Below are positions 1-64,000 of a stretch of DNA of 64,000 nucleotides, piece after piece. This DNA is from Patescibacteria group bacterium (GTDB lineage Bacteria > Patescibacteriota > Minisyncoccia > UBA6257 > 02-FULL-45-10c). The position numbers were made by a program, and so were the translations under genes. The stretch is from the NCBI GenBank assembly GCA_018969615.1, contig JAGWYA010000002.1:3070-67069 (forward strand), written 5' to 3'. Below the pieces are notes generated by a model. The model had not been told where the DNA came from. It was given only the letters and a program-made list of their open reading frames with translations, and did no database searches. The first letter of the stretch is position 1; each line of letters opens with the position of its first letter.

Positions 1-969
1 CGCCGCTTCCTTTTGCACTACAACTTCCCGCCGTACTCGGTCGGTGAGATCGGTCCATTCCGCGGCCCGGGTCGCCGCGAGATCGGCCACGGCAACCTTG
101 CGCACAAAGCGCTCCGCGCGCTCATTCCGCCGCAGGAAGAATTCCCGTACACGATCCGCGTGGTATCCGAGATCCTTTCTTCGAACGGTTCATCCTCAAT
201 GGCGACCGTGTGCGCCGGCAGCTTGTCGATGATGGACGCAGGCGTTCCGCTCCGCAAACCGGCAGCCGGTATCGCCATGGGTCTCATCCTCAGCGATGAC
301 GGAAAGGACTTCAAAGTGTTGACCGATATTCAGGGCCCTGAGGACCACCACGGCGACATGGACTTCAAAGCCGCGGGAACCGATGCGGGCGTGACCGCGA
401 TCCAGATGGACGTAAAGATCCAGGGTATCACGATCGAAATGCTCGAAAAGACCCTCGCACAGGCAAAAGAAGCGCGCCTCCACATTTTAAAGACGATCAC
501 CGGCGCATTGCCGGCACCGCGCAAAGAGCTTTCCAAATATGCGCCGAGCATCATCACGATCATGATCGATCCTGAAAGGATCGGTGAACTGATCGGCCCG
601 GGCGGCAAAGTGATCAACGGCATCATTGAGAAGACCGGCGCAACGTCGATCGACATCGAAGATGACGGCCATGTCTTCATCACCGCAAAGGACCAGGAAA
701 CCGGCAAGAGAGCGCTCGCCGAAGTCGAAGGCATCATGAAAGAGTATAAGATCGGCGATGTCGTTGAAGGAACGGTTGTGAAGATCCTCGAATTCGGCGC
801 GATCGTCGAGTTCGCACCCGGCCATGACGGCATGGTCCATGTTTCCGAGCTCAAAGAAGGGTTCGTGAAGCGCGTGGAGGACGTCCTGAAGGTCGGCGAC
901 TTCGTCAAAGCGAAGATCGTCAAAATGGACCACGGGAAGATCGGCCTCTCCATCAAGCAGCTGAAGTAA
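1..969 (+). CDS. pnp: Polyribonucleotide nucleotidyltransferase (PNPase), 5'-truncated by window edge
   Basis: Second RNase PH domain motifs HYNFPPYSVGE, RREIGHG, SNGSSSMA, GDMDFK followed by KH (IGPGGK) and S1 domains. Confidence 0.97.
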   Translation, partial: RRFLLHYNFPPYSVGEIGPFRGPGRREIGHGNLAHKALRALIPPQEEFPYTIRVVSEILSSNGSSSMATVCAGSLSMMDAGVPLRKPAAGIAMGLILSDDGKDFKVLTDIQGPEDHHGDMDFKAAGTDAGVTAIQMDVKIQGITIEMLEKTLAQAKEARLHILKTITGALPAPRKELSKYAPSIITIMIDPERIGELIGPGGKVINGIIEKTGATSIDIEDDGHVFITAKDQETGKRALAEVEGIMKEYKIGDVVEGTVVKILEFGAIVEFAPGHDGMVHVSELKEGFVKRVEDVLKVGDFVKAKIVKMDHGKIGLSIKQLK

Positions 970-1000
970 TAGACTTGATAAGTTTGCGGCCATAGTTTAT

Positions 1001-1039
1001 AAAAGATAAGACTCCACAGTGATGGAGTCTTATCTTTTT
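1001..1039. terminator. Intrinsic terminator after pnp
   Basis: aaaagataagactcca-cagtga-tggagtcttatctttt 16-bp stem ending in a T run. Confidence 0.75.
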
Positions 1040-1060
1040 CAAAGGAGGAAAAGAAAAGAC

Positions 1061-1483
1061 ATGGCATCGTACTCATACAACGATGCGGGCCAGTTCATTG
1101 ACAGGTCAAAGATCCTTATCAGCGGACACGCACGAAGCCAATTCTTCGATCGTGTCAAAGAGGCATATCGCTTTTGCCAAGATCAGGGGGTGCGGGAGAA
1201 AAAAATGCTCAGCGTAATCGGCGCTCCGCGTCTCGCCACCTATGAGGAGGCGGATCAATGGATCCGACGGCTCTTAAACGAGGCGACCGCCCATAACGCC
1301 ATAACAAAAACACGGGGCGTGGATGCGGTCCTCGCATACTTGCGGACGAATGAGCGCGTCTTCTATTTACGCGCCGGTCATTGGCAGTTTGTGATCACGC
1401 CGCACAATGAACGCCGGGGTTTCTACGCCATTAAAACCGTCCTCTGGCTTGATGATCGGATCTATCAGCGCCTGCAGAGCTAA
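1061..1483 (+). CDS. Hypothetical protein (140 aa)
   Basis: ORF with AGGAGG upstream of ATG 1061, bounded by terminators; no family recognised. Confidence 0.65.
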   Translation: MASYSYNDAGQFIDRSKILISGHARSQFFDRVKEAYRFCQDQGVREKKMLSVIGAPRLATYEEADQWIRRLLNEATAHNAITKTRGVDAVLAYLRTNERVFYLRAGHWQFVITPHNERRGFYAIKTVLWLDDRIYQRLQS

Positions 1484-1489
1484 AAGGGT

Positions 1490-1517
1490 ATCCCCAACGA
1501 ATTTGTTGGGGATTTTT
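1490..1517 (+). terminator. Intrinsic terminator
   Basis: atccccaac-gaattt-gttggggat followed by T run. Confidence 0.75.
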
Positions 1518-1667
1518 GTTACTATGCTACAATAAAAGGTATACAACCCTCGGTATGCCGGCTCCGATCTGAGCCGCGTATCGCACGGCATTTAATAAAG
1601 TCGCTTCAACGAAATTAACATAATTAATCTGGTCCGCACGATACCGTCGGATCACCACCTACTACGT

Positions 1668-2825
1668 ATGGATAATAATTCACCTTTGGGCATGAATCAG
1701 CAGCCGGGAGGAATGCCGCCGGTTCCGCCGCAGCGGCCGACGACTCCGCCACCGCCGCCACCGCCGGAGATCACGCTCCGCACGATGCAGTCCGATATGC
1801 AGGATCTTAAGCAAAGCGGCGGAGCCGGATCCGCTCCGAAGCCGTTCACGCCTCCGGAACTGAAATCTGATCTGCGACAGTCAATGACCCCGCCTCCGAT
1901 GCCGAAAATGCCGCAGGGCAGTTTAGGCGAGCCGCGCCCGGCGATGCCGGCAGGTTCAGCAGCGCCGAAGATCGAAGCCGAAGCTCCGAAAGGAGGGAAC
2001 TGGAAAAAGATCGTCCTCTGGGGCGGCATCCTTATCGTGATCGTCGCCGCCGGCGTTGCAGGCTATCTCTTTGTTTACCCGGCGCTCTTCCCGCAGGTTC
2101 CGCCGGCGCCGCCTGCTCCGGTAGTAACCCCGGTCCAAACACCGACCCCGGCTCCATCACCGATGCCAGCCGCCCCGGTGACCGCTCCTGCGACAACGAC
2201 CGCAACCTCAACCGAGGCAACCGCAACGACGACGCTGAGCGCGACGACACCGGCGCCTGCACCGGCCCATGTTTCGCTTCTTGCATCCGTTGCAAACACC
2301 ATCCCGCTGACCATCTCGCCGCTTGACCTTGTGACCCTGAAAGCTGCATTGCAGACCGAAGCGCAAAAACTGGGTGCAACCGATACCCTCACCGAGGTCA
2401 CGCTTCACGATGCGAACGATCAGATGCTGACCGCGGGAAATGTCATGTCCGCGATCCTTCCTGATCTGACCGCAGGCACCGTCACGAATCTCTTCAATGC
2501 CGACATGACGACGGCGCTCTACAAGGACGCGAACGGCGTCTGGCCGGTCTACATCCTGCAGTTAAGCACGACCGCAAGCCAGGTAGCGGCACAGCCAACC
2601 GTGACCGGACTCGAATCATCGCCGAACCTCGCGAACCTCTTTATTTCGGCACCGGGCGCCGCAGCGGCAACCGCCTTCAAGAGCGGTACCGTGAACGGGA
2701 CTGCGACCCGCTATATGCCGTACACGACGACCGGCGCATCGCTGAACATCGCCTGGTCCGGAACGAAACTGGTCATCAGCACGTCATACAACGGCGTGAA
2801 AAAAGTTCTGAGCGACCTGAAATAA
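1668..2825 (+). CDS. Proline-rich single-pass membrane protein
   Basis: Pro-rich N-terminus (P7 tract, RTMQSD), TM helix IVLWGGILIVIVAAGVAGYLFVY, Pro/Thr linker, globular C-terminal domain. Confidence 0.8.
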   Translation: MDNNSPLGMNQQPGGMPPVPPQRPTTPPPPPPPEITLRTMQSDMQDLKQSGGAGSAPKPFTPPELKSDLRQSMTPPPMPKMPQGSLGEPRPAMPAGSAAPKIEAEAPKGGNWKKIVLWGGILIVIVAAGVAGYLFVYPALFPQVPPAPPAPVVTPVQTPTPAPSPMPAAPVTAPATTTATSTEATATTTLSATTPAPAPAHVSLLASVANTIPLTISPLDLVTLKAALQTEAQKLGATDTLTEVTLHDANDQMLTAGNVMSAILPDLTAGTVTNLFNADMTTALYKDANGVWPVYILQLSTTASQVAAQPTVTGLESSPNLANLFISAPGAAAATAFKSGTVNGTATRYMPYTTTGASLNIAWSGTKLVISTSYNGVKKVLSDLK

Positions 2826-2844
2826 CGATAGAATGAGATCGTTC

Positions 2845-2880
2845 AAAAAACCGCTTCGACTTTGGTCGGAGCGGTTTTTT
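2845..2880. terminator. Bidirectional terminator between convergent genes
   Basis: aaaaaa-ccgcttcgac-tttg-gtcggagcgg-tttttt. Confidence 0.8.
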
Positions 2881-2881
2881 A

Positions 2882-4423
2882 TTACACCTCGTCGCGCAGC
2901 CGGTAATGGAATGCTTCGCTGAGATGCTTCAAGGTCACCTGATCGCTCCGATCAAGGTCCGCGATCGTCCGCGCCGTCTTGAGCGCCCGATAATAGCCGC
3001 GCGCGGATAAGGTTTGTTTTGCATACAGTGTTTTTAAGAACTGTTCGCCTTCGGCATCAAGAGGGACCAGCGTATCGACCATGCGCGAGGTCATCTCGGA
3101 ATTCGTCATGATCGGGACCCCCGCCGCACGGAACCGCTCTTGCTGTCGCAGGCGCGCATCGGCGATCTGTTTTCGCATTGCCGCAGCGCCTTCCGTATCG
3201 CGCGTGCGCGCACGCAATTCATCAAGCTTCACGCGCGGAACTGCGATCTGCAGATCGATGCGGTCAAGCAGCGGACCGGAGATCTTCTTTTGATACCGGA
3301 TCGTCTCATAGGCGGAACAGGTGCATTCCTTTTCGTCATCCCCGTAATATCCGCACGGGCACGGGTTCATCGCCGCAACCAGGATGAATTTCGCCGGAAA
3401 GACCAGATTGTTCTTCACGCGCGAGATCACCACTTTTCCGCTCTCCAGCGGCTGGCGCAGCGCCTCTAAAAGATCACGCCTGAACTCGGGAAGCTCATCA
3501 AGGAACAGAACGCCGCGATGCGCAAGACTGATCTCGCCGGGGCGGGGATTCTGTCCGCCGCCGATGACCGCGACCGGGGATGCGGTCTGATGAGGGGACC
3601 TGAACGGACGCCAGCTGATGAACGCATCGTGCTTCAAAAGGCCCGCAGCGCTATAGATCTGCGTAACCTCAATGATCTCATCGTGCGCCGGCGGCGGGAG
3701 GAGCGATCCGAGCGCCTGAGCCAGCATCGTTTTTCCGGTTCCCGGACTTCCCTGCATCAGCAGATTATGACCGCCTGCCGCGGCGATCATCAGCGCGCGC
3801 TTTGCCGGCAACTGCCCTTTGATGTCCGCGATATCAACAAGATGGTGCGCCGACGAAAGCGATCCCCGGAGATCGGTCCGCGGCTGGAGAACGTTCGACG
3901 CACGTCCTTCAAGCATAAGAATAAGTTCCTGTAATGTGGCCGCGGGGAGCACCGAGACCCCTTCGACGATCGCCGCCTCAGCTGCGTTCGCCTTCGGGAC
4001 CACAACGGTTGTGAAACCGGCACGATGCGCGGCACGGGCGATGTTTAAAACTCCGCTCACGCTCCGGATCGCTCCATCCAAAGCGAGCTCGCCCGCAAAA
4101 AGCATCGCGGAAGCATCGAACGCTTTCATCTGCTTGGTCGCCAGGAGATAGCCGATCGCGATCCCGAGATCATATTGCGATCCGGTCTTCTTCACATCGG
4201 CGGGAGCCAAGTTCACCACGATCTTCCGGTTCTCCCGATTCGGCGGCTTCACGCCGCTGTTCTTCAGCGCCGAGCCGACGCGTTCTTTTGCTTCTGACAA
4301 CGATTTATCCGCAAGCCCGACGATCGCAAAACTATGCAGCCCCGAATGGATATCCGTCTCGATCTCGATCACCTGCGCATCGATCCCGTCAACCGATGCG
4401 GAAAAAACCTTGGAAAGGTTCAT
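2882..4423 (-). CDS. comM: YifB/ComM family Mg-chelatase-like AAA+ ATPase
   Basis: IVGLAD..EAKERV, VNLAPAD, GELALDG, Walker A GSPGTGKT, PFRSPH, GEISLAHRGVLFLDE, AMNPCPCG, SGPLLDRID. Confidence 0.95.
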   Translation of the reverse strand: MNLSKVFSASVDGIDAQVIEIETDIHSGLHSFAIVGLADKSLSEAKERVGSALKNSGVKPPNRENRKIVVNLAPADVKKTGSQYDLGIAIGYLLATKQMKAFDASAMLFAGELALDGAIRSVSGVLNIARAAHRAGFTTVVVPKANAAEAAIVEGVSVLPAATLQELILMLEGRASNVLQPRTDLRGSLSSAHHLVDIADIKGQLPAKRALMIAAAGGHNLLMQGSPGTGKTMLAQALGSLLPPPAHDEIIEVTQIYSAAGLLKHDAFISWRPFRSPHQTASPVAVIGGGQNPRPGEISLAHRGVLFLDELPEFRRDLLEALRQPLESGKVVISRVKNNLVFPAKFILVAAMNPCPCGYYGDDEKECTCSAYETIRYQKKISGPLLDRIDLQIAVPRVKLDELRARTRDTEGAAAMRKQIADARLRQQERFRAAGVPIMTNSEMTSRMVDTLVPLDAEGEQFLKTLYAKQTLSARGYYRALKTARTIADLDRSDQVTLKHLSEAFHYRLRDEV

Positions 4424-4623
4424 GAAATATGAGAAAAACCCGTGCCATGACGGGGTAAATAAAAAAGCCCGGAACCGACGATCCGGAGGAAGGGGTCAGA
4501 AAAACGTATTTTTCTGGTGGGACACATAACGTGGCGTACGGTGTGAAATGATACCTATCGTAATAGGGAAATAAGCTCTATGGCTTATTTCATGCACATG
4601 TTACTTGTAGTGAGCTTGCCGAA

Positions 4624-4965
4624 CTATTTTTTCTGCTTGCAGGCTTTGCAAAGCCGGGATTCGGGATCGATCTTCAAAACCTCAAGCGGGATCGCTTTGC
4701 CGCACTGCTCGCATTTCCCGTACTCTTTGCTGTCGATCTTGCCCAGAGCGTGTTCGATCTCGGCCAAGCGCTCCTTCAATGCGGTCGTGATACCAAGCTC
4801 GTTGCCGGTCTCTTCCGCTTCGTCGGCCTCTTCCGACATATCCTCGCCTTCGACGTCATCGCCGAAATCAGGCGTCTTTGAATGCCGCGCAACTTCCGCG
4901 TCTAATTCTCCCGCTTCTTTTTCCAGCTGCTCTTTCAGAGCTTGCATTTCTTTTTCAGTAAGCAT
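4624..4965 (-). CDS. TraR/DksA family C4 zinc-finger protein
   Basis: Coiled-coil N-terminus, then YGKCEQCG...I...L...P...LCKAC. Confidence 0.88.
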   Translation of the reverse strand: MLTEKEMQALKEQLEKEAGELDAEVARHSKTPDFGDDVEGEDMSEEADEAEETGNELGITTALKERLAEIEHALGKIDSKEYGKCEQCGKAIPLEVLKIDPESRLCKACKQKK

Positions 4966-5025
4966 GCCCTTATTCTAGTACAGCCGGCGGTTTTGTAAAG
5001 CGCCTTCCGGTACGAAAAACGCTAT

Positions 5026-5054
5026 TTGACAGTGCAATTTTTTTATGGTACTCT
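5026..5054 (+). promoter_or_regulatory. Sigma70-type promoter
   Basis: TTGACA(5026)-17 nt-TACTCT(5049) with extended -10 TG. Confidence 0.65.
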
Positions 5055-5139
5055 ATAAAACAAGTTAGCCAGTACCTTGTACAACAGCAGAAGTGTCGTT
5101 AAATCAACCCCCAATACGGGGCAGGAGAGGTGTACGACC

Positions 5140-5907
5140 ATGAAGAACGAGTCGAGAGCGCAGGAGCTGGAAAAGAAGTACGGCCTCGTCTACAAGCTCG
5201 CCTCGAACGTCTCGACGACCGTCGGGACGCTGGAGAACCTGAAGCACAACGGGCAGGCACCGACGTCCGAGCAGGTTTCGGCGAGCGTCGAGGCGAAGAT
5301 GAAACTCCAGAGGGCCGCGATCGAGCTTTCCCCGAGGAAAGTCTCGGAGGTGGCGGAGTACGTCGAGCGGATGGCCTTCGCGTCGGCGATGGTTCCCGAG
5401 GGGAACAGACTCGTCTGGAAGCCCGAAGTGAGCTCGAGCATCGCGAACCGGCTCGTCTCGCTCCGGGAGGCGTTCGTCCTGAAGACGGAGGCTGAGGCGA
5501 AGCAGGACAGCCGCTGGAAGATCTGCTCGTCGCGGATCCTCTTCGTGCGGTCCTTCATCAACCTGGCCAAGGTGACGGGCTACGAGCCGCGCCACGGCAT
5601 GAACCCGCGCGCGGTGCGCGAGGTCCTGGAGATGGCGGACAAGCAGCTGAAGCATCTCGAGACGACGACGCTCGGAGACGCGGACAAGCGGATGAAGATG
5701 TGGGAGTCCGCGAAGCGCCTGCGGAGCGTCGCGCCGAAGCACTGGCTCGTCGAGAAGAAGCCGGAGCCCAAGCAGTACCAGGGCGAGTCCGGGTCGTTCA
5801 AGCTCGGCGCCGCGTGCGGCGTCGAGTCCGACACGACGGCCAATCCGTCCCCGAAGAAGGCGAAGAAGCGCCCGAAGTTCACCTCGGGCGGGGAGCAGAA
5901 GGCGTAA
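5140..5907 (+). CDS. Hypothetical protein with Lys-rich C-terminus (255 aa)
   Basis: ATG 5140 after GGAGAGG; third codon positions almost all G/C; own promoter and downstream hairpin. Confidence 0.75.
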   Translation: MKNESRAQELEKKYGLVYKLASNVSTTVGTLENLKHNGQAPTSEQVSASVEAKMKLQRAAIELSPRKVSEVAEYVERMAFASAMVPEGNRLVWKPEVSSSIANRLVSLREAFVLKTEAEAKQDSRWKICSSRILFVRSFINLAKVTGYEPRHGMNPRAVREVLEMADKQLKHLETTTLGDADKRMKMWESAKRLRSVAPKHWLVEKKPEPKQYQGESGSFKLGAACGVESDTTANPSPKKAKKRPKFTSGGEQKA

Positions 5908-5920
5908 GCCGGCGACACAC

Positions 5921-5957
5921 GCCCCACCGATACCGATCAACTCGGTATCGGTGGGGC
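5921..5957. terminator. GC-rich hairpin, probable terminator
   Basis: gccccaccgataccga-tcaac-tcggtatcggtggggc, 16-bp perfect stem; weak T tract. Confidence 0.55.
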
Positions 5958-6095
5958 ACCAATTTCTTACTGAGTGCACATCTGATGATCGAACCAAAGT
6001 TGGATCATGAAATGTGTTCTTTGACAGCTGGAAAATAGCACAGAGTCAAAACTGACCTGATTTGTTGACGCATACACCGTACCGAAGGAGGTCGT

Positions 6096-7535
6096 ATGAA
6101 CAAAAATGAGACCGGCGGAGCGTACTTCATCGCTCTCGGCGGCGGCAGCAACATCGGCGCAAAGATGCTCGTCCTGGTCTTTCCGCGGGAAAAGATGATC
6201 TTCATCTTCGACTGCGGCATCGGGATGTTGCCGAAGAACGGCAACGCGGATAACATCTACCTTTCAGATCTCGCGAAGTTCGCTGAGCTGATGGCGATGC
6301 ATCCCGGATTCCGGGTCGTGCTCATGCTCACGCATGCGCATATGGATCACATCGGCGGAGTTCCGCTTCTGAAGAAGCTCTACCCGCAGATCGAGATCCG
6401 CAGCACCGAGCCGACGGCCGGGGTCATGGAAGTGATGTGCCGGGATTCGATCAAGATCCGCAAAGGATCCGATCTGCCCGAACACTACACCGAAGATGAC
6501 CTCGTCAGATGTATAGAGTCCATTCATATCGTCCGGTCGGCTGACTGGATCGATCTGAAGCACAGCGGTTTCATGGTTCGGTTCGAACCCGCAGGTCATA
6601 TCTGCGGAGCCTCGACCGTCCTCGTGAAAACCCCGTACGGGATCTTCGCGGATTCCGGGGACATCAGCTTCTACGACACCACGACGGTTCGGGGTGCCTC
6701 CAAGAAGCTCTTCGACCAAGTTCGGTGGCTGTCGATCGAATCCACGAACGGAGATGTTTCGATCGAGGATCCGGAGACTGTCATGAGCGAGCTGGTGAAG
6801 GCGACTCTCGACATCAAGCGCAATAAAGGGAATAGCCTCATACCCGGATTCGCAAATGGCCGCGGACCGGATGTCGCGATCCGCCTCGGGAGAGAACTGC
6901 AGAAATACGGAATCAATGTGTGGTCAGGCGGGCTTCTCCGTCAAGTTACGGAGAGTCAAAGCAAGGCTCATTGGGGTTCCGATCGCCGCTTCCGGTATTC
7001 TTACCATCGGGGAAAGATGGGGAAACCGGTATTCAACCTGGAGCCTGAGAACGTTCGCTGGGTTCACGGATACAACTTCGGCGATATCGTTGATTCCTCG
7101 GGGAACGTCGTCGTCATTCCGAACGGGATGGTCGAGGCGGGGTACGCTCAGGACTTCCTTTCGGAATGGGCCGGGGACAGACGAAACGGCATCTTCATCG
7201 TCGGCTACCAAGCCGAAGGAACGAAAGGAAGGGAGCTTCTCGGCCTCAAGCCGGGCGGGAAGATCACCCTGACAAGTCCCATCAACGGGCACAGCGAGGA
7301 GATCACAGTGAACGCGACCGTGCGGCAGTTCCGTTTCTCAGGACACGCGGACGGCGACCAGCTCGCCGACTGGGTGCACCGGATGAACACGCACGACGGT
7401 CGTTCGCTCGACAAGATGATCCTGGTGCACGGAAATCCGAACGGACAGGAGGGTTTGCGTCAGAAAGCTCTGGCGCTGCCCAACAGTCCGAAAGAGATCC
7501 TCATCGGGAAAAACTGCGAGATCATCAAGCTGTAA
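6096..7535 (+). CDS. MBL-fold beta-CASP ribonuclease (divergent paralog 1)
   Basis: FDCG, THAHMDHIGG, AGHICG, SGD, ESTNG, VGYQAEGT, FSGHAD, LVHG motifs; AAGGAGGT RBS. Confidence 0.9.
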   Translation: MNKNETGGAYFIALGGGSNIGAKMLVLVFPREKMIFIFDCGIGMLPKNGNADNIYLSDLAKFAELMAMHPGFRVVLMLTHAHMDHIGGVPLLKKLYPQIEIRSTEPTAGVMEVMCRDSIKIRKGSDLPEHYTEDDLVRCIESIHIVRSADWIDLKHSGFMVRFEPAGHICGASTVLVKTPYGIFADSGDISFYDTTTVRGASKKLFDQVRWLSIESTNGDVSIEDPETVMSELVKATLDIKRNKGNSLIPGFANGRGPDVAIRLGRELQKYGINVWSGGLLRQVTESQSKAHWGSDRRFRYSYHRGKMGKPVFNLEPENVRWVHGYNFGDIVDSSGNVVVIPNGMVEAGYAQDFLSEWAGDRRNGIFIVGYQAEGTKGRELLGLKPGGKITLTSPINGHSEEITVNATVRQFRFSGHADGDQLADWVHRMNTHDGRSLDKMILVHGNPNGQEGLRQKALALPNSPKEILIGKNCEIIKL

Positions 7536-7539
7536 CGAC

Positions 7540-7577
7540 AAGACCCCATGCACAACGTGTGTATGGGGTCTTTTTTT
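7540..7577 (+). terminator. Intrinsic terminator
   Basis: aagaccccatgcac-aacgt-gtgtatggggtctt followed by T run. Confidence 0.8.
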
Positions 7578-7603
7578 ATTTTTGTATCATGTATTTCTTA
7601 AAA

Positions 7604-7661
7604 AACAAAAGTGTATTTTTTGGAGCATAAGAACCCGAGGATCTAAAAATACACTTTTGTT
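7604..7661 (+). repeat. Conserved-loop hairpin HL1 (loop ATAAGAACCCGAG)
   Basis: aacaaaagtgtattttt / aaaaatacacttttgtt stem with the 13-nt family loop at 7627-7639. Confidence 0.8.
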
Positions 7662-7683
7662 GCAACTTTAGGCTTATTCCCGC

Positions 7684-7718
7684 CTACTGCCCACTGCCTA
7701 CGCGCTACTCCCTACTTG
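7684..7718 (+). repeat. Degenerate CTACTGC heptamer array (5 units)
   Basis: CTACTGC CCACTGC CTACGCG CTACTCC CTACTTG. Confidence 0.7.
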
Positions 7719-7730
7719 GCGAATGGATTC

Positions 7731-8001
7731 AGAACCCATTTGCGAAATAGTTTCTAGGCGCGTTGCGAGGAAAAATGGAATAGCTCAAGAAGCAACGACG
7801 AGATCGCAGCATGAGCTGCCTCGAGGAGGAGCAACGAAGGGCTATTCCATTTTAACCGCAACCCACAGGGATAGGGTCAATTTTATTTATACCTTCGTTA
7901 CTCGTCAGAAAGGTAGCTACAGCTACGATTTCTTCCTCGCGCCTTACTCTAAATAAAATTGACCACTATCGCGCCAGTAATCTATTTCGCAAATGGGTTC
8001 T
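7731..8001. mobile_element. MITE-like nested inverted-repeat element
   Basis: 20-bp perfect IR agaacccatttgcgaaatag (7731-7750) / ctatttcgcaaatgggttct (7982-8001); inner stems 7772-7784/7841-7853 and 7875-7889/7950-7964. Confidence 0.6.
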
Positions 8002-8980
8002 TGGCCCCATAAACTTCAAAATGCAAATTACATCCCGAAGGCCCGTCATTCTGGCCCGTATCTCCCGTCAGCGCGATCTCCTTTCCTTTCGCCACATAAT
8101 CACCGACCGACACTAAGTTCTTTGAGGTATGCGCATACCGGGTCTTGGTGCCGTTCGGATGGTCGATCAAAATATAATTCCCGTATCCTCCGTTCCATCC
8201 CGAACCAACCACTTCAACGACCAATCCTTCGGCGGCCGCATACACCGGCGTACCGCATGCGTTCGTGATATCAACGGCATTATAGGAATACAACCGCCCG
8301 CCGTTCCAACCCGTCGTCGGGATCGAGAAATATCCAGGCAGGCTCGGCAGGCCGGAAAGCGACGCATAGTTCGTCGATCGCACCGGCCGCCCTCCCGGGA
8401 TGATCAGCGATGACGCGGTCGCGATCTGCGAAGGCACGAAGCCGGGGTTCGCATGAAGGATGCTTTGCACGGAAACATCGTACAGAGCGGCAATGCTGTC
8501 CAGTGTTTCACCGTCCTGTATCTGATGAAGCACGCCGTTCACCGGCAAGATCGTCAACTGCTGTCCCGGACGCAGCACTGACCAGTTAACACCCGTGTTC
8601 GCCCAGATCAATGTGTTCAATGAAATACCGAAGTTCGCCGCAATGATCGATGCCGAGTCGCCGGACTGGACCGTATAAAGCAATACGCCGCCGCGCGTCG
8701 GCACGACGTTGCTCAGCGGATTATCGCTGTTCAACAGCGCCGCACCGCCGACCACGTTCATCGGCGCATCAGTATTGACCGCGATCGCCGCCTCGCTGTC
8801 GATCGGACTTCCCGAATAGAGCGCCGCAGTGTCAGCGCTCAATGCGGCATCAACGGACAGCGGCTGCCCCGAAAGATAGAGCTGCGCCTTCAACGCCTGG
8901 TACCCGCCCGGCGCCGCAAAGATATATTGAGAGACCACAAAGTTCCCGATCGCCATGACCGCAATGAACACGACCGTCAT
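7982..8980 (-). CDS. LysM-LysM-M23 peptidase family protein (catalytic His substituted; start uncertain)
   Basis: N-terminal TM, two LysM repeats (YTVQSGDS, HQIQDGETL), M23 motifs GTPVYAAAEG, GYGNYILIDH, TRYAH, LHFEV. Confidence 0.88.
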   Translation of the reverse strand: MTVVFIAVMAIGNFVVSQYIFAAPGGYQALKAQLYLSGQPLSVDAALSADTAALYSGSPIDSEAAIAVNTDAPMNVVGGAALLNSDNPLSNVVPTRGGVLLYTVQSGDSASIIAANFGISLNTLIWANTGVNWSVLRPGQQLTILPVNGVLHQIQDGETLDSIAALYDVSVQSILHANPGFVPSQIATASSLIIPGGRPVRSTNYASLSGLPSLPGYFSIPTTGWNGGRLYSYNAVDITNACGTPVYAAAEGLVVEVVGSGWNGGYGNYILIDHPNGTKTRYAHTSKNLVSVGDYVAKGKEIALTGDTGQNDGPSGCNLHFEVYGAKNPFAK

Positions 8981-9098
8981 CGCGGTCGTCCAATCTTTCA
9001 AAAAAGACGCGAGCGTCCTTGCTTTATGGAGTTGTTGACGTAAGATATCAATAATATCGATAGCGTAGCATGTGCCCCGTGCCCGCTCAATACCACCT

Positions 9099-10955
9099 AT
9101 GCCACAGCGCTCCCATCCTTCACCGCTCAATACAACCCAGGAACAAGCGGTCCGCCATTCCGGAGGACCGCTTTTGATCGCCGCCGGCGCCGGATCGGGA
9201 AAAACGAAAACGCTTACGAGCCGGCTTTTGCATCTTTTGGAGACCGGCGTCGCTCCGCAGGCGATCATTGCGATCACGTTCACCAACAAAGCCGCGAAAG
9301 AAATGAGGTCGAGAATAACGAATAATGAATTAGGAATAACGAACGGGGCGACTGATGAAAAAAAGAGCGGCGTAATTCATAATTCGAAATTCATACTTCC
9401 ATTTATAGGAACGTTCCACGCGCTCGGCGTCCGCATCCTGAAAGAAGAAGCGCACTGGGTGGGACGCACATCACACTTCACGATCTTCGACGACGAGGAT
9501 AGCGCGAGCCTGATCAAATCGATCCTGAAAGAACTGCAGCTCTCCAAGGACCGCTTCAGTCCGTACGCCGTCATCGGCCAGATCTCACGGATCAAGAATG
9601 AATTGATCAATGTCGATGAGTACGCGGACGAAGGCCGCTATGAACACACGATCGCGACCGTCTACCGGAAATATAATGAAACACTCCTGCACAGCAACGC
9701 GTTCGATTTTGACGATCTCATCGAGAAGGTCGTCCGCATCTTCCTTGAGCATCCCGAAGTGCTCGCCAAATACCGCGCCCGCTGGCAGTATGTTCTCGTC
9801 GATGAGTTCCAGGACGTGAACACGAACCAGTACCTGTTCGTAAAACTGCTCGCCCAGGAGCACAAGAACATCTTCGTGATCGGCGACGACGCGCAAAGCA
9901 TCTATGCGTTCCGCGGTTCCGATTTCCGGAACTTCCTCAATTTCGAAAAGGACTGGCCGGATGCGAAGGTGATCCTGCTGACCGAGAACTACCGTTCCAC
10001 GAAAAATATCATCAACGCCGCCTCGGCGCTCATCAAACATAATTCGTTCCAAAAGCCGAAGGATCTCTGGACCAGCAACCCGGAAGGGGAGCTGATCAAC
10101 GTTATGGCGTTCCAGAACGCCGAGGAGGAAGCGGTCTCGGTCGCCCAGCGGGTCCGCGAAGCGCTCGGCGGCGGCGAATCTCCGAAAGAGATCGCGGTCC
10201 TGTACCGTACGAACGCGCAATCCCGCGCGCTCGAGCAATCGCTCATCAGGAACAACATTCCGTACGAGATCTACGGCGGGCTGAAGTTCTATGCCCGCAA
10301 GGAGATCAAGGACATTGTCTCCGCGATCCGGTACGCGTTCAATCCGAAGGACCGCTCCGCGATCGACCGCATCACGAAAACGTTCAATAAAGGCCCGCGC
10401 ATCGCGCTTCTGGAAGCGCTTCCGCGTCTTGCCGAAGAAAGGCTGTCGCTCGTTGAACTGATCCAATATTTCCTTGAAGAGACCCGCTACACCGAATTCC
10501 TCGCCCTTCATTTCAAAAATCCCGATGAACGCCTTGAGAACATCAAAGAACTGATCCAATTTGCCGCGAGCTTCAACGATCCGCATGATTTCATCGAGCA
10601 GGTGACGCTGTTATCCTCGCTCGACGGCCGGCCGAAACTGCAGGAGAACGCGGTGAAACTGATGACGATCCATCTGTCCAAGGGCCTTGAGTTCGACCGC
10701 GTCTTCATCGTCGGCGCGAACGAAGGACTGCTTCCGCATGAACGCTCAATGATAAAGAACGATGACCTCGAAGAAGAGCGGCGCCTGATGTATGTCGCCA
10801 TAACCCGCGCCCGGAAACATCTCACGATCAGCTTTTATGATCTGCCGTCGCGGTTCCTCGGCGAACTGCCGCCGGAACTCATCGCATTCACGAAAGTCAG
10901 CAGTTACGGCGCCGAAACCCGCGACTGGGATGATGAAACGATATACTTAGAATAA
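9099..10955 (+). CDS. uvrD: UvrD/PcrA ATP-dependent DNA helicase
   Basis: AGAGSGKT, TFTNKAA, GTFH, VDEFQD, GDDAQSIY, NYRST, LYRTNAQS, MTIHLSKGLEF, EERRLMYVAITRA; ~29-codon insertion at 9313-9399. Confidence 0.95.
   Translation: MPQRSHPSPLNTTQEQAVRHSGGPLLIAAGAGSGKTKTLTSRLLHLLETGVAPQAIIAITFTNKAAKEMRSRITNNELGITNGATDEKKSGVIHNSKFILPFIGTFHALGVRILKEEAHWVGRTSHFTIFDDEDSASLIKSILKELQLSKDRFSPYAVIGQISRIKNELINVDEYADEGRYEHTIATVYRKYNETLLHSNAFDFDDLIEKVVRIFLEHPEVLAKYRARWQYVLVDEFQDVNTNQYLFVKLLAQEHKNIFVIGDDAQSIYAFRGSDFRNFLNFEKDWPDAKVILLTENYRSTKNIINAASALIKHNSFQKPKDLWTSNPEGELINVMAFQNAEEEAVSVAQRVREALGGGESPKEIAVLYRTNAQSRALEQSLIRNNIPYEIYGGLKFYARKEIKDIVSAIRYAFNPKDRSAIDRITKTFNKGPRIALLEALPRLAEERLSLVELIQYFLEETRYTEFLALHFKNPDERLENIKELIQFAASFNDPHDFIEQVTLLSSLDGRPKLQENAVKLMTIHLSKGLEFDRVFIVGANEGLLPHERSMIKNDDLEEERRLMYVAITRARKHLTISFYDLPSRFLGELPPELIAFTKVSSYGAETRDWDDETIYLE
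9313..9399. repeat. Inverted GAATNNN heptamer arrays inserted in frame in uvrD
   Basis: GAATAAC GAATAAT GAATTAG GAATAAC - 31 nt - GTAATTC ATAATTC GAAATTC ATACTTC; 87 nt total. Confidence 0.85.
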
Positions 10956-10977
10956 GGAAGTATGAATAAGGAATCAG
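10950..10977 (+). repeat. Left heptamer array of the four-helix-bundle cassette
   Basis: GAATAAG GAAGTAT GAATAAG GAATCAG; contains the uvrD stop and the next ATG. Confidence 0.85.
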
Positions 10978-11351
10978 GGAAAATAAGAAACTTTCAGGAC
11001 CTCGATGCATGGAGAGAAGGGCATCTCTTGGTTTTAGAGACCTATAAGGTCACAAAAAAATTCCCCAGGGAAGAAATTTTTGGATTGATAAGTCAGATGC
11101 GGCGGTGCGCGGTATCAATTACTTCTAATATTGCTGAAGGATTCAGTAGGCAGTCCTACAAAGAAAAGTTGCAATTTTATTCAATATCGCAAGGATCGGT
11201 CACTGAACTCCAAAATCAACTGCTTATATCAAAAGATGTGGGCTATATGGACGAAAGTGAATTTCAAAAAATTTCCGAACAGTCGATAAAAGTACATAAG
11301 ATCATAAACGGCCTGATCAGGCATTCTAAGGCCGTAATTCCTAATTCCTAA
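10962..11351 (+). CDS. Four helix bundle protein (TIGR02436 / 23S rRNA IVS-protein / bAvd-like fold)
   Basis: FQDLDAW, FPREEIFGLISQMRRCAVSITSNIAEG, SQGSVTELQNQL signature; lower GC than neighbours. Confidence 0.92.
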   Translation: MNKESGKIRNFQDLDAWREGHLLVLETYKVTKKFPREEIFGLISQMRRCAVSITSNIAEGFSRQSYKEKLQFYSISQGSVTELQNQLLISKDVGYMDESEFQKISEQSIKVHKIINGLIRHSKAVIPNS

Positions 11352-11361
11352 TTCGAAATTC
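11334..11361 (-). repeat. Right (inverted) heptamer array of the four-helix-bundle cassette
   Basis: GTAATTC CTAATTC CTAATTC GAAATTC; contains the gene's stop and abuts the ksgA ATG. Confidence 0.85.
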
Positions 11362-12183
11362 ATGAGCCAATACCTGGGGCAACATTTTCTGAAAAATAAA
11401 ACCGCCGCGCGCAAGATCGTGAACGCGCTTGCCATCAAACCGGGCGATACCGTGATCGAGATCGGCCCGGGCAAAGGAGCGCTGACTGGCGATCTTCATC
11501 GCGCCGTGACGAATGCCAAAGGAAAACTTATCCTTGTCGAGATCGACCGGGATATCGCCGTCACACTTCATGAAAAATATTCATCGGATCCGGTCGTGAA
11601 GATCGTGAACGCCGATGCGCTGACCGCACTGCCTGAGGTCATTGCCGGGCTCGAAGATCGGCCCTACGCCATTATCGGCAATATTCCGTATTACATCACC
11701 GGGAAGCTCCTGCGCACCATCGGCGATCTCCCGCATCTTCCGCAACGCACGGTTCTCATGATCCAAAAAGAAGTTGCGGAACGAGTCTCTGCGCGGCCGC
11801 CTCGCATGAATCTGCTTGCCGCCGCCGTACAGCTGTGGGCTGAACCGAAACTGCTCTTCACGCTCTCTCCGGAGGATTTCGATCCGCCGCCGCAGGTCAA
11901 TTCCGCGGTCATCAGTCTTGGAAACCGCCCGGCGCAAGCCGATGAGCACGATCGTGATGCGTATTACCGCCTGCTCCATATCATCTTCAAGCAGCCGCGG
12001 AAAACCCTTCTCAATAACCTCGCCGAAGGGGCTTCCCAGACAAAATCAGAACTTGAAGAGCTCATCGCACCCCTCGGATACGACCAGAAAACACGCCCCC
12101 AGGAGCTTTCCGTCGACCGGATCAGAACTTTGGCATCACTGTTTAAAGAAAAGGGTATTGAGATCCCCTCTCTCCGTTCATAA
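11362..12183 (+). CDS. rsmA: 16S rRNA (adenine-N6,N6)-dimethyltransferase
   Basis: LGQHFL, IEIGPGKGALT, GNIPYYIT, QKEVAER, FDPPPQVNS, RKTLLNNL. Confidence 0.95.
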   Translation: MSQYLGQHFLKNKTAARKIVNALAIKPGDTVIEIGPGKGALTGDLHRAVTNAKGKLILVEIDRDIAVTLHEKYSSDPVVKIVNADALTALPEVIAGLEDRPYAIIGNIPYYITGKLLRTIGDLPHLPQRTVLMIQKEVAERVSARPPRMNLLAAAVQLWAEPKLLFTLSPEDFDPPPQVNSAVISLGNRPAQADEHDRDAYYRLLHIIFKQPRKTLLNNLAEGASQTKSELEELIAPLGYDQKTRPQELSVDRIRTLASLFKEKGIEIPSLRS

Positions 12184-12304
12184 CCGCTCCCGAACAGCCA
12201 CTTATACACCCTTATTCTATTGTTCTTCACGAAGAAAAGGAGATATAATAGTGACAGATGTCGATCTGTGTCAAATCAGCCTTTTTGAGACGCTGATCAC
12301 GTCA

Positions 12305-13084
12305 ATGACAATGGGGAAGGCACTGCTTGCAACAACTATTGTAGGGATCGCCCTCGTCGGCGCAGTCTTTTTGATACAAAAAAACAACGTCCCTACGCCG
12401 GCATCCGATGCGGCACAAACATCAGGAGCGAATAACATCGCCTCTTCTCAACCGTTCGTCGAAAAAGCACCGATCGACCAGCTTGCGGCGCTCACCCCGG
12501 GCACAAACCTGACCCAAGAATTCGGTGACGTTCTTGCGCAAGAGATCAGCAATGGAAATCCGGGTGGGCCTACAAACCTTAATGGACAAAATTCGATCGG
12601 CGTGCCAAACGCAGATACCTTTGCACAAAACCTTATCAGTCAGGCGGTTACAAAGTTCGATCCCTCAAAACTTTCCCCGGTCGTTAATGATTCCGATCTG
12701 CATATTATCCAAGATAACAGCAAGGCTGCGGTTATGAATTATGTCAGCCAACTTCATGCGATTGTCGTCGATGAAGCGCATGCGATTCCTTCTGGAGTTG
12801 TTTCAGATAATCCGACCATTGATCAGGTCACAACGCTCGTGCCGATCTATAAGGATATGCTCACCAAAGTCTTTGCCCTTTCCGTACCAAGTGTCGCTAT
12901 CGACATCCAAAAAAAAGAATTGGAATTGCTTATGAAAAAGGCGTATATTCTTTCGGCGATCGCAAACTATAAGAACGATCCGGTTACCACTATTCTCGTT
13001 TCCCAAGAGCTGGTCACTGTCGATCAAGAATTCAGCGATCTTTCAAATTCCGTAAAGGCGCTTATTCAAAAATATTCAGCATAA
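12305..13084 (+). CDS. Hypothetical membrane-anchored protein, first gene of T4SS-like cluster
   Basis: N-terminal hydrophobic helix; TATAAT at 12244; the longer ORF call overlaps rsmA and is rejected. Confidence 0.75.
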   Translation: MTMGKALLATTIVGIALVGAVFLIQKNNVPTPASDAAQTSGANNIASSQPFVEKAPIDQLAALTPGTNLTQEFGDVLAQEISNGNPGGPTNLNGQNSIGVPNADTFAQNLISQAVTKFDPSKLSPVVNDSDLHIIQDNSKAAVMNYVSQLHAIVVDEAHAIPSGVVSDNPTIDQVTTLVPIYKDMLTKVFALSVPSVAIDIQKKELELLMKKAYILSAIANYKNDPVTTILVSQELVTVDQEFSDLSNSVKALIQKYSA

Positions 13085-13087
13085 AAC

Positions 13088-14665
13088 ATGCGCTATAAGA
13101 ATATACAAAAGATTATTGCGGGAATCCTTATAGGAACACTATTCTTCCCTCAATTAAGCGCTCTTCAGGCGCCGGCACCAAAAGCTCACGCTGTCTTGGG
13201 CGTAGGCGATATTACATTTACTGATGTGATCATGGACCCGACCACGCTTCTCTATTATTCAGATATGGTGACGGCCACTGATCTCAACTCCAGCGCAAAT
13301 ACAGCTTCATGGGCAACAAAAATATTAGAACTTGCAAAACAGGTCGCCTATGCCGCTTTCAAAGCCGCGATCCTCGATCAACTCGTGCAGGCGCTTATTA
13401 ATTGGATAAACAATGACGGCAAAGGACCGATCATCGCCGATTGGAATCAATTCTTCTATAATGCCGAAAATAACGCTGCGGGCGCGTTCATTGACGGACT
13501 TTCCGGAGGTGTCCTTTGTTCGCCATTCAACCTCCAGGTCCAACTTTCACTTGCGCCGGTACAGAATTTTAGCGATGTCACCTGTACGCTTAATCAAGTG
13601 ATCGGCAATATTGATAGCTTTATAAGCGACTTCCGCAATGGAAGCTGGCTTGCCTATCAGCAGATCTGGGACCCTCAAAATAACTTCTATGGTGCGGCCA
13701 TGATCGCCCAAGATGATCTGTTGAAACAAGAGTATAGCGCCGTCAATACATCACAAACCGAAGGAATAGCCGGACAAGGGTTCCTGTCCTTTACAAAATG
13801 CGATTATACGCCAGATCCTAACGGATCATATGTGCAAGTAGGAGGAAATTACATTCTTGCAAGTACTAATAATGCCAGCTCTCGATATTCAAAATCATGT
13901 CACGTTACCACGCCAGCTCAGGTCGCCGTTGAAGCGACAAAACAAGCACTGGTTGATGTCGGGATCGGGAATATTATAAACTCGCAGGATCTTTCCGCAT
14001 ATCTTACGGCGATCTTCAATGCGGCGATCAATCGATTGAAAGTAGCGGCAGCGAACGGTTTAGTTGGCCTTCTTTCGGACGCAACGCAAGGGGTGCATGT
14101 CAATCCGGTCTTCCCCTGTGCCGGAATTACCGGGCAGGCGTTTACCGCATGCATGCAATCGGTCAACTCTGAAAAGAATCTGGCGACAAGCTATCAGGAT
14201 CAGAGCAACACACTGGTTACCAGCGTGCTTGATGTTCGCCAGCAGATCAATGATACGCTTACCCAGGCGATCGCCCTCGAATCGCCGTATGTCGATGCGC
14301 TTACTCAGCTTTCAGCATGCCAGGCAAGCGCTACCGCAACACTCGCGACCGAACAGGGAATTCTCAATTCGCTCCAAGATTCACTGTCAACAAACCAAAC
14401 TTATCTTGATACCCTCAACGGTCTTTCAACGCCGATCGTCACTGCAACCAGTTCAAGCGTAACCGCGGATGATCTGGCAAAGATAAGCGCCATAGCCTCA
14501 GCTGCGACCGCAGCCGCAAATAATATCGGCGACGCTAACGCCGCTCTTCAAGATGCGAAAAACCAGCTCCAAACGATCCAAGCGAACGTCTCGGCGAATC
14601 TCCCGGGGATCCAAGCCCAGCTTCTCTCCTGCCCGGTCATAAGCGCAACAAGTACAACGCCTTAA
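13088..14665 (+). CDS. Secreted helical protein of T4SS-like cluster
   Basis: Signal peptide ending AHA, paired cysteines, long Ala/Gln/Thr-rich coiled-coil C-terminus. Confidence 0.75.
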   Translation: MRYKNIQKIIAGILIGTLFFPQLSALQAPAPKAHAVLGVGDITFTDVIMDPTTLLYYSDMVTATDLNSSANTASWATKILELAKQVAYAAFKAAILDQLVQALINWINNDGKGPIIADWNQFFYNAENNAAGAFIDGLSGGVLCSPFNLQVQLSLAPVQNFSDVTCTLNQVIGNIDSFISDFRNGSWLAYQQIWDPQNNFYGAAMIAQDDLLKQEYSAVNTSQTEGIAGQGFLSFTKCDYTPDPNGSYVQVGGNYILASTNNASSRYSKSCHVTTPAQVAVEATKQALVDVGIGNIINSQDLSAYLTAIFNAAINRLKVAAANGLVGLLSDATQGVHVNPVFPCAGITGQAFTACMQSVNSEKNLATSYQDQSNTLVTSVLDVRQQINDTLTQAIALESPYVDALTQLSACQASATATLATEQGILNSLQDSLSTNQTYLDTLNGLSTPIVTATSSSVTADDLAKISAIASAATAAANNIGDANAALQDAKNQLQTIQANVSANLPGIQAQLLSCPVISATSTTP

Positions 14666-14682
14666 AAGACTAACTTCAACCC

Positions 14683-16707
14683 ATGAATCGCGATCGATCC
14701 TCAAAATATCTTCTTCTCCTTACCGGCGCGCTATTCGTTGGATTAACGCCGTATGCACATGCTGCGAGCGTGGCAACGGCCGTTGGAACCCTGATCGGTG
14801 GAGTTACGTTGGGCGCTGTCCTGCTTCCGATGTCTCTTACGGCGTATCTTTTCGGATACATCGCAAGCTGGTTCGTTACGATCGGCGGCACGCTGACCAA
14901 TTGGTCGCTTGATCTTAACAGCCAGTTATTAAATAGTCCGATCGTTCAAACTGGATGGGTCGCATCCCGCGATCTTGCCAACCTTGGTTTTGTCCTTGCG
15001 ATCATTCTAATTGCTTTCGTTACGATCGTGCGCTATGAATCCTATGATTCAAAGAAAATGCTGGTCCGCCTTATCAGCGCAGCTCTTCTCGTTAATTTCA
15101 GCCTCGTCATTGCTGGCGTCTTCATTGATTTCACCGGTATTACCACAAATTTCTTCCTCAGTAATGCAACAAGTGGAGACCTCACGTCCGTGGGACAAGA
15201 ACTTACCAGCGCCTTTAGAGCACAAACGCTTTTTCAGCAAAACAACAGTGAATCGACGATCCAAAACTATGTGCAGGGCTTGTCGAACGATGTAAATAAA
15301 AAGATTGTCTTCCTTGCAACGGAAACATTCGTCGGCGTCTTTACCAGCCTGACCGCGATCTCTCTTCTTACGATAGCGGCAATGCTTTATATTCGCTATA
15401 TTGCGCTTACGATCCTGCTGATCCTTGCACCGCTTGCGTGGCTGATGTGGATCTGGCCTGATCTTGAGCGGTATTGGCATGAATGGTGGAGCTCATTCAT
15501 GAAATGGGCGTTCTTCGCTCCGGCGGTTTCATTCTTTATCTATCTTGCGATCAAGATAGCAACTGATTATGCCTCTAAAACTCCAAGCGCTATTGCAATT
15601 CCGGTCACAGGAACTGACTCGCTTGTTAACCTTGTTCAAAACTTCGGTTCGATCTTTGGACAAATGCTTGCGGTTCTCGGGATCCTCTATGGCGGACTTT
15701 ATGCCGCGAACCGGATGGGTATCGCCGGAGCCGGATTCGGTATCGCTATGGCAGGGAAAGTAAAGGGATATGTGACCGGAGCGCCTGCAGTTGCCGGGGG
15801 ATATGTCATGGGTGGTCATGGAGTCGGCGGATTAATGAATCGCGCAAGCACCGCAGTGACCGGAAAAACAGTCACTGAAAATCTGAGAGGGGTCACTGGA
15901 AATAGGCTCTTGCAAAGCATCCCGGTCGTTCGAACTGCGATGCAAGAAGCGAACAAGAACCTTGGCGCATTCGATGAGAAACGCATTGATGATCTTATGA
16001 AGCATTACAATTCCCTTGATCGAGAGACTCGGGCAAATTCCGGCGTAGGTGGTTTTGCCGATCCGGTTGAGCGCGCTGCATGGATGGCATCGATGGCGAA
16101 GAATAATCAGTTAAAAGATGCTAAGACGAAACTTGGTGAATCTCGTTATGACAGCATTGCGCAAGAGACTCTAAAAGTGGGCGGGCGGACTATTTCAAAA
16201 GAACTCCTTTCGCGCGATCCAGAACTTGCGCGCTTCAAGGTTGATCCTGGAGCGAGCGAGTGGAAAGGAAAGAGTTCTTCAGAAATTCGCGCTGCTCAAA
16301 AGCTTGAAGTGGCAAAGGCCTATAAAGATATTGCACAGGAAGCGGTTGAAAATATTTCTGCAGCTCAATTCGTAGAAAATCCGGAAAACCTTGCCCAGAT
16401 CCGCACTTCTTTCCTCGTTGCGTTCGGCGAGAAGCGAAGTCATGAAGATAAGGAGCTTATGATGTCCAAGTTAGGCGATCAGATCAAAAACCTTCAATCG
16501 AATGTTACAACTTTGTCGAGCGAACAGCGCGGTCTCTTAAACAATCTTTCGGCAAAATTAAACTTTATGGCAAAGAGCCCCTCATGGACTCCGTATGTAA
16601 CCCAGGATCTTTTACCGTTCCTTAAAAAAGGAGTTCGCAGAACGCTCGAGGGGATCGTAGAAGAGGAGGAAGAGACAAAAAATACTAAAGAAAATACTGA
16701 GAAATAG
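14683..16707 (+). CDS. VirB6/TrbL-like polytopic membrane protein
   Basis: Many TM helices, GW..RDLAN, LLVNFS, RYIALTILLILAPLAW, Gly-rich linker, charged cytoplasmic tail; upstream of PrgI and VirB4. Confidence 0.75.
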   Translation: MNRDRSSKYLLLLTGALFVGLTPYAHAASVATAVGTLIGGVTLGAVLLPMSLTAYLFGYIASWFVTIGGTLTNWSLDLNSQLLNSPIVQTGWVASRDLANLGFVLAIILIAFVTIVRYESYDSKKMLVRLISAALLVNFSLVIAGVFIDFTGITTNFFLSNATSGDLTSVGQELTSAFRAQTLFQQNNSESTIQNYVQGLSNDVNKKIVFLATETFVGVFTSLTAISLLTIAAMLYIRYIALTILLILAPLAWLMWIWPDLERYWHEWWSSFMKWAFFAPAVSFFIYLAIKIATDYASKTPSAIAIPVTGTDSLVNLVQNFGSIFGQMLAVLGILYGGLYAANRMGIAGAGFGIAMAGKVKGYVTGAPAVAGGYVMGGHGVGGLMNRASTAVTGKTVTENLRGVTGNRLLQSIPVVRTAMQEANKNLGAFDEKRIDDLMKHYNSLDRETRANSGVGGFADPVERAAWMASMAKNNQLKDAKTKLGESRYDSIAQETLKVGGRTISKELLSRDPELARFKVDPGASEWKGKSSSEIRAAQKLEVAKAYKDIAQEAVENISAAQFVENPENLAQIRTSFLVAFGEKRSHEDKELMMSKLGDQIKNLQSNVTTLSSEQRGLLNNLSAKLNFMAKSPSWTPYVTQDLLPFLKKGVRRTLEGIVEEEEETKNTKENTEK

Positions 16708-16710
16708 CAT

Positions 16711-17808
16711 ATGAATCCCTCTGAATCAAAAACGTTCCAGGAAAAGTTCTCTTTACTTCCCGATAAGATCAAAGAATGGCTTTCTTCAGAAGAGCTGGTC
16801 TATATCATCGGCGATATTGAGACCAAGCTTGGTTTGAGCGACGAAAAAGTACTTGTCATTCCAAGTCTTATCTTGCGCCTTGTGGTACAAGACATTGAAC
16901 CGCAGGATTTCACCAATACGCTTTCCCAGGAACTTGGCGTTTCTTCATTGATCGCAAAAACGATCGCTGAAGAGGTTGAAAAAAATGCATTGCGTCCGAT
17001 CGAGGGGGAGTTGCGTTCAAAGACCGGAATTGAAACAAAGCTTATCTACCATCCTCGTGCAGCAGAAAAAGAAGAGGCTCCAAGACCATCAGTGGCCACA
17101 GCTAAGACCGCAGAGGGTCCGGCATCACTCCCTCAGGAAACTCCGCGTCCGGCAGTTCAGGCAGCATCTCAGCCGAAGCCAGTCATGCCAGCAACCCCTT
17201 CTCCGCGCCCGATCTCGCCGCTCACCTTCACCGCCGGTCCGCAAAAAGAAATAAAACTTCCGGAACCTCCGAAGATGCCGTCTTCGGGAACTCCACAGAC
17301 AAAACCGGCGGCGCCAAGCCAGCCGATCCCGCCCGTTTCTCCTATACCATCCAGGATGCCGACCGCGGCACCAAAACCACAGCCGATTCAGCGGCCTATG
17401 CCGTCTCCTGCGGTAGAGCCGCAACCCGCAGCAGCGCCATTTATACTCCATCAGGAGGCAAGTCCGACCGTCGCGCCGTCGATCGCTCCGCAGCAACATA
17501 TAACCTCTGCGCCGAAACAAAGCCTGACCATGAAGATACAGAATTACTACCAATCCATGGGAACGGCCGAGCGTCCGATCTCAAAACCTGTCTCGGTCCA
17601 AACAGAGATCCCAATCGCGCCGCGCGCTTCAACGCCCCCTGCCGCACCGGACATAAAGCCGACTCCCCAAACCGAACAGGCGCGCGTCGTTCATTATAGC
17701 TCGTTCCGAACTCCGATAACTCCGGAAGGAACGACAAAGATCGAGCCGAAAGCACCAACGCCAAAAGCACCGAATCAGAACGTAGTTGATCTCAGAAAAT
17801 TCATGTAG
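16711..17808 (+). CDS. Hypothetical protein, helical N-domain plus long Pro-rich tail
   Basis: ORF in operon; ~110-aa globular N-terminus then P/A/Q/T-rich region ending VVDLRKF. Confidence 0.75.
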   Translation: MNPSESKTFQEKFSLLPDKIKEWLSSEELVYIIGDIETKLGLSDEKVLVIPSLILRLVVQDIEPQDFTNTLSQELGVSSLIAKTIAEEVEKNALRPIEGELRSKTGIETKLIYHPRAAEKEEAPRPSVATAKTAEGPASLPQETPRPAVQAASQPKPVMPATPSPRPISPLTFTAGPQKEIKLPEPPKMPSSGTPQTKPAAPSQPIPPVSPIPSRMPTAAPKPQPIQRPMPSPAVEPQPAAAPFILHQEASPTVAPSIAPQQHITSAPKQSLTMKIQNYYQSMGTAERPISKPVSVQTEIPIAPRASTPPAAPDIKPTPQTEQARVVHYSSFRTPITPEGTTKIEPKAPTPKAPNQNVVDLRKFM

Positions 17809-17817
17809 GCGTTTGCC

Positions 17818-18327
17818 ATGCAATTCCAGGTCCCTCAATTCATTGAAACAGAAGATAAGATCGTCGGACCGCTGACCCTGACCCAATTCCTGTATGTTGC
17901 GGCGGGCGGCGGGGTCTGCTTTATTCTCTTCTTCTTCCTTCAGACCCCGCTCTGGATCTTTTTTGTGCTTCTGATCATGCCGGCATCCGTTTCGCTTGCT
18001 TTCGTGAAGATCAACGGGCGCTCGCTTCCGGTCGTACTCCTTGCGGCGCTCGGCTACTACTGGAAACCGCGGTTTTATATTTGGCAGCGCGAAGAAGAAG
18101 CGGTTCCGACCATGCAGCTTCCTAAAATAGGCACGGGGGGTAGCACGCGTTCATTGCTTGATTCTCTGGTCGATCAGTTAAAAACAAGCAAGAACCCGAT
18201 CCCGAAACGCGAAAAAGCGATCGCACCGGCCATCACCGACCGCGTCAAAAGCAGCAAAGAACGATTTGAAACGCTCCGGAAGATCACAGGGGAGGCTGAA
18301 ACAGCCCGCCGCGTTGATTACCGATAG
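17818..18327 (+). CDS. PrgI family protein (VirB3-like)
   Basis: MQFQVPQFIETEDKIVGPLTLTQF start, two TM helices, KINGR. Confidence 0.85.
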   Translation: MQFQVPQFIETEDKIVGPLTLTQFLYVAAGGGVCFILFFFLQTPLWIFFVLLIMPASVSLAFVKINGRSLPVVLLAALGYYWKPRFYIWQREEEAVPTMQLPKIGTGGSTRSLLDSLVDQLKTSKNPIPKREKAIAPAITDRVKSSKERFETLRKITGEAETARRVDYR

Positions 18328-18375
18328 GAATATTTCGTTTCATACTTTTCGCGTTTCCCTTTATACTAATAACGT

Positions 18376-19041
18376 ATGGCAAAGTCCCAAGAATCACTGC
18401 CGACGCAGCAATTCATCGGCATCGAATCGATCGATGCCGGCGTCGTAAAGCTCAAAGGCGGCGCGCTCCGCAAGGTTCTTTTAGTGTCCGGGATCAACTT
18501 TTCCTTGAAATCCGAGGAGGAGCAGGGACTTATCACGTATGCCTTTCAGGGATTCCTGAACTCGCTTAATTTTTCAGTACAGGTCTTTGTTCATTCGCGG
18601 AAATTAAATGTTGAGGAGTATTTGCAGAAGTTCGGCGAGCGCGAACAGCAGGAACCGAACCAGCTTCTGAAAAACCTGATCGTTGAATACCGGGAATTCA
18701 TCAAATCGTTCGTCTCTCAAAATGCGATCATGCAAAAAACGTTCTTCGTGATCGTCCCATATGATCCGGTCGGTCTTTCGAAAACCGGAGCGGGCATCGC
18801 CGATACGGTCCTTGGATTTTTCAAGCCGAAAACAGCCCAAGCCCCCGCAGCAAAACCGGAAGATGCCGCCGAGACCTTAGAACAATTGGATCAGCGCGTT
18901 GACCGTGTCGTCAGCGGCTTGAATCAAGTGGGTTTGCGCGCCGTCCCGCTGGATACCGATGAGCTCCTTGAGCTGTTCTACAATCTCTATAATCCGACCA
19001 CGACCGAGAAAAAAGGCATTGAATTCACCGAAAAGAAATAA
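18376..19041 (+). CDS. VirB4/TraC N-terminal-like accessory protein
   Basis: INFSLKSEEEQ, FLNSLNFSVQ, FFVIVPY, ELFYNLYNP; between PrgI and VirB4-like ATPase. Confidence 0.7.
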   Translation: MAKSQESLPTQQFIGIESIDAGVVKLKGGALRKVLLVSGINFSLKSEEEQGLITYAFQGFLNSLNFSVQVFVHSRKLNVEEYLQKFGEREQQEPNQLLKNLIVEYREFIKSFVSQNAIMQKTFFVIVPYDPVGLSKTGAGIADTVLGFFKPKTAQAPAAKPEDAAETLEQLDQRVDRVVSGLNQVGLRAVPLDTDELLELFYNLYNPTTTEKKGIEFTEKK

Positions 19042-19042
19042 T

Positions 19043-20755
19043 ATGGACAAGAACGTTACGAACATCATCGCCCCGGCGGCGATCCAAGTCGATCCGAACT
19101 ACCTGAAGGTAGGGGATAAATACACGAAAACGATGTTCATCTTTACCTATCCGCGCTATCTGACCACCGGCTGGTTCTCAGGGATCATTGATATGCCTGA
19201 ACTGCTCGATATTTCCATCTTCATTCATCCCGTCGAAACGACTCTCGCGCTCAAAAAACTCCGCCGGAAAGCGGCACAGGTTGAATCCCAGGTGATGGAA
19301 CGCCAGCAAAAGGGGCAAGTGCGCGATCCGATGCTTGAGACCGCCTATCAGGATATCGAATCGCTCCGCGATTCGCTTCAACAGACCCGCGAAAACCTTT
19401 TCAATGTCGGCGTCTATTTGACGATCTATGCGGATACAGTTGAAGCGCTCCATAAAATAGAAGGTAAGATCACTTCGCTCCTCGAAAGCCGCCTTGTCTA
19501 CGTAAAACCGGCGCTCTTCCAGCAGATCGAAGGGTTCGAGTCAACGCTTCCGCTCGGACAGGATAAGCTTGGCGTCTATAATCCGCTCAATTCCGGGCCG
19601 CTCTCTTCGATCTTTCCGTTCACCTCGGCCGATCTTACCTCGAACAGCGGGATTATGTACGGCATCAACCGCCATAATAACACCCTGATCATCTTCGACC
19701 GCTTCTCGCTGGAAAATGCGAATATGGTGATCTTTGCAAAGTCCGGCAGCGGTAAATCCTACGCGACCAAGCTCGAGATCATCCGCCTTCTAATGCTCGG
19801 CACGGATGTCCTGGTGATCGACCCGGAGAACGAATACGAGAACCTCGCCTCGGCGGTCGGCGGAAGCTATTTCCGCATCTCGCTTGCCTCGGAACACCAC
19901 ATTAATCCGTTCGATCTTCCGGTCGTTCCGCCGGACGAAGATCCGTCCGATGTTCTCCGCTCCCATATTGTGAACCTCGCCGGCCTTCTCAAGATCATGC
20001 TTGGGCAGATCACCTCTGAAGAAGACGCGCTTCTTGATCGCGCATTGGGCGAAACCTACGCTTCCCACGATATCGTTGCCGGCAAAGACTTCACGAACGC
20101 AACGCCGCCGCTTTTGGAAGATCTTCAAAAGATCCTTCAAAACATGGAGGGCGGTCGGGGACTCGCGGAGCGCCTCTATAAATTCACCTCGGGAAGTTAC
20201 GCCGGCTTTACGAACCAGCCGACGAACATCGATATTAAGAACCGTCTGATCGTATTCTCGATCCGCGATCTTGAGGACGAGCTCCGGCCGATCGCCATGT
20301 ATATCGTCCTCAACTTCATCTGGAGCCTGATTCGCGCCACGCTCAAAAAACGCGTGCTGGTCATCGATGAGGCATGGGTCATTATGAAACACGACGACGG
20401 CGCGACCTTCCTCTTCGGTCTCGTAAAGCGCTGCCGCAAATATTTCATGGGCGTCACGACGATCACCCAAGACGTTGAAGACTTCTTAAAATCACCGTAC
20501 GGGCGGCCGATCATAACCAACTCATCGCTCCAATTGCTTTTGAAGCAGGCCCCGGCATCCATGGACGTCATCACGAAAACCTTCAACCTGACCGAAGGCG
20601 AAAAAGACCTTCTTCTCCAGGCGAGCGTAGGCGAGGGGCTCTTCTTTGCAGGCCTCAATCATGTTGCGATCCAGATCATCCCGTCCTATTTGGAGGATAA
20701 GATCGTTACTACAAAACCGGAACAGATCCTCGAGCAGAAATCTACGCTCGAATAA
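19043..20755 (+). CDS. VirB4-like type IV secretion ATPase
   Basis: Walker A AKSGSGKS, IDPENEY, INPFD, Walker B LVIDEAW, RCRKY, ITQDVEDF. Confidence 0.9.
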   Translation: MDKNVTNIIAPAAIQVDPNYLKVGDKYTKTMFIFTYPRYLTTGWFSGIIDMPELLDISIFIHPVETTLALKKLRRKAAQVESQVMERQQKGQVRDPMLETAYQDIESLRDSLQQTRENLFNVGVYLTIYADTVEALHKIEGKITSLLESRLVYVKPALFQQIEGFESTLPLGQDKLGVYNPLNSGPLSSIFPFTSADLTSNSGIMYGINRHNNTLIIFDRFSLENANMVIFAKSGSGKSYATKLEIIRLLMLGTDVLVIDPENEYENLASAVGGSYFRISLASEHHINPFDLPVVPPDEDPSDVLRSHIVNLAGLLKIMLGQITSEEDALLDRALGETYASHDIVAGKDFTNATPPLLEDLQKILQNMEGGRGLAERLYKFTSGSYAGFTNQPTNIDIKNRLIVFSIRDLEDELRPIAMYIVLNFIWSLIRATLKKRVLVIDEAWVIMKHDDGATFLFGLVKRCRKYFMGVTTITQDVEDFLKSPYGRPIITNSSLQLLLKQAPASMDVITKTFNLTEGEKDLLLQASVGEGLFFAGLNHVAIQIIPSYLEDKIVTTKPEQILEQKSTLE

Positions 20756-20759
20756 CCCC

Positions 20760-21128
20760 ATGAATAAAAATGCAAAGATAGGCATTATTGATGCGATCAT
20801 TATGACACTGCTTTGCATCAGTGCAGATGCCGCCCAGATCATTGCTGATCTCAGTATCGCTATTCCAGTTGTCGGTGAGGTACTGCCATTAGCTGCATGG
20901 GCGTATGGGCTTGCCATTTCCGGTATTGTACTTTTTTGGCTTATAATGAAAGGAGTGAGCACGAAGTGGTTCCTTGGGGGAGCGGGTATCGATCTTATAC
21001 CTTTTGTAAATATCTTACCGGGAACTACCGCAGCGATCATTGCAACGATCATCGAGGATAATCTTCCTGAGAAGACAAAAGCAGTGACATCCCTTGTATC
21101 AAAAGCGGTCAATCCATTGGAAAAATAA
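20760..21128 (+). CDS. Small multi-pass membrane protein
   Basis: Hydrophobic ORF with IPVVG and LIPFVNILP motifs; stop overlaps next ATG. Confidence 0.75.
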   Translation: MNKNAKIGIIDAIIMTLLCISADAAQIIADLSIAIPVVGEVLPLAAWAYGLAISGIVLFWLIMKGVSTKWFLGGAGIDLIPFVNILPGTTAAIIATIIEDNLPEKTKAVTSLVSKAVNPLEK

Positions 21129-21877
21129 TGACGATCATGAGAACTCATACTAAAACCGGATCATTCGCCGCCCATCATCGACTGGCATGGTTTTCGGCTA
21201 TTTTACTGCCTACTGCCTACTGCCTCCTTGCTCTGACAGCAAACGCACAAACCGCTCCCGAGTTCATGGTTAGTTGGAAGGCCCTCGACTATGTTCCTGC
21301 GGACTATATCGGAAAAACATTGCCGACTCAAACGACGCAAGTCGAAGCGGCATTTGATGTGATCGATCAAGGAAAGATCGTCGATGTTTCAAAGAATATG
21401 ATAAATTGGTATGACAACAATGCCCTTATCGCCGCAGGGATAGGATTAAAGACGTTCAAGTTAACCCCCAGCAGCACGCAAAGCGACACCATCCGGATTG
21501 CGGTCTCGAATTATAATGCCAATGGGGATATCTCCACCTCATTTTTGGTCCCGATCGTGAAGCCTGAAGTGGCTGTCAGCGTACCGACACCGACCGCAAA
21601 TCTTTATCGGAACCGCACCGCTCTTGCACCTCAGCCCTATCTCCTTGAAGCCCGGCCTTTCTTTTTCAATGCGACCTCACTCTCCGGACTTACATTCTCT
21701 TGGCAGGTAAACAATACATCACCAACAGGGAATCCGGGAAATCCCAATTTTCTAACGCTTGATCTCTCTTCTCAAGGAACCCCTCAAGAAACCGATATTA
21801 CGCTTTCAGCCGGAGTGACTAATACCGGTAACCAACTCGAACTTGGCAGTCGCATGCTTAATCTTATCGTACAATAA
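21128..21877 (+). CDS. Secreted beta-rich (Ig-like) protein
   Basis: Signal peptide ending ANA, SWKA..YVP..Y.GK.LP, PFFF, FSWQVN. Confidence 0.75.
   Translation: MTIMRTHTKTGSFAAHHRLAWFSAILLPTAYCLLALTANAQTAPEFMVSWKALDYVPADYIGKTLPTQTTQVEAAFDVIDQGKIVDVSKNMINWYDNNALIAAGIGLKTFKLTPSSTQSDTIRIAVSNYNANGDISTSFLVPIVKPEVAVSVPTPTANLYRNRTALAPQPYLLEARPFFFNATSLSGLTFSWQVNNTSPTGNPGNPNFLTLDLSSQGTPQETDITLSAGVTNTGNQLELGSRMLNLIVQ
21203..21230 (+). repeat. CTACTGC heptamer array inside a signal peptide
   Basis: TTACTGC CTACTGC CTACTGC CTCCTTG encoding LLPTAYCLL. Confidence 0.75.
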
Positions 21878-21885
21878 CCATACAT

Positions 21886-23022
21886 ATGATCCATTATTCC
21901 TTTTCCGGTATCCCTAAAAAAGTCGCGATCTCTTTTTTAGTTGCATTCCTTTCAGTATCACTGGCTGGTCTTGCTGCGGCTCAACAATATGTGCCGCCGA
22001 TCAGTGGAGGGCAATGTCCCGCCGGTTCGATCCCGGCAGGAACATATTCTGATGGCACGCCCCGATGCCAAGTTCAATCGACAACCCCTGCCGCATCCAC
22101 AGCCAATACCTCAACCTCTCAGTCGGGGGACATTGTTCCTACAACACTTGGTCTCACGCCCTCGGGCCTTGTTGGTGTAACTTGTCCAAATGGATATACC
22201 GTGAACTATGACCTATCTGGGAATGGCGGGCAGATCTGCTTGAAGAACGGCGCGCCGACTCCATCAGGTTATCAGGTCCAATCAAGTACCGATACCGTGA
22301 AAGGCACGCCTGTCAGCTCTTCCACTGCAGCAGCCTTTAATCCTTCCTTAGCGCCTACGACTATTTCTCAGCATGTCGATTCTTATGCGGTTAAATACAC
22401 TATCCCATGCCAACCGACTGCCGGAGGAACGTGTCCCGCCGAAAGTAATTCATCGCCTGCAGCGTATATCGTCCGCCTCTATCAATTCGGTCTGATGATC
22501 GTCGGCCTCCTCGCGTTTGGCGCGATCGTCTATGGAGCATTGAAGTATATTCTCTCCGCGGGGAACATGGCCGATCAGTCCGATGCAAAAGATCAGATCA
22601 CCCAGGCGCTCTGGGGCGTTGTCCTCCTTCTTGGCGCCTATACGCTTCTTTATACGATCAATCCGCGGCTCGTCAGTTTAAGTAATCCGGAGATCGTTCC
22701 TCTGAACGTCTCGGCACTTCAATCACCGTCAGGGAATGGAACGCCGGGAAGTCAGATCCCGACCGCTGCCGGTCCAGGAGGCGATCCGCTTTGCAAGTTA
22801 TATGTGAATTCGGGTATTAACATAAACCTCTCAACCTCAGCAGGAAATCTTGGTGGAACTCCTCAAGGCTGCATCCAGTGTGTATCAAACGCATCAGTAT
22901 CAGGCGGCACATGCCAATGTGATACTGGATATACAACCACTGCAGGAACAGATAATAATACTTGTGTTCCGCTTCCGGCTAAAGGACCCAATAGTCCGAA
23001 ATTAACAGCCCCACTTCAATAA
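21886..23022 (+). CDS. T4SS pilin-like (TrbC/VirB2-like) protein with Cys-rich extensions
   Basis: Core GLLAFGAIVYGALKYILSAGN...AKDQITQALWGVVLLLGAYTLLYTINP flanked by Cys/Gly/Thr-rich domains. Confidence 0.8.
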   Translation: MIHYSFSGIPKKVAISFLVAFLSVSLAGLAAAQQYVPPISGGQCPAGSIPAGTYSDGTPRCQVQSTTPAASTANTSTSQSGDIVPTTLGLTPSGLVGVTCPNGYTVNYDLSGNGGQICLKNGAPTPSGYQVQSSTDTVKGTPVSSSTAAAFNPSLAPTTISQHVDSYAVKYTIPCQPTAGGTCPAESNSSPAAYIVRLYQFGLMIVGLLAFGAIVYGALKYILSAGNMADQSDAKDQITQALWGVVLLLGAYTLLYTINPRLVSLSNPEIVPLNVSALQSPSGNGTPGSQIPTAAGPGGDPLCKLYVNSGININLSTSAGNLGGTPQGCIQCVSNASVSGGTCQCDTGYTTTAGTDNNTCVPLPAKGPNSPKLTAPLQ

Positions 23023-23065
23023 CAAACCCCCTCTGACATGACTGAGCATTTGAACATAACTCACT

Positions 23066-24148
23066 ATGAACTGGCTTAAACTTATAAAATATCTGGTCAT
23101 TATCCTCATCATTGTGGGGATCGTCTGGTTAGTGCGCTTCTTCTTTTTCTCAACGCCGGCAGGCCAAAATATTTTGAGCGCACTTCTCCCGCAACAGGCG
23201 GCGCAGCCGGTTGCCACTTCGACCGCGCAACAACTCAACGCACTGACCTCGGAACCGATCTTCGATTACTGGGTCAGTACGAGCACGAATGCCGTCTTTT
23301 ATGCGACCGAAACGGGGCAGATCATGAAGCTCGCCAATGCGCAAACAATGCCGGTTACATCCCAGACCATCACGCGGCTTCATTCCATTGCCGGATCATA
23401 TGATGGCGCATACGCCGTTGCCGAGTTCAATTATCCGTCCCTTCCGCTTTTCAGCGTCCTGACCACCGCGAATAAAACCTGGCAGCCACTGCCGGTCGGC
23501 ACGATCGCCGCCGCGTGGTCGCCTGACAAAGATCAGCTGGCCTACCTCAGCAGTACGGCATTGAATATCCTGGATATGGCCACGAATAAGACTACTCAGG
23601 TCATGCCGCTGACCCAGGAAGAACTGGCTATGACATGGGTGACCGATTCGAAGATCGTTTTGAGCACGCTGCCGACCGCCCAACTGAATACCGAGACCTG
23701 GACCATCGATCCGGTGAAGAAAACGATCACGTCGTCCCTGGAGGCCCCGGGGACCGTCACAAACTGGTCGCCGGACGGAACGATGGGCATCATGCTGACC
23801 AACACCAATAATGCTCCGGTTACGAGCCTCATCGATCCGAACCAAAACCAGCTCTCCCAGTTCTCCTTCGTCACGATGCCGGAGAAGTGCGCGTTCGACG
23901 GAACTAAGATCTACTGCGCGATCCCCAAAAACATTCCAACCCAGGCAACGCTTCCGGATGACTTCTACAAAAAATCGGTTTACTTCGATGATGCGATCTA
24001 TCTGATCGATCTTTCCTCGGGCGGATTCACGCAGGCGCAGACCGGCTCGGCAAACCCGATCGATGCGACCCATTTGGAAGTCCAGGGCTCGGCGCTGCTC
24101 TTCATCAACCGCCTCGACAACAAGCTGTACTCGCTGACACTGCAGTAG
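23066..24148 (+). CDS. Membrane-anchored beta-propeller (TolB/WD40-like) protein
   Basis: N-terminal TM; WSPD repeats; EKC...YCAIP...LPDDFY C-terminal motif. Confidence 0.75.
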   Translation: MNWLKLIKYLVIILIIVGIVWLVRFFFFSTPAGQNILSALLPQQAAQPVATSTAQQLNALTSEPIFDYWVSTSTNAVFYATETGQIMKLANAQTMPVTSQTITRLHSIAGSYDGAYAVAEFNYPSLPLFSVLTTANKTWQPLPVGTIAAAWSPDKDQLAYLSSTALNILDMATNKTTQVMPLTQEELAMTWVTDSKIVLSTLPTAQLNTETWTIDPVKKTITSSLEAPGTVTNWSPDGTMGIMLTNTNNAPVTSLIDPNQNQLSQFSFVTMPEKCAFDGTKIYCAIPKNIPTQATLPDDFYKKSVYFDDAIYLIDLSSGGFTQAQTGSANPIDATHLEVQGSALLFINRLDNKLYSLTLQ

Positions 24149-24165
24149 AATTTTTCCGCTCGTGA

Positions 24166-24229
24166 GGGCAGAGGAACTTATTTTGGGAACGTAAGAATTT
24201 CAATGTTCTCAAAAGAAGTTCCTCTGCCT
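24166..24229 (+). repeat. Conserved-loop hairpin HL2 (loop GTAAGAATTTCAAT)
   Basis: gggcagaggaacttattttgggaac / gttctcaaaagaagttcctctgcct 25-nt arms. Confidence 0.8.
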
Positions 24230-24243
24230 TATAGCCTTTCACA

Positions 24244-24314
24244 TATAAAAGTACCGCATCATTTTCTAAGTATTGAAATACTTACACTTAGAAAGTGATA
24301 CGGTGCTTTTTATA
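24244..24314 (-). repeat. Conserved-loop hairpin HL3 (loop GTAAGTATTTCAAT on minus strand)
   Basis: tataaaagtaccgcatcattttctaagt / acttagaaagtgatacggtgctttttata arms; loop 24272-24285. Confidence 0.8.
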
Positions 24315-24321
24315 ACTACTT

Positions 24322-24365
24322 AAGAAAATACTCTCCGACTTCTATTGGAGAGTATTTTCTTTTTT
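24322..24365. terminator. Probable bidirectional terminator
   Basis: aagaaaatactctcc-10 nt-ggagagtattttctt between convergent genes. Confidence 0.65.
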
Positions 24366-24795
24366 ACAGGTCCAGCGGTTTGACCACCACCTGCCGCGCT
24401 TCGCCTTCGCCGATGCTTTCCGTTTTGATGTCAGGCCGCGTCGCAAGCTCCACATGCACCAACCGGCGTTCATAGGCGTTCATCGCCGGGAGAGAAACCT
24501 CTTTCTTCTCCAGAAGCGCTTTGCGCGCGGCCGCTTTCGCGAGCTCGCCGATCAGACGCTCCCGTTCACGCTTGTAGTTGTTCACGTCAACGATCACGCG
24601 TTCCAGTTGCATCTTCTTCGCCATCAAACGCACGACATGGTCGAGGTCCTGCATCAAACGCGGAAGGAATCGGGCAACCACATCCTCGTCATGGATAAAA
24701 ATGCTCACGCGGCGCCCTTCAGCGTCCACGTCAACCGAGAAGTCCAGCCCGGACGGCCGTAACATCTGTTCGATCGTTTGTTTAAGCGAGTCCAT
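24364..24795 (-). CDS. Jag/KhpB-like KH-R3H RNA-binding protein (short form)
   Basis: VDVNNYK, LPAMNAYERRLVH, TESIGEGEARQVVV; downstream of yidC. Confidence 0.88.
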   Translation of the reverse strand: MDSLKQTIEQMLRPSGLDFSVDVDAEGRRVSIFIHDEDVVARFLPRLMQDLDHVVRLMAKKMQLERVIVDVNNYKRERERLIGELAKAAARKALLEKKEVSLPAMNAYERRLVHVELATRPDIKTESIGEGEARQVVVKPLDL

Positions 24796-25501
24796 GTACT
24801 TTTTCTTCTTCTTTAATATTGATGGTCTTATTGATATAGATCTGCTGACCGGCGGTAAAGACCGAGGTCACCACCCAGTACAAACCGATCGCCGAAGGAA
24901 GAGTTCCCAGGATCACCACCGTGATCACCGGACCGATGAAGATCATCTGCCGCGTCATTTGATCCGCAGTCGAGAGCTCCTGCCCCTTTTCGAGCTTCGG
25001 TAGTGCCAGGCGCCCTTGCACGTATTGTGCCGCTGCCGCCAGGATAACCATAAGAATACTCGGATTTTGGAGATTGAGCAAGTGCAGGAACGTAGCGTTT
25101 ATCTGCTGCGGGACGGCAACAAAGCTATACAGCAGCGTCAGAGACTCCGGAGTGATCTTCTGTAAAAAGACGCGATAAAGTCCGATCAACACCGGAAGCT
25201 GGACCAGCAGCATCAAAAATCCCGAAAAAGGGTTCACATTATGCTGCCGATAGAGCTCCATCATAGCCTGTGCCTGTTTTTCTTTATCATCCTTATGCTG
25301 ATGCTGGATCTTTTTAATATCCGGCTGAAGCTTTTGAATAAGGGTCTGGTTCCGGGCGCCTTTATAGAAAAGCGGCATGAATGCGATACGGATCGCGAGC
25401 GTCAAAAGAATGATCGCAACGCCAAGATCATGAAACGCGATCGTGTTATAGAACACGATGAGCGCATTGAGGAACGGGGTGTAGAAAATGGCTTGGAGCA
25501 T
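24782..25501 (-). CDS. yidC: YidC/Oxa1 membrane protein insertase
   Basis: GVAIILLTLAIR, LQPDIKKIQ, MMELYRQHNVNP, QLPVLIGLY, LYW; canonical synteny. Confidence 0.95.
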   Translation of the reverse strand: MLQAIFYTPFLNALIVFYNTIAFHDLGVAIILLTLAIRIAFMPLFYKGARNQTLIQKLQPDIKKIQHQHKDDKEKQAQAMMELYRQHNVNPFSGFLMLLVQLPVLIGLYRVFLQKITPESLTLLYSFVAVPQQINATFLHLLNLQNPSILMVILAAAAQYVQGRLALPKLEKGQELSTADQMTRQMIFIGPVITVVILGTLPSAIGLYWVVTSVFTAGQQIYINKTINIKEEEKVHGLA

Positions 25502-25516
25502 AGAAAGATAAATGGC

Positions 25517-25846
25517 TTACCGGGCGATGCCGCGGACCGCTGCTGCGACCGATCGGGTAAGATCGTGCGCATCGGTGCGGGATGCTGCGGCGTTCACAAT
25601 GAAAAGAAGATCGGAACGGGAGAGAAGCTTCGGGGCGTGCATCTCCCGCAAGGCATTAAAGAAGATACGGCGGAGGCGCGTGCGGTCGGATGCTTTTTTC
25701 ACGGTCCCTTTTTTAAGAACAACGCCAAAACGGGCATAGGGGAACGGGCTCGGGAACACTTTAACTGAAAATTCGGGGAAGGGGATCGTGCGGCCTCGCA
25801 TGTCCCGGGTTGACTGGATCGGAAGACGGTATTTCTTTGCCAGCAT
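25517..25846 (-). CDS. rnpA: Ribonuclease P protein component
   Basis: MLAKKYRL, RFGVVL.K, KKASDRTRLRR (RNR-like motif); between rpmH and yidC. Confidence 0.88.
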   Translation of the reverse strand: MLAKKYRLPIQSTRDMRGRTIPFPEFSVKVFPSPFPYARFGVVLKKGTVKKASDRTRLRRIFFNALREMHAPKLLSRSDLLFIVNAAASRTDAHDLTRSVAAAVRGIAR

Positions 25847-25886
25847 AGATACGCGAATCGCGGGACATGCCCGCGAATTGCTTTAC

Positions 25887-26021
25887 TTAGACCGTCAACC
25901 GATGACGCCCCTTATGACGGCGCGCCGTCAGTACTCGGCGCCCTCCCTTCGTCCTGTTCCGGCGAAGGAAACCATGCGTCCGGGCCCGTTTTCGCTTTTT
26001 AGGTTGATATGTTTGCGACAT
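25887..26021 (-). CDS. rpmH: 50S ribosomal protein L34
   Basis: [21 protein letters not shown]...GRRVL..RR.KGRHRL, 44 aa. Confidence 0.97.
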
Positions 26022-26217
26022 GAAACCAGTATATACTATCGTTTCAGGCGAGGCAAGCAAGGAATTCGCTCCGCTGCACGGCCATTTTTTGCGATCCGAC
26101 AGGCATTGCATGGCATACCAGCGCACGTTTGATACAAAATGGCAAATTACTATGGACAAACGATCTGCGTCTCGGTCATACTGATAAAAAATACACCCGT
26201 TGCTGATGCAAAAACAG

Positions 26218-26226
26218 TTATCCACA
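26218..26226 (+). promoter_or_regulatory. DnaA box upstream of dnaA
   Basis: Perfect TTATCCACA in the rpmH-dnaA intergenic region. Confidence 0.8.
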
Positions 26227-26392
26227 AGGCATCAACAGATTATTATCTTTTCACTGTTTCCTTCTGCGGCGCATCCGTTTAAAATGAATATATATTTTCG
26301 GTGTGTTTCTCCGGTACTTCTTAAAAATCATTTTTCAGTCCGTTGAAGTAAGGCAACGGGCGGTGGGAGAGTAATCATTTTATTTTTTTATC

Positions 26393-27760
26393 ATGGAGTT
26401 CGAACAATTGTGGCAAACTGCGCTCGGTGAAATAGAAACTCAGGTTTCTAAGCCGAACTTTGCGACCTGGCTGAAGAACAGTAAGCTCTTGGACAAGCAA
26501 GAAGGCGTGGTCTTGGTCGGACTTCCGAACACTTTTGCAAAAGAATGGGTGGAGAACAAGTATCAGAAGATCATTTTGAACGCGCTGCGCAATCAGGACC
26601 AGGCGACAAAGAAGGTTCAGTTCACGGTGCATAACACGAACATCGCTCCGACGCCGCTCCCGCAGCGAAAACCGAAGCAGGTCAGCGAAGAAGAGTTCAA
26701 GAAACAGCTTGCGTTCGAAGAACTGAAGATCGATCCGGAAACGAACCTCAATCCGCGCTATCGCCTGAGTTCGTTTGTCGTCGGCAAAACGAACGAACTC
26801 GCGTACGCCGCCGCAAGCGCGGTTATTGATGAGATCGGCCGGAAATATAATCCGTTGTTCTTCTACGGCGGCACCGGACTGGGAAAGACCCATCTCATCC
26901 AGGCGATCGGGAACGAGATCAAAGTGCGCTACAAGGATAAAGTACGCGTGAAATATGTGTCGTCCGAAAAATTCACGAACGATGTGATCTACGGGATCCG
27001 GAACAAGCGCATGGAGGACATGAAGGACAAGTACCGGAACGTCGACGTTCTGATCATCGATGATATTCAGTTCATCGGCGGCAAGACCACGACGGAAGAG
27101 GAGTTCTTCCATACCTTCAACGCGCTCTACGAGAACAATAAACAGATCATCATCTCGTCCGACCGCCCGCCGAAGTTCATCCCGACCCTGGAAGACCGCC
27201 TGCGGTCCCGGTTCGAAGGCGGCATGATCGCGGATATCTCCTATCCTGACTACGAACTGCGCCTTGCTATCTTAAAGACTAAGCTCCAGGAGCGCGGAGC
27301 GGCCTTGCCGGAGAACATCGTTGAGTTCATCGCCAATAAGATCCAGAAGAACCTTCGCGAACTGGAGGGGGTGCTGAACCGGATCCTGTTCTACCAGTAC
27401 GCAAAGAAGGAAGTGACCCTGAAGATGGTGGAAGAGATCGTCAGCGGCGTCCTTCAGCAGCCGACCAAGAACATCAATCCGAACCAGGTCATTAAAGCGG
27501 TCGCTGATTACTATGAGATCTCCCAGAACGATCTGACCGGCCGCTGCCGCCAGAAAAGCATCGTAGAACCGCGCCAGATCACCATGTACCTCCTCCGGGA
27601 CATTCTCGGCCTTTCCTACCCGGATATCGGCCAAAAACTGGGCAAGCGCGACCATACCACGGCGATCTATGCGACGAATAAGATCTCCGAAGAGATCAAT
27701 AAAGATCAGGACCTCAATCAGAAGATCCTGGCGATCAAAGATCTGGTTTATAAAGAATAA
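26393..27760 (+). CDS. dnaA: Chromosomal replication initiator DnaA
   Basis: YNPLFFYGGTGLGKTHL, DVLIIDDIQF, EEFFHTFN, RLRSRF, RELEG, RDHTT. Confidence 0.98.
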   Translation: MEFEQLWQTALGEIETQVSKPNFATWLKNSKLLDKQEGVVLVGLPNTFAKEWVENKYQKIILNALRNQDQATKKVQFTVHNTNIAPTPLPQRKPKQVSEEEFKKQLAFEELKIDPETNLNPRYRLSSFVVGKTNELAYAAASAVIDEIGRKYNPLFFYGGTGLGKTHLIQAIGNEIKVRYKDKVRVKYVSSEKFTNDVIYGIRNKRMEDMKDKYRNVDVLIIDDIQFIGGKTTTEEEFFHTFNALYENNKQIIISSDRPPKFIPTLEDRLRSRFEGGMIADISYPDYELRLAILKTKLQERGAALPENIVEFIANKIQKNLRELEGVLNRILFYQYAKKEVTLKMVEEIVSGVLQQPTKNINPNQVIKAVADYYEISQNDLTGRCRQKSIVEPRQITMYLLRDILGLSYPDIGQKLGKRDHTTAIYATNKISEEINKDQDLNQKILAIKDLVYKE

Positions 27761-27959
27761 GGTGGGGATAAGGGATAGGATAGTCTCTGTATAAATATGA
27801 ACGTTCACACTGCATATAAAAATTATCCGAAGATCTTCAGAGGGTTATCCACAAGAAATCAGCGGAAAGAAAAACTCTTTTTTCGTTATTCCGTCTGGCT
27901 TCTCCGGTTTTCTCCCCTGTATTAACATCCCCTATTACCTCTTCTAATTCTTTATCTAT
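27761..27959. other. Probable oriC (dnaA-dnaN intergenic part)
   Basis: TTATCCACA 27845-27853, near-box TGGGGATAA 27763-27771, AT-rich segments, trio-like tract before dnaN. Confidence 0.75.
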
Positions 27960-29069
27960 ATGAAATTAGTAATACTCAAAAATAATCTCCGCGAAGGATT
28001 AACGGCGATTGACCGGGCTGCGGGAGAACATGCGAACCTTCCGATCCTGAAAAATGTCCTGGTAAAGACCGCTGATAATAAGATCCGCCTTTCGGCGACG
28101 AACCTTGAGATCGCCGCATCGCGGTCCGTATCGGGAAAGATCGTTGAGGAAGGGAGTATTACGGTTCCGCTTGCGACCTTGCTGACGATCGTGAACAATA
28201 CGGCAAGCGAACGGATCACGCTCGAGACCGACCAGAACACGCTGTTTTTCAAGACGGATAACTATGAAGCGACCATTCAGGGTCTTCCTGAAGAGGAATT
28301 TCCGATCATTCCGAAGATCGAGAATAAGAAGGAATATCTCTCGTTCAGCGCGGATGTTCTGCGCGATGCGGTCCTGAAGATCCTTTCAACGATCCAAGTT
28401 TCAGAGATCCGTCCCGAGATCGGCGGGATGCTTTTTGATTTTGAGATCACGTACCTGAAATTTGCGGGAACGGACAGTTTCCGGCTTGCGGAAAAAACGA
28501 TCACGGAAACGAATTTTACCAGCACGTTTACCCGCGGGTTTAAAGTGATCGTTCCGCTGAAAACGATGCAGGAAGTGCTCAGGATCATGGTTAAAGGCGA
28601 GGTGACGATCTTCATTGATCCGAACCAGATCCTCTTTCAAGGCGAGGATACCGAGATCATTTCCCGGCTTATCGAGGGGACCTATCCCGAGTATGACGCG
28701 ATCACGCCGAAATCATTTGAAACGGAAATGACGATCGAACGCGAGCATCTGATGAATGCGGTCAAATTGGTCAGTACGTTCAGCGGAAAAGTGAACGAGA
28801 TCAAAATGAAACTTCACGACGGAAAGAAGGTGTTGGAGGTCTATTCGATGAATCAGGCGCTGGGTGAAAATAAATATCTGGTGCCGGTCAAAGCGAAAGG
28901 GGAATCGTTCGAGACCGCGTTCAATTGGCGGTATGTCATGGAAGGATTGAAGAACTTTGAAAGCGCCGAAGTGTTCTTCGGTGTGAATGGCAGCCATCGT
29001 GCGGCGCTGCTGAAGAATCCGAGCGACGCATCATATTTTTATATTGTGATGCCGATCAATATGAACTAA
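27960..29069 (+). CDS. dnaN: DNA polymerase III beta clamp
   Basis: LPILKNV, ATNLEI, EFP, GTDSFRLA, SRLIEGTYP, IVMP; follows dnaA. Confidence 0.97.
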   Translation: MKLVILKNNLREGLTAIDRAAGEHANLPILKNVLVKTADNKIRLSATNLEIAASRSVSGKIVEEGSITVPLATLLTIVNNTASERITLETDQNTLFFKTDNYEATIQGLPEEEFPIIPKIENKKEYLSFSADVLRDAVLKILSTIQVSEIRPEIGGMLFDFEITYLKFAGTDSFRLAEKTITETNFTSTFTRGFKVIVPLKTMQEVLRIMVKGEVTIFIDPNQILFQGEDTEIISRLIEGTYPEYDAITPKSFETEMTIEREHLMNAVKLVSTFSGKVNEIKMKLHDGKKVLEVYSMNQALGENKYLVPVKAKGESFETAFNWRYVMEGLKNFESAEVFFGVNGSHRAALLKNPSDASYFYIVMPINMN

Positions 29070-29077
29070 AGATATCT

Positions 29078-29117
29078 GCCAATAAAAAACCTCCCGGCCG
29101 GGAGGTTTTTTATTGGC
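29078..29117. terminator. 40-bp perfect palindrome, bidirectional terminator
   Basis: gccaataaaaaacctcccgg|ccgggaggttttttattggc between convergent dnaN and pbp. Confidence 0.8.
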
Positions 29118-31597
29118 TACTTGCGATAGATGATCAGTTGCTGCGTCGTTGTGTTGTTTTGCGCATCGGTTACGCGAAGCGCAAGGGAATTTTGCGGAAG
29201 GACCGCGCCGGGGACGAGGGTAAATTGATACGAGAATGATGTCCCGAACGAGCCGGTGCGGTCGTCAACGACCGTATTATTGAAGAGAAGCTGGATATGC
29301 GCGATGGACGCTGCGGCGCTGATCGATGCGGATACCGGGAACGATGAGGCGATGAATGATCCGTTCGTCGGTGCGGAGAAGGTGATCACCGGAGATCCTC
29401 CTGCGGCCATACCCGGGGTCGCGTTCACGACCGGGTTCGATCCGACCGGGATCGGATGGTTGTAGAGAAGCGAGAAGTTTGTGACGTTCTGTTTTGCCCA
29501 GGAAAGCACCGGATCTTCCCAGTTCTTGAATTGCGGGTCGTTCGTCGGATCAAGCGGCTGCGGTCCCAGTATATTGTCTTTATTGATGTAATAGAGAATG
29601 TTATGGATCTGCGGATAATTTTCCGTGCCGACGGTGTAGTTTACGACATAATCCTTATTGAACATCGGTTTCTGGGAGGCGTACGGTTCCGGTTTATTGA
29701 ATGAGACGAGCGGGCGGTCCTTGAGCGTCGCTTTCATAAATTCGCTCCAGATCGGCATTGCCGCAAGAACGCTGTATCCGTGGTTCTGCATCGGTTCATT
29801 ATCGTTATTTCCCACCCAGACGCCGACGACGAGGTCAGGCGTGTAGCCCATCGTCCATGCATCGCGGTAATCGTTCGTGGTGCCGGTCTTGAGCGCGACC
29901 TCATGGCCCGGAAAGATCGTCATCGCAAGACTGACCGGCAGGAAGAGCCCGGCGCGTGCCTGCGTGTCGGAAAGGATGTCATTGATCATCCGCGGATACT
30001 GCGGATCAATGACCTGCTTCGAGTTATCCTGATATTTTTCAAGAAGATTTCCTTTCGAGTCGGAAACGGAAAGGATCATCGATTGATCATGATGCATGCC
30101 GTCCTGCGCGATCGTGGAATAGGCTGCCACCATATCTTTCATGGTCACTTCGGCACCGCCGAGCGTCAAGGAAAGTCCGTAGCGGCTCCGCTCGGTGAAG
30201 GTACTGATCCCGAAATTCGAGGCGAGGTCGATCATATTATTGATCCCGGCGATATAAAGAGCCTTTACGGCAGGAATGTTCAATGACCAGGCTAACGCAT
30301 CGCGGATCGTCACCGGACCTTTCGAATCCGTTTCAAAATCGGTCGGTTTATAGCTGTTCTGGGGGATGCCGGTCGTATCAAACTCGGTTGGAACATCGAA
30401 GAGGACGGTATCCGGCGTCAGGCCTTTCTCAAAGGCGGCCATATACGTGAACGGTTTGATCGCGGATCCCGGCTGGCGCAATGCCTGCGTTGCCGCGTTG
30501 AAATTTCCTTCAAAGAGACAATTCTTTCCCGGTGTGCATCCTGCTGGTTCCGGAGCGCCGAAATAATCCTTGGATCCCACCATGGCGAGGATCTGTCCGG
30601 TCGTCGAATCTTCGGCCATGAGCGCGGCATTGTCTCCGGCATAGAGCTTTGTATTGTTCGCGGCGCCGTCCGCAACCGCTTTTTCAGCTTCCTGCTGCAT
30701 ATTCCAATCAAGCGTCGTGACCACCGTGAGCCCCGCCGTTCGGACATAGGATTCCCCGTATTTGTTATTGAGATAATTTTCTACCGTAAGAACGAAATGC
30801 GGCGCCTTGATGCTGGTCGTTTGCGGAGCGAGCTGGACATTTTCGTTCAGCGCCTGCTGATATTGCGCATCGGTGATATAGCCGTACGCTTTCATATTTT
30901 CGAGGACCTGGGCCTTGCGTTGCATGAGCGCCGAAACATTGCTGCCGTCGGAATAATACGTCGGTGCCTGCGGGAGGCTTGATAAGACCGCCGATTCGGC
31001 AAGATCAAGATCGGAGGCGTGTTTATTGAAATAGGTTTCGGCAGCCGCTTCAATGCCATAGGCATTGTTCCCGTAAGGGATCTGGTTCAGATACATACCC
31101 AGGATCTGGTCCTTGGTATAGTGGCGCTCCAATTCGACCGCGACGATCAGTTCGCGGACCTTCCGGAGGATCGTTTTTTGCGGCGAGAGGAAGGCGTTTT
31201 TGGCGAGCTGTTGGGTGATGGTAGAGCCGCCCTGAACGTAGCCGCCGGCAATGAAATCAGCGAAGACCGAGCGGAGGATCGCCTGCCAGTCGAAGGCCGG
31301 TTCGGAATAGAAGTTATGGTCCTCGATGGAGATCGTTGCGTCTTTGACGTAGGAAGGAATATCGGAGAACGGGATCGTCGTCCGTTTTTCATCGCCGTGG
31401 ATCTCATACAGAAGGACGGTTCCGGTCCGGTCATAGATCTTGGTCGACTGTGCGACCTGGCGGTTCGCAAATTGTTCAGGGCTCGGAAGATCGCTCATGA
31501 CGACCGCCGTGAATGCCAAGCCGCCCGCGATCAGCGCGACGATGACCAAAGTGGCTGTAATACCCTTATTTTCCCGAACAAAACGAGGAAGCTTCAT
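29117..31597 (-). CDS. Class A penicillin-binding protein (PBP1A family) with C-terminal Ig-like domain
   Basis: TM anchor; glycosyltransferase EDHNFY, GGSTITQQLAKN; transpeptidase SAIK, SLN, KTGT. Confidence 0.95.
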   Translation of the reverse strand: MKLPRFVRENKGITATLVIVALIAGGLAFTAVVMSDLPSPEQFANRQVAQSTKIYDRTGTVLLYEIHGDEKRTTIPFSDIPSYVKDATISIEDHNFYSEPAFDWQAILRSVFADFIAGGYVQGGSTITQQLAKNAFLSPQKTILRKVRELIVAVELERHYTKDQILGMYLNQIPYGNNAYGIEAAAETYFNKHASDLDLAESAVLSSLPQAPTYYSDGSNVSALMQRKAQVLENMKAYGYITDAQYQQALNENVQLAPQTTSIKAPHFVLTVENYLNNKYGESYVRTAGLTVVTTLDWNMQQEAEKAVADGAANNTKLYAGDNAALMAEDSTTGQILAMVGSKDYFGAPEPAGCTPGKNCLFEGNFNAATQALRQPGSAIKPFTYMAAFEKGLTPDTVLFDVPTEFDTTGIPQNSYKPTDFETDSKGPVTIRDALAWSLNIPAVKALYIAGINNMIDLASNFGISTFTERSRYGLSLTLGGAEVTMKDMVAAYSTIAQDGMHHDQSMILSVSDSKGNLLEKYQDNSKQVIDPQYPRMINDILSDTQARAGLFLPVSLAMTIFPGHEVALKTGTTNDYRDAWTMGYTPDLVVGVWVGNNDNEPMQNHGYSVLAAMPIWSEFMKATLKDRPLVSFNKPEPYASQKPMFNKDYVVNYTVGTENYPQIHNILYYINKDNILGPQPLDPTNDPQFKNWEDPVLSWAKQNVTNFSLLYNHPIPVGSNPVVNATPGMAAGGSPVITFSAPTNGSFIASSFPVSASISAAASIAHIQLLFNNTVVDDRTGSFGTSFSYQFTLVPGAVLPQNSLALRVTDAQNNTTTQQLIIYRK

Positions 31598-31694
31598 ATA
31601 TCGAGTGATACTATACTATAACTCTTCATCCTTATAAAACAATAACAGCCGGTACCGGCTGTTATGGTCAGATCTGCACGAATCCTAAGACTTT

Positions 31695-31865
31695 TTAGTA
31701 TTCATCGGACGGCGCATCCTTATCGGACCCGTCCGAGTCATCATCGTCGTCTTCATCATCGAACTCGAACAGTTCATCATCATCTCCGTCGTCGAGCCGT
31801 TCTTCTTCCTCAAGCTCTTCGTCGAGGACGTCGTCGTTCGTAGTTTTCTTTTTTTGCTTCGGCAT
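31695..31865 (-). CDS. Small Lys-tipped, highly acidic protein (56 aa)
   Basis: MPKQKKKTTNDDVLDEELEEEERLDDGDDDELFEFDDEDDDDDSDGSDKDAPSDEY; TTGACA-like -35 upstream on minus strand at 31979-31984. Confidence 0.6.
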   Translation of the reverse strand: MPKQKKKTTNDDVLDEELEEEERLDDGDDDELFEFDDEDDDDDSDGSDKDAPSDEY

Positions 31866-31993
31866 TGTTCTTGGTGCGGCGCATCCGCGCCGGTATTTAC
31901 GCCAATACGACCTTTGAAATGATAGTGACCAAAAGAGGTAATGTAACTTACAGGAAAGTATAGCGGAGCCGTGAAGAGTGTCAAGGGGCTGTT

Positions 31994-32500
31994 TTAGGCG
32001 CCCCACTCCCGTTTTTGGGATGCGGCGATCGCGATCGCCAGCGCATCGCTGGCGTCGTCATAGCCTTTGATCGAGGGGAGTCCCAGCAGTTTTGCGGTCA
32101 TGGAAGCAACGCCTTTTTTATCGGCGTTGCCGTATCCGGTCACGGCGCGTTTAACCTCGGAAGGCGTGAACTCTTCGATCGGAATACCGAAGTGTGCAAC
32201 TTCATTAATGAGCGCGCCGCGGGCTTGGGCGACCTCGATACCCGTCTTAACGTTCTTGGTGAAAAAAAGCTTCTCTATCCCGATCTTCTCGGGATGGTGG
32301 GTCGTTATAATGGTTCGAAGTTCTTCCGATGCTTTTTCAAGCAGCGCGGCAAGGATGTTTCCCGAGCCGTGCGCCTGCTCGGCCACTTTTTTGCGGTCGA
32401 TCTCGATCACGCCGTAGGCGATCATTGATAACGTTCGGTCAGTGCGGATCACTCCGTAGCCGATACGGGTGCTGCCTGGGTCGATGCCGAGGATGATCAT
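31994..32500 (-). CDS. ruvC: Holliday junction resolvase RuvC
   Basis: ILGIDPG, IEKLFF.KN, QARG, TPSEVKRAVTGYGNADK, DDASDALAIA. Confidence 0.96.
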   Translation of the reverse strand: MIILGIDPGSTRIGYGVIRTDRTLSMIAYGVIEIDRKKVAEQAHGSGNILAALLEKASEELRTIITTHHPEKIGIEKLFFTKNVKTGIEVAQARGALINEVAHFGIPIEEFTPSEVKRAVTGYGNADKKGVASMTAKLLGLPSIKGYDDASDALAIAIAASQKREWGA

Positions 32501-32506
32501 ACTGAG

Positions 32507-33034
32507 CTATGCGGCTGCGTTGGTCGTGACGAGTTGGACGTCGTCATGGTCATTCAGAGCTTCTACGAGCTCGGCGATCTGCGCTTTCGCGGTATCGCTG
32601 ATCGCCTGAGGGAATTTTGCCTGCCACACCCCGTCCTTTTTTTCGAATGACCAGAGCACGCTTCCCGGAGTTGCGATCTTGGCGTTATGTTCCGAGAGAA
32701 GATGCTTCACTTCGGCGATCGTCCGATTCGTGTTGTCGGTGATGCCTTCGATGATGAGCGCGACGCCCTCCGGGCCGTAGGCTTCGACGACGACATCCTC
32801 AAGCGGTTTTTCTTCGGATGCTTTCGAGACAGCGCGGTCGATATTATCCTGGGGTACGTTCGCTTTCTTCGCCTGGTCGATCGCGGAGCGGAGGCGGGGA
32901 TTGAACTGCGGATTCGGGTCGGCCTTCGCCGCGATGGCGATCGCCTTGAGGAGTTTGGAGAAAAGAAGTCCGCGTTTCTTATCCGCCGCACCTTTCTGAT
33001 TTTTGATCTGTGACCATTTATTGTGTCCTGACAT
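32507..33034 (-). CDS. yebC: YebC/PmpR family protein (short form)
   Basis: MSGHNKWSQIK, NPRLR, EAYGPEG, TDNTNRT, DHDDVQ; adjacent to ruvC. Confidence 0.92.
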   Translation of the reverse strand: MSGHNKWSQIKNQKGAADKKRGLLFSKLLKAIAIAAKADPNPQFNPRLRSAIDQAKKANVPQDNIDRAVSKASEEKPLEDVVVEAYGPEGVALIIEGITDNTNRTIAEVKHLLSEHNAKIATPGSVLWSFEKKDGVWQAKFPQAISDTAKAQIAELVEALNDHDDVQLVTTNAAA

Positions 33035-33137
33035 ATATAGTCAGTATATAAAAAAATAGATTTCACGCCAGGGCAGCCGCATATGCTATCCACAAGATTC
33101 CTTGTGTAATGGCCCATGCGGGAGTATTTTTAAGGTA

Positions 33138-34820
33138 ATGGCTCAGGACCAGGGAGATGCGGGACAATTGAAAAGTATCCTTGCAAAAGCCCGTCATGAA
33201 GCGGAAGAACGGGACGCGCAACGCCGCGCCGGAGCGGCGGGGGCTCTTTATATCGACCTGGCGACCCAGCCGGTGGAAACTGACGCCCTGAACCTTCTGT
33301 CCGAGGAGGAAGCCCGTGCGGCAGGGATCGCCGTGATCGAAAAAAAGGGGGATAAGATCGTAGTGGCCGCGTATGACCCCGGATCACCGAAGACGAAGGA
33401 GTGCATTGCCGATCTTGAGAAAAAAGGACTGAAAACCCGCGTTTTCGGTGCGTCGCAAACAAGCATGGAGCGCGCCTGGGAATTCTATAAATATGTAACG
33501 AAAAAAACCGGGCCGATCACCGGGCGCATTGATGTGGATAAGGAGCGCGTTGAGGGATTGATCAAAAAGCTTTCCACGCTGGACCTGGTCCGCGATGAGA
33601 TCGAACACTTCGATTTCAAGAAATTTTCGACCGCGCAGATCCTCGAGATCGTCTTGGCGGGCGCGCTCAGGAACCGCGCATCCGATATCCATTTTGAGGC
33701 CGGACGGCTGGCGGTCAAATTGCGGTACCGCATTGACGGCGACCTTCATGAAGTGTTGAACGATCTGAAACCGGTGCTGTATTCGCACATCGTCTCACGG
33801 ATCAAGCTGCTTTCGAACTTGAAACTGAACGTCCGCGATGAAGCGCAGGACGGCCGATTCACGATCGGCATCGGGGCAAAGGAGATCGAGATCCGCGTGG
33901 CCGTCGCCCCCTCCGAGTTCGGCGAAGTGATCGTGATGCGCGTGCTCGATCCGGATGCGATCAATCTGAGCCTGCAAGACCTGGGCTTGCGGAGCGACGA
34001 TCTCGTGATCGTCGAAAAGGAACTGAACCGTCCGAACGGCATGATCCTCAATACCGGTCCGACCGGGTCCGGTAAGACGACGACGCTGTACGCGTTCCTG
34101 CGGCATAAGAATTCGGAGGACATTAAGATCATTACCGTTGAAGACCCGATCGAATATCACGTTGAGGGGATCGAGCAGACGCAAGTCGATGTTGAGGCTG
34201 ACTACACGTTCGCGAACGGCTTGAAGTCATTGATGCGCCAGGACCCGGACGTCATCCTGATCGGTGAGATCCGCGACAAGGAAACCGCCGAGATCGCGAT
34301 CCAGGCGGCGCTGACCGGCCATTTGGTTTTCTCGACCGTGCATGCAAATGAAGCGTCGGGTGCGATCCCGCGTTTATTAGACCTCGGCGTGAAAGCGAAC
34401 AGCATCGGTCCGGCGTTGAACCTGATCATTGCGCAGCGTTTGGTGAAGCGGCTGTGCGAACCGTGCAAGGTTGCAGCGGCGCCGTCGAAGGAACTGACCG
34501 CACAGATCGCTGCGCTTGCGAAGGCATTGCCTGAGCGTGTGGACCGTGCTCTTTTGAAAGACGTGAAGATCTTCGCGCCGAAAGGATGCGATGCCTGCGG
34601 CGGAACCGGGTTCCGCGGGCGTATCGGAATCTACGAACTTCTCAGAGTAACAAAAGAGCTTGAAGAGCTCATGGCGAAGGGCGCGGGAGAGATCGCGATC
34701 CAGGAATATGCCGTGAAACAAGGAATGGTGACGATGCAGCAGGACGGGTTGTTGAAGGTCCTTGCGGGCGTCACTACGGTCGATGAAGTGGAAAAAGTAA
34801 CAGGCCCGATCGGAGAATAG
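33138..34820 (+). CDS. GspE/PilB type IV pilus assembly ATPase
   Basis: ASDIHFE, RIDG, QDGRF, GPTGSGKTTTLY, EDPIEY, RQDPDVILIGEIRD, TGHLVFSTVH, two CxxC. Confidence 0.93.
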   Translation: MAQDQGDAGQLKSILAKARHEAEERDAQRRAGAAGALYIDLATQPVETDALNLLSEEEARAAGIAVIEKKGDKIVVAAYDPGSPKTKECIADLEKKGLKTRVFGASQTSMERAWEFYKYVTKKTGPITGRIDVDKERVEGLIKKLSTLDLVRDEIEHFDFKKFSTAQILEIVLAGALRNRASDIHFEAGRLAVKLRYRIDGDLHEVLNDLKPVLYSHIVSRIKLLSNLKLNVRDEAQDGRFTIGIGAKEIEIRVAVAPSEFGEVIVMRVLDPDAINLSLQDLGLRSDDLVIVEKELNRPNGMILNTGPTGSGKTTTLYAFLRHKNSEDIKIITVEDPIEYHVEGIEQTQVDVEADYTFANGLKSLMRQDPDVILIGEIRDKETAEIAIQAALTGHLVFSTVHANEASGAIPRLLDLGVKANSIGPALNLIIAQRLVKRLCEPCKVAAAPSKELTAQIAALAKALPERVDRALLKDVKIFAPKGCDACGGTGFRGRIGIYELLRVTKELEELMAKGAGEIAIQEYAVKQGMVTMQQDGLLKVLAGVTTVDEVEKVTGPIGE

Positions 34821-34831
34821 CTTTAAAATAA

Positions 34832-34996
34832 AAATAGAAGGCTTTGTTCTGTGGGCAAATATCCCGTCAGGGAAAAAGTGGAACTTTCCTAAAATAAATT
34901 TTAGAAAAGGTTAGAATTATTCTGAGGAGTGGCCTCGCCTGAGCCAAGCCATCCGTCTAGAAGTAATTCCCGCCCACAGAACAAAACCTTCTATTT
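34832..34996. other. 165-bp structured intergenic element (ncRNA or MITE-like)
   Basis: 25-bp IR with one mismatch, aaatagaaggctttgttctgtgggc / gcccacagaacaaaaccttctattt, enclosing internal stems. Confidence 0.6.
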
Positions 34997-35062
34997 ATCG
35001 GAGAACACCTGCATTGGATTGATAATAATATAGCATAAATAAATACTATTGTCAATACCCTT

Positions 35063-36091
35063 ATGGAATCACAAAACACAAAAAAAAGTATACCAAAAAA
35101 GGACCCGAAAAGGGAAGAGGACGCGCACATTGATCTCGCGCTCCGTCCTTCGAATTGGGAAGACTATATCGGACAGGAAAAGATCAAGAAAAACCTCCGG
35201 GTGATCCTGGACGCGGCGTTGAAGCGCGCGGAATCATCCGATCACCTGCTGTTCTACGGCCAGGCGGGCCTCGGCAAGACGACGCTCGCGCATTTGGTCG
35301 CCAAAGAGATGGGCGCGAACCTGAAAGTGACCTCCGGACCGACGTTGGAAAAGATGGGGGACCTTGCGGCGATCCTTAGTAACCTCGAAAGCGGCGACGT
35401 ACTGTTCATTGATGAGGCGCACCGGTTGAACCATCAGATCGAAGAAGTGCTCTATCCGGCGCTTGAGAGCCGGAAGCTCCACTTGGTGATCGGCAAAGGA
35501 CCGGGCGCACGAACCTTCTCGCTTGATCTTCCGCCGTTCACACTGATCGCGGCGACCACGCGCGCGAACTTGCTGTCCGGCCCGCTTCGTTCCCGATTCG
35601 GTGCATCGTTCAAATTGGATTACTACACCGTTGCCGACATTGAGGCGATCCTGGAGCGTTCGGCGAAGCTTCTCGGCGTGGCCGCGGAACCGGCGGCGCT
35701 GAATGCGATCGCAAAAGCGTCCCGGTTCACGCCGCGCATTGCGAACCGGCTTTTGAAGCGCGCCCGCGATTATGCGGAGGTGAACGATATGCCGACGATC
35801 ACGGAAGAAGCGGCGCGCAACGCGCTTGAAATGCTGGAGATCGACGAGCTCGGCCTTGAGCCGACCGACCGGCAGCTCCTTTCGATCATTATCGAGAAGT
35901 TCAACGGCGGTCCGGTCGGGATCCAGACCCTCGCCGCGGCGTTGAACGATGACCGCGGGATCATTGAGGACGTGTATGAGCCGTATCTGATGAGCATCGG
36001 ACTATTGAACCGTACGCCGGCAGGTCGCCGCGTGACCGCGGAGGGGTACAAGCACCTCGGATACAAGATCTCTAAGGACGGACTGCTTTAA
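35063..36091 (+). CDS. ruvB: Holliday junction branch migration helicase RuvB
   Basis: LRP...YIGQ, GLGKTTLA, LFIDEAHRL, EEVLYPA, FTLIAATTR, TPRIANRLL, YEPYL, RTPAGR. Confidence 0.97.
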   Translation: MESQNTKKSIPKKDPKREEDAHIDLALRPSNWEDYIGQEKIKKNLRVILDAALKRAESSDHLLFYGQAGLGKTTLAHLVAKEMGANLKVTSGPTLEKMGDLAAILSNLESGDVLFIDEAHRLNHQIEEVLYPALESRKLHLVIGKGPGARTFSLDLPPFTLIAATTRANLLSGPLRSRFGASFKLDYYTVADIEAILERSAKLLGVAAEPAALNAIAKASRFTPRIANRLLKRARDYAEVNDMPTITEEAARNALEMLEIDELGLEPTDRQLLSIIIEKFNGGPVGIQTLAAALNDDRGIIEDVYEPYLMSIGLLNRTPAGRRVTAEGYKHLGYKISKDGLL

Positions 36092-36100
36092 AGATCGATT

Positions 36101-36685
36101 ATGGATAATCCATTGGAAAAAATGATGCGGCAGGGGAACAGAGAAAAAATTGAGGAACCCTCAGAGCTTCATGAAGAAGAGCAAAAATCGATCACGACCG
36201 GCAGGCTTGAAGAATTAGCCGCAGATATTAAAAAGATGTCGGTGATCCCTCCGATCAGCGATGAATATTTTTTAAACAAAGAAGCGGTAGAACTTGATGC
36301 GGAATTAAGTGAATTTGTTGCAGCAGAAAACCGACTCGATTCTAATTCGAAGAAAAAATTATATCGGCGGCTCAAACAGGAAGTTCTTGATGAAAAAATA
36401 AAAGAATTTCAAACCCATGCGCATGGAACAGTGAATGAAATAGCGGAAAAAGTGCGGCTCGCCACGCGCCCCGCCCTTTCTTCAGATGAGGAGATGCAAT
36501 TGGAAATATATCTAGGAAAAGCACCGGCATGGCAGCGTTTAAAAGCGGTGGAATCTTTGGAAGAAGTTTTTAAGAAGGTCGGTTTTGTCGACCCTCAACT
36601 GCAAGAGAAGATTAAGGAAATAGAGAAAATGATCGGTAAAGATGACTATAGGACACAGGAAGCAAAATTAGGCGGATATGATTAA
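36101..36685 (+). CDS. Hypothetical charged helical protein
   Basis: 194-aa AT-richer ORF right after ruvB, followed by terminator 36706-36728. Confidence 0.7.
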   Translation: MDNPLEKMMRQGNREKIEEPSELHEEEQKSITTGRLEELAADIKKMSVIPPISDEYFLNKEAVELDAELSEFVAAENRLDSNSKKKLYRRLKQEVLDEKIKEFQTHAHGTVNEIAEKVRLATRPALSSDEEMQLEIYLGKAPAWQRLKAVESLEEVFKKVGFVDPQLQEKIKEIEKMIGKDDYRTQEAKLGGYD

Positions 36686-36760
36686 GGTAATACCCTAAGA
36701 AGCGCAAGAGCCCGTATGGGCTCTTTTTATTGGCGGCGAGTGAGCGTAAACTAAGAGCAT

Positions 36761-37276
36761 ATGCGCAGTTCATCGATCCATATGACCCGGCGCTTCGCGG
36801 CCCGGCTGGCAAGGCGGATCCTGAAAAAGGGACCGTTGCGTTCCGGTGCGACGATCGTCGCGCTCCGGGGAGATCTTGGCGCGGGAAAGACGACGTTCAC
36901 TCAGGGGTTCGTGAAAGCGCTCGGCGTGAAGGGGCGGGTGACGAGTCCGACCTTTTTGCTGATGCGGCGGTATGCGCTAAAGAGTCGAAAGTCCCGCCAA
37001 AGGCGAGGCTCCCGCTTCGCAGCGAGGCGAGCGCCAAAGGCGGCAAAGGTCAAAGGTCACATGTTTAAAAATGTCTACCATTTCGACCTCTATCGCATCC
37101 AGCGGGCAAGCGATCTGCAGGCGCTTGAGTTCAATAAGATCATTGCGGAACCGGCGAATATCGTGCTGATCGAATGGCCGGAGCGACTGGGAAAAAAGAA
37201 GCATGCGCATACGGTTCATTTCAAGCACGGAAAAAATGAAAAAGAGCGTGAGATTAGAATTAAGAATACTGAATAG
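36761..37276 (+). CDS. tsaE: tRNA threonylcarbamoyladenosine biosynthesis ATPase TsaE, with insertion
   Basis: LRGDLGAGKTTF, VTSPTF, YHFDLYR, IEWPE; ~25-aa basic insertion between SPTF and HFDLYR. Confidence 0.93.
   Translation: MRSSSIHMTRRFAARLARRILKKGPLRSGATIVALRGDLGAGKTTFTQGFVKALGVKGRVTSPTFLLMRRYALKSRKSRQRRGSRFAARRAPKAAKVKGHMFKNVYHFDLYRIQRASDLQALEFNKIIAEPANIVLIEWPERLGKKKHAHTVHFKHGKNEKEREIRIKNTE
36980..37058. repeat. In-frame composite repeat insertion in tsaE
   Basis: AAGAGTC GAAAGTC [ccgccaaaggcg...cgcttcgc-a-gcgaggcg...cgccaaaggcgg] AAAGGTC AAAGGTC. Confidence 0.7.
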
Positions 37277-37337
37277 TGAATCAGGAACAGGTCCGGTAAT
37301 GCCAGCTTCCTTATTCGCAATTCATGCTTCATAATTC
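37257..37337. repeat. Inverted GAATNNN heptamer arrays at tsaE / exonuclease junction
   Basis: GAATTAA GAATACT GAATAGT GAATCAG - 25 nt - CTTATTC GCAATTC ATGCTTC ATAATTC; contains tsaE stop. Confidence 0.82.
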
Positions 37338-37344
37338 ATTATAT

Positions 37345-38211
37345 ATGCGTAAATTCCTTCTCATTGATGCGAACTCATTGATCCACCGGTCGTTCCATGC
37401 GCTGCCGCCGCTGACGACGCCGAAAGGCGAGCCGATCAACGCGGTCTACGGGCTTTCCTCGATCCTGTTGAAATTGATCAAAGACCATCAGCCGGATTAT
37501 GTCGCGGCCGCCTTTGACCGCCCGGAAGCGACTTTCCGCAAAGTGATGTATCAGGAATATAAAGCGCATCGGCCGCCGACCGCGAGCGAGCTGGTATCCC
37601 AGCTGGTGGAGGCGCACCGCACGTTCGAAAAGTTCGGCATTCCGGTCATTGAAAAAGCGGGGCTGGAGGCTGATGATATTGTCGGAACGCTGGCGGAGCA
37701 GATGAAAAAAGAGCCCGATGTGAAAGTGGTTATTTTTTCCGGCGATAAAGATAATCTGCAGCTGATCGACGGCGACCGGGTCGTGGTGGAGCTGTTGAAG
37801 ACCGGCGTGAGCAAGACCGTGACCTATAATGAACCGTTGTTTTTGCAGGAATACGGATTCTCGCCGAAGCAGCTGATCGATTTCAAGGCGCTGATTGGCG
37901 ATACCTCGGATAATATTCCCGGCGTGACCGGCATCGGGCCGAAAGGGGCGACCGATCTGATCCGCGAATACGGAAGCATTGAGAAGATCTATGAGGAGGT
38001 GGGATTGATCGCGAAAGAATCGCTCCGGAAAAAATTGGAAGCGGGGCGGGAGAGCGCGCTCCTTTCCAAGACGCTCGCCACGATCAAGCGCGACGCGGAT
38101 CTGGGCGTTTCACTCGCTGATTTCAGCCAGCATCCGCTGGACCGGGACGGGTTGAGAAAATATTTCGAAGAGCTTGGATTCCGCAGCCTGGTGGAGCGGA
38201 TGTCATCATGA
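37345..38211 (+). CDS. 5'-3' exonuclease (PolA N-terminal domain as separate gene)
   Basis: LLIDANSLIHRSFHA, NAVYG, YKAHR, EADD, GDKD, GDTSDNIPGVTGIGPK. Confidence 0.93.
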   Translation: MRKFLLIDANSLIHRSFHALPPLTTPKGEPINAVYGLSSILLKLIKDHQPDYVAAAFDRPEATFRKVMYQEYKAHRPPTASELVSQLVEAHRTFEKFGIPVIEKAGLEADDIVGTLAEQMKKEPDVKVVIFSGDKDNLQLIDGDRVVVELLKTGVSKTVTYNEPLFLQEYGFSPKQLIDFKALIGDTSDNIPGVTGIGPKGATDLIREYGSIEKIYEEVGLIAKESLRKKLEAGRESALLSKTLATIKRDADLGVSLADFSQHPLDRDGLRKYFEELGFRSLVERMSS

Positions 38212-39659
38212 CCGATTTCGATCTGAAAGAAAAATTTAAAACATTGCGCCGGGAGGGCGCGGCGCTGCCGAAAACCTTTTGCGACCTCGGTGTCGCATTT
38301 TGGCTTTTGAATCCCGACGAGGCGAAGCATGAGCCTGAATATTTGAGCGAACGCTATTTGCATACGAAAAGCATTTCGAAAAAAGCATTGGCGGCATATG
38401 CGGAGAAGAGGCTGAAGGAATATAAGCTTGAAGCTTTGTTCCGCGACGTCGAGCTTCCGCTGATCCCTATCCTTGCGGAGATGGAGCTGAGGGGCATTGC
38501 CGTGGACCGGAAAGCGCTCCAGGCGCTGGACGCTGAACTGGGGAAAAAGATCACGGCGCTCGCAAAGGATATCTACCGCACTGCCGGAGGGCCGTTCAAT
38601 ATCAATTCGCCGAAACAGCTGGGGCAGATCCTTTTTGAAAAATTAGCGATCAGCGGAGAGGGGGTCAAAAAGACCAAGGGCGGTGCCGTCTCCACGAACA
38701 TTGATACGCTGATGACGATCAAGGAGCGGCATCCGATCGTGAAGTACATTCTTGAATATCGCGAGTTGTTTAAATTGCAGTCGACGTACGTGAAGCCGCT
38801 CCAGGAACTGGCGGATACGAACGGCCGCGTGCACACGACCTATCTCCAGACCGGAACTTCGACGGGGCGGCTCAGCTCGCAGAACCCGAATCTGCAGAAC
38901 ATCCCTACAGGCGGCGAGTGGGCAAATCGCGTACGAAGCGTCTTTGTCCCTGAGAAAGGGTACGCATTCGTTTCGTTTGATTATTCGCAGATCGAACTGC
39001 GCGTGCTTGCATCGTTATGCGGCGATCCGCAGATGATCAAGGCGTTCACTGAAGGCGCCGACATTCACCGGCTGACCGCGGCAAACGTGTTCAATGTGCC
39101 GATCGCGAACGTGACGCCGGAGATGCGGCGTTTGGCAAAGACCCTGAACTTCGGCGTCGTGTACGGCATGGGGGCGCAGGCGTTCGCGAAAACGAGCGGG
39201 CTGAGCTTTACCGAAGCCAAGAAATTCATCGATGAATATTTCCATGATTTCGCCCAAGTGAAGACCTGGCAGGAAGAGATCAAGGCTTTTGCGCGGACGC
39301 ATGGGTATGTCGTGAACCGGAACGGCCGCCGGCGGCTGCTTTTGCACGCGACCTCGATGTTCCGCGGCGAGGCGGCGGAAGCGGAGCGTGCGGCGATCAA
39401 TATGCCGGTCCAGGGATTGGCGGCGGATATCGTGAAGATCGCCATGGTGAACGTCGCAGCCGAGATCCGCAGGCGAAAATGGGATGATGCGGTGCGGATG
39501 CTGCTGACGATCCACGATGAATTGTTGTTCGAGGTCAGGAAGGATATACTAAAAGAAGCGATCGGCGTCATTCAGCCGATCATGGAGCGTGCGTATACGC
39601 TTGAAGTGCCGTTGACCGTCAATGTAAAGACGGGAACGACCTGGGGTGACCTCGCGTGA
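38208..39659 (+). CDS. polA: DNA polymerase I polymerase domain (split polA)
   Basis: FNINSPKQL, TGRLSSQNPNLQNIP, DYSQIELR, RRLAKTLNFGVVYG, AINMPVQG, IHDEL; ATGA overlap with exonuclease gene. Confidence 0.93.
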   Translation: MTDFDLKEKFKTLRREGAALPKTFCDLGVAFWLLNPDEAKHEPEYLSERYLHTKSISKKALAAYAEKRLKEYKLEALFRDVELPLIPILAEMELRGIAVDRKALQALDAELGKKITALAKDIYRTAGGPFNINSPKQLGQILFEKLAISGEGVKKTKGGAVSTNIDTLMTIKERHPIVKYILEYRELFKLQSTYVKPLQELADTNGRVHTTYLQTGTSTGRLSSQNPNLQNIPTGGEWANRVRSVFVPEKGYAFVSFDYSQIELRVLASLCGDPQMIKAFTEGADIHRLTAANVFNVPIANVTPEMRRLAKTLNFGVVYGMGAQAFAKTSGLSFTEAKKFIDEYFHDFAQVKTWQEEIKAFARTHGYVVNRNGRRRLLLHATSMFRGEAAEAERAAINMPVQGLAADIVKIAMVNVAAEIRRRKWDDAVRMLLTIHDELLFEVRKDILKEAIGVIQPIMERAYTLEVPLTVNVKTGTTWGDLA

Positions 39660-40993
39660 CCGAACTTATGAAACGCTTTTGGAACAATTTAGGCGATTAT
39701 ATGCGCTTGCCGGAGATGCGGGTCTTTTGGCTGTTCCTTTTTCTGGTTTTGCTGATCCTGGTCGTTGACGTGATCTATCTCACCGCGTTCTGGACGATTG
39801 TCAGCATGGTTATCTTGTTCTCGGTGGGCGTGGTGATGTTCGTGACCAATATCCGTGCGGCGGCGACCAAAGTGCAGCTGATGAACGAAAAGCGCCGCGT
39901 CGATAATATCATTCTCAGCATGGGGGACGGGGTTATGGTATACGACCCTGATTTCAGGATCCAGCTGTTCAATCGGTCGGCGGAGCATATCTTCGGCCTG
40001 GCGACGCAGGATATCATCGGCCAAACGATCACGCCGGAAAGCGTGCGGAACCCGAAATTGGAAACACTGGCAAAAGTGATCTTCCAGTCGCTGGCGCCGC
40101 AGGTGATCCGCCGTTCGCCGGAGGGAGAGTATCCGCAGATCGCCGATCTTTCGTTCGAGGAGCCGCATCTTGAGCTGCGCGTGACGACCGACCGGATCCT
40201 GAAAGAGGACGGTTCGATCGGCGGGTTCCTGAAGATCGTCCGTGACCGGACCCATGAGGTTGAACTGGTGCGCGCCAAGAGCGAGTTCATTACCGTCGCG
40301 GCGCATCAGCTCCGGACGCCGCTGTCGGCGATCAACTGGACCTTCCAGTCGCTCAATGACGAGAAGCTGACGGATTCGCAGAAGGACCTGGTGAACACCG
40401 GTTTGTCCGCATCGACGAACCTGCTGAAGATCGTCGAAGACCTTTTGAACACGGCGAAGATCGAAGAAGGGAAGTTCGGCTATAATTTCCAGAGGACCGA
40501 TATCGTGGCGTTCCTCCAGAACCTGCTCAATCAGGCGATGGTCGTGGCGAAGGAATACAATGTGAAGATCTATATGGAGCGGCCGCCGGAAGCGGCGATG
40601 CCGGCGGAGATCGACGCGGAGCGCATGGGGCTGGTCGTCGCCAATCTCCTTGAGAACGCGATCAAATACAACGTGCAGAACGGCCAGGTTGTGGTGAGCG
40701 TCCAGCGCCGCAACGACGGTCCGTTCATCCAGGTGAATATCGCGGATACCGGGCTCGGTATGTCGCAGGAAACCCAGCAGAAGCTGTTCACGAAGTTCTA
40801 TCGTGGCGACAACGTGGTCACAAAGGAGGCGAACGGTTCCGGTCTCGGTCTCTACATCGCAAAGAACATCATCCGCCGCCATGGCGGGCAGATCTGGGTG
40901 GAATCGGAGCTGAACCGCGGCACCACGTTCCATTTTACGGTCGCGACCGATCCGTCGGTGGTCCCGCAGCGGGAGACCGCGATCGAAGAATAA
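39656..40993 (+). CDS. PAS-domain sensor histidine kinase
   Basis: Two TM helices, PAS, H-box AHQLRTPL, N-box NLLENAIKY, DTGLG, GSGLGL. Confidence 0.93.
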   Translation: MTELMKRFWNNLGDYMRLPEMRVFWLFLFLVLLILVVDVIYLTAFWTIVSMVILFSVGVVMFVTNIRAAATKVQLMNEKRRVDNIILSMGDGVMVYDPDFRIQLFNRSAEHIFGLATQDIIGQTITPESVRNPKLETLAKVIFQSLAPQVIRRSPEGEYPQIADLSFEEPHLELRVTTDRILKEDGSIGGFLKIVRDRTHEVELVRAKSEFITVAAHQLRTPLSAINWTFQSLNDEKLTDSQKDLVNTGLSASTNLLKIVEDLLNTAKIEEGKFGYNFQRTDIVAFLQNLLNQAMVVAKEYNVKIYMERPPEAAMPAEIDAERMGLVVANLLENAIKYNVQNGQVVVSVQRRNDGPFIQVNIADTGLGMSQETQQKLFTKFYRGDNVVTKEANGSGLGLYIAKNIIRRHGGQIWVESELNRGTTFHFTVATDPSVVPQRETAIEE

Positions 40994-41059
40994 CCTTCTT
41001 GTTTTTGAAGCGTCACGCTGCTACAGTAAGAGCAGCTATTTTTATTTTGAGGAGGCGGG

Positions 41060-41533
41060 ATGGAACAGACCTTGATGTGGACTGCGGCGTTCATCGTTGC
41101 GGCGATCCTTTTGATCTCACTTGGTCCGTGGCTGTATAAGCGGCATACCGAGCAGAAGAAAAAAGAGTTTAATGATTATAAAGTGGGAGTATATACCCAT
41201 AGCGAAGCCAACGGCTATGTGCTCGGGCAGGAATTTCGCGGCTTAGTTCTTGCGATCGCTCATTATCACGCAGCTATTGCCGGAAAGCTCATGACGACCA
41301 AAGAAGCGGACGCGAATCATGATAATAATGAAAAACTTATCCTTACTGAGGATGAGGAGGATGCGTTTCGTCAGGCGCTCAAGGAGCTCAGCTGTGAGGG
41401 GTCGCGATGCGTTGTTTGCGATAAACTCCCCACTCTCCTTGAGAAGGTTCGTCGGCTACGGAAAGAATATGAAAGGAAGTACGAGCTGGAGAAGCAGAAA
41501 GAACAGGAGCGGCGAAAAAAGAAGCCGCTGTAA
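41060..41533 (+). CDS. Hypothetical membrane-anchored protein
   Basis: GAGGAGG RBS, N-terminal TM, CxxxxCxxC, terminator at 41532-41554. Confidence 0.7.
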   Translation: MEQTLMWTAAFIVAAILLISLGPWLYKRHTEQKKKEFNDYKVGVYTHSEANGYVLGQEFRGLVLAIAHYHAAIAGKLMTTKEADANHDNNEKLILTEDEEDAFRQALKELSCEGSRCVVCDKLPTLLEKVRRLRKEYERKYELEKQKEQERRKKKPL

Positions 41534-41627
41534 ACACCCTCACGGGTGTTTTTTATTAAAAATTGACAATACTCTATATTATCAATATACTCATTTGAGA
41601 TCGCTAAAAAGCAATAAGAGGAACTGA

Positions 41628-41885
41628 ATGATCTTTTGGGTTTGCTTAGCCGTTTGGATCCTTATTGGTAGGTCGCTTATCTGGCTTTATCGCAGAGAGT
41701 ATCATAATAAATATCCATTCTTGCGAGAGCTTCAGGAACTGGAAGATAAAGAAGTTAATGAATTTCGCGCAGAAGTGTATCCGATCATAAGATGCGCAGC
41801 AGATTTCGCAGTTATTCTTATTACCGGATTGCTGTGGCCATTGGATATCTATATGTATCGCAGGTGGGCAAATAAAAGAATTTAG
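41628..41885 (+). CDS. Small two-TM hypothetical protein
   Basis: TTGACA and TATACT boxes plus GAGG upstream; terminator at 41892-41920. Confidence 0.6.
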   Translation: MIFWVCLAVWILIGRSLIWLYRREYHNKYPFLRELQELEDKEVNEFRAEVYPIIRCAADFAVILITGLLWPLDIYMYRRWANKRI

Positions 41886-41970
41886 TTTTGGAATCGCCTA
41901 TAAAATAGGCGATTTTTTTTGCACACGTTATTCATTTTCATTGGCGAGGTGTCAGTGTACAGTAAAGGTA

Positions 41971-42777
41971 ATGATCATTTCGCTGTACGGGCCGGACAGT
42001 TATCGCCGGCAGAAAAAACAGGATGATATCCTTGCGGGATACCGCGCCAAGCATTCGGGGTTGTCGGTGGAATATTTCGACTTGGAGGACGATAATGCTT
42101 TTGATGCGCTTCGGGAGTTCGTCCGGGCGACATCGCTGTTCGATGCGATGAAATGCGCGGTCGTGCGGCATGCGGACGCGCTGGGAAAGGCGGAGGGAAA
42201 AGAGTTCCGTGCTTTTTTAAAGGACCAGCTGGCGCGCAAGGAGTCGACCCTCGTACTACTCTGGGATAAAAAGCCGACCAAGGAATATGCATTCTTACTG
42301 AAGGCGCCGGCGCTGGCGCAGGAATTCGCCGAGCTGAGCGGATCGGCGCAGCTGGCATTCATCGCGAATGAAGCGAAGGCGCGCGGGATCACGATCGACC
42401 GTGCGGGGATCGACCTGCTGAGCCGTGCGTTCCAGGGGAATACCTGGGGCCTTGTAACCGAGCTTGAGAAGCTGGCGCTACTGGATGAAAAAACTGTAAC
42501 CCTGAAGACGATCAGCGGGCATCTTGAGTTGTTCAATGAACTGAATCTTTTTACCGCGCTCGGAACGATCCGAACCTCTCCCGATCGTGCGGAGCGTCTG
42601 CGGCTTCTCGAGGAGCTATTGAGCCGCCATAATGATCCGGCGATGCTCTTTAATATGATCGCGGTCGCGCCGTACGAAGGAAGGGAATGGAAGACCGCGG
42701 TCGCCGACTATGATGTCGCGGTCAAATCGGGGAAGCTTGAATACGAAGAGGCGCTGCTTGCCTTGGCGCTGCGATAA
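41971..42777 (+). CDS. holA: DNA polymerase III delta subunit (HolA-like)
   Basis: LYGPDSYR, SLF, GNTWGLVTELEKL, D.AVKSG C-terminus. Confidence 0.8.
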   Translation: MIISLYGPDSYRRQKKQDDILAGYRAKHSGLSVEYFDLEDDNAFDALREFVRATSLFDAMKCAVVRHADALGKAEGKEFRAFLKDQLARKESTLVLLWDKKPTKEYAFLLKAPALAQEFAELSGSAQLAFIANEAKARGITIDRAGIDLLSRAFQGNTWGLVTELEKLALLDEKTVTLKTISGHLELFNELNLFTALGTIRTSPDRAERLRLLEELLSRHNDPAMLFNMIAVAPYEGREWKTAVADYDVAVKSGKLEYEEALLALALR

Positions 42778-42801
42778 ACATCGTTTGAATTATTTTGCGC
42801 G

Positions 42802-42864
42802 AGAAAGCGCCAGTCCCTTTTTCAGTAACGGGTTCTTACACTGAAAAAGGGACTGGCGCTTTCT
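42802..42864 (-). repeat. Conserved-loop hairpin HL4 (loop GTAAGAACCCGTT on minus strand)
   Basis: 25-bp perfect stem agaaagcgccagtccctttttcagt / actgaaaaagggactggcgctttct. Confidence 0.85.
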
Positions 42865-42891
42865 TCGTATTGCGTATTTTATATAAAAATA

Positions 42892-42950
42892 AGGCAGGAT
42901 ATCTTTGGGGCAGCATAAGACCCCGGCGCTGTTCCAAAGATATCCTGCCT
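42892..42950 (+). repeat. Conserved-loop hairpin HL5 (loop ATAAGACCCCGGC)
   Basis: 23-bp stem aggcaggatatctttggggcagc / gctgttccaaagatatcctgcct with two G-T pairs. Confidence 0.85.
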
Positions 42951-43022
42951 GTTCTTGTATGGCTGTGTTTTTTAAAAACAGTGCGGCAAAGACGGACAAA
43001 AAAATTCCCCGGAGGGAAATTT

Positions 43023-43283
43023 TTATTTTGCCGTTGCGAGAAGTTTTGCGAGGCGGGACTTGAGGCGGGAGGCGGTGTTCTTTTTGATCGTTCCCACTTT
43101 TGCGGTCTTGTCGAGAACCTTGTAGACCTTCGGAAGTTCCGCTTTTGCTTCGTCGAGCTTCTTTGCTGCGACGAGTTTCTTATAGGCTTTGAGCGCTTTC
43201 TTCATCACTTCCTTCCGCGCTTCGTTCTGTGCGCGGCGGGTGAGGTTCTGGCGGTAGGCCTTTTTTGCTGATTTCGTGATCAT
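43023..43283 (-). CDS. rpsT: 30S ribosomal protein S20
   Basis: KSAKKAYRQ...N...K, LDKTAK.G.IKKNTASRLKSRL. Confidence 0.95.
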   Translation of the reverse strand: MITKSAKKAYRQNLTRRAQNEARKEVMKKALKAYKKLVAAKKLDEAKAELPKVYKVLDKTAKVGTIKKNTASRLKSRLAKLLATAK

Positions 43284-43297
43284 AGGTGATAGCGTAT

Positions 43298-43359
43298 AGT
43301 GTAGACGCTTCCCGGTCCGATGTCAATATATTTGACAAAAGGCAATTTTATGCTATACT
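43298..43359. promoter_or_regulatory. Back-to-back sigma70 promoters
   Basis: Minus strand TTGACA(43326-43321)-17-TACACT for rpsT; plus strand TTGACA(43332)-16-TATACT with extended TG. Confidence 0.65.
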
Positions 43360-43394
43360 ATCTTCCAGAACGTCACATTCTTAGGGAGGGCCAT

Positions 43395-43739
43395 ATGGCC
43401 AAACACCAGAAGGGCGAGAAGAAGAGCAAGAAGCAGCTCAAGGAAGAGAAGAAGGCGCAGCAGGAGGCCGCCAAGTCGCACCGCAAGGCCTTCGTGGGTC
43501 TGCCGGCGCGCGAGCGGCATCCGGCGCAGGTGTTGTGCCGCATCCTCCAGTCGAGCGGCCTGAAGGCGATGGGCGAGTACTCGCAGAAGCACGGCCTGCA
43601 GAGGGTCATCGAGTCCCCGCAGGTCATCGCGGCGGTCGCCCGCTACGAGAAGCGCAAGGAAGACCGGCGCGTCGGCCGCCAGAAGAAGGAGGAGGCCGCG
43701 AAGACCGACGAGTCGGTCGCGCAGCAGACGGAGGCCTGA
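43395..43739 (+). CDS. Small basic hypothetical protein (114 aa)
   Basis: AGGGAGGG RBS, near-complete G/C third positions, Lys-rich N-terminus, terminator 43744-43782. Confidence 0.75.
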   Translation: MAKHQKGEKKSKKQLKEEKKAQQEAAKSHRKAFVGLPARERHPAQVLCRILQSSGLKAMGEYSQKHGLQRVIESPQVIAAVARYEKRKEDRRVGRQKKEEAAKTDESVAQQTEA

Positions 43740-43894
43740 CACAAGCCCCGTTCCATCGAAAGATGGAGCGGGGCTCTTTTTTATTGTTTGTCCAAATTAA
43801 ATTCTGACTGATAGGTCGGAGTTTAATTTGGGTATAAACAATAAACCCCGCCAAAGGCGGGGTAATATCGAGAGGCGATCCTGATCTTGCTTAC

Positions 43895-45676
43895 TTATTT
43901 CTCTCCGGCGAGTCGCGAGAGGTCGCTTTCGGTAATGGCCTTCTTGATCGCTACCGGCATTTTTCCGCCGCGTTTATTGAACGCTTTTTGGATCTTTTGG
44001 CGGCGATCGGTTTCCTGGATTACTTTTTTCATAGAGTCGGTAAGGCGGTCGGCGTACAAAATAACTTTGCCATTGATGGACCGCGCGGCGCGGCCGGCCA
44101 TCTGCATGAGGCCGCGGAAGTTGCGGAGGAATCCTTCACGGTCCGCATCAAGGATCGCAACGAGGCTGACCTCGGGAAGATCGAGCCCTTCGCGGAGCAG
44201 GTTGATGCCGACAATGACGTCGACGATGCCTTTGCGGAGGTCGTTCAGGATCTCCGGGCGCTTCAGGGTCTTTACTTCGGAATGAAGGTAATGCGCTTTC
44301 ACGCCTTTGGCGAGTAAATATTCGGTCAGGTCTTCGGCGGACCGTTTCGTGAGCGTCAGCGCCAGCACGCGCTCATCGCGGTCGCGGCGGATCTCGATCT
44401 CTTTGAGAAGATCTTCAACCTGCGTAGCGACCGGCCGGATCTCAAGATTCGGATCCAAGATGCCCGTCGGGCGAACGACCTGCTCCGCCACATGGGCGCC
44501 GCTTTTTTCGAGCTCGTACGGACCCGGCGTTGCGGAGACGTAAATGGTCTGGCCGATGCGTTCCTGGAACTCGGGGAATTTCAGCGGGCGATTGTCCAGC
44601 GCCGACGGAAGCCGGAAGCCGTAATTGACGAGGTTCGCTTTGCGGCGGCGGTCGCCTTCATACATGGCGCCGAGCTGCGGAACGCTGATGTGCGATTCGT
44701 CGATGAAGAGCAGGAACGGTTTCGGGAAATAATCGAGCAGCGTCGCCGGCGGTTCGCCTGCATTGCGGAACGCAAGATGGCGCGAATAATTTTCGATGCC
44801 GTTCACATAGCCGTTCTTTTTCAGCATTTCGAGATCGAACAGCGTGCGCTTTTCGATGCGGTCGGCTTCTTCGAAGCGGTTCGAGGACTGGAAATCTTCG
44901 ACGCGCTCTTCCATTTCCGATTTAATGTTTGCTAATGCGAGCTTCAGCTTCTGCTGCGGCGTGACCCAGAACTTCGACGGATAGATGTCGAGTTGCTGCA
45001 CGATCTCTTCGTTGCGGATGATCTGCGCGATCTTTTTCTGATTGAACTCAAGCACGGCCTGTTCGCCGGTGACGAGGCTGATCGTGATACGGTCATTGCT
45101 GACGCGGTATTCGCCCGGGTTCGGATCTTTGGTGGTGCGGAGGTACTGCAAAAAGCTGAGATGCCGCGCGGCGTCGCTTGGGCTGAGGCTTTGTCCTGCG
45201 CGGAGCTCAAGGCGGGTTTTGATGTATTCGGTTGGATCGCCGAGGCCGTAAATGCAGGACACGGACGCGATGACGATCGTATCCCGGCGTGCGAGCACGC
45301 TTTGGATCGCCGAGTGGCGGAGCTTATCGATCTCCTTATTGATGCGCGCATCCTTTTGGATGTACATGTTCGTCCGGGGAAGATACGCTTCCGGCTGGTA
45401 GTAGTCGTAGTACGAAACGAAATAGTGAACGGCGTTCTCCGGGAAGAAGGCTTTGAACTCTTGGTAAAGCTGGGCCGCGAGGGTCTTGTTCGGCGAGATG
45501 ATCAGGGTCGGCAAATTCGCGCGCGCGATGACGGACGCCATGGTAAAGGTCTTTCCGGATCCGGTCACGCCGAGCAGGGTCTGATCCTTGGCGCCGGCAC
45601 TGAGGCCTTGGCTCAGTTTTTCGATTGCCAAAGGTTGGTCTCCGGTGGGTTTAAAATTGGATATGAGCTTGAACAT
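43895..45676 (-). CDS. uvrB: Excinuclease ABC subunit B
   Basis: PTGDQP, GVTGSGKT, FVSYYDYYQPEAY, GIENYSRH, DESH, GFRLPSALDNRPL, NLLREGLD; no C-terminal UVR domain. Confidence 0.97.
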   Translation of the reverse strand: MFKLISNFKPTGDQPLAIEKLSQGLSAGAKDQTLLGVTGSGKTFTMASVIARANLPTLIISPNKTLAAQLYQEFKAFFPENAVHYFVSYYDYYQPEAYLPRTNMYIQKDARINKEIDKLRHSAIQSVLARRDTIVIASVSCIYGLGDPTEYIKTRLELRAGQSLSPSDAARHLSFLQYLRTTKDPNPGEYRVSNDRITISLVTGEQAVLEFNQKKIAQIIRNEEIVQQLDIYPSKFWVTPQQKLKLALANIKSEMEERVEDFQSSNRFEEADRIEKRTLFDLEMLKKNGYVNGIENYSRHLAFRNAGEPPATLLDYFPKPFLLFIDESHISVPQLGAMYEGDRRRKANLVNYGFRLPSALDNRPLKFPEFQERIGQTIYVSATPGPYELEKSGAHVAEQVVRPTGILDPNLEIRPVATQVEDLLKEIEIRRDRDERVLALTLTKRSAEDLTEYLLAKGVKAHYLHSEVKTLKRPEILNDLRKGIVDVIVGINLLREGLDLPEVSLVAILDADREGFLRNFRGLMQMAGRAARSINGKVILYADRLTDSMKKVIQETDRRQKIQKAFNKRGGKMPVAIKKAITESDLSRLAGEK

Positions 45677-45741
45677 AGGTATACTAAAGATACGTATTTC
45701 AATGAAAACGCGCGCGGGCGTACCGCGCATGATCCGCACCT

Positions 45742-46335
45742 ATGATCCATTCCCTTATCGGAACACTAAAAGCAAAGGAAGGAAATCAGTTTGTGGTTGA
45801 GTTGGGCCTTGGCGGCCGGAACGGCATCGCATTTTCGATACGGTCTTCGGTTAATGTTGTGCAGAGTTTGCCACAAATTGGCGAAACTGTCAATGTGCTT
45901 ACCTATCTGCACGTGAAAGAGGATGGGATGGAGCTATACGGTTTTCTCAAAAAAGCCGAGCTTGAGTTCTTCCAGTTATTGATCAGCGTCTCGGGGATCG
46001 GACCGAAATCGGCACTTGGGATCTTGGGAACGGAAAGCGTAGATAAGCTTCAGGCGGCGATCAGTGAGGGGCGTATTGAATTATTGACGAAAGCATCGGG
46101 TATCGGAAAGAAGACCGCCGAGCGGATCATTTTGGAGCTGCGATACAAGCTGGTTCAGCCGGGGTCCGAGAAGATCGTCGGTTTAATGGAGTCCGACCGG
46201 GATATCGTGGATGCGCTGGTGAACCTCGGCTATACCGCAGGGCAGGCGAAAGCCGCGCTTGAGAAGCTTGATCCGAAAGTGACAAAAATGGAAGAACGCA
46301 TTAAGCAGGCGCTCAGCGTCTTAAAACGCTCATGA
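45742..46335 (+). CDS. ruvA: Holliday junction DNA-binding protein RuvA
   Basis: HVKED..LYGF, LISVSGIGPK, GIGKKTAERIILEL, ALVNLGY. Confidence 0.96.
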   Translation: MIHSLIGTLKAKEGNQFVVELGLGGRNGIAFSIRSSVNVVQSLPQIGETVNVLTYLHVKEDGMELYGFLKKAELEFFQLLISVSGIGPKSALGILGTESVDKLQAAISEGRIELLTKASGIGKKTAERIILELRYKLVQPGSEKIVGLMESDRDIVDALVNLGYTAGQAKAALEKLDPKVTKMEERIKQALSVLKRS

Positions 46336-47555
46336 CGAAAATGGAACACCTTCGGTCGCTCTATCATTACACCCTCGCATGGATCGGGAGCATTTGGTAT
46401 GGCCATCCGTCCAAAAAGCTTTTTGTCGTCGGCGTGACCGGCACGAAAGGAAAATCGACCGTGACCGAACTGATCAATGCGATCTTGGAGGCTGCGGGAA
46501 AGAAAACCGCGATCAGCTCATCGGTGCGGTTCAAGATCGGCAGCGAGAGCGTGCAGAATACCACCGGCATGAGCATGCCGGGCCGCTTTTTTATCCAGCG
46601 GTTCTTGGCTGATGCCGTTGCCGAGCACTGCGACTATGCGGTCATTGAAGTGACCTCACAGGGCATCCTGCAGCACCGGCATCGGTTCGTGCATTTTGAT
46701 GCGGCGGTGATCACGAACCTTGAGCCGGAGCATATTGAGGCGCACGGATCGTTCGAGAACTACCGCGACAGCAAAGTCCGCTTGTTCAGTGATGCCGCAT
46801 TTCATTCGGCAAAACACGAGAAAGCGTTCATTATCAATTCGGACGCACGGGACTATGAATTTTTCGTCGGCGCCGTGGGCGAGAAAGGCGTGGTCACGCT
46901 GTTCAATAAACACGATGTGGCGAAGGTGAAGATCAAAACAAAACTGATCGGTGAGTTTAACCTTGAGAACATCGCCGCGGCGATCGCGTTCGCGCGGTCG
47001 CAGGATATTGATTGGGATACGATCAAGAACGCGATCGAGTCGTTCGACGGCGTACCGGGGCGCCTGGAATTCGTCCAAAAGACGCCGTTCCCGGTCATCA
47101 TTGATTATGCGCATACGCCGGATTCGCTCGAGAAGGTTTATCAGACCGTGAAGCCGAAGCATGACAAGCAGGGCGAGCATAAGCTGATCTGTGTGCTGGG
47201 TGCGGCCGGCGGCGGCCGCGACATGTGGAAGCGTCCGGTCATGGGTGAGATCGCCGGGAAGTATTGCGATCAGATCATTCTGACGAACGAAGATCCGTTT
47301 GATGAGGATCCGCAGGAGATCCTTGATGAGATCGAGGCGGGTATTTTGCATACGGCAAAGAAAAAAGTGCGGATGGTCCTCGACCGCCGCGATGCGATCC
47401 GGACCGCGGTCAGGCTCGCGAAGAAAGGCGACACCGTGATCATTACCGGAAAGGGTTCGGAGAGCTCGATCCGCATGGCCGGAGGCAAAAAGATCCCGTG
47501 GAACGAGAAGGAGATCGTCTCAAAGATCCTCAATAGCGAGCGGATTGAAGCGTAG
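46332..47555 (+). CDS. murE: MurE-like UDP-N-acetylmuramyl peptide ligase
   Basis: GVTGTKGKST, EVTSQG, TNLEPEH, VPGRLE, DYAHTPDSL, GGGRD, TNEDP, GKGSE. Confidence 0.85.
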   Translation: MTKMEHLRSLYHYTLAWIGSIWYGHPSKKLFVVGVTGTKGKSTVTELINAILEAAGKKTAISSSVRFKIGSESVQNTTGMSMPGRFFIQRFLADAVAEHCDYAVIEVTSQGILQHRHRFVHFDAAVITNLEPEHIEAHGSFENYRDSKVRLFSDAAFHSAKHEKAFIINSDARDYEFFVGAVGEKGVVTLFNKHDVAKVKIKTKLIGEFNLENIAAAIAFARSQDIDWDTIKNAIESFDGVPGRLEFVQKTPFPVIIDYAHTPDSLEKVYQTVKPKHDKQGEHKLICVLGAAGGGRDMWKRPVMGEIAGKYCDQIILTNEDPFDEDPQEILDEIEAGILHTAKKKVRMVLDRRDAIRTAVRLAKKGDTVIITGKGSESSIRMAGGKKIPWNEKEIVSKILNSERIEA

Positions 47556-47598
47556 GAAGCCCGGTGCTATACTGGCGGCAGAAGCTTGGGAGGGTGTC

Positions 47599-47808
47599 AT
47601 GAAACGCTATCACAAGTCGGGATGTGCCGTCGTGTGGAGCCGCCTGCCCGGCGACCCCGTCGGTCCCGTTATTCGGCCTTTGGATGAGATCCTTGAGGCG
47701 ATCACGTGGGAATTTCCGGGTAAGGCGCCTGCTGAGATGGCGCTCACGCCCTGCGACGACGCGCTGATCATGATTCCGCGCGATATTCCCGTGCCGGCCA
47801 TCGAATAG
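47599..47808 (+). CDS. Small hypothetical protein (69 aa)
   Basis: TGcTATACT box and GGGAGGG RBS before ATG 47599. Confidence 0.5.
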   Translation: MKRYHKSGCAVVWSRLPGDPVGPVIRPLDEILEAITWEFPGKAPAEMALTPCDDALIMIPRDIPVPAIE

Positions 47809-47882
47809 ATGGCCGGTTTTTGTTGTCTTTATTGCGGAGTATACTAAAGGTAAGGTCGATACTATTTGTATATACATTACGT

Positions 47883-48089
47883 ATGCTTAAAGATCACAAT
47901 CACGATCTGATCAAGCAGCTTTCTGTCAGCTCTTCCAGCCTCTGGCGTATGGAGGAGTATCGAAAGAATGCGAAAGGGTGCCCGCATTGCGAGAAGCTTT
48001 GGGGCGAGGTGGAAAAACTGCAGGAAAAGATCTCGGCGCTGCTGACCGATGAGGTCACGCGGCACGTGAAAGAAGGGAAATTTGAATAA
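47883..48089 (+). CDS. Small helical CxxC protein (ferritin-like half fold possible)
   Basis: NHDLIKQLS...LWR.EEY...GCPHCEKLW. Confidence 0.65.
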   Translation: MLKDHNHDLIKQLSVSSSSLWRMEEYRKNAKGCPHCEKLWGEVEKLQEKISALLTDEVTRHVKEGKFE

Positions 48090-48137
48090 TGAGCCAAGGA
48101 TCCGCCGATATCGGCGGATCCTTGTTATACTGAGCAT

Positions 48138-49484
48138 ATGAAGATCACGTTTTTCGGCGGGACCGGCGAAGTGACCGGTTCGAACTATTTGGTGGAAAGC
48201 GGCGAGACGAAAGTGCTCGTCGATTGCGGTCTGCATCAGGGGGAACATTTTTCCGCTCGGCATAACTGGGAGGCCTTTCCGTACGATCCGAAAGGGATCG
48301 ATGCGGTTTTTGTTACTCATGCGCATCTGGACCATACCGGACGGTTGCCGAAGCTGGTGAAGGAGGGTTTGCGCGGCCGCGTTCATTCAACGCCGCCGAC
48401 CCGCGATTTTGCGAATCTGCTGCTTTTAGATTCAGAACATGTCCTGTTGGATGAAGCGCAGCGGACGGGGAATCCGCCGCTCTACGGCGTCCGGGAGGTG
48501 GAGGATCTGATGGGACAGTGGGATGTGCTGCCGTACCATCAGCCGCTGAAAGTGGGGCCGATGACTGTGACGCTCTATAACGCCGGGCATATTTTGGGAT
48601 CGAGTATCGTGGTCATTGAAGCCGAAGGGAAACGCATCGCATTTTCCGGCGACCTCGGGAACAGCCCGGCGCCGATCATCGGGCCGTACGAGCTCTTGGG
48701 GGACCTCAATATTGATTGCTGCGTGATCGAATCGGCGTACGGCGACCGCATCCATGATCCGGTCGACGAAAAAGTCCTTGAGGACCTGATCGAAGAAACG
48801 GTAAAGAACGGCGGCGTGCTGATGATCCCGGCGTTCGCGATGGAACGCACGCAAAAATTATTATTTACGATCAATGAATTAGTGAATAAGGGAAAGATCC
48901 CGCGCGTTCCGGTCTATCTGGACAGCCCGCTCGCGATCAAAGTGACTGAGGTCTACAAAAAATATACGAAGTATTTCGATGCGTCGACCAAGGCCCTTAT
49001 GCGCGACGATAGCGCCCTCTTTGAGTTTCCGGGATTACATAAGGCGCTGACCACGGAACAATCGAAGGAGATCAATGATGTTCCTCCGCCGAAGATCGTG
49101 ATCGCCGGATCGGGCATGTCGCACGGCGGCAGGATCCTGCATCATGAGAAGCGTTATTTGCCGGACCCGAAGAGCGCGATCCTGTTCGTCGGGTACCAGG
49201 CCGACAAATCGCTGGGGCGGAAGATCCGCGACGGTGTGTCGCCGGTCCGGATCCTCGGAGACGACATTCCGGTCCGCTGCAAGAAAGTTTCCATTGAGGG
49301 CTATTCCGCGCATGCTGATCAGCGCCAGTTGCTTGCCTGGCTTTCGCCGATGCGGAAAACGCTCATGCGGGTGTTCGTGGTCCAGGGCGAGGAGGAGGGA
49401 AGCGATGTACTTGCGCACAAGATCACTGAGGACCTCGGAGTTGCGGCGGAAGCTCCTCAATTCGGCAGAGTCTTTGAGTGCTAA
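48138..49484 (+). CDS. MBL-fold beta-CASP ribonuclease (paralog 2)
   Basis: GEVTGS, VDCG, THAHLDHTG, AGHILG, FSGDLG, ESAYG, GSGMSHGGRILHH, YSAHAD. Confidence 0.93.
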   Translation: MKITFFGGTGEVTGSNYLVESGETKVLVDCGLHQGEHFSARHNWEAFPYDPKGIDAVFVTHAHLDHTGRLPKLVKEGLRGRVHSTPPTRDFANLLLLDSEHVLLDEAQRTGNPPLYGVREVEDLMGQWDVLPYHQPLKVGPMTVTLYNAGHILGSSIVVIEAEGKRIAFSGDLGNSPAPIIGPYELLGDLNIDCCVIESAYGDRIHDPVDEKVLEDLIEETVKNGGVLMIPAFAMERTQKLLFTINELVNKGKIPRVPVYLDSPLAIKVTEVYKKYTKYFDASTKALMRDDSALFEFPGLHKALTTEQSKEINDVPPPKIVIAGSGMSHGGRILHHEKRYLPDPKSAILFVGYQADKSLGRKIRDGVSPVRILGDDIPVRCKKVSIEGYSAHADQRQLLAWLSPMRKTLMRVFVVQGEEEGSDVLAHKITEDLGVAAEAPQFGRVFEC

Positions 49485-49505
49485 GGGGTGTGGTATACTG
49501 ACACT

Positions 49506-50108
49506 ATGGCAGCGAAACTAAGCACCCGAGACCATCTGAAATATAAGATCTGCATTTCCGGCGCGGCTGATACCGGCCATTGCGCTGCGGATGCTCCGCA
49601 GAAGGCTGAACAGCTGGGCCGCGAGATCGCTAAACGCGGTATGGTGTTGGTGACCGGCGCGACCGTCGGCATTCCGTATTGGGCGGCGAAGGGCGCGAAA
49701 GAAATGGGCGGCATGGTCATCGGATTGTCGCCGGCGGCGTCCGAAGCGGCGCATGTGAAAACGTATCAGCTTCCGACGGACTACCACGATGTGATCGTCT
49801 ATACCGGTTTTGAATATTCGGGGCGCAATCTGTTGCTGACCCGTTCCGCGGATGCGATCATTCACATCTGCGGCCGTATGGGAACCTTGAATGAGTTTAC
49901 GATCGCGTTTGAAGACGAGAAGCCGATCGGCGTGCTGGAGGGGACCGGCGGAACTGCGGATGAGCTGCATGATATCGTGAAGAAAATGCATCGCGGACCG
50001 GGGCGGGTGATCTACGGAAAGAATATTTCCGATCTGCTGGACAAGGTGGTCGCCGAGATCGACAAGGACCGGAAGAACAAGGATCACGACCGGTACGTCC
50101 GCGGATAA
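49506..50108 (+). CDS. LOG / Rossmann-fold nucleotide-binding protein
   Basis: LVTGATVG, AKGA, IGLSPA, GRNLLL, GRMGTLNE, GTGGTAD. Confidence 0.85.
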   Translation: MAAKLSTRDHLKYKICISGAADTGHCAADAPQKAEQLGREIAKRGMVLVTGATVGIPYWAAKGAKEMGGMVIGLSPAASEAAHVKTYQLPTDYHDVIVYTGFEYSGRNLLLTRSADAIIHICGRMGTLNEFTIAFEDEKPIGVLEGTGGTADELHDIVKKMHRGPGRVIYGKNISDLLDKVVAEIDKDRKNKDHDRYVRG

Positions 50109-50123
50109 CGATCTTTATTTTTT

Positions 50124-50429
50124 ATGCTGAAGAACATTCTTCGATCACTGGGGAAAAAGAAGCCGAAGGTGCGGACCGATAAACCGGTCGGCACGGTGAC
50201 GCATTATTACGGAGGCTTGGGCGTGGCGATCGTAAAATTCAAAAAGATCATGCCGGCGGGAGCTGATGTGCAGTTCTGCGGCGCAACAACCGATTTTTCT
50301 CAGACGCTCGATTCGATGGAACTGAACCGGAAACCGATCGCGAAGGCGCCGAAGGGGAAGGAAGTGGGCATCAAAGTGAAGAAAAAAGTGCGGGAAGGCG
50401 ACAACGTGTACGAAAATAAGGAAGAGTAA
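50124..50429 (+). CDS. Translation-factor-like beta-barrel protein
   Basis: VGTVTHYY..LGVAIV, G.TTDF.Q..SM, A.KG.EVGIKV...VREGD.VY. Confidence 0.75.
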   Translation: MLKNILRSLGKKKPKVRTDKPVGTVTHYYGGLGVAIVKFKKIMPAGADVQFCGATTDFSQTLDSMELNRKPIAKAPKGKEVGIKVKKKVREGDNVYENKEE

Positions 50430-50441
50430 CCGATCGGACGG

Positions 50442-51578
50442 ATGGACTCCTTTTTGAAAACCGTTCTGCAGCCGGCAAGCATCCTTTCAGGAACGATCAT
50501 CGGCGCCGGCGTGTTCGCGCTTCCGTATATTTTCGCGCAGGTTGGCGTGCGCGCGGGTTTGATCGGCCTGGTCCTGTGCGGAGTGCTCTTCGGCTTCCTT
50601 TATTATGTGTATGGCGATGTGATCGCGCGGACGGCGGGCGAGCACCGTTTTGTCGGATATGCGCGGACCTATCTGGGGAAGCCGGGATTCCTCCTTGCGC
50701 TGTTCGTCGGGTTCTTTGAGCTCATCGTGATCCTGGCGATCTACCTGATCCTGGCGCCGAGCTTTTCTCAATTGATCGTCGGCGGCGCGGCGGGATGGCA
50801 TTTGTTGGCTTTCTGGATCATCGCTTCCGCGGTTGCGCTCAGCAGCAATCGGAAAATGGCGTTTCTGGAGTTCCTGATCGTGGCCGGGATCGTCATGATC
50901 ATGGCGCTGCTGTTCATCCTGGGTATTCCGAAGTTTTCGCCGGCGCTGATCTCGGGCGTTGATTGGAAACACTTGTGGAACTTCGCGATCGTCGGTCCGA
51001 TCCTGTTCTCGCTTTCCGGGAGCCTCGCGGTTCCGGAGATCATCCGTTATTTTCATGATGAAAAAATTCCCGTCGCGTTCTTCCGCCGTACGGTTTGGCT
51101 CGGTATGAGCATCGCGATCGTCGCCTATGCGGCATTTGTGCTCGGCGTGCTCAGCCTCTCTCCGGCGGTCTCGTCTGATGCGGTGAGCGGTTTGCGCGGT
51201 GCGGTGGCGCCTGGAGTCCTTGCGGTGATCGGAGTGCTCGGGATCCTTTCATTGTTAAGTTCGTATATCGTTGCCGGGCTCAATGTGCGCCATATCGTCG
51301 AATACGATCTCGGCCTTCCGCGTCTTGCAGGCGCGGGAACGCTCGTTGCGGCGCCGCTGCTGCTTTATATGGCCGGTCTGCAGAATTTCATGGGCGCGGT
51401 GTCGTTCGCCGGGTCCATTTTTCTTCCGTTGGAGAGCATTCTGATCATCTTTATGTGGATGAAGATGCGGCGCCAAACGACCGCGGAACCGGTATTCTCA
51501 GGGGTATGGACCCTAGTTCCGGCAATCGGAGCGTTGGTTATTTTTGTGACTATCCTGTTTTATGCGATACTAAAGTAG
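50442..51578 (+). CDS. Aromatic amino acid / HAAAP family permease
   Basis: GTIIGAGVFALP in TM1, about 11 TM helices. Confidence 0.85.
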   Translation: MDSFLKTVLQPASILSGTIIGAGVFALPYIFAQVGVRAGLIGLVLCGVLFGFLYYVYGDVIARTAGEHRFVGYARTYLGKPGFLLALFVGFFELIVILAIYLILAPSFSQLIVGGAAGWHLLAFWIIASAVALSSNRKMAFLEFLIVAGIVMIMALLFILGIPKFSPALISGVDWKHLWNFAIVGPILFSLSGSLAVPEIIRYFHDEKIPVAFFRRTVWLGMSIAIVAYAAFVLGVLSLSPAVSSDAVSGLRGAVAPGVLAVIGVLGILSLLSSYIVAGLNVRHIVEYDLGLPRLAGAGTLVAAPLLLYMAGLQNFMGAVSFAGSIFLPLESILIIFMWMKMRRQTTAEPVFSGVWTLVPAIGALVIFVTILFYAILK

Positions 51579-51611
51579 ATAAGGCTCTCGAGTAAAATTA
51601 ATATCTTTTTT

Positions 51612-52133
51612 ATGGCGCAAGCGGAAAAACGAGGGACGGGGAATAGTAAGCTTCCGTCTCCACATCGTCGCATCGAGATGTTCGGCGGAGCGCAGAAGGG
51701 AGTCGTCGTATGCGTAAAGTGCGGCAGTTATTTTTATAAGAAGGCCTGGCATCATGACGCTAAGGCGTTCTTGGCAAAGCGCGAAAATAAAGGTATGCCG
51801 GTTACGCAACGTTTGTGCCCGGTGGATGAACGGCTTGCGCAGGGGAAATACGGCGGGAAATTGGTGATAACCCGGGTTCCGGCGGCAGAACAAAAGGACC
51901 TGCTGAATTTGGTTCGCGGATTTTGTGAACGCGCCGAAGATCGCGATCCGCTTGCTCGCCTTATCGCGCTTACGGTAAAAAGCGGCACGGTCACGGTGAC
52001 CGTGAGCGAAAATAGACTTGCGCAGCATCTCGCAAAAAAGATCTCCGATGCGTTCAAAAAGAAAGCGGTGATCGCATACCTTCGTGAGCCGGATGATATC
52101 GCGCAGATCGCCATTGAGTTTTCCGGAAAATGA
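51612..52133 (+). CDS. BCAM0308-like (NMD3-related) protein
   Basis: CVKCG.YFYKKAW, LCP, LLNLVR, DPLARL, ENRLAQHLA. Confidence 0.65.
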   Translation: MAQAEKRGTGNSKLPSPHRRIEMFGGAQKGVVVCVKCGSYFYKKAWHHDAKAFLAKRENKGMPVTQRLCPVDERLAQGKYGGKLVITRVPAAEQKDLLNLVRGFCERAEDRDPLARLIALTVKSGTVTVTVSENRLAQHLAKKISDAFKKKAVIAYLREPDDIAQIAIEFSGK

Positions 52134-52155
52134 GCCTATCCTGGGGAAGTAGTTC

Positions 52156-52227
52156 GTCCCCGTGGTTCAATGGATAGAACGTAGCCCTCCGAAGGCTGAG
52201 ATCGAGGTTCGATTCCTCGCGGGGACA
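52156..52227 (+). tRNA. tRNA-Arg(CCG)
   Basis: GTCCCCG acceptor stem pairs with CGGGGAC; D arm GTTC/GAAC; anticodon arm TAGCC-CTCCGAA-GGCTG; T loop GGTTCGATTCC; CCA not encoded. Confidence 0.96.
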
Positions 52228-52233
52228 CAAAGG

Positions 52234-52294
52234 AAAACAAAGCCTCTTTCGCGCAGTACTGGGTTCTTATACTGCTTCAAAGAGGTTTTGTTTT
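52234..52294 (-). repeat. Conserved-loop hairpin HL6 (loop ATAAGAACCCAGT on minus strand)
   Basis: aaaacaaagcctctttcgcgcagt / actgcttcaaagaggttttgtttt arms immediately after the tRNA. Confidence 0.8.
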
Positions 52295-52363
52295 TAGGAT
52301 AGTAAAAAGAAAAACCTGCTATGACACGTCATAGCAGGTGTATTTATTTTGGAGATGCGCAGG

Positions 52364-52672
52364 CTATTTTTTCTTGAAGATGAAATCCTTTCGGCGAAAG
52401 CCGCGGCTTATAAAATAAGCAAGATGTTCTTCAAGTTCTGAGGCGATTGAGGGATAGAGTAGCTCGAGTTGATCGATGTCGCATCGTTTTGCCCAGGCGG
52501 CGACCGCATTTTTAAGGAGGTCTTCGCTGTAAGCGCAAATGCCGCATGCTCCGCATACGAAATAAGGAGCATGAAACGCGACAAAGGAATACCCTCTTAA
52601 AAGAAGCTCGTTTTTTTCGGGAACTTTTCCGCAAGAAGGGCAGTAAAAATCATCAGACGACAACTCGCTCAT
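52364..52672 (-). CDS. Small zinc-ribbon hypothetical protein
   Basis: CPSCG and CGACGIC motifs; GGAG RBS; AT-richer than core genes. Confidence 0.7.
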   Translation of the reverse strand: MSELSSDDFYCPSCGKVPEKNELLLRGYSFVAFHAPYFVCGACGICAYSEDLLKNAVAAWAKRCDIDQLELLYPSIASELEEHLAYFISRGFRRKDFIFKKK

Positions 52673-52820
52673 GAGATCTCCATTTTAAAAAAACTACCAA
52701 CAGGATAGCTTAATTAGAGATCCTCTTGCAATGAGAATACTTAATTTTGCGGCGATCACCGATAATTAGCCCCACTATAATGTGTCATAGCAGGGTATTC
52801 TTTTTCCTCAAGCGAGGAAG

Positions 52821-52878
52821 TATTTCTGGTTGTTTTTTCATCGTAAGACCCCGGTGATGAAAAAAATAACCCGAAATG
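52821..52878 (+). repeat. Conserved-loop hairpin HL7 (loop GTAAGACCCCGGT)
   Basis: tatttctggttgttttttcatc / gatgaaaaaaataacccgaaatg arms; loop 52843-52855. Confidence 0.8.
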
Positions 52879-52959
52879 TTCTGAGTGTATTTTTCCTTGA
52901 ATTAGCGAATATATTCAGCTACCCTGAGTGTAGTTTCTTGGTACAAGGAAGAGAGAAAA

Positions 52960-54297
52960 ATGAAGACAGCGCTTCACGTACTGGGATGGGTGGCATTCCT
53001 ATTGGGTGCCGCATTCGTCTATATTCTGACGCGGATCTGGTTCATGTGGTTTCCGGTGATGTATTTCCCGAAGCCGACGGAAATGCATCAGCCGATCCCG
53101 CAGTACTCGCTCCGAACTTTCGGCGTTCCGGTGCGGGCTGGATTCGCGAAACGCGATATCACACCGTCCGGCATTCCGTGGCTCGGCGGCTATATGCCGC
53201 CGCATCCCGCGTTTGCCGTCGATAGTCGTCTGTGGGTGAAGAGCCTTGCGCTCGAAGATGCGCATGGCCATACGCTGGTGCTTGTCTCGTGCGAACTGGT
53301 CGGCATGCTGCCGACCGATGTCGCGAAGATCAAGGCGCGGATCACGGGCGTGCCGCCTGATCATATCCTGATCATGGCGACGCATACCCATTCGGGTCCC
53401 GATACGATCGGGTTCTGGCTGGGACGACGGAAGGCGTACATGGAGTTCCTCCGCTCTCAGGTCGCAGCCGCTATTCAAAGATCGATCAACGGGTTGGGGC
53501 CGGCGGCGATCCGATACGGACGCGGAGCGTCTCCGTACGGAGAAAAGAACGTCAGGAACTGGGCGAACGGGAGCGATGATAATCCCCCCGATCCGCAGAT
53601 CGCGGTGATCCAGGTGTTGATGAAGCATTCTCCGCGGAACCGCTTGGTGACGCTGGTGAACTGGTCGTGCCATCCGGATATCGTCGAAGGATTCGCGGTG
53701 ACGGGAGACTTCCCGCACTTTCTGAGCGAGCGTTTGAAACGCCGCTTGGGAAGCGAAACGATGTATGTCCAGGGCGCGATCGGCGCGGTTCAACCGGAAG
53801 CGGGGAACAACGACGACAAGTCTGCGCAGACCTTCCTGGAGCGGAATCTCGGCGAAAAACTCGGCGACAAGGTGGTCTCGATCATGCGGCATCCATTGCC
53901 GATGAAGGGCGCTGACATTTCGGTCATCGGACAGACGGTCCGGGCGCCGTTTGAGAACACGCAGGACATGGCTTTCGCGCTGCATCATCATATGGTTCCG
54001 GACCTTCTTGACTCGCATGGCGATCTCGTCACGCGGGTGGAGCGGGTGACGCTGGGACCGATGACGATCCTGACGGTGCCGGGCGAACTGTTCCCGGATA
54101 TCTGGTGGTCGGTGAAGCGACTGATGCACGGTCAGACGCATATGGTGTTCGGCCTGTGCAATGCCGAGTTCGGTTACATCCTTCTTCCGAGGGATTTCCG
54201 GAACGGACGGCATCGGTATCACACGAGCGTGTCCATCGGGCCGACGTTCGGCGCGCGGATCTCCGAAGCATTGCATTTTCTCGCTGTGCAAAAATAA
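52960..54297 (+). CDS. Neutral/alkaline ceramidase N-terminal-domain family protein, membrane anchored
   Basis: AGFAKRDITP, L.VK.L.L, ATHTHSGPD, NWSCHP, GDFP, QGAIG, PGELF, FGLCN..FGY. Confidence 0.78.
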   Translation: MKTALHVLGWVAFLLGAAFVYILTRIWFMWFPVMYFPKPTEMHQPIPQYSLRTFGVPVRAGFAKRDITPSGIPWLGGYMPPHPAFAVDSRLWVKSLALEDAHGHTLVLVSCELVGMLPTDVAKIKARITGVPPDHILIMATHTHSGPDTIGFWLGRRKAYMEFLRSQVAAAIQRSINGLGPAAIRYGRGASPYGEKNVRNWANGSDDNPPDPQIAVIQVLMKHSPRNRLVTLVNWSCHPDIVEGFAVTGDFPHFLSERLKRRLGSETMYVQGAIGAVQPEAGNNDDKSAQTFLERNLGEKLGDKVVSIMRHPLPMKGADISVIGQTVRAPFENTQDMAFALHHHMVPDLLDSHGDLVTRVERVTLGPMTILTVPGELFPDIWWSVKRLMHGQTHMVFGLCNAEFGYILLPRDFRNGRHRYHTSVSIGPTFGARISEALHFLAVQK

Positions 54298-54382
54298 TTG
54301 CATCGCCCCGACTTCAGTCGGGGCGCTTTTTTATTTGGGCCGTGAAAACGGTATAATAGAACTAAGAAGGCCTTTGCTCTTT

Positions 54383-54739
54383 ATGCGTTTTTCCGACATC
54401 TCATTCGTCTATCTTTTGAACCGGCTCCTGCAGCGTCTGGTGGATTTTGTCCGCCATTGGTATGTGGACGGTTTTTTCCAGGCCGTTGATTGGATGTTGG
54501 ATATTTTGGAGAAGCTCGACCGCAGTTTTGCGCTCCGGATCACGGTCAAATATTGGCTCCAGCCGCTGTATCAGGATTACACGATGATTGGTTATGTCTG
54601 GGGCTTCATCTTCCGGACGGTCAGGATCCTGATCGCGCTTGTCGTCTATCTGCTTTTGATCGCCTGCGCACTGGCGTTGTTCCTTGCCTGGGCGGCGATC
54701 CCGCTGTGGGTGCTCTATAATATTTTCACGAACCTATGA
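54383..54739 (+). CDS. Small membrane protein coupled to Clp-like ATPase
   Basis: DFVRHWY, PLYQDYT.IG...GFIFR, C-terminal TM; ATGA overlap with next gene. Confidence 0.75.
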   Translation: MRFSDISFVYLLNRLLQRLVDFVRHWYVDGFFQAVDWMLDILEKLDRSFALRITVKYWLQPLYQDYTMIGYVWGFIFRTVRILIALVVYLLLIACALALFLAWAAIPLWVLYNIFTNL

Positions 54740-57273
54740 CGCCCGCCGCACCTCAAGCCGTATTTTCAGAACCGCGTTTCCGGATGACGCACGGCGGCCG
54801 CCTGTTGGTCCGGGTCATTTTCTATATCGGATATGCGCTTACGCTGGTCGCTGCGGCGATCTTCTTGCTCTCCGATGTTAAATGGATCTTTTGGACCGGG
54901 GTCTTGCTCGCGCTTTTTATCATCGACCATATCAAACATTACGGCCAGGCGCGCCGGTCGCTCCGTGAAGCGCCCGGACCGAACGCGAACCTTGCGGATT
55001 ATTTGAATCCCGCGAGTTTCGGCGTACTGGAATATTCGTTCGAGCGGAGCCTGCTCGTCGGCGGGAACTTCTATCTGTTCCTGATGAAGAAACTTTTGGA
55101 GCGGAAGAACATCCGCGCCGGCTTGGTGCGCATGGATATCAACGTGCAGGAGGTCGCCGATAAAGTGGAGGCGCTTTTGAAAGAAAGCCTTGCGGATCCG
55201 AAGTTCCGGACGAACAGCGCCGAGCGCAAGCAGAAGCTCTTGGGGGAGATCGAAAAGATCGTCGCGCTCGCCTCGCAGCAGGCGCTTGCCGCGGATAATC
55301 GCTTCATCGAACCGAAAGACATCTTCGCGGCGCTCAGTTATTGCGACAGTACGGCGGTTTTGCGGGTGTTGCAGCTTTTCGGCGTCGATCCGGGCGATCT
55401 GGAAAAAGCCCTGATCTTCGGCCGGTACCGGAAGTCCGGGCTGTTCCGCCAGCTGCCGGGAACGATCGGAGGCTTTGTTTATAAATCGTACAAGGTGCGC
55501 CACCGCGTGATGAACCGGGCATGGAGCGCGCGGCCGACGCCGCTGCTGGACCAGTACAGCGAGGACCTGACCGATTTTGCGCGGCTGGGAGAGGTCGGCT
55601 TTTTGATCGGCCACCGGGAGGAATATGAGCGGATGGTCGACATCTTGTCGCGTCCGTCCAAGCCGAACGTATTACTGGTCGGCGAGCCGGGTGTCGGAAA
55701 AGAAGCGCTCGTGACCCATTTGGCCTATAAGATCTCCAAGGACGAGGTTCCGGCCGAGCTGTTCGATAAGCGGTTGGTCTTGCTCCGCATCGGGAGCCTG
55801 ATGGCGGGCGCGGGGAACGCCGGCGAGATCCAGGCGCGGGTGACGCGGATCGTGGAGGAGATCGTCCAGGCGGGGAATATCATCCTGTATTTCCCGGATA
55901 TCCATAATCTGTTGAAGACCTCCGATAAGTCGGGCGTGAACGCGGCGGATATCTTTTTGCCGGCGTTCTCATCCAGTGCCTTCTCGCTGATCGGCGCGAC
56001 CTATCCGAAAGAGTACAAGCAGACGCTCGAGCCGCAGGCGGATTTTGTCGAGGTGTTCGAGAACATTCCGGTTGAAGAGATCACGATCGATGAAGCGACG
56101 ACGCTCCTGGTGTACGACAGCATTATTTTGGAGCGGCAGTTCGGCATTACGATCACCTTCGGCGCGGCAAAACAGGCGGTCCAGCTCGCTTCGAAATATT
56201 TCCGCGATAAATTATTGCCGTCCAGCGCCGAGGACCTTTTGAAAGAAGCGCTGTCCGATGCGAAAGGGAAGAATGAGAAGATGCTCGACAGCGATGCGGT
56301 CATCGATGTCGCGCAGCGGCGCGTGACGATCCCGTTGCGCCAGGCGAAAGCGGCGGAAGCGGAGAAGCTTCTGCATATGGAGGACATCATCCATGAACGC
56401 CTCGTGGACCAGGAGGAAGCGGTCAAGGCGGTTTCCGAAGCATTGCGGGAATACCGGAGCGGTCTTTCGCGCAAAGGAGGACCGATCGCGACGTTCCTGT
56501 TCGTCGGGCCGACCGGCGTCGGTAAAACGGAGCTTTCCAAGATCCTGGCGAACATCCAGTTCGGATCGGAGGATGCGATGGTCCGCTTCGACATGTCCGA
56601 ATATCAGGACAAGCAGAGCGTGTTCCGCTTTATCGGGTCTCCGGACGGTGCGGTCAGCGGCGAACTGACCGATGCGATCCTGAAGAAGCCGTACTGCCTC
56701 GTGCTGCTCGATGAGTTTGAAAAAGCGCATCCGGATATCCTGAACCTGTTCCTGCAGGTGTTCGACGACGGACGTCTGACCGACAACATGGGCCGGACGG
56801 CTGATTTCCAGAACACGATCATCATCGCGACCAGCAACGCGAACTCGGACTTTATTAAGTCATCCATCGAAGCGGGGAAGACCATGGCGGACATCAGCGA
56901 CGAAGTGAAGAAAAAACTGACCGAGACGTTCCGTCCCGAGCTGGTGAACCGTTTTTCCGGCATCATCGCGTTCAAGGACCTTTCCAAAGATGATACCTTC
57001 GCGATCGCGAAGATCCTATTGAGCGACCTGGCGAACGATGTGAATGAAAAACAGGGGATCCGGATGCAGTTCTCGGACGATGCGGTGCGGCAGATCGCGA
57101 CATGGGGATATGATCCGGTCTTTGGCGCCCGTCCGTTGCGTGAGGTGATCTCGAACAAGGTCCGGAGCGTGCTTGCGGAAAAGATCCTCCGCGGAGAAGT
57201 ACAAAAAGGCGGGAATCTGGTAATATCTATAGAGGGCGGAGAACTGAAGTTCGACTCCCACGATGATTTTTAA
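54736..57273 (+). CDS. ClpA/ClpC-like AAA+ ATPase with N-terminal TM hairpin
   Basis: D1 GEPGVGKE with degenerate Walker B (YFPDIH); D2 GPTGVGKT, RFDMSEY, LLDEFEKAH, FRPELVNR, FGARPL. Confidence 0.9.
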   Translation: MTPAAPQAVFSEPRFRMTHGGRLLVRVIFYIGYALTLVAAAIFLLSDVKWIFWTGVLLALFIIDHIKHYGQARRSLREAPGPNANLADYLNPASFGVLEYSFERSLLVGGNFYLFLMKKLLERKNIRAGLVRMDINVQEVADKVEALLKESLADPKFRTNSAERKQKLLGEIEKIVALASQQALAADNRFIEPKDIFAALSYCDSTAVLRVLQLFGVDPGDLEKALIFGRYRKSGLFRQLPGTIGGFVYKSYKVRHRVMNRAWSARPTPLLDQYSEDLTDFARLGEVGFLIGHREEYERMVDILSRPSKPNVLLVGEPGVGKEALVTHLAYKISKDEVPAELFDKRLVLLRIGSLMAGAGNAGEIQARVTRIVEEIVQAGNIILYFPDIHNLLKTSDKSGVNAADIFLPAFSSSAFSLIGATYPKEYKQTLEPQADFVEVFENIPVEEITIDEATTLLVYDSIILERQFGITITFGAAKQAVQLASKYFRDKLLPSSAEDLLKEALSDAKGKNEKMLDSDAVIDVAQRRVTIPLRQAKAAEAEKLLHMEDIIHERLVDQEEAVKAVSEALREYRSGLSRKGGPIATFLFVGPTGVGKTELSKILANIQFGSEDAMVRFDMSEYQDKQSVFRFIGSPDGAVSGELTDAILKKPYCLVLLDEFEKAHPDILNLFLQVFDDGRLTDNMGRTADFQNTIIIATSNANSDFIKSSIEAGKTMADISDEVKKKLTETFRPELVNRFSGIIAFKDLSKDDTFAIAKILLSDLANDVNEKQGIRMQFSDDAVRQIATWGYDPVFGARPLREVISNKVRSVLAEKILRGEVQKGGNLVISIEGGELKFDSHDDF

Positions 57274-57285
57274 CGAATACGAACT

Positions 57286-57939
57286 ATGAAGATCAAGATC
57301 GATGTCAGTTTAAATGTAGGCAAAGTGGTCAAGACGCTCGTCCTTTCCGATTTCATACTCATGGCGGGATGGGGATTTATCTCGCCGATGTTTTCGGTGT
57401 TCATTGTGAACAAGATCGCCGGCGCGACCCTGGCGACGGTCGGTATCACGACCGCCTTGTATTGGTTGCTCCGCTCGCTCATCCAGCTTCCGATCGCGAA
57501 TTACCTTGATCGCTCTGAGGCGGAAAAAGATGATTTTTATGCGCTTATTTTTGCATTGATCCTGGCGGGCATCTCCGCGTTCGGCTACACCGTCGTCCGC
57601 ACCGTCCCGCAGCTGTATTTCTTCCAGGTGCTTCAGGCGATCGCGTTCGGGATCTACACGCCGTCTTGGTCAGGGATCTTTTCAAGGCATTTGGACGAGA
57701 AGCGCAGGTCTTTCGATTACTCACTGGATAGCACTGCGATTGGGGTCTCTTCCGGTGTCGCGGGACTTCTTGGCGGCCTTATCAGCCAGCGATTCGGATT
57801 TAATGCGATCTTTGTTCTGGGCGGCACCTTATCGCTGTTCGCGGCGTTTGTGGTGATCACGTTCCCGAAATTGATCATTCCGCCAAAGGTATCGAATGTG
57901 ACCGAAATGCGCGATCATCGCCCGCCGGCGACCGGATAG
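57286..57939 (+). CDS. Half-size (6-TM) MFS-like transporter
   Basis: Six hydrophobic helices; motif-A-like PIANYLDR; GLLGGLISQRFGF. Confidence 0.75.
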   Translation: MKIKIDVSLNVGKVVKTLVLSDFILMAGWGFISPMFSVFIVNKIAGATLATVGITTALYWLLRSLIQLPIANYLDRSEAEKDDFYALIFALILAGISAFGYTVVRTVPQLYFFQVLQAIAFGIYTPSWSGIFSRHLDEKRRSFDYSLDSTAIGVSSGVAGLLGGLISQRFGFNAIFVLGGTLSLFAAFVVITFPKLIIPPKVSNVTEMRDHRPPATG

Positions 57940-57961
57940 CGTTCATAGCGTATAAAGAAAT

Positions 57962-57995
57962 AAAAAACACCCCGACTTCGGTCGGGGTGTTGTTT
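57962..57995. terminator. Bidirectional terminator with UUCG loop
   Basis: aacaccccgac-ttcg-gtcggggtgtt between convergent genes. Confidence 0.8.
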
Positions 57996-57997
57996 CG

Positions 57998-58639
57998 TTA
58001 AGGGACTTTGATCAACTGGGAAGGATCGAGCTTCGGCGGGCTGATCATATTGCCGAACACGCGGAGGAACGAGCTCTGCCGGTCCGCGGTCTTGATCGGC
58101 GTCCGGTTCAGATCGATGCCGGCGACCTCATCGATGCCGGTCTTATCGTTCTTCCGGAAGATGATCGTCAGTTGAGTGTCGACGCCTCGGCTGCAGGTAT
58201 CGAAGTTATTGACGTAGGCGAGCTCGCGGTCGGTTCTCAGTTGACGCCAATTCGCATGGCATCGGATCGCCGAGTACTGCCGCTTGCTGTCCATTGCCGT
58301 CTGGATGCTCGACTCGGGGATGATGGAGCTTCCCAGAATGAGCTGGGACGCTTCGATCCAGCCGACCGCATCGCACGGATGCGAGACGGAGGTCTCGGTG
58401 GTGAAACCGAGTCCCATGACCGTTTCTTTGGTCATGCCGTCCTTCAGCTTCAGCGCCGCTTCCCCGAACTCCTTGGGGTCGTTATGGAACGCACCCTGGA
58501 CGTCGATGCTCTTCTGGTCGTTCTTCCAGATGGAACGTTTGTTCCACTGATCGGCGGACGGACACCGCAGCGGCGCGGAAGCGCACGCCGAAGCGCCGAT
58601 AGCGTACAGGACGATCGCGAGAGTCTGTCGTATGGACAT
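57998..58639 (-). CDS. Putative lipoprotein
   Basis: MSIRQTLAIVLYAIGASAC lipobox-like signal; GAGGG RBS; TTGACA-18-TATAGT upstream. Confidence 0.7.
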   Translation of the reverse strand: MSIRQTLAIVLYAIGASACASAPLRCPSADQWNKRSIWKNDQKSIDVQGAFHNDPKEFGEAALKLKDGMTKETVMGLGFTTETSVSHPCDAVGWIEASQLILGSSIIPESSIQTAMDSKRQYSAIRCHANWRQLRTDRELAYVNNFDTCSRGVDTQLTIIFRKNDKTGIDEVAGIDLNRTPIKTADRQSSFLRVFGNMISPPKLDPSQLIKVP

Positions 58640-58761
58640 TTTCCCTCTTTCGGTATGTAAGTTACTGCATCCACTATAGGGTTTTTTGAGGGGCGGTGTC
58701 AATGAAAAAAAATATGCGCTCTGCATGCGCCTGAGGGGGTGCGGCGGTATACTAAAAGGGT

Positions 58762-60486
58762 ATGGTGAACGACGAAATTGCCCGCCTTTTGCGGGAGATC
58801 GCGATCTATCTCGAGATGGATGATGTTCCATTCCGGCCGCGCGCTTATGAGAAGGCGAGCGAGGGTGTTTTAGGCTCCGATGAGGACATGAAAGAGGTTT
58901 ATGCCCGGGGCGGGCTCAAAGCGCTGGAACAGGTACCGGCGGTGGGTGTTTCGATCGCGGAAAAGATCGAGGAATTTTTGAAGACGGGAAGGATCGCCTA
59001 TCACGACGAGCTGAAGAAAAAGGTCCCGGTGGAGCTTGGCGAGTTTGCGGGCATCGAAGGGATCGGCCCGAAGACCCTGAAGACGCTCTATCAGAAATTG
59101 AAGGTCAGGAACCTTGCCGATCTTGAGAAGGCGGCGCAGCAGGGGAAGATCAAAAAGCTTCCGGGCTTCGGTCCGAAAAGCGAAGAGAATATTCTGCAGG
59201 GGATCGCGTTCGTCCGCCGTTCGGGCGGCCGTTTCGTGCTCGGCCAGGTGATGCCGGAGATCGAACTGATCCGGGAGCGCCTGGGCGTGCTTGCCGGTGT
59301 GGAAAGCGTGACGGTGGCGGGATCGGTGCGCCGAAGAAAGGATACGGTCGGCGATGCGGACCTGTTAGTCATCGCGAAGAAGCCGAAGCCGGTGATGGAC
59401 TATTTTGTTGCGATGCCCGAGGTGGTCCAGGTCCATGCGCACGGCGAGACGAAATCGTCCGTGAAGCTCAAGAACGGGATGGATGTCGATGTGCGGATCG
59501 TGCCGAAGGAATCCTACGGCGCGGCGCTGAACTATTTTACCGGATCGAAGGACCATAACGTCGCGCTCCGCGAGCTTGCGATCAAAAAGGGATGGAAGCT
59601 GAACGAATACGGCCTGTTCGCGGGAACGAAGCGGATCGCGGGCAAGACCGAGGACGAGGTGTACCGGAAGCTGGGATTGCGCTATATCGAGCCGGAACTG
59701 CGGGAAATGACCGGCGAACTGGAGGCGGCGCGGAAGAACGCGCTTCCGGACCTGATCCCGTACGGATCGCTCCGAGGTGATCTCCAGGTGCAGACGGATT
59801 GGACGGACGGCGACGCTTCGATCGAGGAGATGGCGCAGACTGCGATCAAGGCGGGCTTGGACTATATCGTGATCACCGACCACACGAAGCGCCTGGCGAT
59901 GACGCACGGATTGGATGCCAAGCGGATCAAGCAGCAATGGGCCGAGATCGACCGCGTGAACGCGGCGCTCAAGAAGAAAGGAAAGAAGTTCACGATCTTG
60001 AAAGGGACCGAGTGCGATATTTTGAAGGACGGAACGATGGACCTTCCGGACGAGATCCTCGCGCAATGCGATGTGGTCGGCGGATCGGTGCATTCGCTGT
60101 TCAATCTGCCCGAGAAGGAACAGACCGCCCGGATCATGCGGGCAATGAGCAACCCGCACGTGGATATCATCTTCCATCCGACCGGCCGGGTGCTCAACAA
60201 GCGCGAAGCGTATGCCGTGAACATGCCCGAGCTGATCCGTCATGCGAAAAAGACGGGAACGGTCCTGGAGATCGATGCGTACCCGGATCGCGCGGACCTG
60301 AAAGCGGAGCATATCCGCCTGTGCGTGGAAGCTGGCGTGAAGATGTCCATTGATTCCGATGCGCATGCGCCGGCGCATATCCAGTTCCTCGACTACGGCG
60401 TCGCGCAGGCGCGCCGGGGCTGGGCCGGAAAGAAGGATATCATCAACGCGTGGCCGCTCGAAAAGATGCTGAAAATGTTGAAATAG
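58762..60486 (+). CDS. polX: DNA polymerase X / PHP domain protein
   Basis: FRPRAY, HhH repeats, AGSVRR, GDADL, DVR, YFTGSKDHN, LNEYGLF, PELRE; PHP TDH, DSDAH. Confidence 0.95.
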   Translation: MVNDEIARLLREIAIYLEMDDVPFRPRAYEKASEGVLGSDEDMKEVYARGGLKALEQVPAVGVSIAEKIEEFLKTGRIAYHDELKKKVPVELGEFAGIEGIGPKTLKTLYQKLKVRNLADLEKAAQQGKIKKLPGFGPKSEENILQGIAFVRRSGGRFVLGQVMPEIELIRERLGVLAGVESVTVAGSVRRRKDTVGDADLLVIAKKPKPVMDYFVAMPEVVQVHAHGETKSSVKLKNGMDVDVRIVPKESYGAALNYFTGSKDHNVALRELAIKKGWKLNEYGLFAGTKRIAGKTEDEVYRKLGLRYIEPELREMTGELEAARKNALPDLIPYGSLRGDLQVQTDWTDGDASIEEMAQTAIKAGLDYIVITDHTKRLAMTHGLDAKRIKQQWAEIDRVNAALKKKGKKFTILKGTECDILKDGTMDLPDEILAQCDVVGGSVHSLFNLPEKEQTARIMRAMSNPHVDIIFHPTGRVLNKREAYAVNMPELIRHAKKTGTVLEIDAYPDRADLKAEHIRLCVEAGVKMSIDSDAHAPAHIQFLDYGVAQARRGWAGKKDIINAWPLEKMLKMLK

Positions 60487-60557
60487 AGATCCTGGACAAG
60501 CTTGTTTTAGTTCTGGTATCGTGGGAACAGTTCATCCTATTGGAATACGAGGGTCTT

Positions 60558-60932
60558 ATGAAGAAACGAAAACGTTTTGAACGCCATTTCGAAGCGTTCA
60601 TGACGCTCGCTGAGCAGTGGAAGCTTTCCGAGAAAGAACGTCGGCAGCTCTTGAACATTAAGTCTGAGAGAACCTTCTTGTCGTTCGCGACCGGAAAGGA
60701 AGCTCCACCGGCCGAGGTTCTGACTCGCATGCATTACTGCATGCAGATCTATCGCGCATTGCATATCCTTCTTCCGTCGTATACTTCGGCGAACGATTGG
60801 ATCCATGCGGCGAACAAAGCCCCGCTCTTCCAAAGGACTGGTTATAAGACCGCGCTTGAAGCGATGCTTTCCGATAATATTCGCGATCTGAAGACCGTCC
60901 ACGACTATCTTCTTGCACAGTTGCATGCATGA
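60558..60932 (+). CDS. Xre/MbcA/ParS-like antitoxin (DUF2384-type), orphan
   Basis: F...AEQW.LS...LL, R......IYRALHILL, A.DWI...N.APLF, L..M....DL..V..YL. Confidence 0.75.
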   Translation: MKKRKRFERHFEAFMTLAEQWKLSEKERRQLLNIKSERTFLSFATGKEAPPAEVLTRMHYCMQIYRALHILLPSYTSANDWIHAANKAPLFQRTGYKTALEAMLSDNIRDLKTVHDYLLAQLHA

Positions 60933-60936
60933 GATC

Positions 60937-60970
60937 AAGCCTCTTCACCGTATGGTGAAGAGGCTTTTTT
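60937..60970 (+). terminator. Intrinsic terminator
   Basis: aagcctcttcacc-gtat-ggtgaagaggctt followed by T run. Confidence 0.8.
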
Positions 60971-61007
60971 ATTGTCTTTCGCCCTCCCGCGGGAGTAGAA
61001 TACCAAT

Positions 61008-61739
61008 ATGCAAAAGAAGCTTAAGGCGATGCCGGTATCGCGGCGCGCGGCAAAACAAAAGGTGGCGATCTTCGACATCGACGGAACGATCTTCCGCTCG
61101 AGCCTTTTGATCGAGCTGACCGATGCGATGATCCAGGAGGGGATCTTTCCGAAAAAAGCGGGCATGGCCTATGCGAAGTCGTACAAGAACTGGCTGGACC
61201 GGAAGGATATCTATGACAAATATGTCTGGGACGTGATCGTTTCGTTCGAGAAGAACATCCGCGGCGTGCCGGTGAAGGAATTTTTGAGAATGGGAAAGAC
61301 GGTGACCGCGTTTCATCACAATCGCGTGTACCGCTATACCCGGGACCTCGTGAAGGACCTGCGCCGCAGAGGTTATTTCATTTTGGCGATCTCGCATTCG
61401 CCGAAGGTGATGGTGAGCGAGTTCTGCAAGAGTTTGGGCTTTGATAAGGTGTACGGCCGCATCTATGAAGTCGACGTGAAAGGGAAGCTGACCGGCAAGA
61501 CGCTCGAGCCGGAGGTGATCGCGGACAAGGCGAAGGTTTTGAAGCGCGTGATCAAAAAAGAGAATCTGACGCTCCGCGGTTCCATCGGCGTGGGCGATTC
61601 CGAGTCCGATATCCGGTTCCTGCGGATGGTGGACAAGCCGATCTGCTTCAATCCGAACGCGAAGCTGTACAAGCACGCGCACCGCGCCGGCTGGACCGTG
61701 GTCGTCGAGCGCAAGGACGTGATCTATACGCTGGATTAA
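61008..61739 (+). CDS. HAD-IB family phosphatase (SerB-like)
   Basis: FDIDGT, IS, K, GDSESD, FNP motifs. Confidence 0.9.
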   Translation: MQKKLKAMPVSRRAAKQKVAIFDIDGTIFRSSLLIELTDAMIQEGIFPKKAGMAYAKSYKNWLDRKDIYDKYVWDVIVSFEKNIRGVPVKEFLRMGKTVTAFHHNRVYRYTRDLVKDLRRRGYFILAISHSPKVMVSEFCKSLGFDKVYGRIYEVDVKGKLTGKTLEPEVIADKAKVLKRVIKKENLTLRGSIGVGDSESDIRFLRMVDKPICFNPNAKLYKHAHRAGWTVVVERKDVIYTLD

Positions 61740-61746
61740 TTTTTAT

Positions 61747-63234
61747 ATGCTCGTTTCAAAAACCGATTACATTCTCTACCGGGAATGTCCTAAAAATACA
61801 TGGATGAAGGTCCATCAGCCGGATATTTATTATGCGGAGGAGCTTTCGTCCTTTGAAAAGCACATTATCGAGACCGGAAACGAAGTGGAAGCCGAGGCGC
61901 GGAAGATCTTCGATGACGGCATCCTGATCGAAGGCCGCGGCGAGGAAGCGCAGAAGATGACGGAGAAACTGCTCGCCGAAAAGAAGGCGACCTTGTTCCA
62001 GCCGGTGTTCATCAAGGACGGATTCATGGCCGCCGTCGATATCCTGAAATACGACGCGGACACGGACAGCTACCGCATCTATGAGATCAAAGCGTCCAAT
62101 GAAGCCGATAAGAACCGCCATTATTACGATCTTGCGTTCCAGGTGAACCTTCTGCGCCGCTGCGGGCTGAACGTCGCCGTCGCAAGCATTATGCATTTGA
62201 ACCCGGAGTATGTCCGCTCGGGCGCGCTGGACCTGAACGAGCTTTTTAAGAGCGACGACATCACGGCGGAGATCAATGCCCTCCAGGAAGAGGTTGCGGC
62301 GGAAATGGAGCAGGCGAAAGCGTATCTGGCGGCCGAAGCGGAGCCGGCCGGCCCGTGCTGCTGCATCTATAAGGGCCGTTCCAATCACTGCACGACCTTC
62401 AGCCATTCCAACGGCCATGTGCCGAAGTACGGCGTGCACGACATCACCCGCATCGGGCTCAGCAAGAAGAAGCTCAAAGCGCTCATCGACAGCGAGGTTT
62501 TTCATCTCCATGAAGTGCCGGACGATTTCGAGCTTTCCGACGCTCAGCGGAACCAGGTGGATGCGTATAAGATGGATACGGTCCTGATGCACAAAGGACA
62601 GATCGGCGAAGAGCTCGAGAAGCTGGCCTATCCGCTGTATTTCATCGACTATGAGACCTTCCCGTCCGCGATCCCGCTCTTTGACGGATTCTCGCCGTAC
62701 CAGCAGATCCCGTTCCAGTTCTCGCTCTATACCCAGGACGCGCCGGGCGGCGAATTAAAGCATAGCGAATTTTTGTATGAACAGCAGGCGGACCCGAGCG
62801 GGGCGTTCGCGGCCGCGATGCAGGAGATGATCGGCCCGAAGGGGAGCGTGATCGTCTGGAGCAAGAAGTTCGAATGCACGATCAATAAGCAGATCGCCGA
62901 GCGCGTGCCGGAGGCGAAAGCGTTCCTCGATGACGTCAATGCGCGCGTGTACGATCTGATGGACGCGTTCTCGAAACAGCACTATGTCCACAAGGATTTC
63001 AAAGGAAGCACCTCCATCAAGAAAGTGCTCCCGGTCATGGCGCCGGAACTGTCCTATAAAGAGCTCGCGATCCGCGAAGGCGGCGCCGCGGCGTCCAGCT
63101 GGATCAAGCTCGTCGGCACCGCCCTGACCCCGCCCGAAAAAGAGAAGCTCAAAGAGGATATGCTTGCCTACTGCAAAATGGACACCTGGGCGATGGTCCG
63201 GATCCTGCAAGAATTAGAAAAGGTCATAAAATAA
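61747..63234 (+). CDS. DUF2779 domain protein (PD-(D/E)xK nuclease-like N-domain plus RNase H-like domain)
   Basis: CPK..W, VDIL...YEIKAS, DLAFQ, YPLYFIDYET, PYQQIPFQFS, GSTSIKKVLP, YCKMDT. Confidence 0.8.
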   Translation: MLVSKTDYILYRECPKNTWMKVHQPDIYYAEELSSFEKHIIETGNEVEAEARKIFDDGILIEGRGEEAQKMTEKLLAEKKATLFQPVFIKDGFMAAVDILKYDADTDSYRIYEIKASNEADKNRHYYDLAFQVNLLRRCGLNVAVASIMHLNPEYVRSGALDLNELFKSDDITAEINALQEEVAAEMEQAKAYLAAEAEPAGPCCCIYKGRSNHCTTFSHSNGHVPKYGVHDITRIGLSKKKLKALIDSEVFHLHEVPDDFELSDAQRNQVDAYKMDTVLMHKGQIGEELEKLAYPLYFIDYETFPSAIPLFDGFSPYQQIPFQFSLYTQDAPGGELKHSEFLYEQQADPSGAFAAAMQEMIGPKGSVIVWSKKFECTINKQIAERVPEAKAFLDDVNARVYDLMDAFSKQHYVHKDFKGSTSIKKVLPVMAPELSYKELAIREGGAAASSWIKLVGTALTPPEKEKLKEDMLAYCKMDTWAMVRILQELEKVIK

Positions 63235-63258
63235 ACGAATTGCTTTTCGTTCCGGTTT

Positions 63259-63339
63259 TGTTAGAATTGATGCATATCCATCGAGATCTACGGCTCTCGC
63301 GGAAGAAGTAATTGTCATGAGCCGTAAGGCTCATTTTTT
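63259..63339 (+). promoter_or_regulatory. radC promoter and structured leader
   Basis: TGtTAGAAT extended -10; hairpin atgagcc-gtaa-ggctcat plus T run just before ATG. Confidence 0.5.
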
Positions 63340-64000
63340 ATGAAAATAAAAGACCTGGCGAAAGTGGACCGACCCCGTGAGAAGCTCGTGAAATACGGTC
63401 CGGGGAAACTGAAAGACGCCGAGCTTCTGGCGATCCTGTTGGGGACGGGAACAAAAGGCGTGAACGTCGTGGAGCTTTCGCAGAAAATAATAAGGCGATT
63501 TGATGAGGGCAAGCTGGCAAACGCCTCAGTGCAAGAATTGCGCGAAGTTTCCGGTCTGGGAACCGCAAAAGCGGCGGAGATTGTCTCTTGTTTTGAACTC
63601 GGGCGTCGTTTTCTTCATGAGAAGCGATCGGCGCTGATCCTTTCGCCGCGAGACGTTTGGGAGGAACTGAAAGATATCCGAAGCGGCAAGAAGGAGCATT
63701 TTATCATTCTCTTTCTTGATACGCGGAATCAGGAGATCCGCCGGGAGACGATCTCCGTCGGATCGTTAAACGCGAGCCTCGTGCATCCGCGGGAGGTGTT
63801 CGAGCCCGCCATCCAGCATCTGGCGGCGCACATTATCGTCGCGCACAACCATCCGTCAGGAAACACCGAACCTTCGGACGAGGACGTCGCCATCACGCGC
63901 CGGCTTGCCGAAGCCGGCGCGCTCCTCGGTATCGAGCTGCTCGACCACGTGATCGTGGCTTCGTCCGGATTTACGAGCCTGAAGGAAAGGGGATTAATAT
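63340..64000 (+). CDS. radC: RadC (HhH + JAB/MPN domain) protein, stop just beyond window
   Basis: Read directly, absent from ORF track: MKIKDL..DRPREKL...ELLAILLGTG, GLGTAKA, EHF, VHPREVF, AHNHPSG..PSDED, LLDHVI. Confidence 0.95.
   Translation, partial: MKIKDLAKVDRPREKLVKYGPGKLKDAELLAILLGTGTKGVNVVELSQKIIRRFDEGKLANASVQELREVSGLGTAKAAEIVSCFELGRRFLHEKRSALILSPRDVWEELKDIRSGKKEHFIILFLDTRNQEIRRETISVGSLNASLVHPREVFEPAIQHLAAHIIVAHNHPSGNTEPSDEDVAITRRLAEAGALLGIELLDHVIVASSGFTSLKERGLI

Follow-up and report, generated by a model that had tools for sequence, protein, structure and literature searches.

A small palindromic repeat family of about 30 copies, found only in a single Patescibacteria genome among the genomes searched, has likely entered intergenic sites by spreading as DNA, and some factor is predicted to read the conserved tip of its hairpins. 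We give this reading a probability of about 0.5. The family is most likely made up of young, lineage-specific, selfish palindromic DNA repeats, and in its entirety it seems to have originated in a single species-level lineage with a 0.8-Mb genome. The genome (G000) is an 807 kb MAG with a completeness of 96.6%, and the window analysed is a 64,000-nucleotide stretch of it.

Census of the hairpins

The motif RTAAGAMCCCR matches the window five times against 0.14 expected, a count reached by 0/100 shuffles. Every match, at 7627(+), 42829(-), 42915(+), 52260(-) and 52843(+), falls in the middle of an inverted repeat and occupies the tip of a long hairpin; these are the five sites placed by the initial annotation, which had also claimed two variant hairpins near 24191 and 24272, both present (Table 1). 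The pattern extends to the whole genome, where 19 of the 25 copies of the motif lie inside catalogued hairpins, while in 20 genomes simulated by a first-order Markov model it occurred 2.05 times on average and 4 times at most. For TAAGAMCCCRG the fraction inside catalogued hairpins is 17/18.

A covariance-model search of the genome found 30 hairpin loci. Twenty are of class A (loop R-TAAGAMCCCRG-Y) and ten of class B (loop GTAAGAATTTCAAT or GTGGAATTTCAAT); the loops are conserved and 11-14 nt long, and those of the two classes differ mainly by transitions. Seven class A loci share one stem and are positioned behind tRNA genes or tRNA-like 3′ ends. Twenty of the 43 strongest hairpins of the genome have a loop of at least 9 nt, and in 17 of these 20 the loop is of class A or B.

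All 30 loci were judged intergenic. Called ORFs are absent from 24 of them, and the remaining six are crossed by five greedy ORFs that we took as spurious calls or as ORFs whose start had been set too far upstream; no long-stem copy was found inside a supported ORF. Many hairpins stand directly 3′ of stop codons, and at least two (52820 and C7:26851) lie between divergent genes. Copies are clustered, 18/30 having another copy within 600 nt, and the nine close neighbour pairs comprise six inverted and three direct; contigs C5 and C10 have a two-hairpin module in common. The loop sense runs with or against adjacent genes without any rule, as would suit an element read on DNA.

Several ideas on arrangement were considered and rejected. 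These were a replication-strand bias of the loop sense (11 cases on the G-rich strand, 16 on the other), divergent promoters in the pair spacer (42865-42891 is AT-rich but the spacers of other pairs are not), and kissing loops within inverted pairs, whose complementarity is a trivial result of the inversion and hence no evidence.

Table 1. Hairpins and neighbouring features, in positions of the window
Feature	Position	Strand	Loop and stem	Context
Class A hairpin	7604..7661	+	loop ATAAGAACCCGAG; 17 perfect outer pairs, degenerate, poorly paired inner stem	C2:10669-10734, E 1.4e-8; 32 nt downstream of a canonical terminator
Class B hairpin	24165..24230	+	loop GTAAGAATTTCAAT; 26-pair stem	starts 17 nt past the stop of ORF 23066-24148
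Class B hairpin	24247..24310	-	loop GTAAGTATTTCAAT on the - strand; 25-pair stem	inverted pair with 24165..24230(+)
Canonical terminator hairpin	24322..24361			adjoins the class B pair; G001 and G002 have only such a terminator in their orthologous intergenic regions
Class A hairpin	42802..42864	-	loop GTAAGAACCCGTT on the - strand; 25 perfect pairs	starts 25 nt past the stop of ORF 41941-42777
Class A hairpin	42892..42950	+	loop ATAAGACCCCGGC; 23-pair stem	inverted pair with 42802..42864(-); AT-rich spacer of 27 nt between them
Canonical bidirectional terminator core	43005..43018			sole hairpin at the site also present in same-genus genomes
tRNA-Arg, anticodon CCG	52156..52228	+		tRNA-linked hairpin on its 3′ side
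tRNA-linked class A hairpin (7-locus subfamily)	52233..52290	-	loop ATAAGAACCCAGT on the - strand	5 nt past the annotated end of tRNA-Arg(CCG), after a trailer conserved within the subfamily
Orphan 102-aa zinc-ribbon ORF	52364..52672	-		flanked by hairpins 52233(-) and 52820(+); no counterpart found in 40 relatives
Class A hairpin	52820..52878	+	loop GTAAGACCCCGGT; 10 perfect inner pairs, outer stem decayed	between divergent ORFs, a non-terminator position

Stem, loop and pairing

Constraint is stronger on the loop than on the stem, in line with the conserved loop on unrelated stems that the initial annotation described. Loop columns carry 0.5-2 bits of information against 0.05-0.5 bits for mid-stem columns, with a sharp fall beyond the fifth pair from the loop; this is the reverse of REPs, whose stems are conserved in sequence and whose loops are free. 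The word unrelated went too far, however. Conservation is partial in the five loop-adjacent pairs, in a T/A tract and in the A-rich stem base, so that the mid-stem alone is free, with strong covariation there, and 8.7% of 378 arm pairs are alike above the 99th percentile of shuffled arms. Some stems are recognisably related between loci, even across loop classes. Two stems of class B, at C5:14337 and C10:2758, are similar to the tRNA-linked class A stem, scoring 11 and 9 where the null distribution has its 99.9th percentile at 8. Related copies are homologous over the whole length of their outer stems, and the seven tRNA-linked loci have stem, loop and 3′ trailer in common, the stems being nearly identical. 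Nearly the same stem at seven loci, together with related stems elsewhere, indicates that whole hairpins were copied, stem included, and does not support the earlier suggestion that each stem was built by inverted copying of its local flank.

Pairing within the stems far exceeds that of shuffled controls. The proportion of stem cells that are paired is 85.2% against 56.1% in shuffles, and cells changed on both sides number 237 against 75; on either measure 0/500 shuffles were as high. Sliding the partner column, as a control, left 43-48% paired. In three older related hairpin pairs changes have occurred at 30/81 stem positions against 2/33 loop positions. Stem changes in young copies are 15 one-sided and 4 two-sided, while in older pairs they are 5 one-sided and 25 two-sided, as expected if pairing is restored with time. 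Two truncated copies (C10:14511-14539 and C14:29791-29876) retain a single complete arm and the loop but just 8-9 nt of the second arm, and a short copy at C11:1154 has nine pairs.

In the mechanism that we propose, the elements would move or duplicate at the DNA level as whole hairpins, and their spread or maintenance would depend on the loop and the inner 5-9 pairs, which are kept. Arm pairing could be restored over time either by selection on the folded single strand or by copying of one arm from the other. Hairpins that land after genes or tRNAs would be tolerated and may double as transcript-end hairpins. Against the main reading, there may be a host role at transcript ends, given the positions after stops and the T-rich tails (at least six T in eight, in one or both directions) that 17/29 hairpins have and 12 lack. 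Nor does selfishness alone account for old copies that have kept the loop through the drift of the stem; this looks like selection at each locus or homogenisation of the tip.

Relatives, enzymes and known systems

The family was sought well beyond its own genome. The covariance-model search of 22 other genomes of the same taxonomic family (four of the same genus and 18 more) gave no convincing match, and one weak one (E 0.008). Exact motif matches numbered six in 40 relatives, 12 in GTDB representatives and 12 in JGI metagenomes, with 0/6, 0/12 and 0/12 in an inverted repeat, and a loop-pattern search of viral contigs had 0 matches. A 200-kb sample of the same-genus genome G003 (199,666 of about 900,000 bases) contains seven strong hairpins, all of which lack a loop of class A or B.

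The hairpins look inserted because four orthologous sites in same-genus genomes are without them. The pair 42802/42892 is absent in G001, G002 and G003, which have only the common canonical terminator there; the pair 24165/24247 is absent in G001 and G002, the 7604 hairpin in G001, and the tRNA-Arg-linked hairpin in G001, G003 and G004. Genes at these empty sites are 64-80% identical, too diverged to show a pre-existing arm, a target-site duplication or the exact insertion boundary. Canonical terminators are intact beside the hairpins at both tested pair sites and are thus not the insertion targets. In a related, 86-96% identical strain (runs X9-X11) a single contig runs from 42695 to 42983 through 278 unalignable letters that replace 42696-42982, which shows neither an empty nor a conserved site.

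A six-frame search of G000 for Y1_Tnp (PF01797) had 0 matches, the same search having matched 6/14 control genomes. The best TnpB-type match, interrupted by an internal stop codon, scored 16.7 bits, below the 26.3-bit cut-off, and neither a reverse transcriptase gene nor a Piwi gene was found in G000. There is one tyrosine recombinase only (C2:27-503), distant from all hairpins. The 59 ORFs scanned, those beside hairpins and in three hairpin-rich regions, belonged to housekeeping families or had no match, with no mobile-element family among them, and no functional theme was found among the genes adjoining hairpins; the initial annotation's statement that the window has no candidate enzyme holds for the genes annotated beside hairpins. 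The absence of a mobilising enzyme of the kinds searched (Y1/HUH, TnpB, reverse transcriptase), with the lone recombinase distant, counts against the selfish-repeat reading.

Other roles for parts of the hairpins were tried and rejected. Stems as guides were dismissed because the arms have no significant match elsewhere in G000 and a Piwi gene is lacking; the Rfam search ruled out that the CTGACGAG...GAAA spacer in the tRNA modules contains a catalogued ribozyme; and mimicry of the tRNA T-loop fails since the antisense loop GGGTTCTTA misfits the T-loop pattern.

Known repeat systems resemble these hairpins in part. Rickettsia palindromic elements (RPEs) are likewise small palindromic repeats of a reduced genome, without a gene of their own or a known transposase; RPEs are however also inserted in frame inside protein-coding genes, where no long-stem copy of the present family was found. 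MITEs have terminal inverted repeats that match an autonomous transposon, and target-site duplications; in G000 the families searched (Y1_Tnp, TnpB, reverse transcriptase) gave no transposase, and the empty sites are too diverged for duplications to be scored. The ends of IS200/IS605 elements enclose a TnpA (Y1) gene, a TnpB gene or both, whereas here there is no Y1 match and only the sub-threshold TnpB-type one. Integron attC sites belong to a cassette array beside an integron integrase, whereas here the lone tyrosine recombinase is far from the hairpins and the copies are dispersed. The hairpin repeats of organelles, for example of sponge mitochondria, also invade intergenic DNA of a small genome as short repeats with no known enzyme, although in other hosts (PMC2800124). 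REP, BIME and REPIN sequences with their RAYT (Y1 HUH) transposases are proteobacterial elements (PMC2817692); they are similar in being short intergenic palindromes in tens of copies, species-specific, often 3′ of genes and clustered. Neighbouring REPs have opposite orientations, as do six of the nine close pairs here but not the other three. A RAYT gene is usually flanked by REPs, and G000 has no RAYT (PF01797) match. TIGR-Tas systems, partly from Patescibacteria, share variable but palindromic stems and a conserved-pattern loop; they form tandem arrays beside a Tas gene, and each loop contains a pair of spacers, 8-12 nt long, bordered by box C/D motifs (PMC12045711). On this description we ruled out a TIGR-Tas stem-loop array by loop content and arrangement, the hairpins of G000 being dispersed and their loops conserved and 11-14 nt long. 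A literature search found no description of conserved-tip hairpin elements in the Patescibacteria phylum.

Alternative readings and significance

The hairpins could instead be an RNA-level cis element, acting as terminator, in 3′-end protection or in RNase III processing, with a loop read by a lineage-specific RNA-binding protein; we consider this possible but unlikely. A conserved loop on a covarying stem is the classic structured-RNA signature, an RNase III gene is present in G000, and the T-rich tails, the seven copies behind tRNA genes or tRNA-like 3′ ends and the A- and T-tracts at the stem base all suit such a role. In the loop-sense strand the non-canonical stem cells are 21 G.T against 11 A.C (about 15 against 6 after hand removal of the tRNA subfamily and two badly registered hairpins), a weak hint at RNA in the loop sense, and this strand gives the more stable fold in 21/29 copies, to which a common closing G.U pair contributes. 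Yet the loop sense is not tied to the orientation of adjacent genes, each hairpin of the pair 42802/42892 being antisense to the nearest converging gene and each of 24165/24247 sense, and at least two copies lie between divergent genes. In same-genus genomes a canonical terminator alone serves these gene ends, and the 22 other genomes of the taxonomic family yielded no family member. No Rfam family matches either: at the gathering score and at E up to 1 only tRNAs pass, and the hairpins appear as sub-threshold microRNA-precursor look-alikes.

It is also conceivable, at rather long odds, that the real unit is an apical module of the loop and about nine pairs, moved by short-patch gene conversion between copies or by insertion into existing palindromes, which would keep the tips similar and leave the stems free to vary. 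Stem similarity that crosses loop classes (C5:14337, C10:2758), the drop in information after the fifth pair from the loop, the short nine-pair copy and the two copies that stop 8-9 nt into the second arm are all consistent with it. The truncated copies number two only, however, the outer stems of related copies are homologous over their full length, and the terminators left intact at the two tested pair sites were not insertion targets.

A bolder and similarly doubtful proposal is a self-templating hairpin replicator without a transposase, whose heritable core would be one arm and the tip, the second arm being made by snap-back copying and the tip read by a fast-evolving, lineage-specific factor. 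Snap-back copying would explain stems that are perfect yet different between loci, pairing restored with time, and the two truncations 8-9 nt past the loop.

The initial annotation saw in the hairpins sites for a trans-acting protein, and part of this stands, the family being real and non-random and its constrained loop fitting a tip reader. Its specific model, with nick sites for an HUH enzyme (Rep or RAYT-like) on extruded hairpins and stems made by inverted copying of the flank, is very unlikely. The model would account for a conserved loop on variable stems and for orientation-free placement, and the common end point of the two truncated copies relative to the loop could mark a cut or priming point; but identical stems occur at different loci, the loop pattern has no match in viral contigs, and a link to HUH or RAYT enzymes goes unsupported in a 96.6%-complete genome with no match to the Y1_Tnp profile, the one HUH family searched, no TnpB over the cut-off and no reverse transcriptase. 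That these are ordinary intrinsic terminators with loops alike by chance or composition is scarcely credible, despite their intergenic position and the A/T tracts at many stem bases, given 25 motif copies where about two are expected, canonical terminators here with 12-18 pair stems and 3-7 nt loops, and same-genus genomes without the hairpins.

The hairpins depart from the small palindromic repeats already known, which conserve the stem; in the present family it is the tip that is kept, and the stem is required only to pair. In practice, hairpins of this kind interrupt assemblies, and annotators of Patescibacteria genomes can confuse them with terminators or small-RNA genes. Were a protein to read the tip, the family would be a compact and tractable case of fast-evolving nucleic-acid recognition, and were the arms re-copied from each other, it would show in nature how template switching maintains a palindrome. 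Should the self-templating replicator prove true, it would be a new class of mobile DNA.

A hairpin family in the source genome

The assembly (807 kb in 14 contigs, 53% GC, completeness score 96.6%) was catalogued by two independent whole-genome hairpin scans and one motif-anchored scan. From 28 copies a covariance model was made, which in a search of the whole genome recovered 30 loci, distributed over 11 contigs. One locus is truncated (E 0.34), and none is new to the catalogue. The loop is of class A (R-TAAGAMCCCRG-Y) at 20 loci and of class B (GTAAGAATTTCAAT, GTGGAATTTCAAT or a close variant) at 10; inspection by eye added two more class B copies, which are short or truncated.

In the window, which spans C2:3070-67069, the 11-mer RTAAGAMCCCR occurs five times against 0.14 expected, and none of 100 shuffles gave five. 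On reading the sequence, all five matches fall at the tips of long inverted repeats and two variant hairpins lie near 24.2 kb, so that the seven hairpins claimed by the initial annotation are all present. The genome-wide count for which it had called also bore it out: 19 of 25 copies of the 11-mer are inside family hairpins (about 2 copies expected), as are 17 of the 18 copies of the shifted 11-mer TAAGAMCCCRG. Among strong hairpins of the genome with a loop of at least 9 nt, 17 of 20 have a class A or B loop.

All 30 loci are judged intergenic. A greedy ORF map (90% coding) leaves 24 free of ORFs; the other six are crossed by five ORFs that we regard as spurious or started too early, one overlapping the S20 gene on the opposite strand, another being a CCA-adding enzyme, whose Pfam match starts at residue 103, and the remainder lacking a match or falling outside the ORF scan. 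Orientation follows no rule: both directions of loop sense occur relative to flanking genes, divergent genes flank two copies or more, and the loop sense follows the G-rich strand in 11 cases and the other strand in 16. Copies are clustered, 18 of the 30 loci being <600 nt from another, and six of nine close neighbour pairs are inverted. The members of the four class A inverted pairs are 74-85 nt apart, always one TAAGAACCC loop (TAAGAAC) with one TAAGACCCC loop (TAAGACC); this makes three independent cases, as two of the pairs duplicate one module. Seven class A copies stand behind tRNA genes or tRNA-like 3' ends and have a common stem, loop and 3' trailer. Near these are partial or interrupted tRNA 3' ends, including T-arm halves split by a ~40-nt insert; the same-genus genome G001 has two partial tRNA 3' ends (L058) downstream of tRNA-Arg.

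Coordinates of hairpin pairs, truncated members and other elements (bare numbers, window; C-numbers, contigs)
Position	Feature	Remarks
42802/42892	Class A inverted pair	
C5:15850/15922	Class A inverted pair	
C10:4197/4285	Class A inverted pair	
C10:19778/19864	Class A inverted pair	
C10:14511-14539	Truncated class B copy	One full arm, loop, start of other arm
C14:29791-29876	Truncated member	One full arm, loop, start of other arm
C11:1154	Short or truncated class B copy	
C1:33500-33620	Partial or interrupted tRNA 3' end	Near tRNA-linked hairpin
C10:4050-4125	Partial or interrupted tRNA 3' end	Near tRNA-linked hairpin
C14:29740-29790	Partial or interrupted tRNA 3' end	Near tRNA-linked hairpin
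7732-8001	Palindromic element, ~270 nt	19-bp inverted termini (GAACCCATTTGCGAAATAG), internal inverted repeats
7746-7986	Part of this element	Matches several places in same-genus genomes G002, G003 and G004 at 67-79% identity
C8:28738-28775	38-bp perfect palindrome	ATAT centre
C10:65196-65233	38-bp perfect palindrome	ATAT centre
C10:66052-66089	38-bp perfect palindrome	ATAT centre
C11:16507-16544	38-bp perfect palindrome	ATAT centre
52364-52672 (-)	Orphan 102-aa zinc-ribbon ORF	Own terminator; beside tRNA-Arg; bracketed by inverted class A hairpins 52233 and 52820
10-30 kb	Lower GC content	0.48-0.51
26-27 kb	Cumulative GC skew minimum	Approximate

Several other elements were seen. The ~270-nt palindromic element has partial copies on C3, C9 and C11, and its termini hold AGAACCC, like the class A loop core, possibly by coincidence. 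The 38-bp palindrome occupies three contig ends (C8, C10, C11) and one site internal to C10, occurs also in same-genus genome G003 (L084), and carries in each arm TTATCCAC or a one-letter variant, resembling a DnaA box. From the GC skew minimum (in the stretch of about 24000-28000), which lies ~2 kb from the class B hairpin pair and adjoins an R3H-domain protein gene, the window probably includes the replication origin. The zinc-ribbon ORF was not found in the 40 relatives searched, has its own cluster as sole match in a collection of 5.8 billion proteins, and gives as best Pfam match Lar (restriction alleviation), sub-threshold at E 0.025.

Loop, stem and their change over time

A loop-anchored alignment shows the two classes to be homologous: both read G-T-R-R-G-A-A, then pyrimidines in a run, then an invariant C followed by two purines. 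The differences are mainly transitions, CC(C)..GG in A being TT(T)..AA in B. Information content is 0.5-2 bits per position in the loop, ~1 bit in the five loop-adjoining pairs (GCAGY/RCTGC), low in the four pairs beyond, ~1 bit in a T/A tract at pairs 9-10, 0.05-0.5 bits in the mid-stem and 0.6-0.9 bits in the A-rich base. Comparison of arms (378 pairs) gave a mean score of 3.28 versus 2.25 in shuffled arms, with 8.7% of pairs exceeding the null 99th percentile. Some stems fall into recognisable subfamilies: 42802 groups with C4:170777, and the tRNA-linked class A copies group with two stems of class B, C5:14337 and C10:2758, which shows that related stems can have loops of either class. The stems had been described as unrelated, which is too simple in view of the semi-conserved inner pairs, T/A tract and base and of the subfamilies.

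Stem pairing is strongly maintained. Paired cells make up 85.2% of the stems, versus 56.1% in 500 shuffles and 43-48% with the partner column slid, and cells changed on both sides number 237, versus 75 and 61-73. No shuffle matched either observed figure, although this count is not a probability since the copies are related. In the tRNA subfamily and the C5/C10 duplicates, both young, 15 stem changes are one-sided and 4 two-sided; in three older related pairs the figures are 5 and 25, which suggests that pairing is regained over time. In these older pairs 2 of 33 loop positions have changed versus 30 of 81 in the stem (2 of 22 versus 15 of 54 without one comparison inflated by an indel), so the tip evolves more slowly than the stem. 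Between the neighbours C10:14441 and C10:14639 there are six matched double changes, every one of them mid-stem; the loop, the inner stem and the base have none.

Distribution and orthologous sites

Among 40 relatives the exact motif has six matches in five genomes, none in an inverted repeat, and the covariance model found one weak match only (E 0.008) in 22 same-family genomes, four of them same-genus. In the closest genome of the genus, 200 kb were sampled and gave no A- or B-like hairpin. Wider collections, which may omit the window's own records, were queried with a 21-letter pattern of stem top plus loop: GTDB species representatives gave 12 matches (~17 expected at equal base frequencies) and JGI metagenomes 12, with no long hairpin on inspection, and viral contigs gave none.

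The site of 42802/42892 is, in G001, G002 and G003, 31-60 nt with only a canonical bidirectional terminator, which the source genome retains beside its hairpin pair. The 24165/24247 site in G001 and G002 likewise has a canonical terminator only, the 7604 hairpin is absent from the orthologous site of G001, and the tRNA-Arg orthologues of G001, G003 and G004 have no hairpin behind them. Since genes are only 64-80% identical, intergenic DNA of these genomes cannot reveal whether one arm pre-existed. In a closer strain (runs X9-X11), contigs span hairpins 52233 and 52820 with no large gap; between flanking genes 86-92% identical, the 287 nt at 42696-42982 (the hairpin pair) are replaced by 278 letters that do not align to the source genome at 82% identity, while 30 letters beside the right-hand junction are ~75% like it by a count by eye.

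What the hairpins may be

The simplest account, to which we give a probability of about 0.5, is that the family consists of young, lineage-specific DNA repeats, small and palindromic like those of the REP, RPE and MITE types, with a tip read by a predicted factor. This account draws on the family's restriction to one lineage, its copy number and clustering, the truncated copies, the occurrence of whole-hairpin copies at different loci, the orthologous sites that have no hairpin, and the lack of an orientation rule. An RNA-level role at transcript ends seems unlikely. In its favour, non-canonical stem cells on the loop-sense strand are G.T in 21 cases versus A.C in 11, and RNA folding makes the sense strand more stable in 21 of 29 copies (partly through a common closing G.U pair), a weak lean that is not decisive. 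Somewhat less probable again is that the apical module is the unit exchanged.

The proposal in the initial annotation, HUH nick sites served by an HUH/RAYT enzyme, is very doubtful, as a search of the genome for a Y1/HUH transposase (Y1_Tnp) gave no match. The genome also has no TnpB-type match above the cut-off, and searches for reverse transcriptase and Piwi found none; a single tyrosine recombinase is encoded on contig C2, at its far end. The 59 ORFs scanned (hairpin-adjoining and in three hairpin-rich regions) belong to housekeeping families or have no match, none to a mobile-element family. Ordinary terminators are scarcely credible, since the canonical ones here differ, with stems of 12-18 pairs, loops of 3-7 nt and A- and T-runs at the base.

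No Rfam family fits the hairpins. TIGR-Tas arrays (PMC12045711) also have variable palindromic stems but differ in loop content and arrangement, and the identity was rejected. Full-text searches of the Patescibacteria literature, which yielded mostly listings and abstracts, brought up no account of such elements.

The boldest reading, that the second arm is made by snap-back self-templating, is hinted at by the two truncated members, in both of which one arm breaks off 8-9 nt beyond the loop, and on the same side with respect to loop sense. What distinguishes the family is that the conserved part is the tip instead of the stem. Such a pattern calls either for selection acting on the tip locus by locus or for the tips of different copies being homogenised.

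Follow-up and report, generated by a model that had tools for sequence, protein, structure and literature searches.

A gene for a four-helix-bundle protein of the PF05635 family lies between uvrD and rsmA in the 64,000-nt stretch of Patescibacteria DNA analysed here (the window), framed by inverted arrays of GAAT-type heptamers. We read it, with a probability of roughly one half, as a cassette of the 23S rRNA intervening sequence (IVS) type situated in an operon, which is likely to spread as arms plus gene and to leave gene-less array pairs that are translated in tolerant loops of host proteins.

A cassette between uvrD and rsmA

The cassette and its neighbours comprise the following features.

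9072..10955, + strand, uvrD (SF1 helicase), upstream neighbour, start predicted; PF00580 E 7.9e-84, PF13361 E 6.9e-67
10950..10977, + strand, left arm of the cassette, four GAANNNN units: GAATAAG, GAAGTAT, GAATAAG, GAATCAG
10962..11351, + strand, gene for the four-helix-bundle protein, 129 aa; PF05635 / TIGR02436
11334..11361, unstranded, right arm of the cassette, four units with TTC ends
11362..12183, + strand, rsmA/ksgA (16S rRNA dimethyltransferase), downstream neighbour; PF00398 E 1.2e-46

The left arm covers the stop codon native to uvrD (10953-10955) and also includes, besides a stretch rich in purines, the start codon ATG of the four-helix-bundle gene (10962), whose TAA (11349-11351) falls within the right arm. 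The final TTC of the right arm (11359-11361) directly precedes the rsmA ATG (11362). The first-pass annotation, which had the arrays supply the start and stop of the gene and abut rsmA, was right on these points. Its further proposal that the array supplies the uvrD stop has to be revised: because GAATAA (Glu-stop) ends uvrD in most cassette-less relatives (...IY(I/L)E and stop), the array overlaps the native stop rather than supplying it, and the GAATAA end is, judging from these orthologues, ancestral. The comparison of uvrD-rsmA junctions suggested at first pass showed rsmA directly behind uvrD in most relatives, with an empty junction in the congeners G002 and G004 too.

When 10935-11375 was folded, the arms paired and closed the fold of the 441-nt cassette, although pairing was imperfect (the best local alignment of the arms pairs 17 of 21 positions). 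Rfam gave no match within 9000-12000, and the cassette is flanked by protein genes instead of being embedded in a 23S rRNA helix. Within 10700-11600, neither a promoter-like site on the + strand nor a terminator-like site was found.

The family call of the first pass was borne out by scores of 128.7 bits for PF05635 (cut-off 33.8, E 1.3e-37, profile positions 1-106 of 106) and 119.3 for TIGR02436 (cut-off 24). The ORF contains the RxxxSxxxNxxE motif, reading RRCAVSITSNIAEG, which is part of GxxRxxxSxxxNxxE, the conserved motif of the family (PMC3936711). A match with E 8.4e-21 was obtained to PDB entry 2gsc (XCC0516, X. campestris), which has 5 chains; XCC0516 is described as a homopentamer (Lin et al. 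2006, cited in PMC4990558 and PMC10053308), and by homology the protein of the window may be pentameric. Besides a sub-threshold bAvd match, Pfam gave PF05635 alone in the cassette, and no Y1 (HUH) transposase.

The DGR accessory protein Avd has a homologous four-helix-bundle fold, and PF05635 is reported as the commonest family beside DGR reverse transcriptases (PMC10053308). An identification as Avd was rejected: a PF00078 reverse transcriptase was not found in the genome (96.6% complete) and the Avd models stayed below their cut-offs (bAvd 32.1 vs 40; NF033474 22.3 vs 80).

Gene-less array pairs in host genes

Besides being the upstream neighbour of the cassette, uvrD is the host of the first gene-less pair. 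A second pair lies between tsaE and a 5'-3' exonuclease gene.

9313..9343, + strand, left array of the uvrD gene-less pair: GAATAAC, GAATAAT, GAATTAG, GAATAAC, GAA; in frame RITNNELGITN
9376..9399, unstranded, right array of the uvrD gene-less pair, TTC-ended units; in frame IHNSKFIL
36761..37276, + strand, tsaE; PF02367 E 1e-30
37257..37287, + strand, left array of the tsaE/exonuclease gene-less pair, GAA array
37307..37337, unstranded, right array of the tsaE/exonuclease gene-less pair, TTC-ended units
37345..38211, + strand, 5'-3' exonuclease gene, start (MRKFLLIDAN) inferred from relatives

The uvrD pair is read in frame (peptide RITNNELGITNG...VIHNSKFILPF), and its right array pairs with its left array in the minimum-energy fold. 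Tandem heptamers were present in the same UvrD loop of 11 of 28 orthologues, whereas control windows placed at other positions of uvrD had them in 5 of 600 cases. The left array of the second pair holds the last 8 codons of tsaE (EIRIKNTE) and, as annotated at first pass, its stop TAG (37274-37276, in the fourth unit); in relatives tsaE ends ...KERxIxV... at similar length. On the other side, the open frame of the exonuclease gene begins upstream of the inferred start, at 37324 within the right array. Among 20 orthologous tsaE/exonuclease junctions, only those of the source genome (G000) and of G002 carry a GAAT-type pair. A cysteine desulfurase gene of G000 carries a fourth pair, in frame (G000:C3:12308-12380), and in a TatD-like gene a single arm is present (G000:C5:30797-30820). 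In-frame gene-less inverted-repeat elements thus occur in unrelated genes, namely uvrD, the cysteine desulfurase gene and the tail of tsaE. Many orthologues have short uvrD and cysteine desulfurase loops at the array sites, and the gene-less pairs add sequence to loops that vary in proteins which are conserved elsewhere.

These arrays are far from chance expectation. The pattern GAANNNNGAANNNNGAANNNNGAA, i.e. (GAANNNN)x4, matched 9 times in the window, compared with a mean of 0.04 and a largest count of 2 in 100 dinucleotide shuffles. All 9 matches fell within the cassette, uvrD and tsaE loci, always in the order GAA array, then TTC array, and the 4+4 inverted layout is present at all three as first described. 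Arrays of at least four units were found in the 807-kb genome at these three loci, at the cysteine desulfurase pair and at the TatD-like single arm, and nowhere else. Heptamer arrays numbered 44 in G000 (0-2 in Markov controls) and paired clusters 28 (1-3 in controls). The order of unit variants differs at every GAAT locus of G000; unlike young MITE families, the copies are not near-identical and have only the unit core in common. RNA folding gave -18.4 kcal/mol (z -1.6) for the uvrD pair and -25.0 kcal/mol (z -3.4) for the tsaE pair; the weakness of the GAAT stems, as in the z of the uvrD pair, was counted against the cassette reading.

Adding or removing a single unit would shift the reading frame, as 7 cannot be divided by three, and the genic tracts might be phase-variation switches of uvrD and the other hosts, as is known for heptanucleotides in Haemophilus. 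We consider this highly improbable, given imperfect units, single-copy housekeeping genes as hosts and frames that stay open through the arrays in all orthologues examined. The eight public runs with window DNA, none of them an RNA run, are stored as contigs that break at the arrays; those of four runs showed no array length variants, a weak point as contigs drop rare variants.

Complementary arms accompany most PF05635 genes in relatives

The source genome has three PF05635 genes, each framed by inverted arrays of its own unit (GAAT, GTAGGCA, TAGAAC). In relatives, complementary tandem-repeat arms exceeded all of 50 shuffles at 28 of 32 PF05635 genes. Measured against 124 displaced control intervals, the arm score lay above the 95th percentile at 29 of the 32 loci and above the maximum at 19. 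A score of at least 27 was reached by 17 of 20 further PF05635 loci, while the remaining three hit contig ends or covered two genes. The upstream neighbour was on the same strand in 29 and the downstream neighbour in 30 of 32 cases (crude genome baseline 432/685).

In G019, two paralogous cassettes, separated by 6 kb and set among different neighbours, show 70-100% identity from left array to right array. Identity reaches 100% at their ends, which are more conserved than the interior of the ORF, and is 23-40% in their flanks; the limits of similarity coincide with the outer edges of the arms. No target-site duplication was seen at the ends of this pair or of the window cassette, and neither a transposase nor presence/absence polymorphism was seen. 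These absences were counted against the cassette reading, as were the dissimilarity of the GAAT copies and, from the census below, the array-bearing genomes without PF05635, the PF05635-positive genomes without arrays and genome G005.

Units may be retained or replaced at a given site. The ACTAGCC unit at an Fpg-side locus was kept in G008, G019 and G020, and GTTCTAGAT-like units beside a LemA-like gene in G000, G003 and G039. On the other hand, relatives carry different units in the same loop of UvrD (GAAT, GCCAT, CAATTAC, CTTACAA and others), of cysteine desulfurase (GAAT, GTTC.AAAT, GGGTTTA, CGAAGCA) and likewise of RsmA. Several relatives have complementary arrays in two separate RsmA loops with genuine coding sequence between them, a layout that simple hairpin insertion leaves unexplained and that speaks against the cassette reading. 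The same kind of arms also frames GxxExxY/PDDEXK_3 genes and an HNH gene, and one-armed and direct-only arrays are common.

The replacement of units in the same three loops and the frequency of one-armed and direct-only arrays could also mean that the arrays are self-generating simple-sequence hairpins, formed by replication slippage and inter-arm exchange, into which selfish genes home as passengers, so that the association reflects target preference. Native flanks are indeed unit-like (GAATAA at the uvrD end, ATTAAAGTAATTAAGAAC in the tsaE tail of G005), two of the three unrelated cargo families have nuclease folds typical of homing genes, and among long simple-sequence repeats of bacteria, heptamers are described as the most common, polymerase slippage being the proposed origin (Mrazek 2007, via PMC4679880). 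We nevertheless regard this explanation as rather unlikely. Arms and gene were duplicated together with sharp ends in G019, units are kept across genera at orthologous cassettes (ACTAGCC, GTTCTAGAT-like), imperfect unit copies should damp slippage, and slippage alone yields no two complementary arrays.

According to the cassette reading, the element would lack a promoter of its own and be co-transcribed with uvrD and rsmA. Pairing of the arms in this RNA would mask the start codon of the four-helix-bundle gene together with its ribosome-binding site, and RNase III, whose gene is present in the genome, may cut the stem and split the flanking messages, by analogy with the rRNA elements. Gene-less pairs would arise through loop loss and persist only at sites where they leave the frame open and their weak, bulged stem does no harm. 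Slippage and exchange between arms would change the arrays, which would leave the arms complementary as the unit drifts. Arm mismatches on the sense strand comprised 14 G-U, 29 A-C and 62 transversions beside 667 matches; since G-U pairs are not in excess and both strands of the arrays fold alike, there is no sign that pairing acts in RNA rather than DNA.

Array numbers follow PF05635 genes across the order

GAA arrays were counted in 151 genomes of the order that were at least 90% complete. The scan for arrays and TIGR02436-type genes proposed at first pass revealed co-occurrence: the median was 12.5 array hits in PF05635-positive (n=92) and 1 in PF05635-negative genomes (n=59; Mann-Whitney p 1e-10), in raw counts without correction for genome size or A+T content, from related and hence non-independent genomes, with a single unit family counted and a few hits added by the cassette arms themselves. 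Array count correlated with PF05635 copy number (Spearman 0.62, 151 genomes), and positives exceeded negatives in 16 of 19 families with both kinds of genome (sign test p 0.004). Exceptions occur on both sides: 6 of the 59 negative genomes have 10-53 GAA arrays, among them G012 (16 hits at 99% completeness) and G051 (53 hits), and 12 positive genomes have none. G005, with 38 GAA hits and many GAAT pairs, has GAAT arms on neither of its two PF05635 genes.

The correlation of array number with gene copy number is also what one would expect if the arrays were binding sites, in DNA, single strands or RNA, of a four-helix-bundle oligomer that regulates or protects the flanking messages, the genic sites being secondary targets. 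Only the unit core GAAT is conserved and the three variable positions are often unpaired, as expected for repeated protein sites and not for a plain stem. The 4-5 units per arm compare with the 5 chains of the solved homologue, the three PF05635 genes of the genome each have their own unit type, and the ends of the G019 paralogues are better conserved than the ORF interior. On the other hand, arrays persist without the gene (G012, G051), G005 has its many GAAT pairs and no GAAT-armed gene, GxxExxY and HNH cassettes share the architecture without a four-helix-bundle protein, and for TTYGAC, one of the heptamer families in this genome, the assembly contains no cassette with arms of that type. 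This makes binding sites a minority possibility in our view.

The first-pass annotation had treated protein and arrays as one system, and this part is supported by the arms at 28 of 32 genes, by array counts that track PF05635 and by the arm-to-arm copies of G019. An exclusive partnership did not stand, given the nuclease cargo, the negative genomes with at least 10 arrays and the TTYGAC family. Of the two options offered, a mobile cassette with non-autonomous derivatives fits better than a binding oligomer.

Relation to known repeat elements

Most similar is the helix-45 IVS of Coxiella burnetii, in which a gene of the same family (the S23p ORF) lies in a loop and complementary termini form a stem around it. 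Tandem heptamers stand in its 5' arm just before the start codon, varying in number, and the ribosome-binding region is in the stem. The terminal stem is reported to have 28 bp and to be cut by RNase III, the heptamers before the S23p start vary among strains, and the IVS is taken to be a selfish element whose mobility is unknown (PMC4990558). In contrast, the cassette lies between protein genes, has arms made wholly of tandem units, in-frame gene-less copies and alternative cargo, and cutting by RNase III is only predicted.

REP elements, which are single imperfect palindromes, flank the RAYT transposase gene. The likeness is one of logic only, with a small gene between inverted copies of a short repeat that is also dispersed gene-less; the cassette differs in its tandem arrays and in having no Y1-transposase domain. 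Rickettsia palindromic elements are likewise short palindromic repeats, translated in frame in unrelated housekeeping genes and compatible with function (PMC10969869). They are, however, about 150 bp long with a conserved peptide-coding sequence, whereas the pairs described here have 70-90 bp, 7-base units that vary between copies as well as between genomes, and full-length gene-bearing versions. The TAACTGA heptamers of marine Beggiatoaceae, cyanobacteria and Bacteroidetes form dispersed arrays of 2-6 units, mostly just upstream of start codons, are patchy across phyla and nearly all direct, with one inverted set (PMC4679880); no gene cargo is described for them, whereas the arms here are inverted and carry cargo.

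Heptamer arrays are also over-represented in Xanthomonas campestris and X. axonopodis (GGGAATC) and in Nostoc (GGGGA(T/C)T), where they are treated as G-quadruplex-forming intergenic repeats whose length varies between species while the single or paired type is kept (PMC4692102). As in the elements described here, two close convergent GGGAATC arrays occur on opposite strands, in 70-75 cases per Xanthomonas genome (PMC4692102). The main text of that paper contains neither 'four-helix' nor 'intervening sequence' and draws no link to XCC0516. X. campestris, a species with GGGAATC repeats, is the source of XCC0516, the PF05635 homologue with a solved structure (2gsc).

We found no published link between the PF05635 family and such arrays outside rRNA. 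A more far-reaching proposal, which we think quite unlikely, is that tandem-repeat-armed cassettes are a distinct and widespread class of transposase-free mobile elements whose ends are rewritable arrays of short words, the four-helix pentamer recognising the arrays and promoting spread, a driving role in which GxxExxY and HNH nucleases could take its place. If this were true, the heptamer repeats of Xanthomonas and cyanobacteria would gain their missing protein partner, and gene-less pairs in surface loops of UvrD, RsmA and cysteine desulfurase would steadily supply the very small genomes of Patescibacteria with variation in such loops.

Anatomy of the cassette and its gene-less counterparts

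Four GAA units at 7-base spacing matched nine times in the window, compared with 0.04 matches expected (100 shuffles, largest 2). All nine matches fall at three loci, a cassette between uvrD and rsmA and gene-less array pairs in uvrD and at the end of tsaE, and each time a GAA array is followed by a TTC array. This confirmed, in coordinates as well as in pattern against shuffles, the 4+4 layout that the first-pass annotation had claimed for these loci. In the rest of the genome under study (G000; 807 kb, 14 contigs, G+C about 53.5%), arrays of at least four GAA units comprised one further pair and one single arm only.

GAAT-type arrays of G000 and the genes around the cassette (window positions unless a contig is named)
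9072-10955: uvrD, upstream neighbour of the cassette
9313-9399: gene-less 4+4 pair, in frame in uvrD
10950-10977: left arm of the cassette, four GAANNNN units
10962-11351: four-helix-bundle ORF, 129 codons, between uvrD and rsmA
11334-11361: right arm of the cassette, four units ending in TTC
11362-12183: rsmA, downstream neighbour of the cassette
37257-37337: gene-less 4+4 pair, spanning the tsaE stop and its last eight codons
G000:C3:12308-12380: fourth GAAT pair, in frame in a cysteine desulfurase gene, peptide KESRIRNKELGKNPNPIIHNSLFDLP
G000:C5:30797-30820, minus strand: single GAAT-type arm in a TatD-like gene, read as IIHDSKFTIP; no partner arm was seen; the contig stops 540 bases beyond

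Both the ATG and the TAA of the four-helix-bundle ORF lie inside the arrays, and the final TTC adjoins the rsmA ATG. The uvrD stop sits in the first heptamer of the left arm, which had been taken to mean that the array supplies this stop. It does not: in most cassette-free relatives, too, the last codons of uvrD read ...IY(I/L)E* on GAATAA, and the left array overlaps a native stop. The native tsaE tail of relatives also resembles the units (e.g. ATTAAAGTAATTAAGAAC in relative G005). Insertion may favour unit-like sequence, or arrays may grow from such seeds.

The ORF matched PF05635 (23S rRNA intervening-sequence protein) over the whole profile with an E value of 1.3e-37, and furthermore TIGR02436 ('four helix bundle protein') and Xanthomonas XCC0516 (PDB 2gsc, an entry with five chains; E 8.4e-21). 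It scored under the cut-offs of models specific for Avd, the DGR accessory protein, and a search of the G000 genome gave no reverse transcriptase. Therefore, we rejected the identification of the window protein as a DGR Avd.

PF05635 genes and their arms in G000 and relatives

All three PF05635 genes of G000 have inverted arrays, with a different unit for each; outside the window, the units are GTAGGCA-like 7-mers at one gene and TAGAAC-like 8-9-mers at the other. Of 41 relatives, 27 contain PF05635. The best local complementarity was determined for 32 PF05635 loci from the 150 nt preceding the domain and the 170 nt that follow it. It exceeded the maximum of 50 shuffles at 28 loci, the 95th percentile of 124 displaced control intervals at 29 and the control maximum at 19. 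The four misses are L007 and a subgroup of three, L020-L022, whose only arrays are A/T-rich and lie upstream. Among 20 further PF05635 loci, 17 scored at least 27, and the other three are cut by contig ends or span two genes. Neighbours were on the same strand as the PF05635 gene at 29/32 loci upstream and 30/32 downstream, relative to a crude baseline of 432 co-oriented among 685 adjacent frames.

The arms occur in two polarities. In most high-scoring PF05635 loci a G-rich array lies 5′ of a C-rich one, on either strand, and this order holds at every paired G000 locus read. The reversed order was seen at L023, L026, L029, L108, L110, L111, L116 and L120, which encode more divergent proteins. 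At another G000 locus (L001, G000:C4:227400-228150) the four-helix-bundle gene has no stop of its own; its frame crosses the right arm (SFPPLPTAHGLR) and continues into the next gene, which starts with a hydrophobic N-terminal segment, giving an open frame of 428-430 codons. PF05635 also lies within long frames in relatives (L010, 269 codons; L017, 1148; G042, 430 and 715).

Co-occurrence was analysed in 151 genomes from the order with a completeness of 90% or more; 92 of them contain PF05635. GAA-array hits had a median of 12.5 (mean 18.2) in positives and of 1 (mean 3.3) in negatives (Mann-Whitney p 1e-10) and correlated with PF05635 copy number (Spearman 0.62, 151 genomes), where these statistics use raw counts of a single unit family, include a few hits from the cassette arms themselves and treat related genomes as independent. 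At least four hits were found in 66/92 positives and 12/59 negatives, and in families with both kinds positives exceeded negatives in 16 of 19 cases (sign test p 0.004). The co-occurrence proposed in the first-pass annotation was thus borne out as a trend but not as a rule: six negatives have 10-53 hits (G051, G012, G037, G089, G045, G088) and twelve positives have none. In G005, which has 38 hits, both PF05635 genes have other arms. The pattern AAGNNNN, intended as a control, is a heptamer array too and was also enriched in positives (median 5 vs 1).

Duplication of the cassette as a unit

The relative G019 has two cassette copies on a single contig, separated by 6 kb and each between different genes. 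They are 70-100% identical; similarity starts at the left array and stops at the right array, with 100% identity over the first 60 and last 30 aligned bases and 23-40% in the flanks. The copies differ in unit number, and no target-site duplication was seen at either. The copy beside the Fpg-like gene is common, together with its flanks, to G020 and to G008, a member of another genus. Thus, cassettes have been duplicated within genomes and inherited over the long term.

The uvrD-rsmA junction is empty in the congeners G002 and G004; in G001, G008 and G010 it holds a GxxExxY gene (TIGR04256/PF13366 PDDEXK_3) in place of the four-helix-bundle gene. These genes have inverted ACGAA-type arrays on either side, and the right arm again adjoins the rsmA ATG. 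In the congener G001, small cassettes are found on either side of uvrD (L034, G001:C6:183-2800), with a divergent PF05635 gene upstream (C6:183-458) and the GxxExxY gene downstream.

PF13366 is present in 53 of the 151 genomes and absent from G000. Nine of the 12 PF13366 loci read showed arm complementarity above their own shuffles, and seven sit in frame inside long host genes (536-888 codons), which include those of LepA-like proteins and of helicases bearing a DEQHRFGV motif. At L099, L101, L102, L103 and L105, whole GxxExxY/PDDEXK_3 cassettes with their arms are in frame within LepA-like proteins and DEQHRFGV helicases (frames of 769-888 codons) and resemble an inserted domain, with none of the intein signatures looked for. 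A third type of cargo is an HNH gene of 161 codons (G000:C2:75157-75643), about 8 kb past the window end, with GTAG-type arrays to the left and CTAC-type arrays to the right (region G000:C2:75030-75730); it matched the HNH region of IscB/Cas9 models weakly. The interpretation that gene and arrays form one system is supported by co-occurrence and unit-like duplication, but other cargo and array-bearing genomes without the gene speak against it in its strict form.

Array families and hot-spot loops

A unit-blind census of G000 (four units, at least four of seven columns invariant) detected 44 heptamer arrays compared with 0-2 in Markov controls; 24 lie within open frames of at least 150 codons. 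Paired clusters numbered 28 compared with 1-3 in controls, those of period 9 possibly reflecting codon periodicity in part. The GAAT family occupies five loci. About 22 arrays belong to a GTAG/CTAC family, mainly intergenic hairpins, about 11 to a TTYGAC family, mainly direct and within ORFs, and there are a few others. A cognate cassette for each array family was considered and fails for TTYGAC in G000 and for GAAT in G005.

At window positions 21204-21233, a one-armed CTAC-type array made of three TACTGCC units and a degenerate one encodes LLPTAYCLLAL in frame. This peptide forms the hydrophobic core of what appears to be the signal peptide of an ORF of 249 codons (21128-21877). At G000:C4:217730-218560, GTAG/CTAC arrays lie on both sides of a peptidyl-tRNA-hydrolase-like gene, and the upstream hairpin encloses about 100 G+C-rich bases with a small stem of their own.

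Within genes, arrays recur in the same loops with differing units. The UvrD loop lies between FTNKAA and GTFH, helicase motifs Ia and Ib. At least three tandem heptamers were present there in 11 of 28 orthologues, compared with 5 of 600 control windows from other parts of uvrD. The unit is GAAT in G000, G001, G005 and G016, GCCAT-type in G010 and G012, CAATTAC in G011 and CTTACAA in G008, with others in G023 and G013; clear 4+4 inverted pairs occur in G005 and G010, and direct arrays only in some other orthologues. In cysteine desulfurase, the loop preceding YPLFHTDAVQAFNY carries GAAT in G000, GTTC.AAAT in the congener G003, GGGTTTA/CCCTAAC in G016, GGGTAAA in G013, CGAAGCA in G005 and a one-armed AATTGGG array in G020; it is short in G002, G009, G014, G006 and G012.

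In RsmA of several relatives, complementary arrays occupy two separate loops with 19-40 codons of genuine RsmA sequence between them (G012, ...LELGIRNYG and ...LIHNSSFII; G008, G010 and others). The bracketed segment is the conserved ...GDALK.L piece (L043, L046, L036), and the unit varies by genome (AAGGTTC, AATTTTC, GAATTAT). A single hairpin insertion fails to explain arrays in two loops around coding sequence. Regardless of the unit, arms are always mutually complementary. Two readings of the hot spots may be considered: repeated insertion into a few tolerant loops or pre-existing hairpins, or inserts of old date in which slippage and exchange between arms replace the units. Arm halves from the four GAAT loci were also aligned in search of gene remnants in the gene-less copies; they share an inner unit GAAT[CT]AGG followed by GAA, which is not enough to demonstrate origin by deletion.

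Pairing of the arms

In RNA folds, the arms of the gene-less pairs in uvrD (-18.4 kcal/mol, z -1.6) and tsaE (-25.0 kcal/mol, z -3.4) pair, and the whole cassette is closed by its arms (-105.1 kcal/mol, z -2.5). The opposite strands fold equally well, and arm mismatches showed no sense-strand excess of G-U (14 G-U, 29 A-C, 62 transversions). Folds and mismatches thus fit pairing at the RNA or the DNA level. RNA duplex energies of the 150-nt flanks gave long, loop-ridden duplexes no better than displaced controls, and local alignment was used for arm complementarity instead.

Between 10700 and 11600, no plus-strand promoter-like site and no terminator-like site were detected; one minus-strand promoter-like site was found, compared with 1.3 expected. 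Rfam gave no match over 9000-12000 at E values up to 1. An RNase III gene is present in G000. The public runs listed for the window DNA are eight DNA runs from three studies, available as contigs, with none of RNA among them. Contigs of four runs break at arrays (e.g. 9290-9317 and 11350-11411). Contig 'joints' with sides of 20-30 letters and pieces of low likeness were considered as evidence of excision, and none was accepted.

Discussion

Most likely, the window element is a cassette of the IVS type (23S rRNA intervening sequence) located outside rRNA and embedded in an operon. By analogy with Rickettsia palindromic elements, whose in-frame survival is described in PMC10969869, its gene-less derivatives most likely survive in frame in tolerant loops. 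The closest precedent is the Coxiella IVS. According to PMC4990558, RNase III cleaves its 28-bp terminal stem, the S23p start is preceded by tandem heptamers (three to four, in strain-variable number), and the element is called selfish with mobility unknown. We read the window element as this design placed in an operon. Its anatomy, generality, co-occurrence with arrays, unit-like duplication and status as an insert are established here. As to mechanism, the cassette would be co-transcribed with the neighbouring genes, the arm stem would form in vivo and RNase III would cut it; gene-less pairs may originate by loop loss, and their units may turn over.

An excess of heptamers has been published before (Mrazek 2007, cited by PMC4679880 and PMC4692102), and the latter paper gives 70-75 convergent GGGAATC pairs per Xanthomonas genome. 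Where PF05635 genes lie between cas genes, they have been interpreted as Cas-associated (PMC3936711). In the main texts of freely accessible papers, we found no link of PF05635/TIGR02436 to tandem-repeat arms beyond rRNA and none of PF05635 to gene-less in-frame copies or alternative cargo; the terms 'TIGR02436' and 'GxxExxY' were absent from the papers searched.

PF05635/TIGR02436 is a very large family without an assigned function, and the over-representation of bacterial heptamer repeats has been reported since 2007 without a mechanism. G000 unites a full cassette, gene-less forms (one intergenic, others in frame in essential genes) and two further cassettes. Each of the three cassettes having its own unit, they provide a natural three-by-three matrix in which putative recognition of its own arms by each protein can be examined. 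Co-occurrence, arm-to-arm duplication and hot-spot loops are testable statements on a barely described type of element. Annotation is affected as well, since operons are split by such cassettes, conserved proteins gain extra peptide and short-read assemblies break at the arrays.
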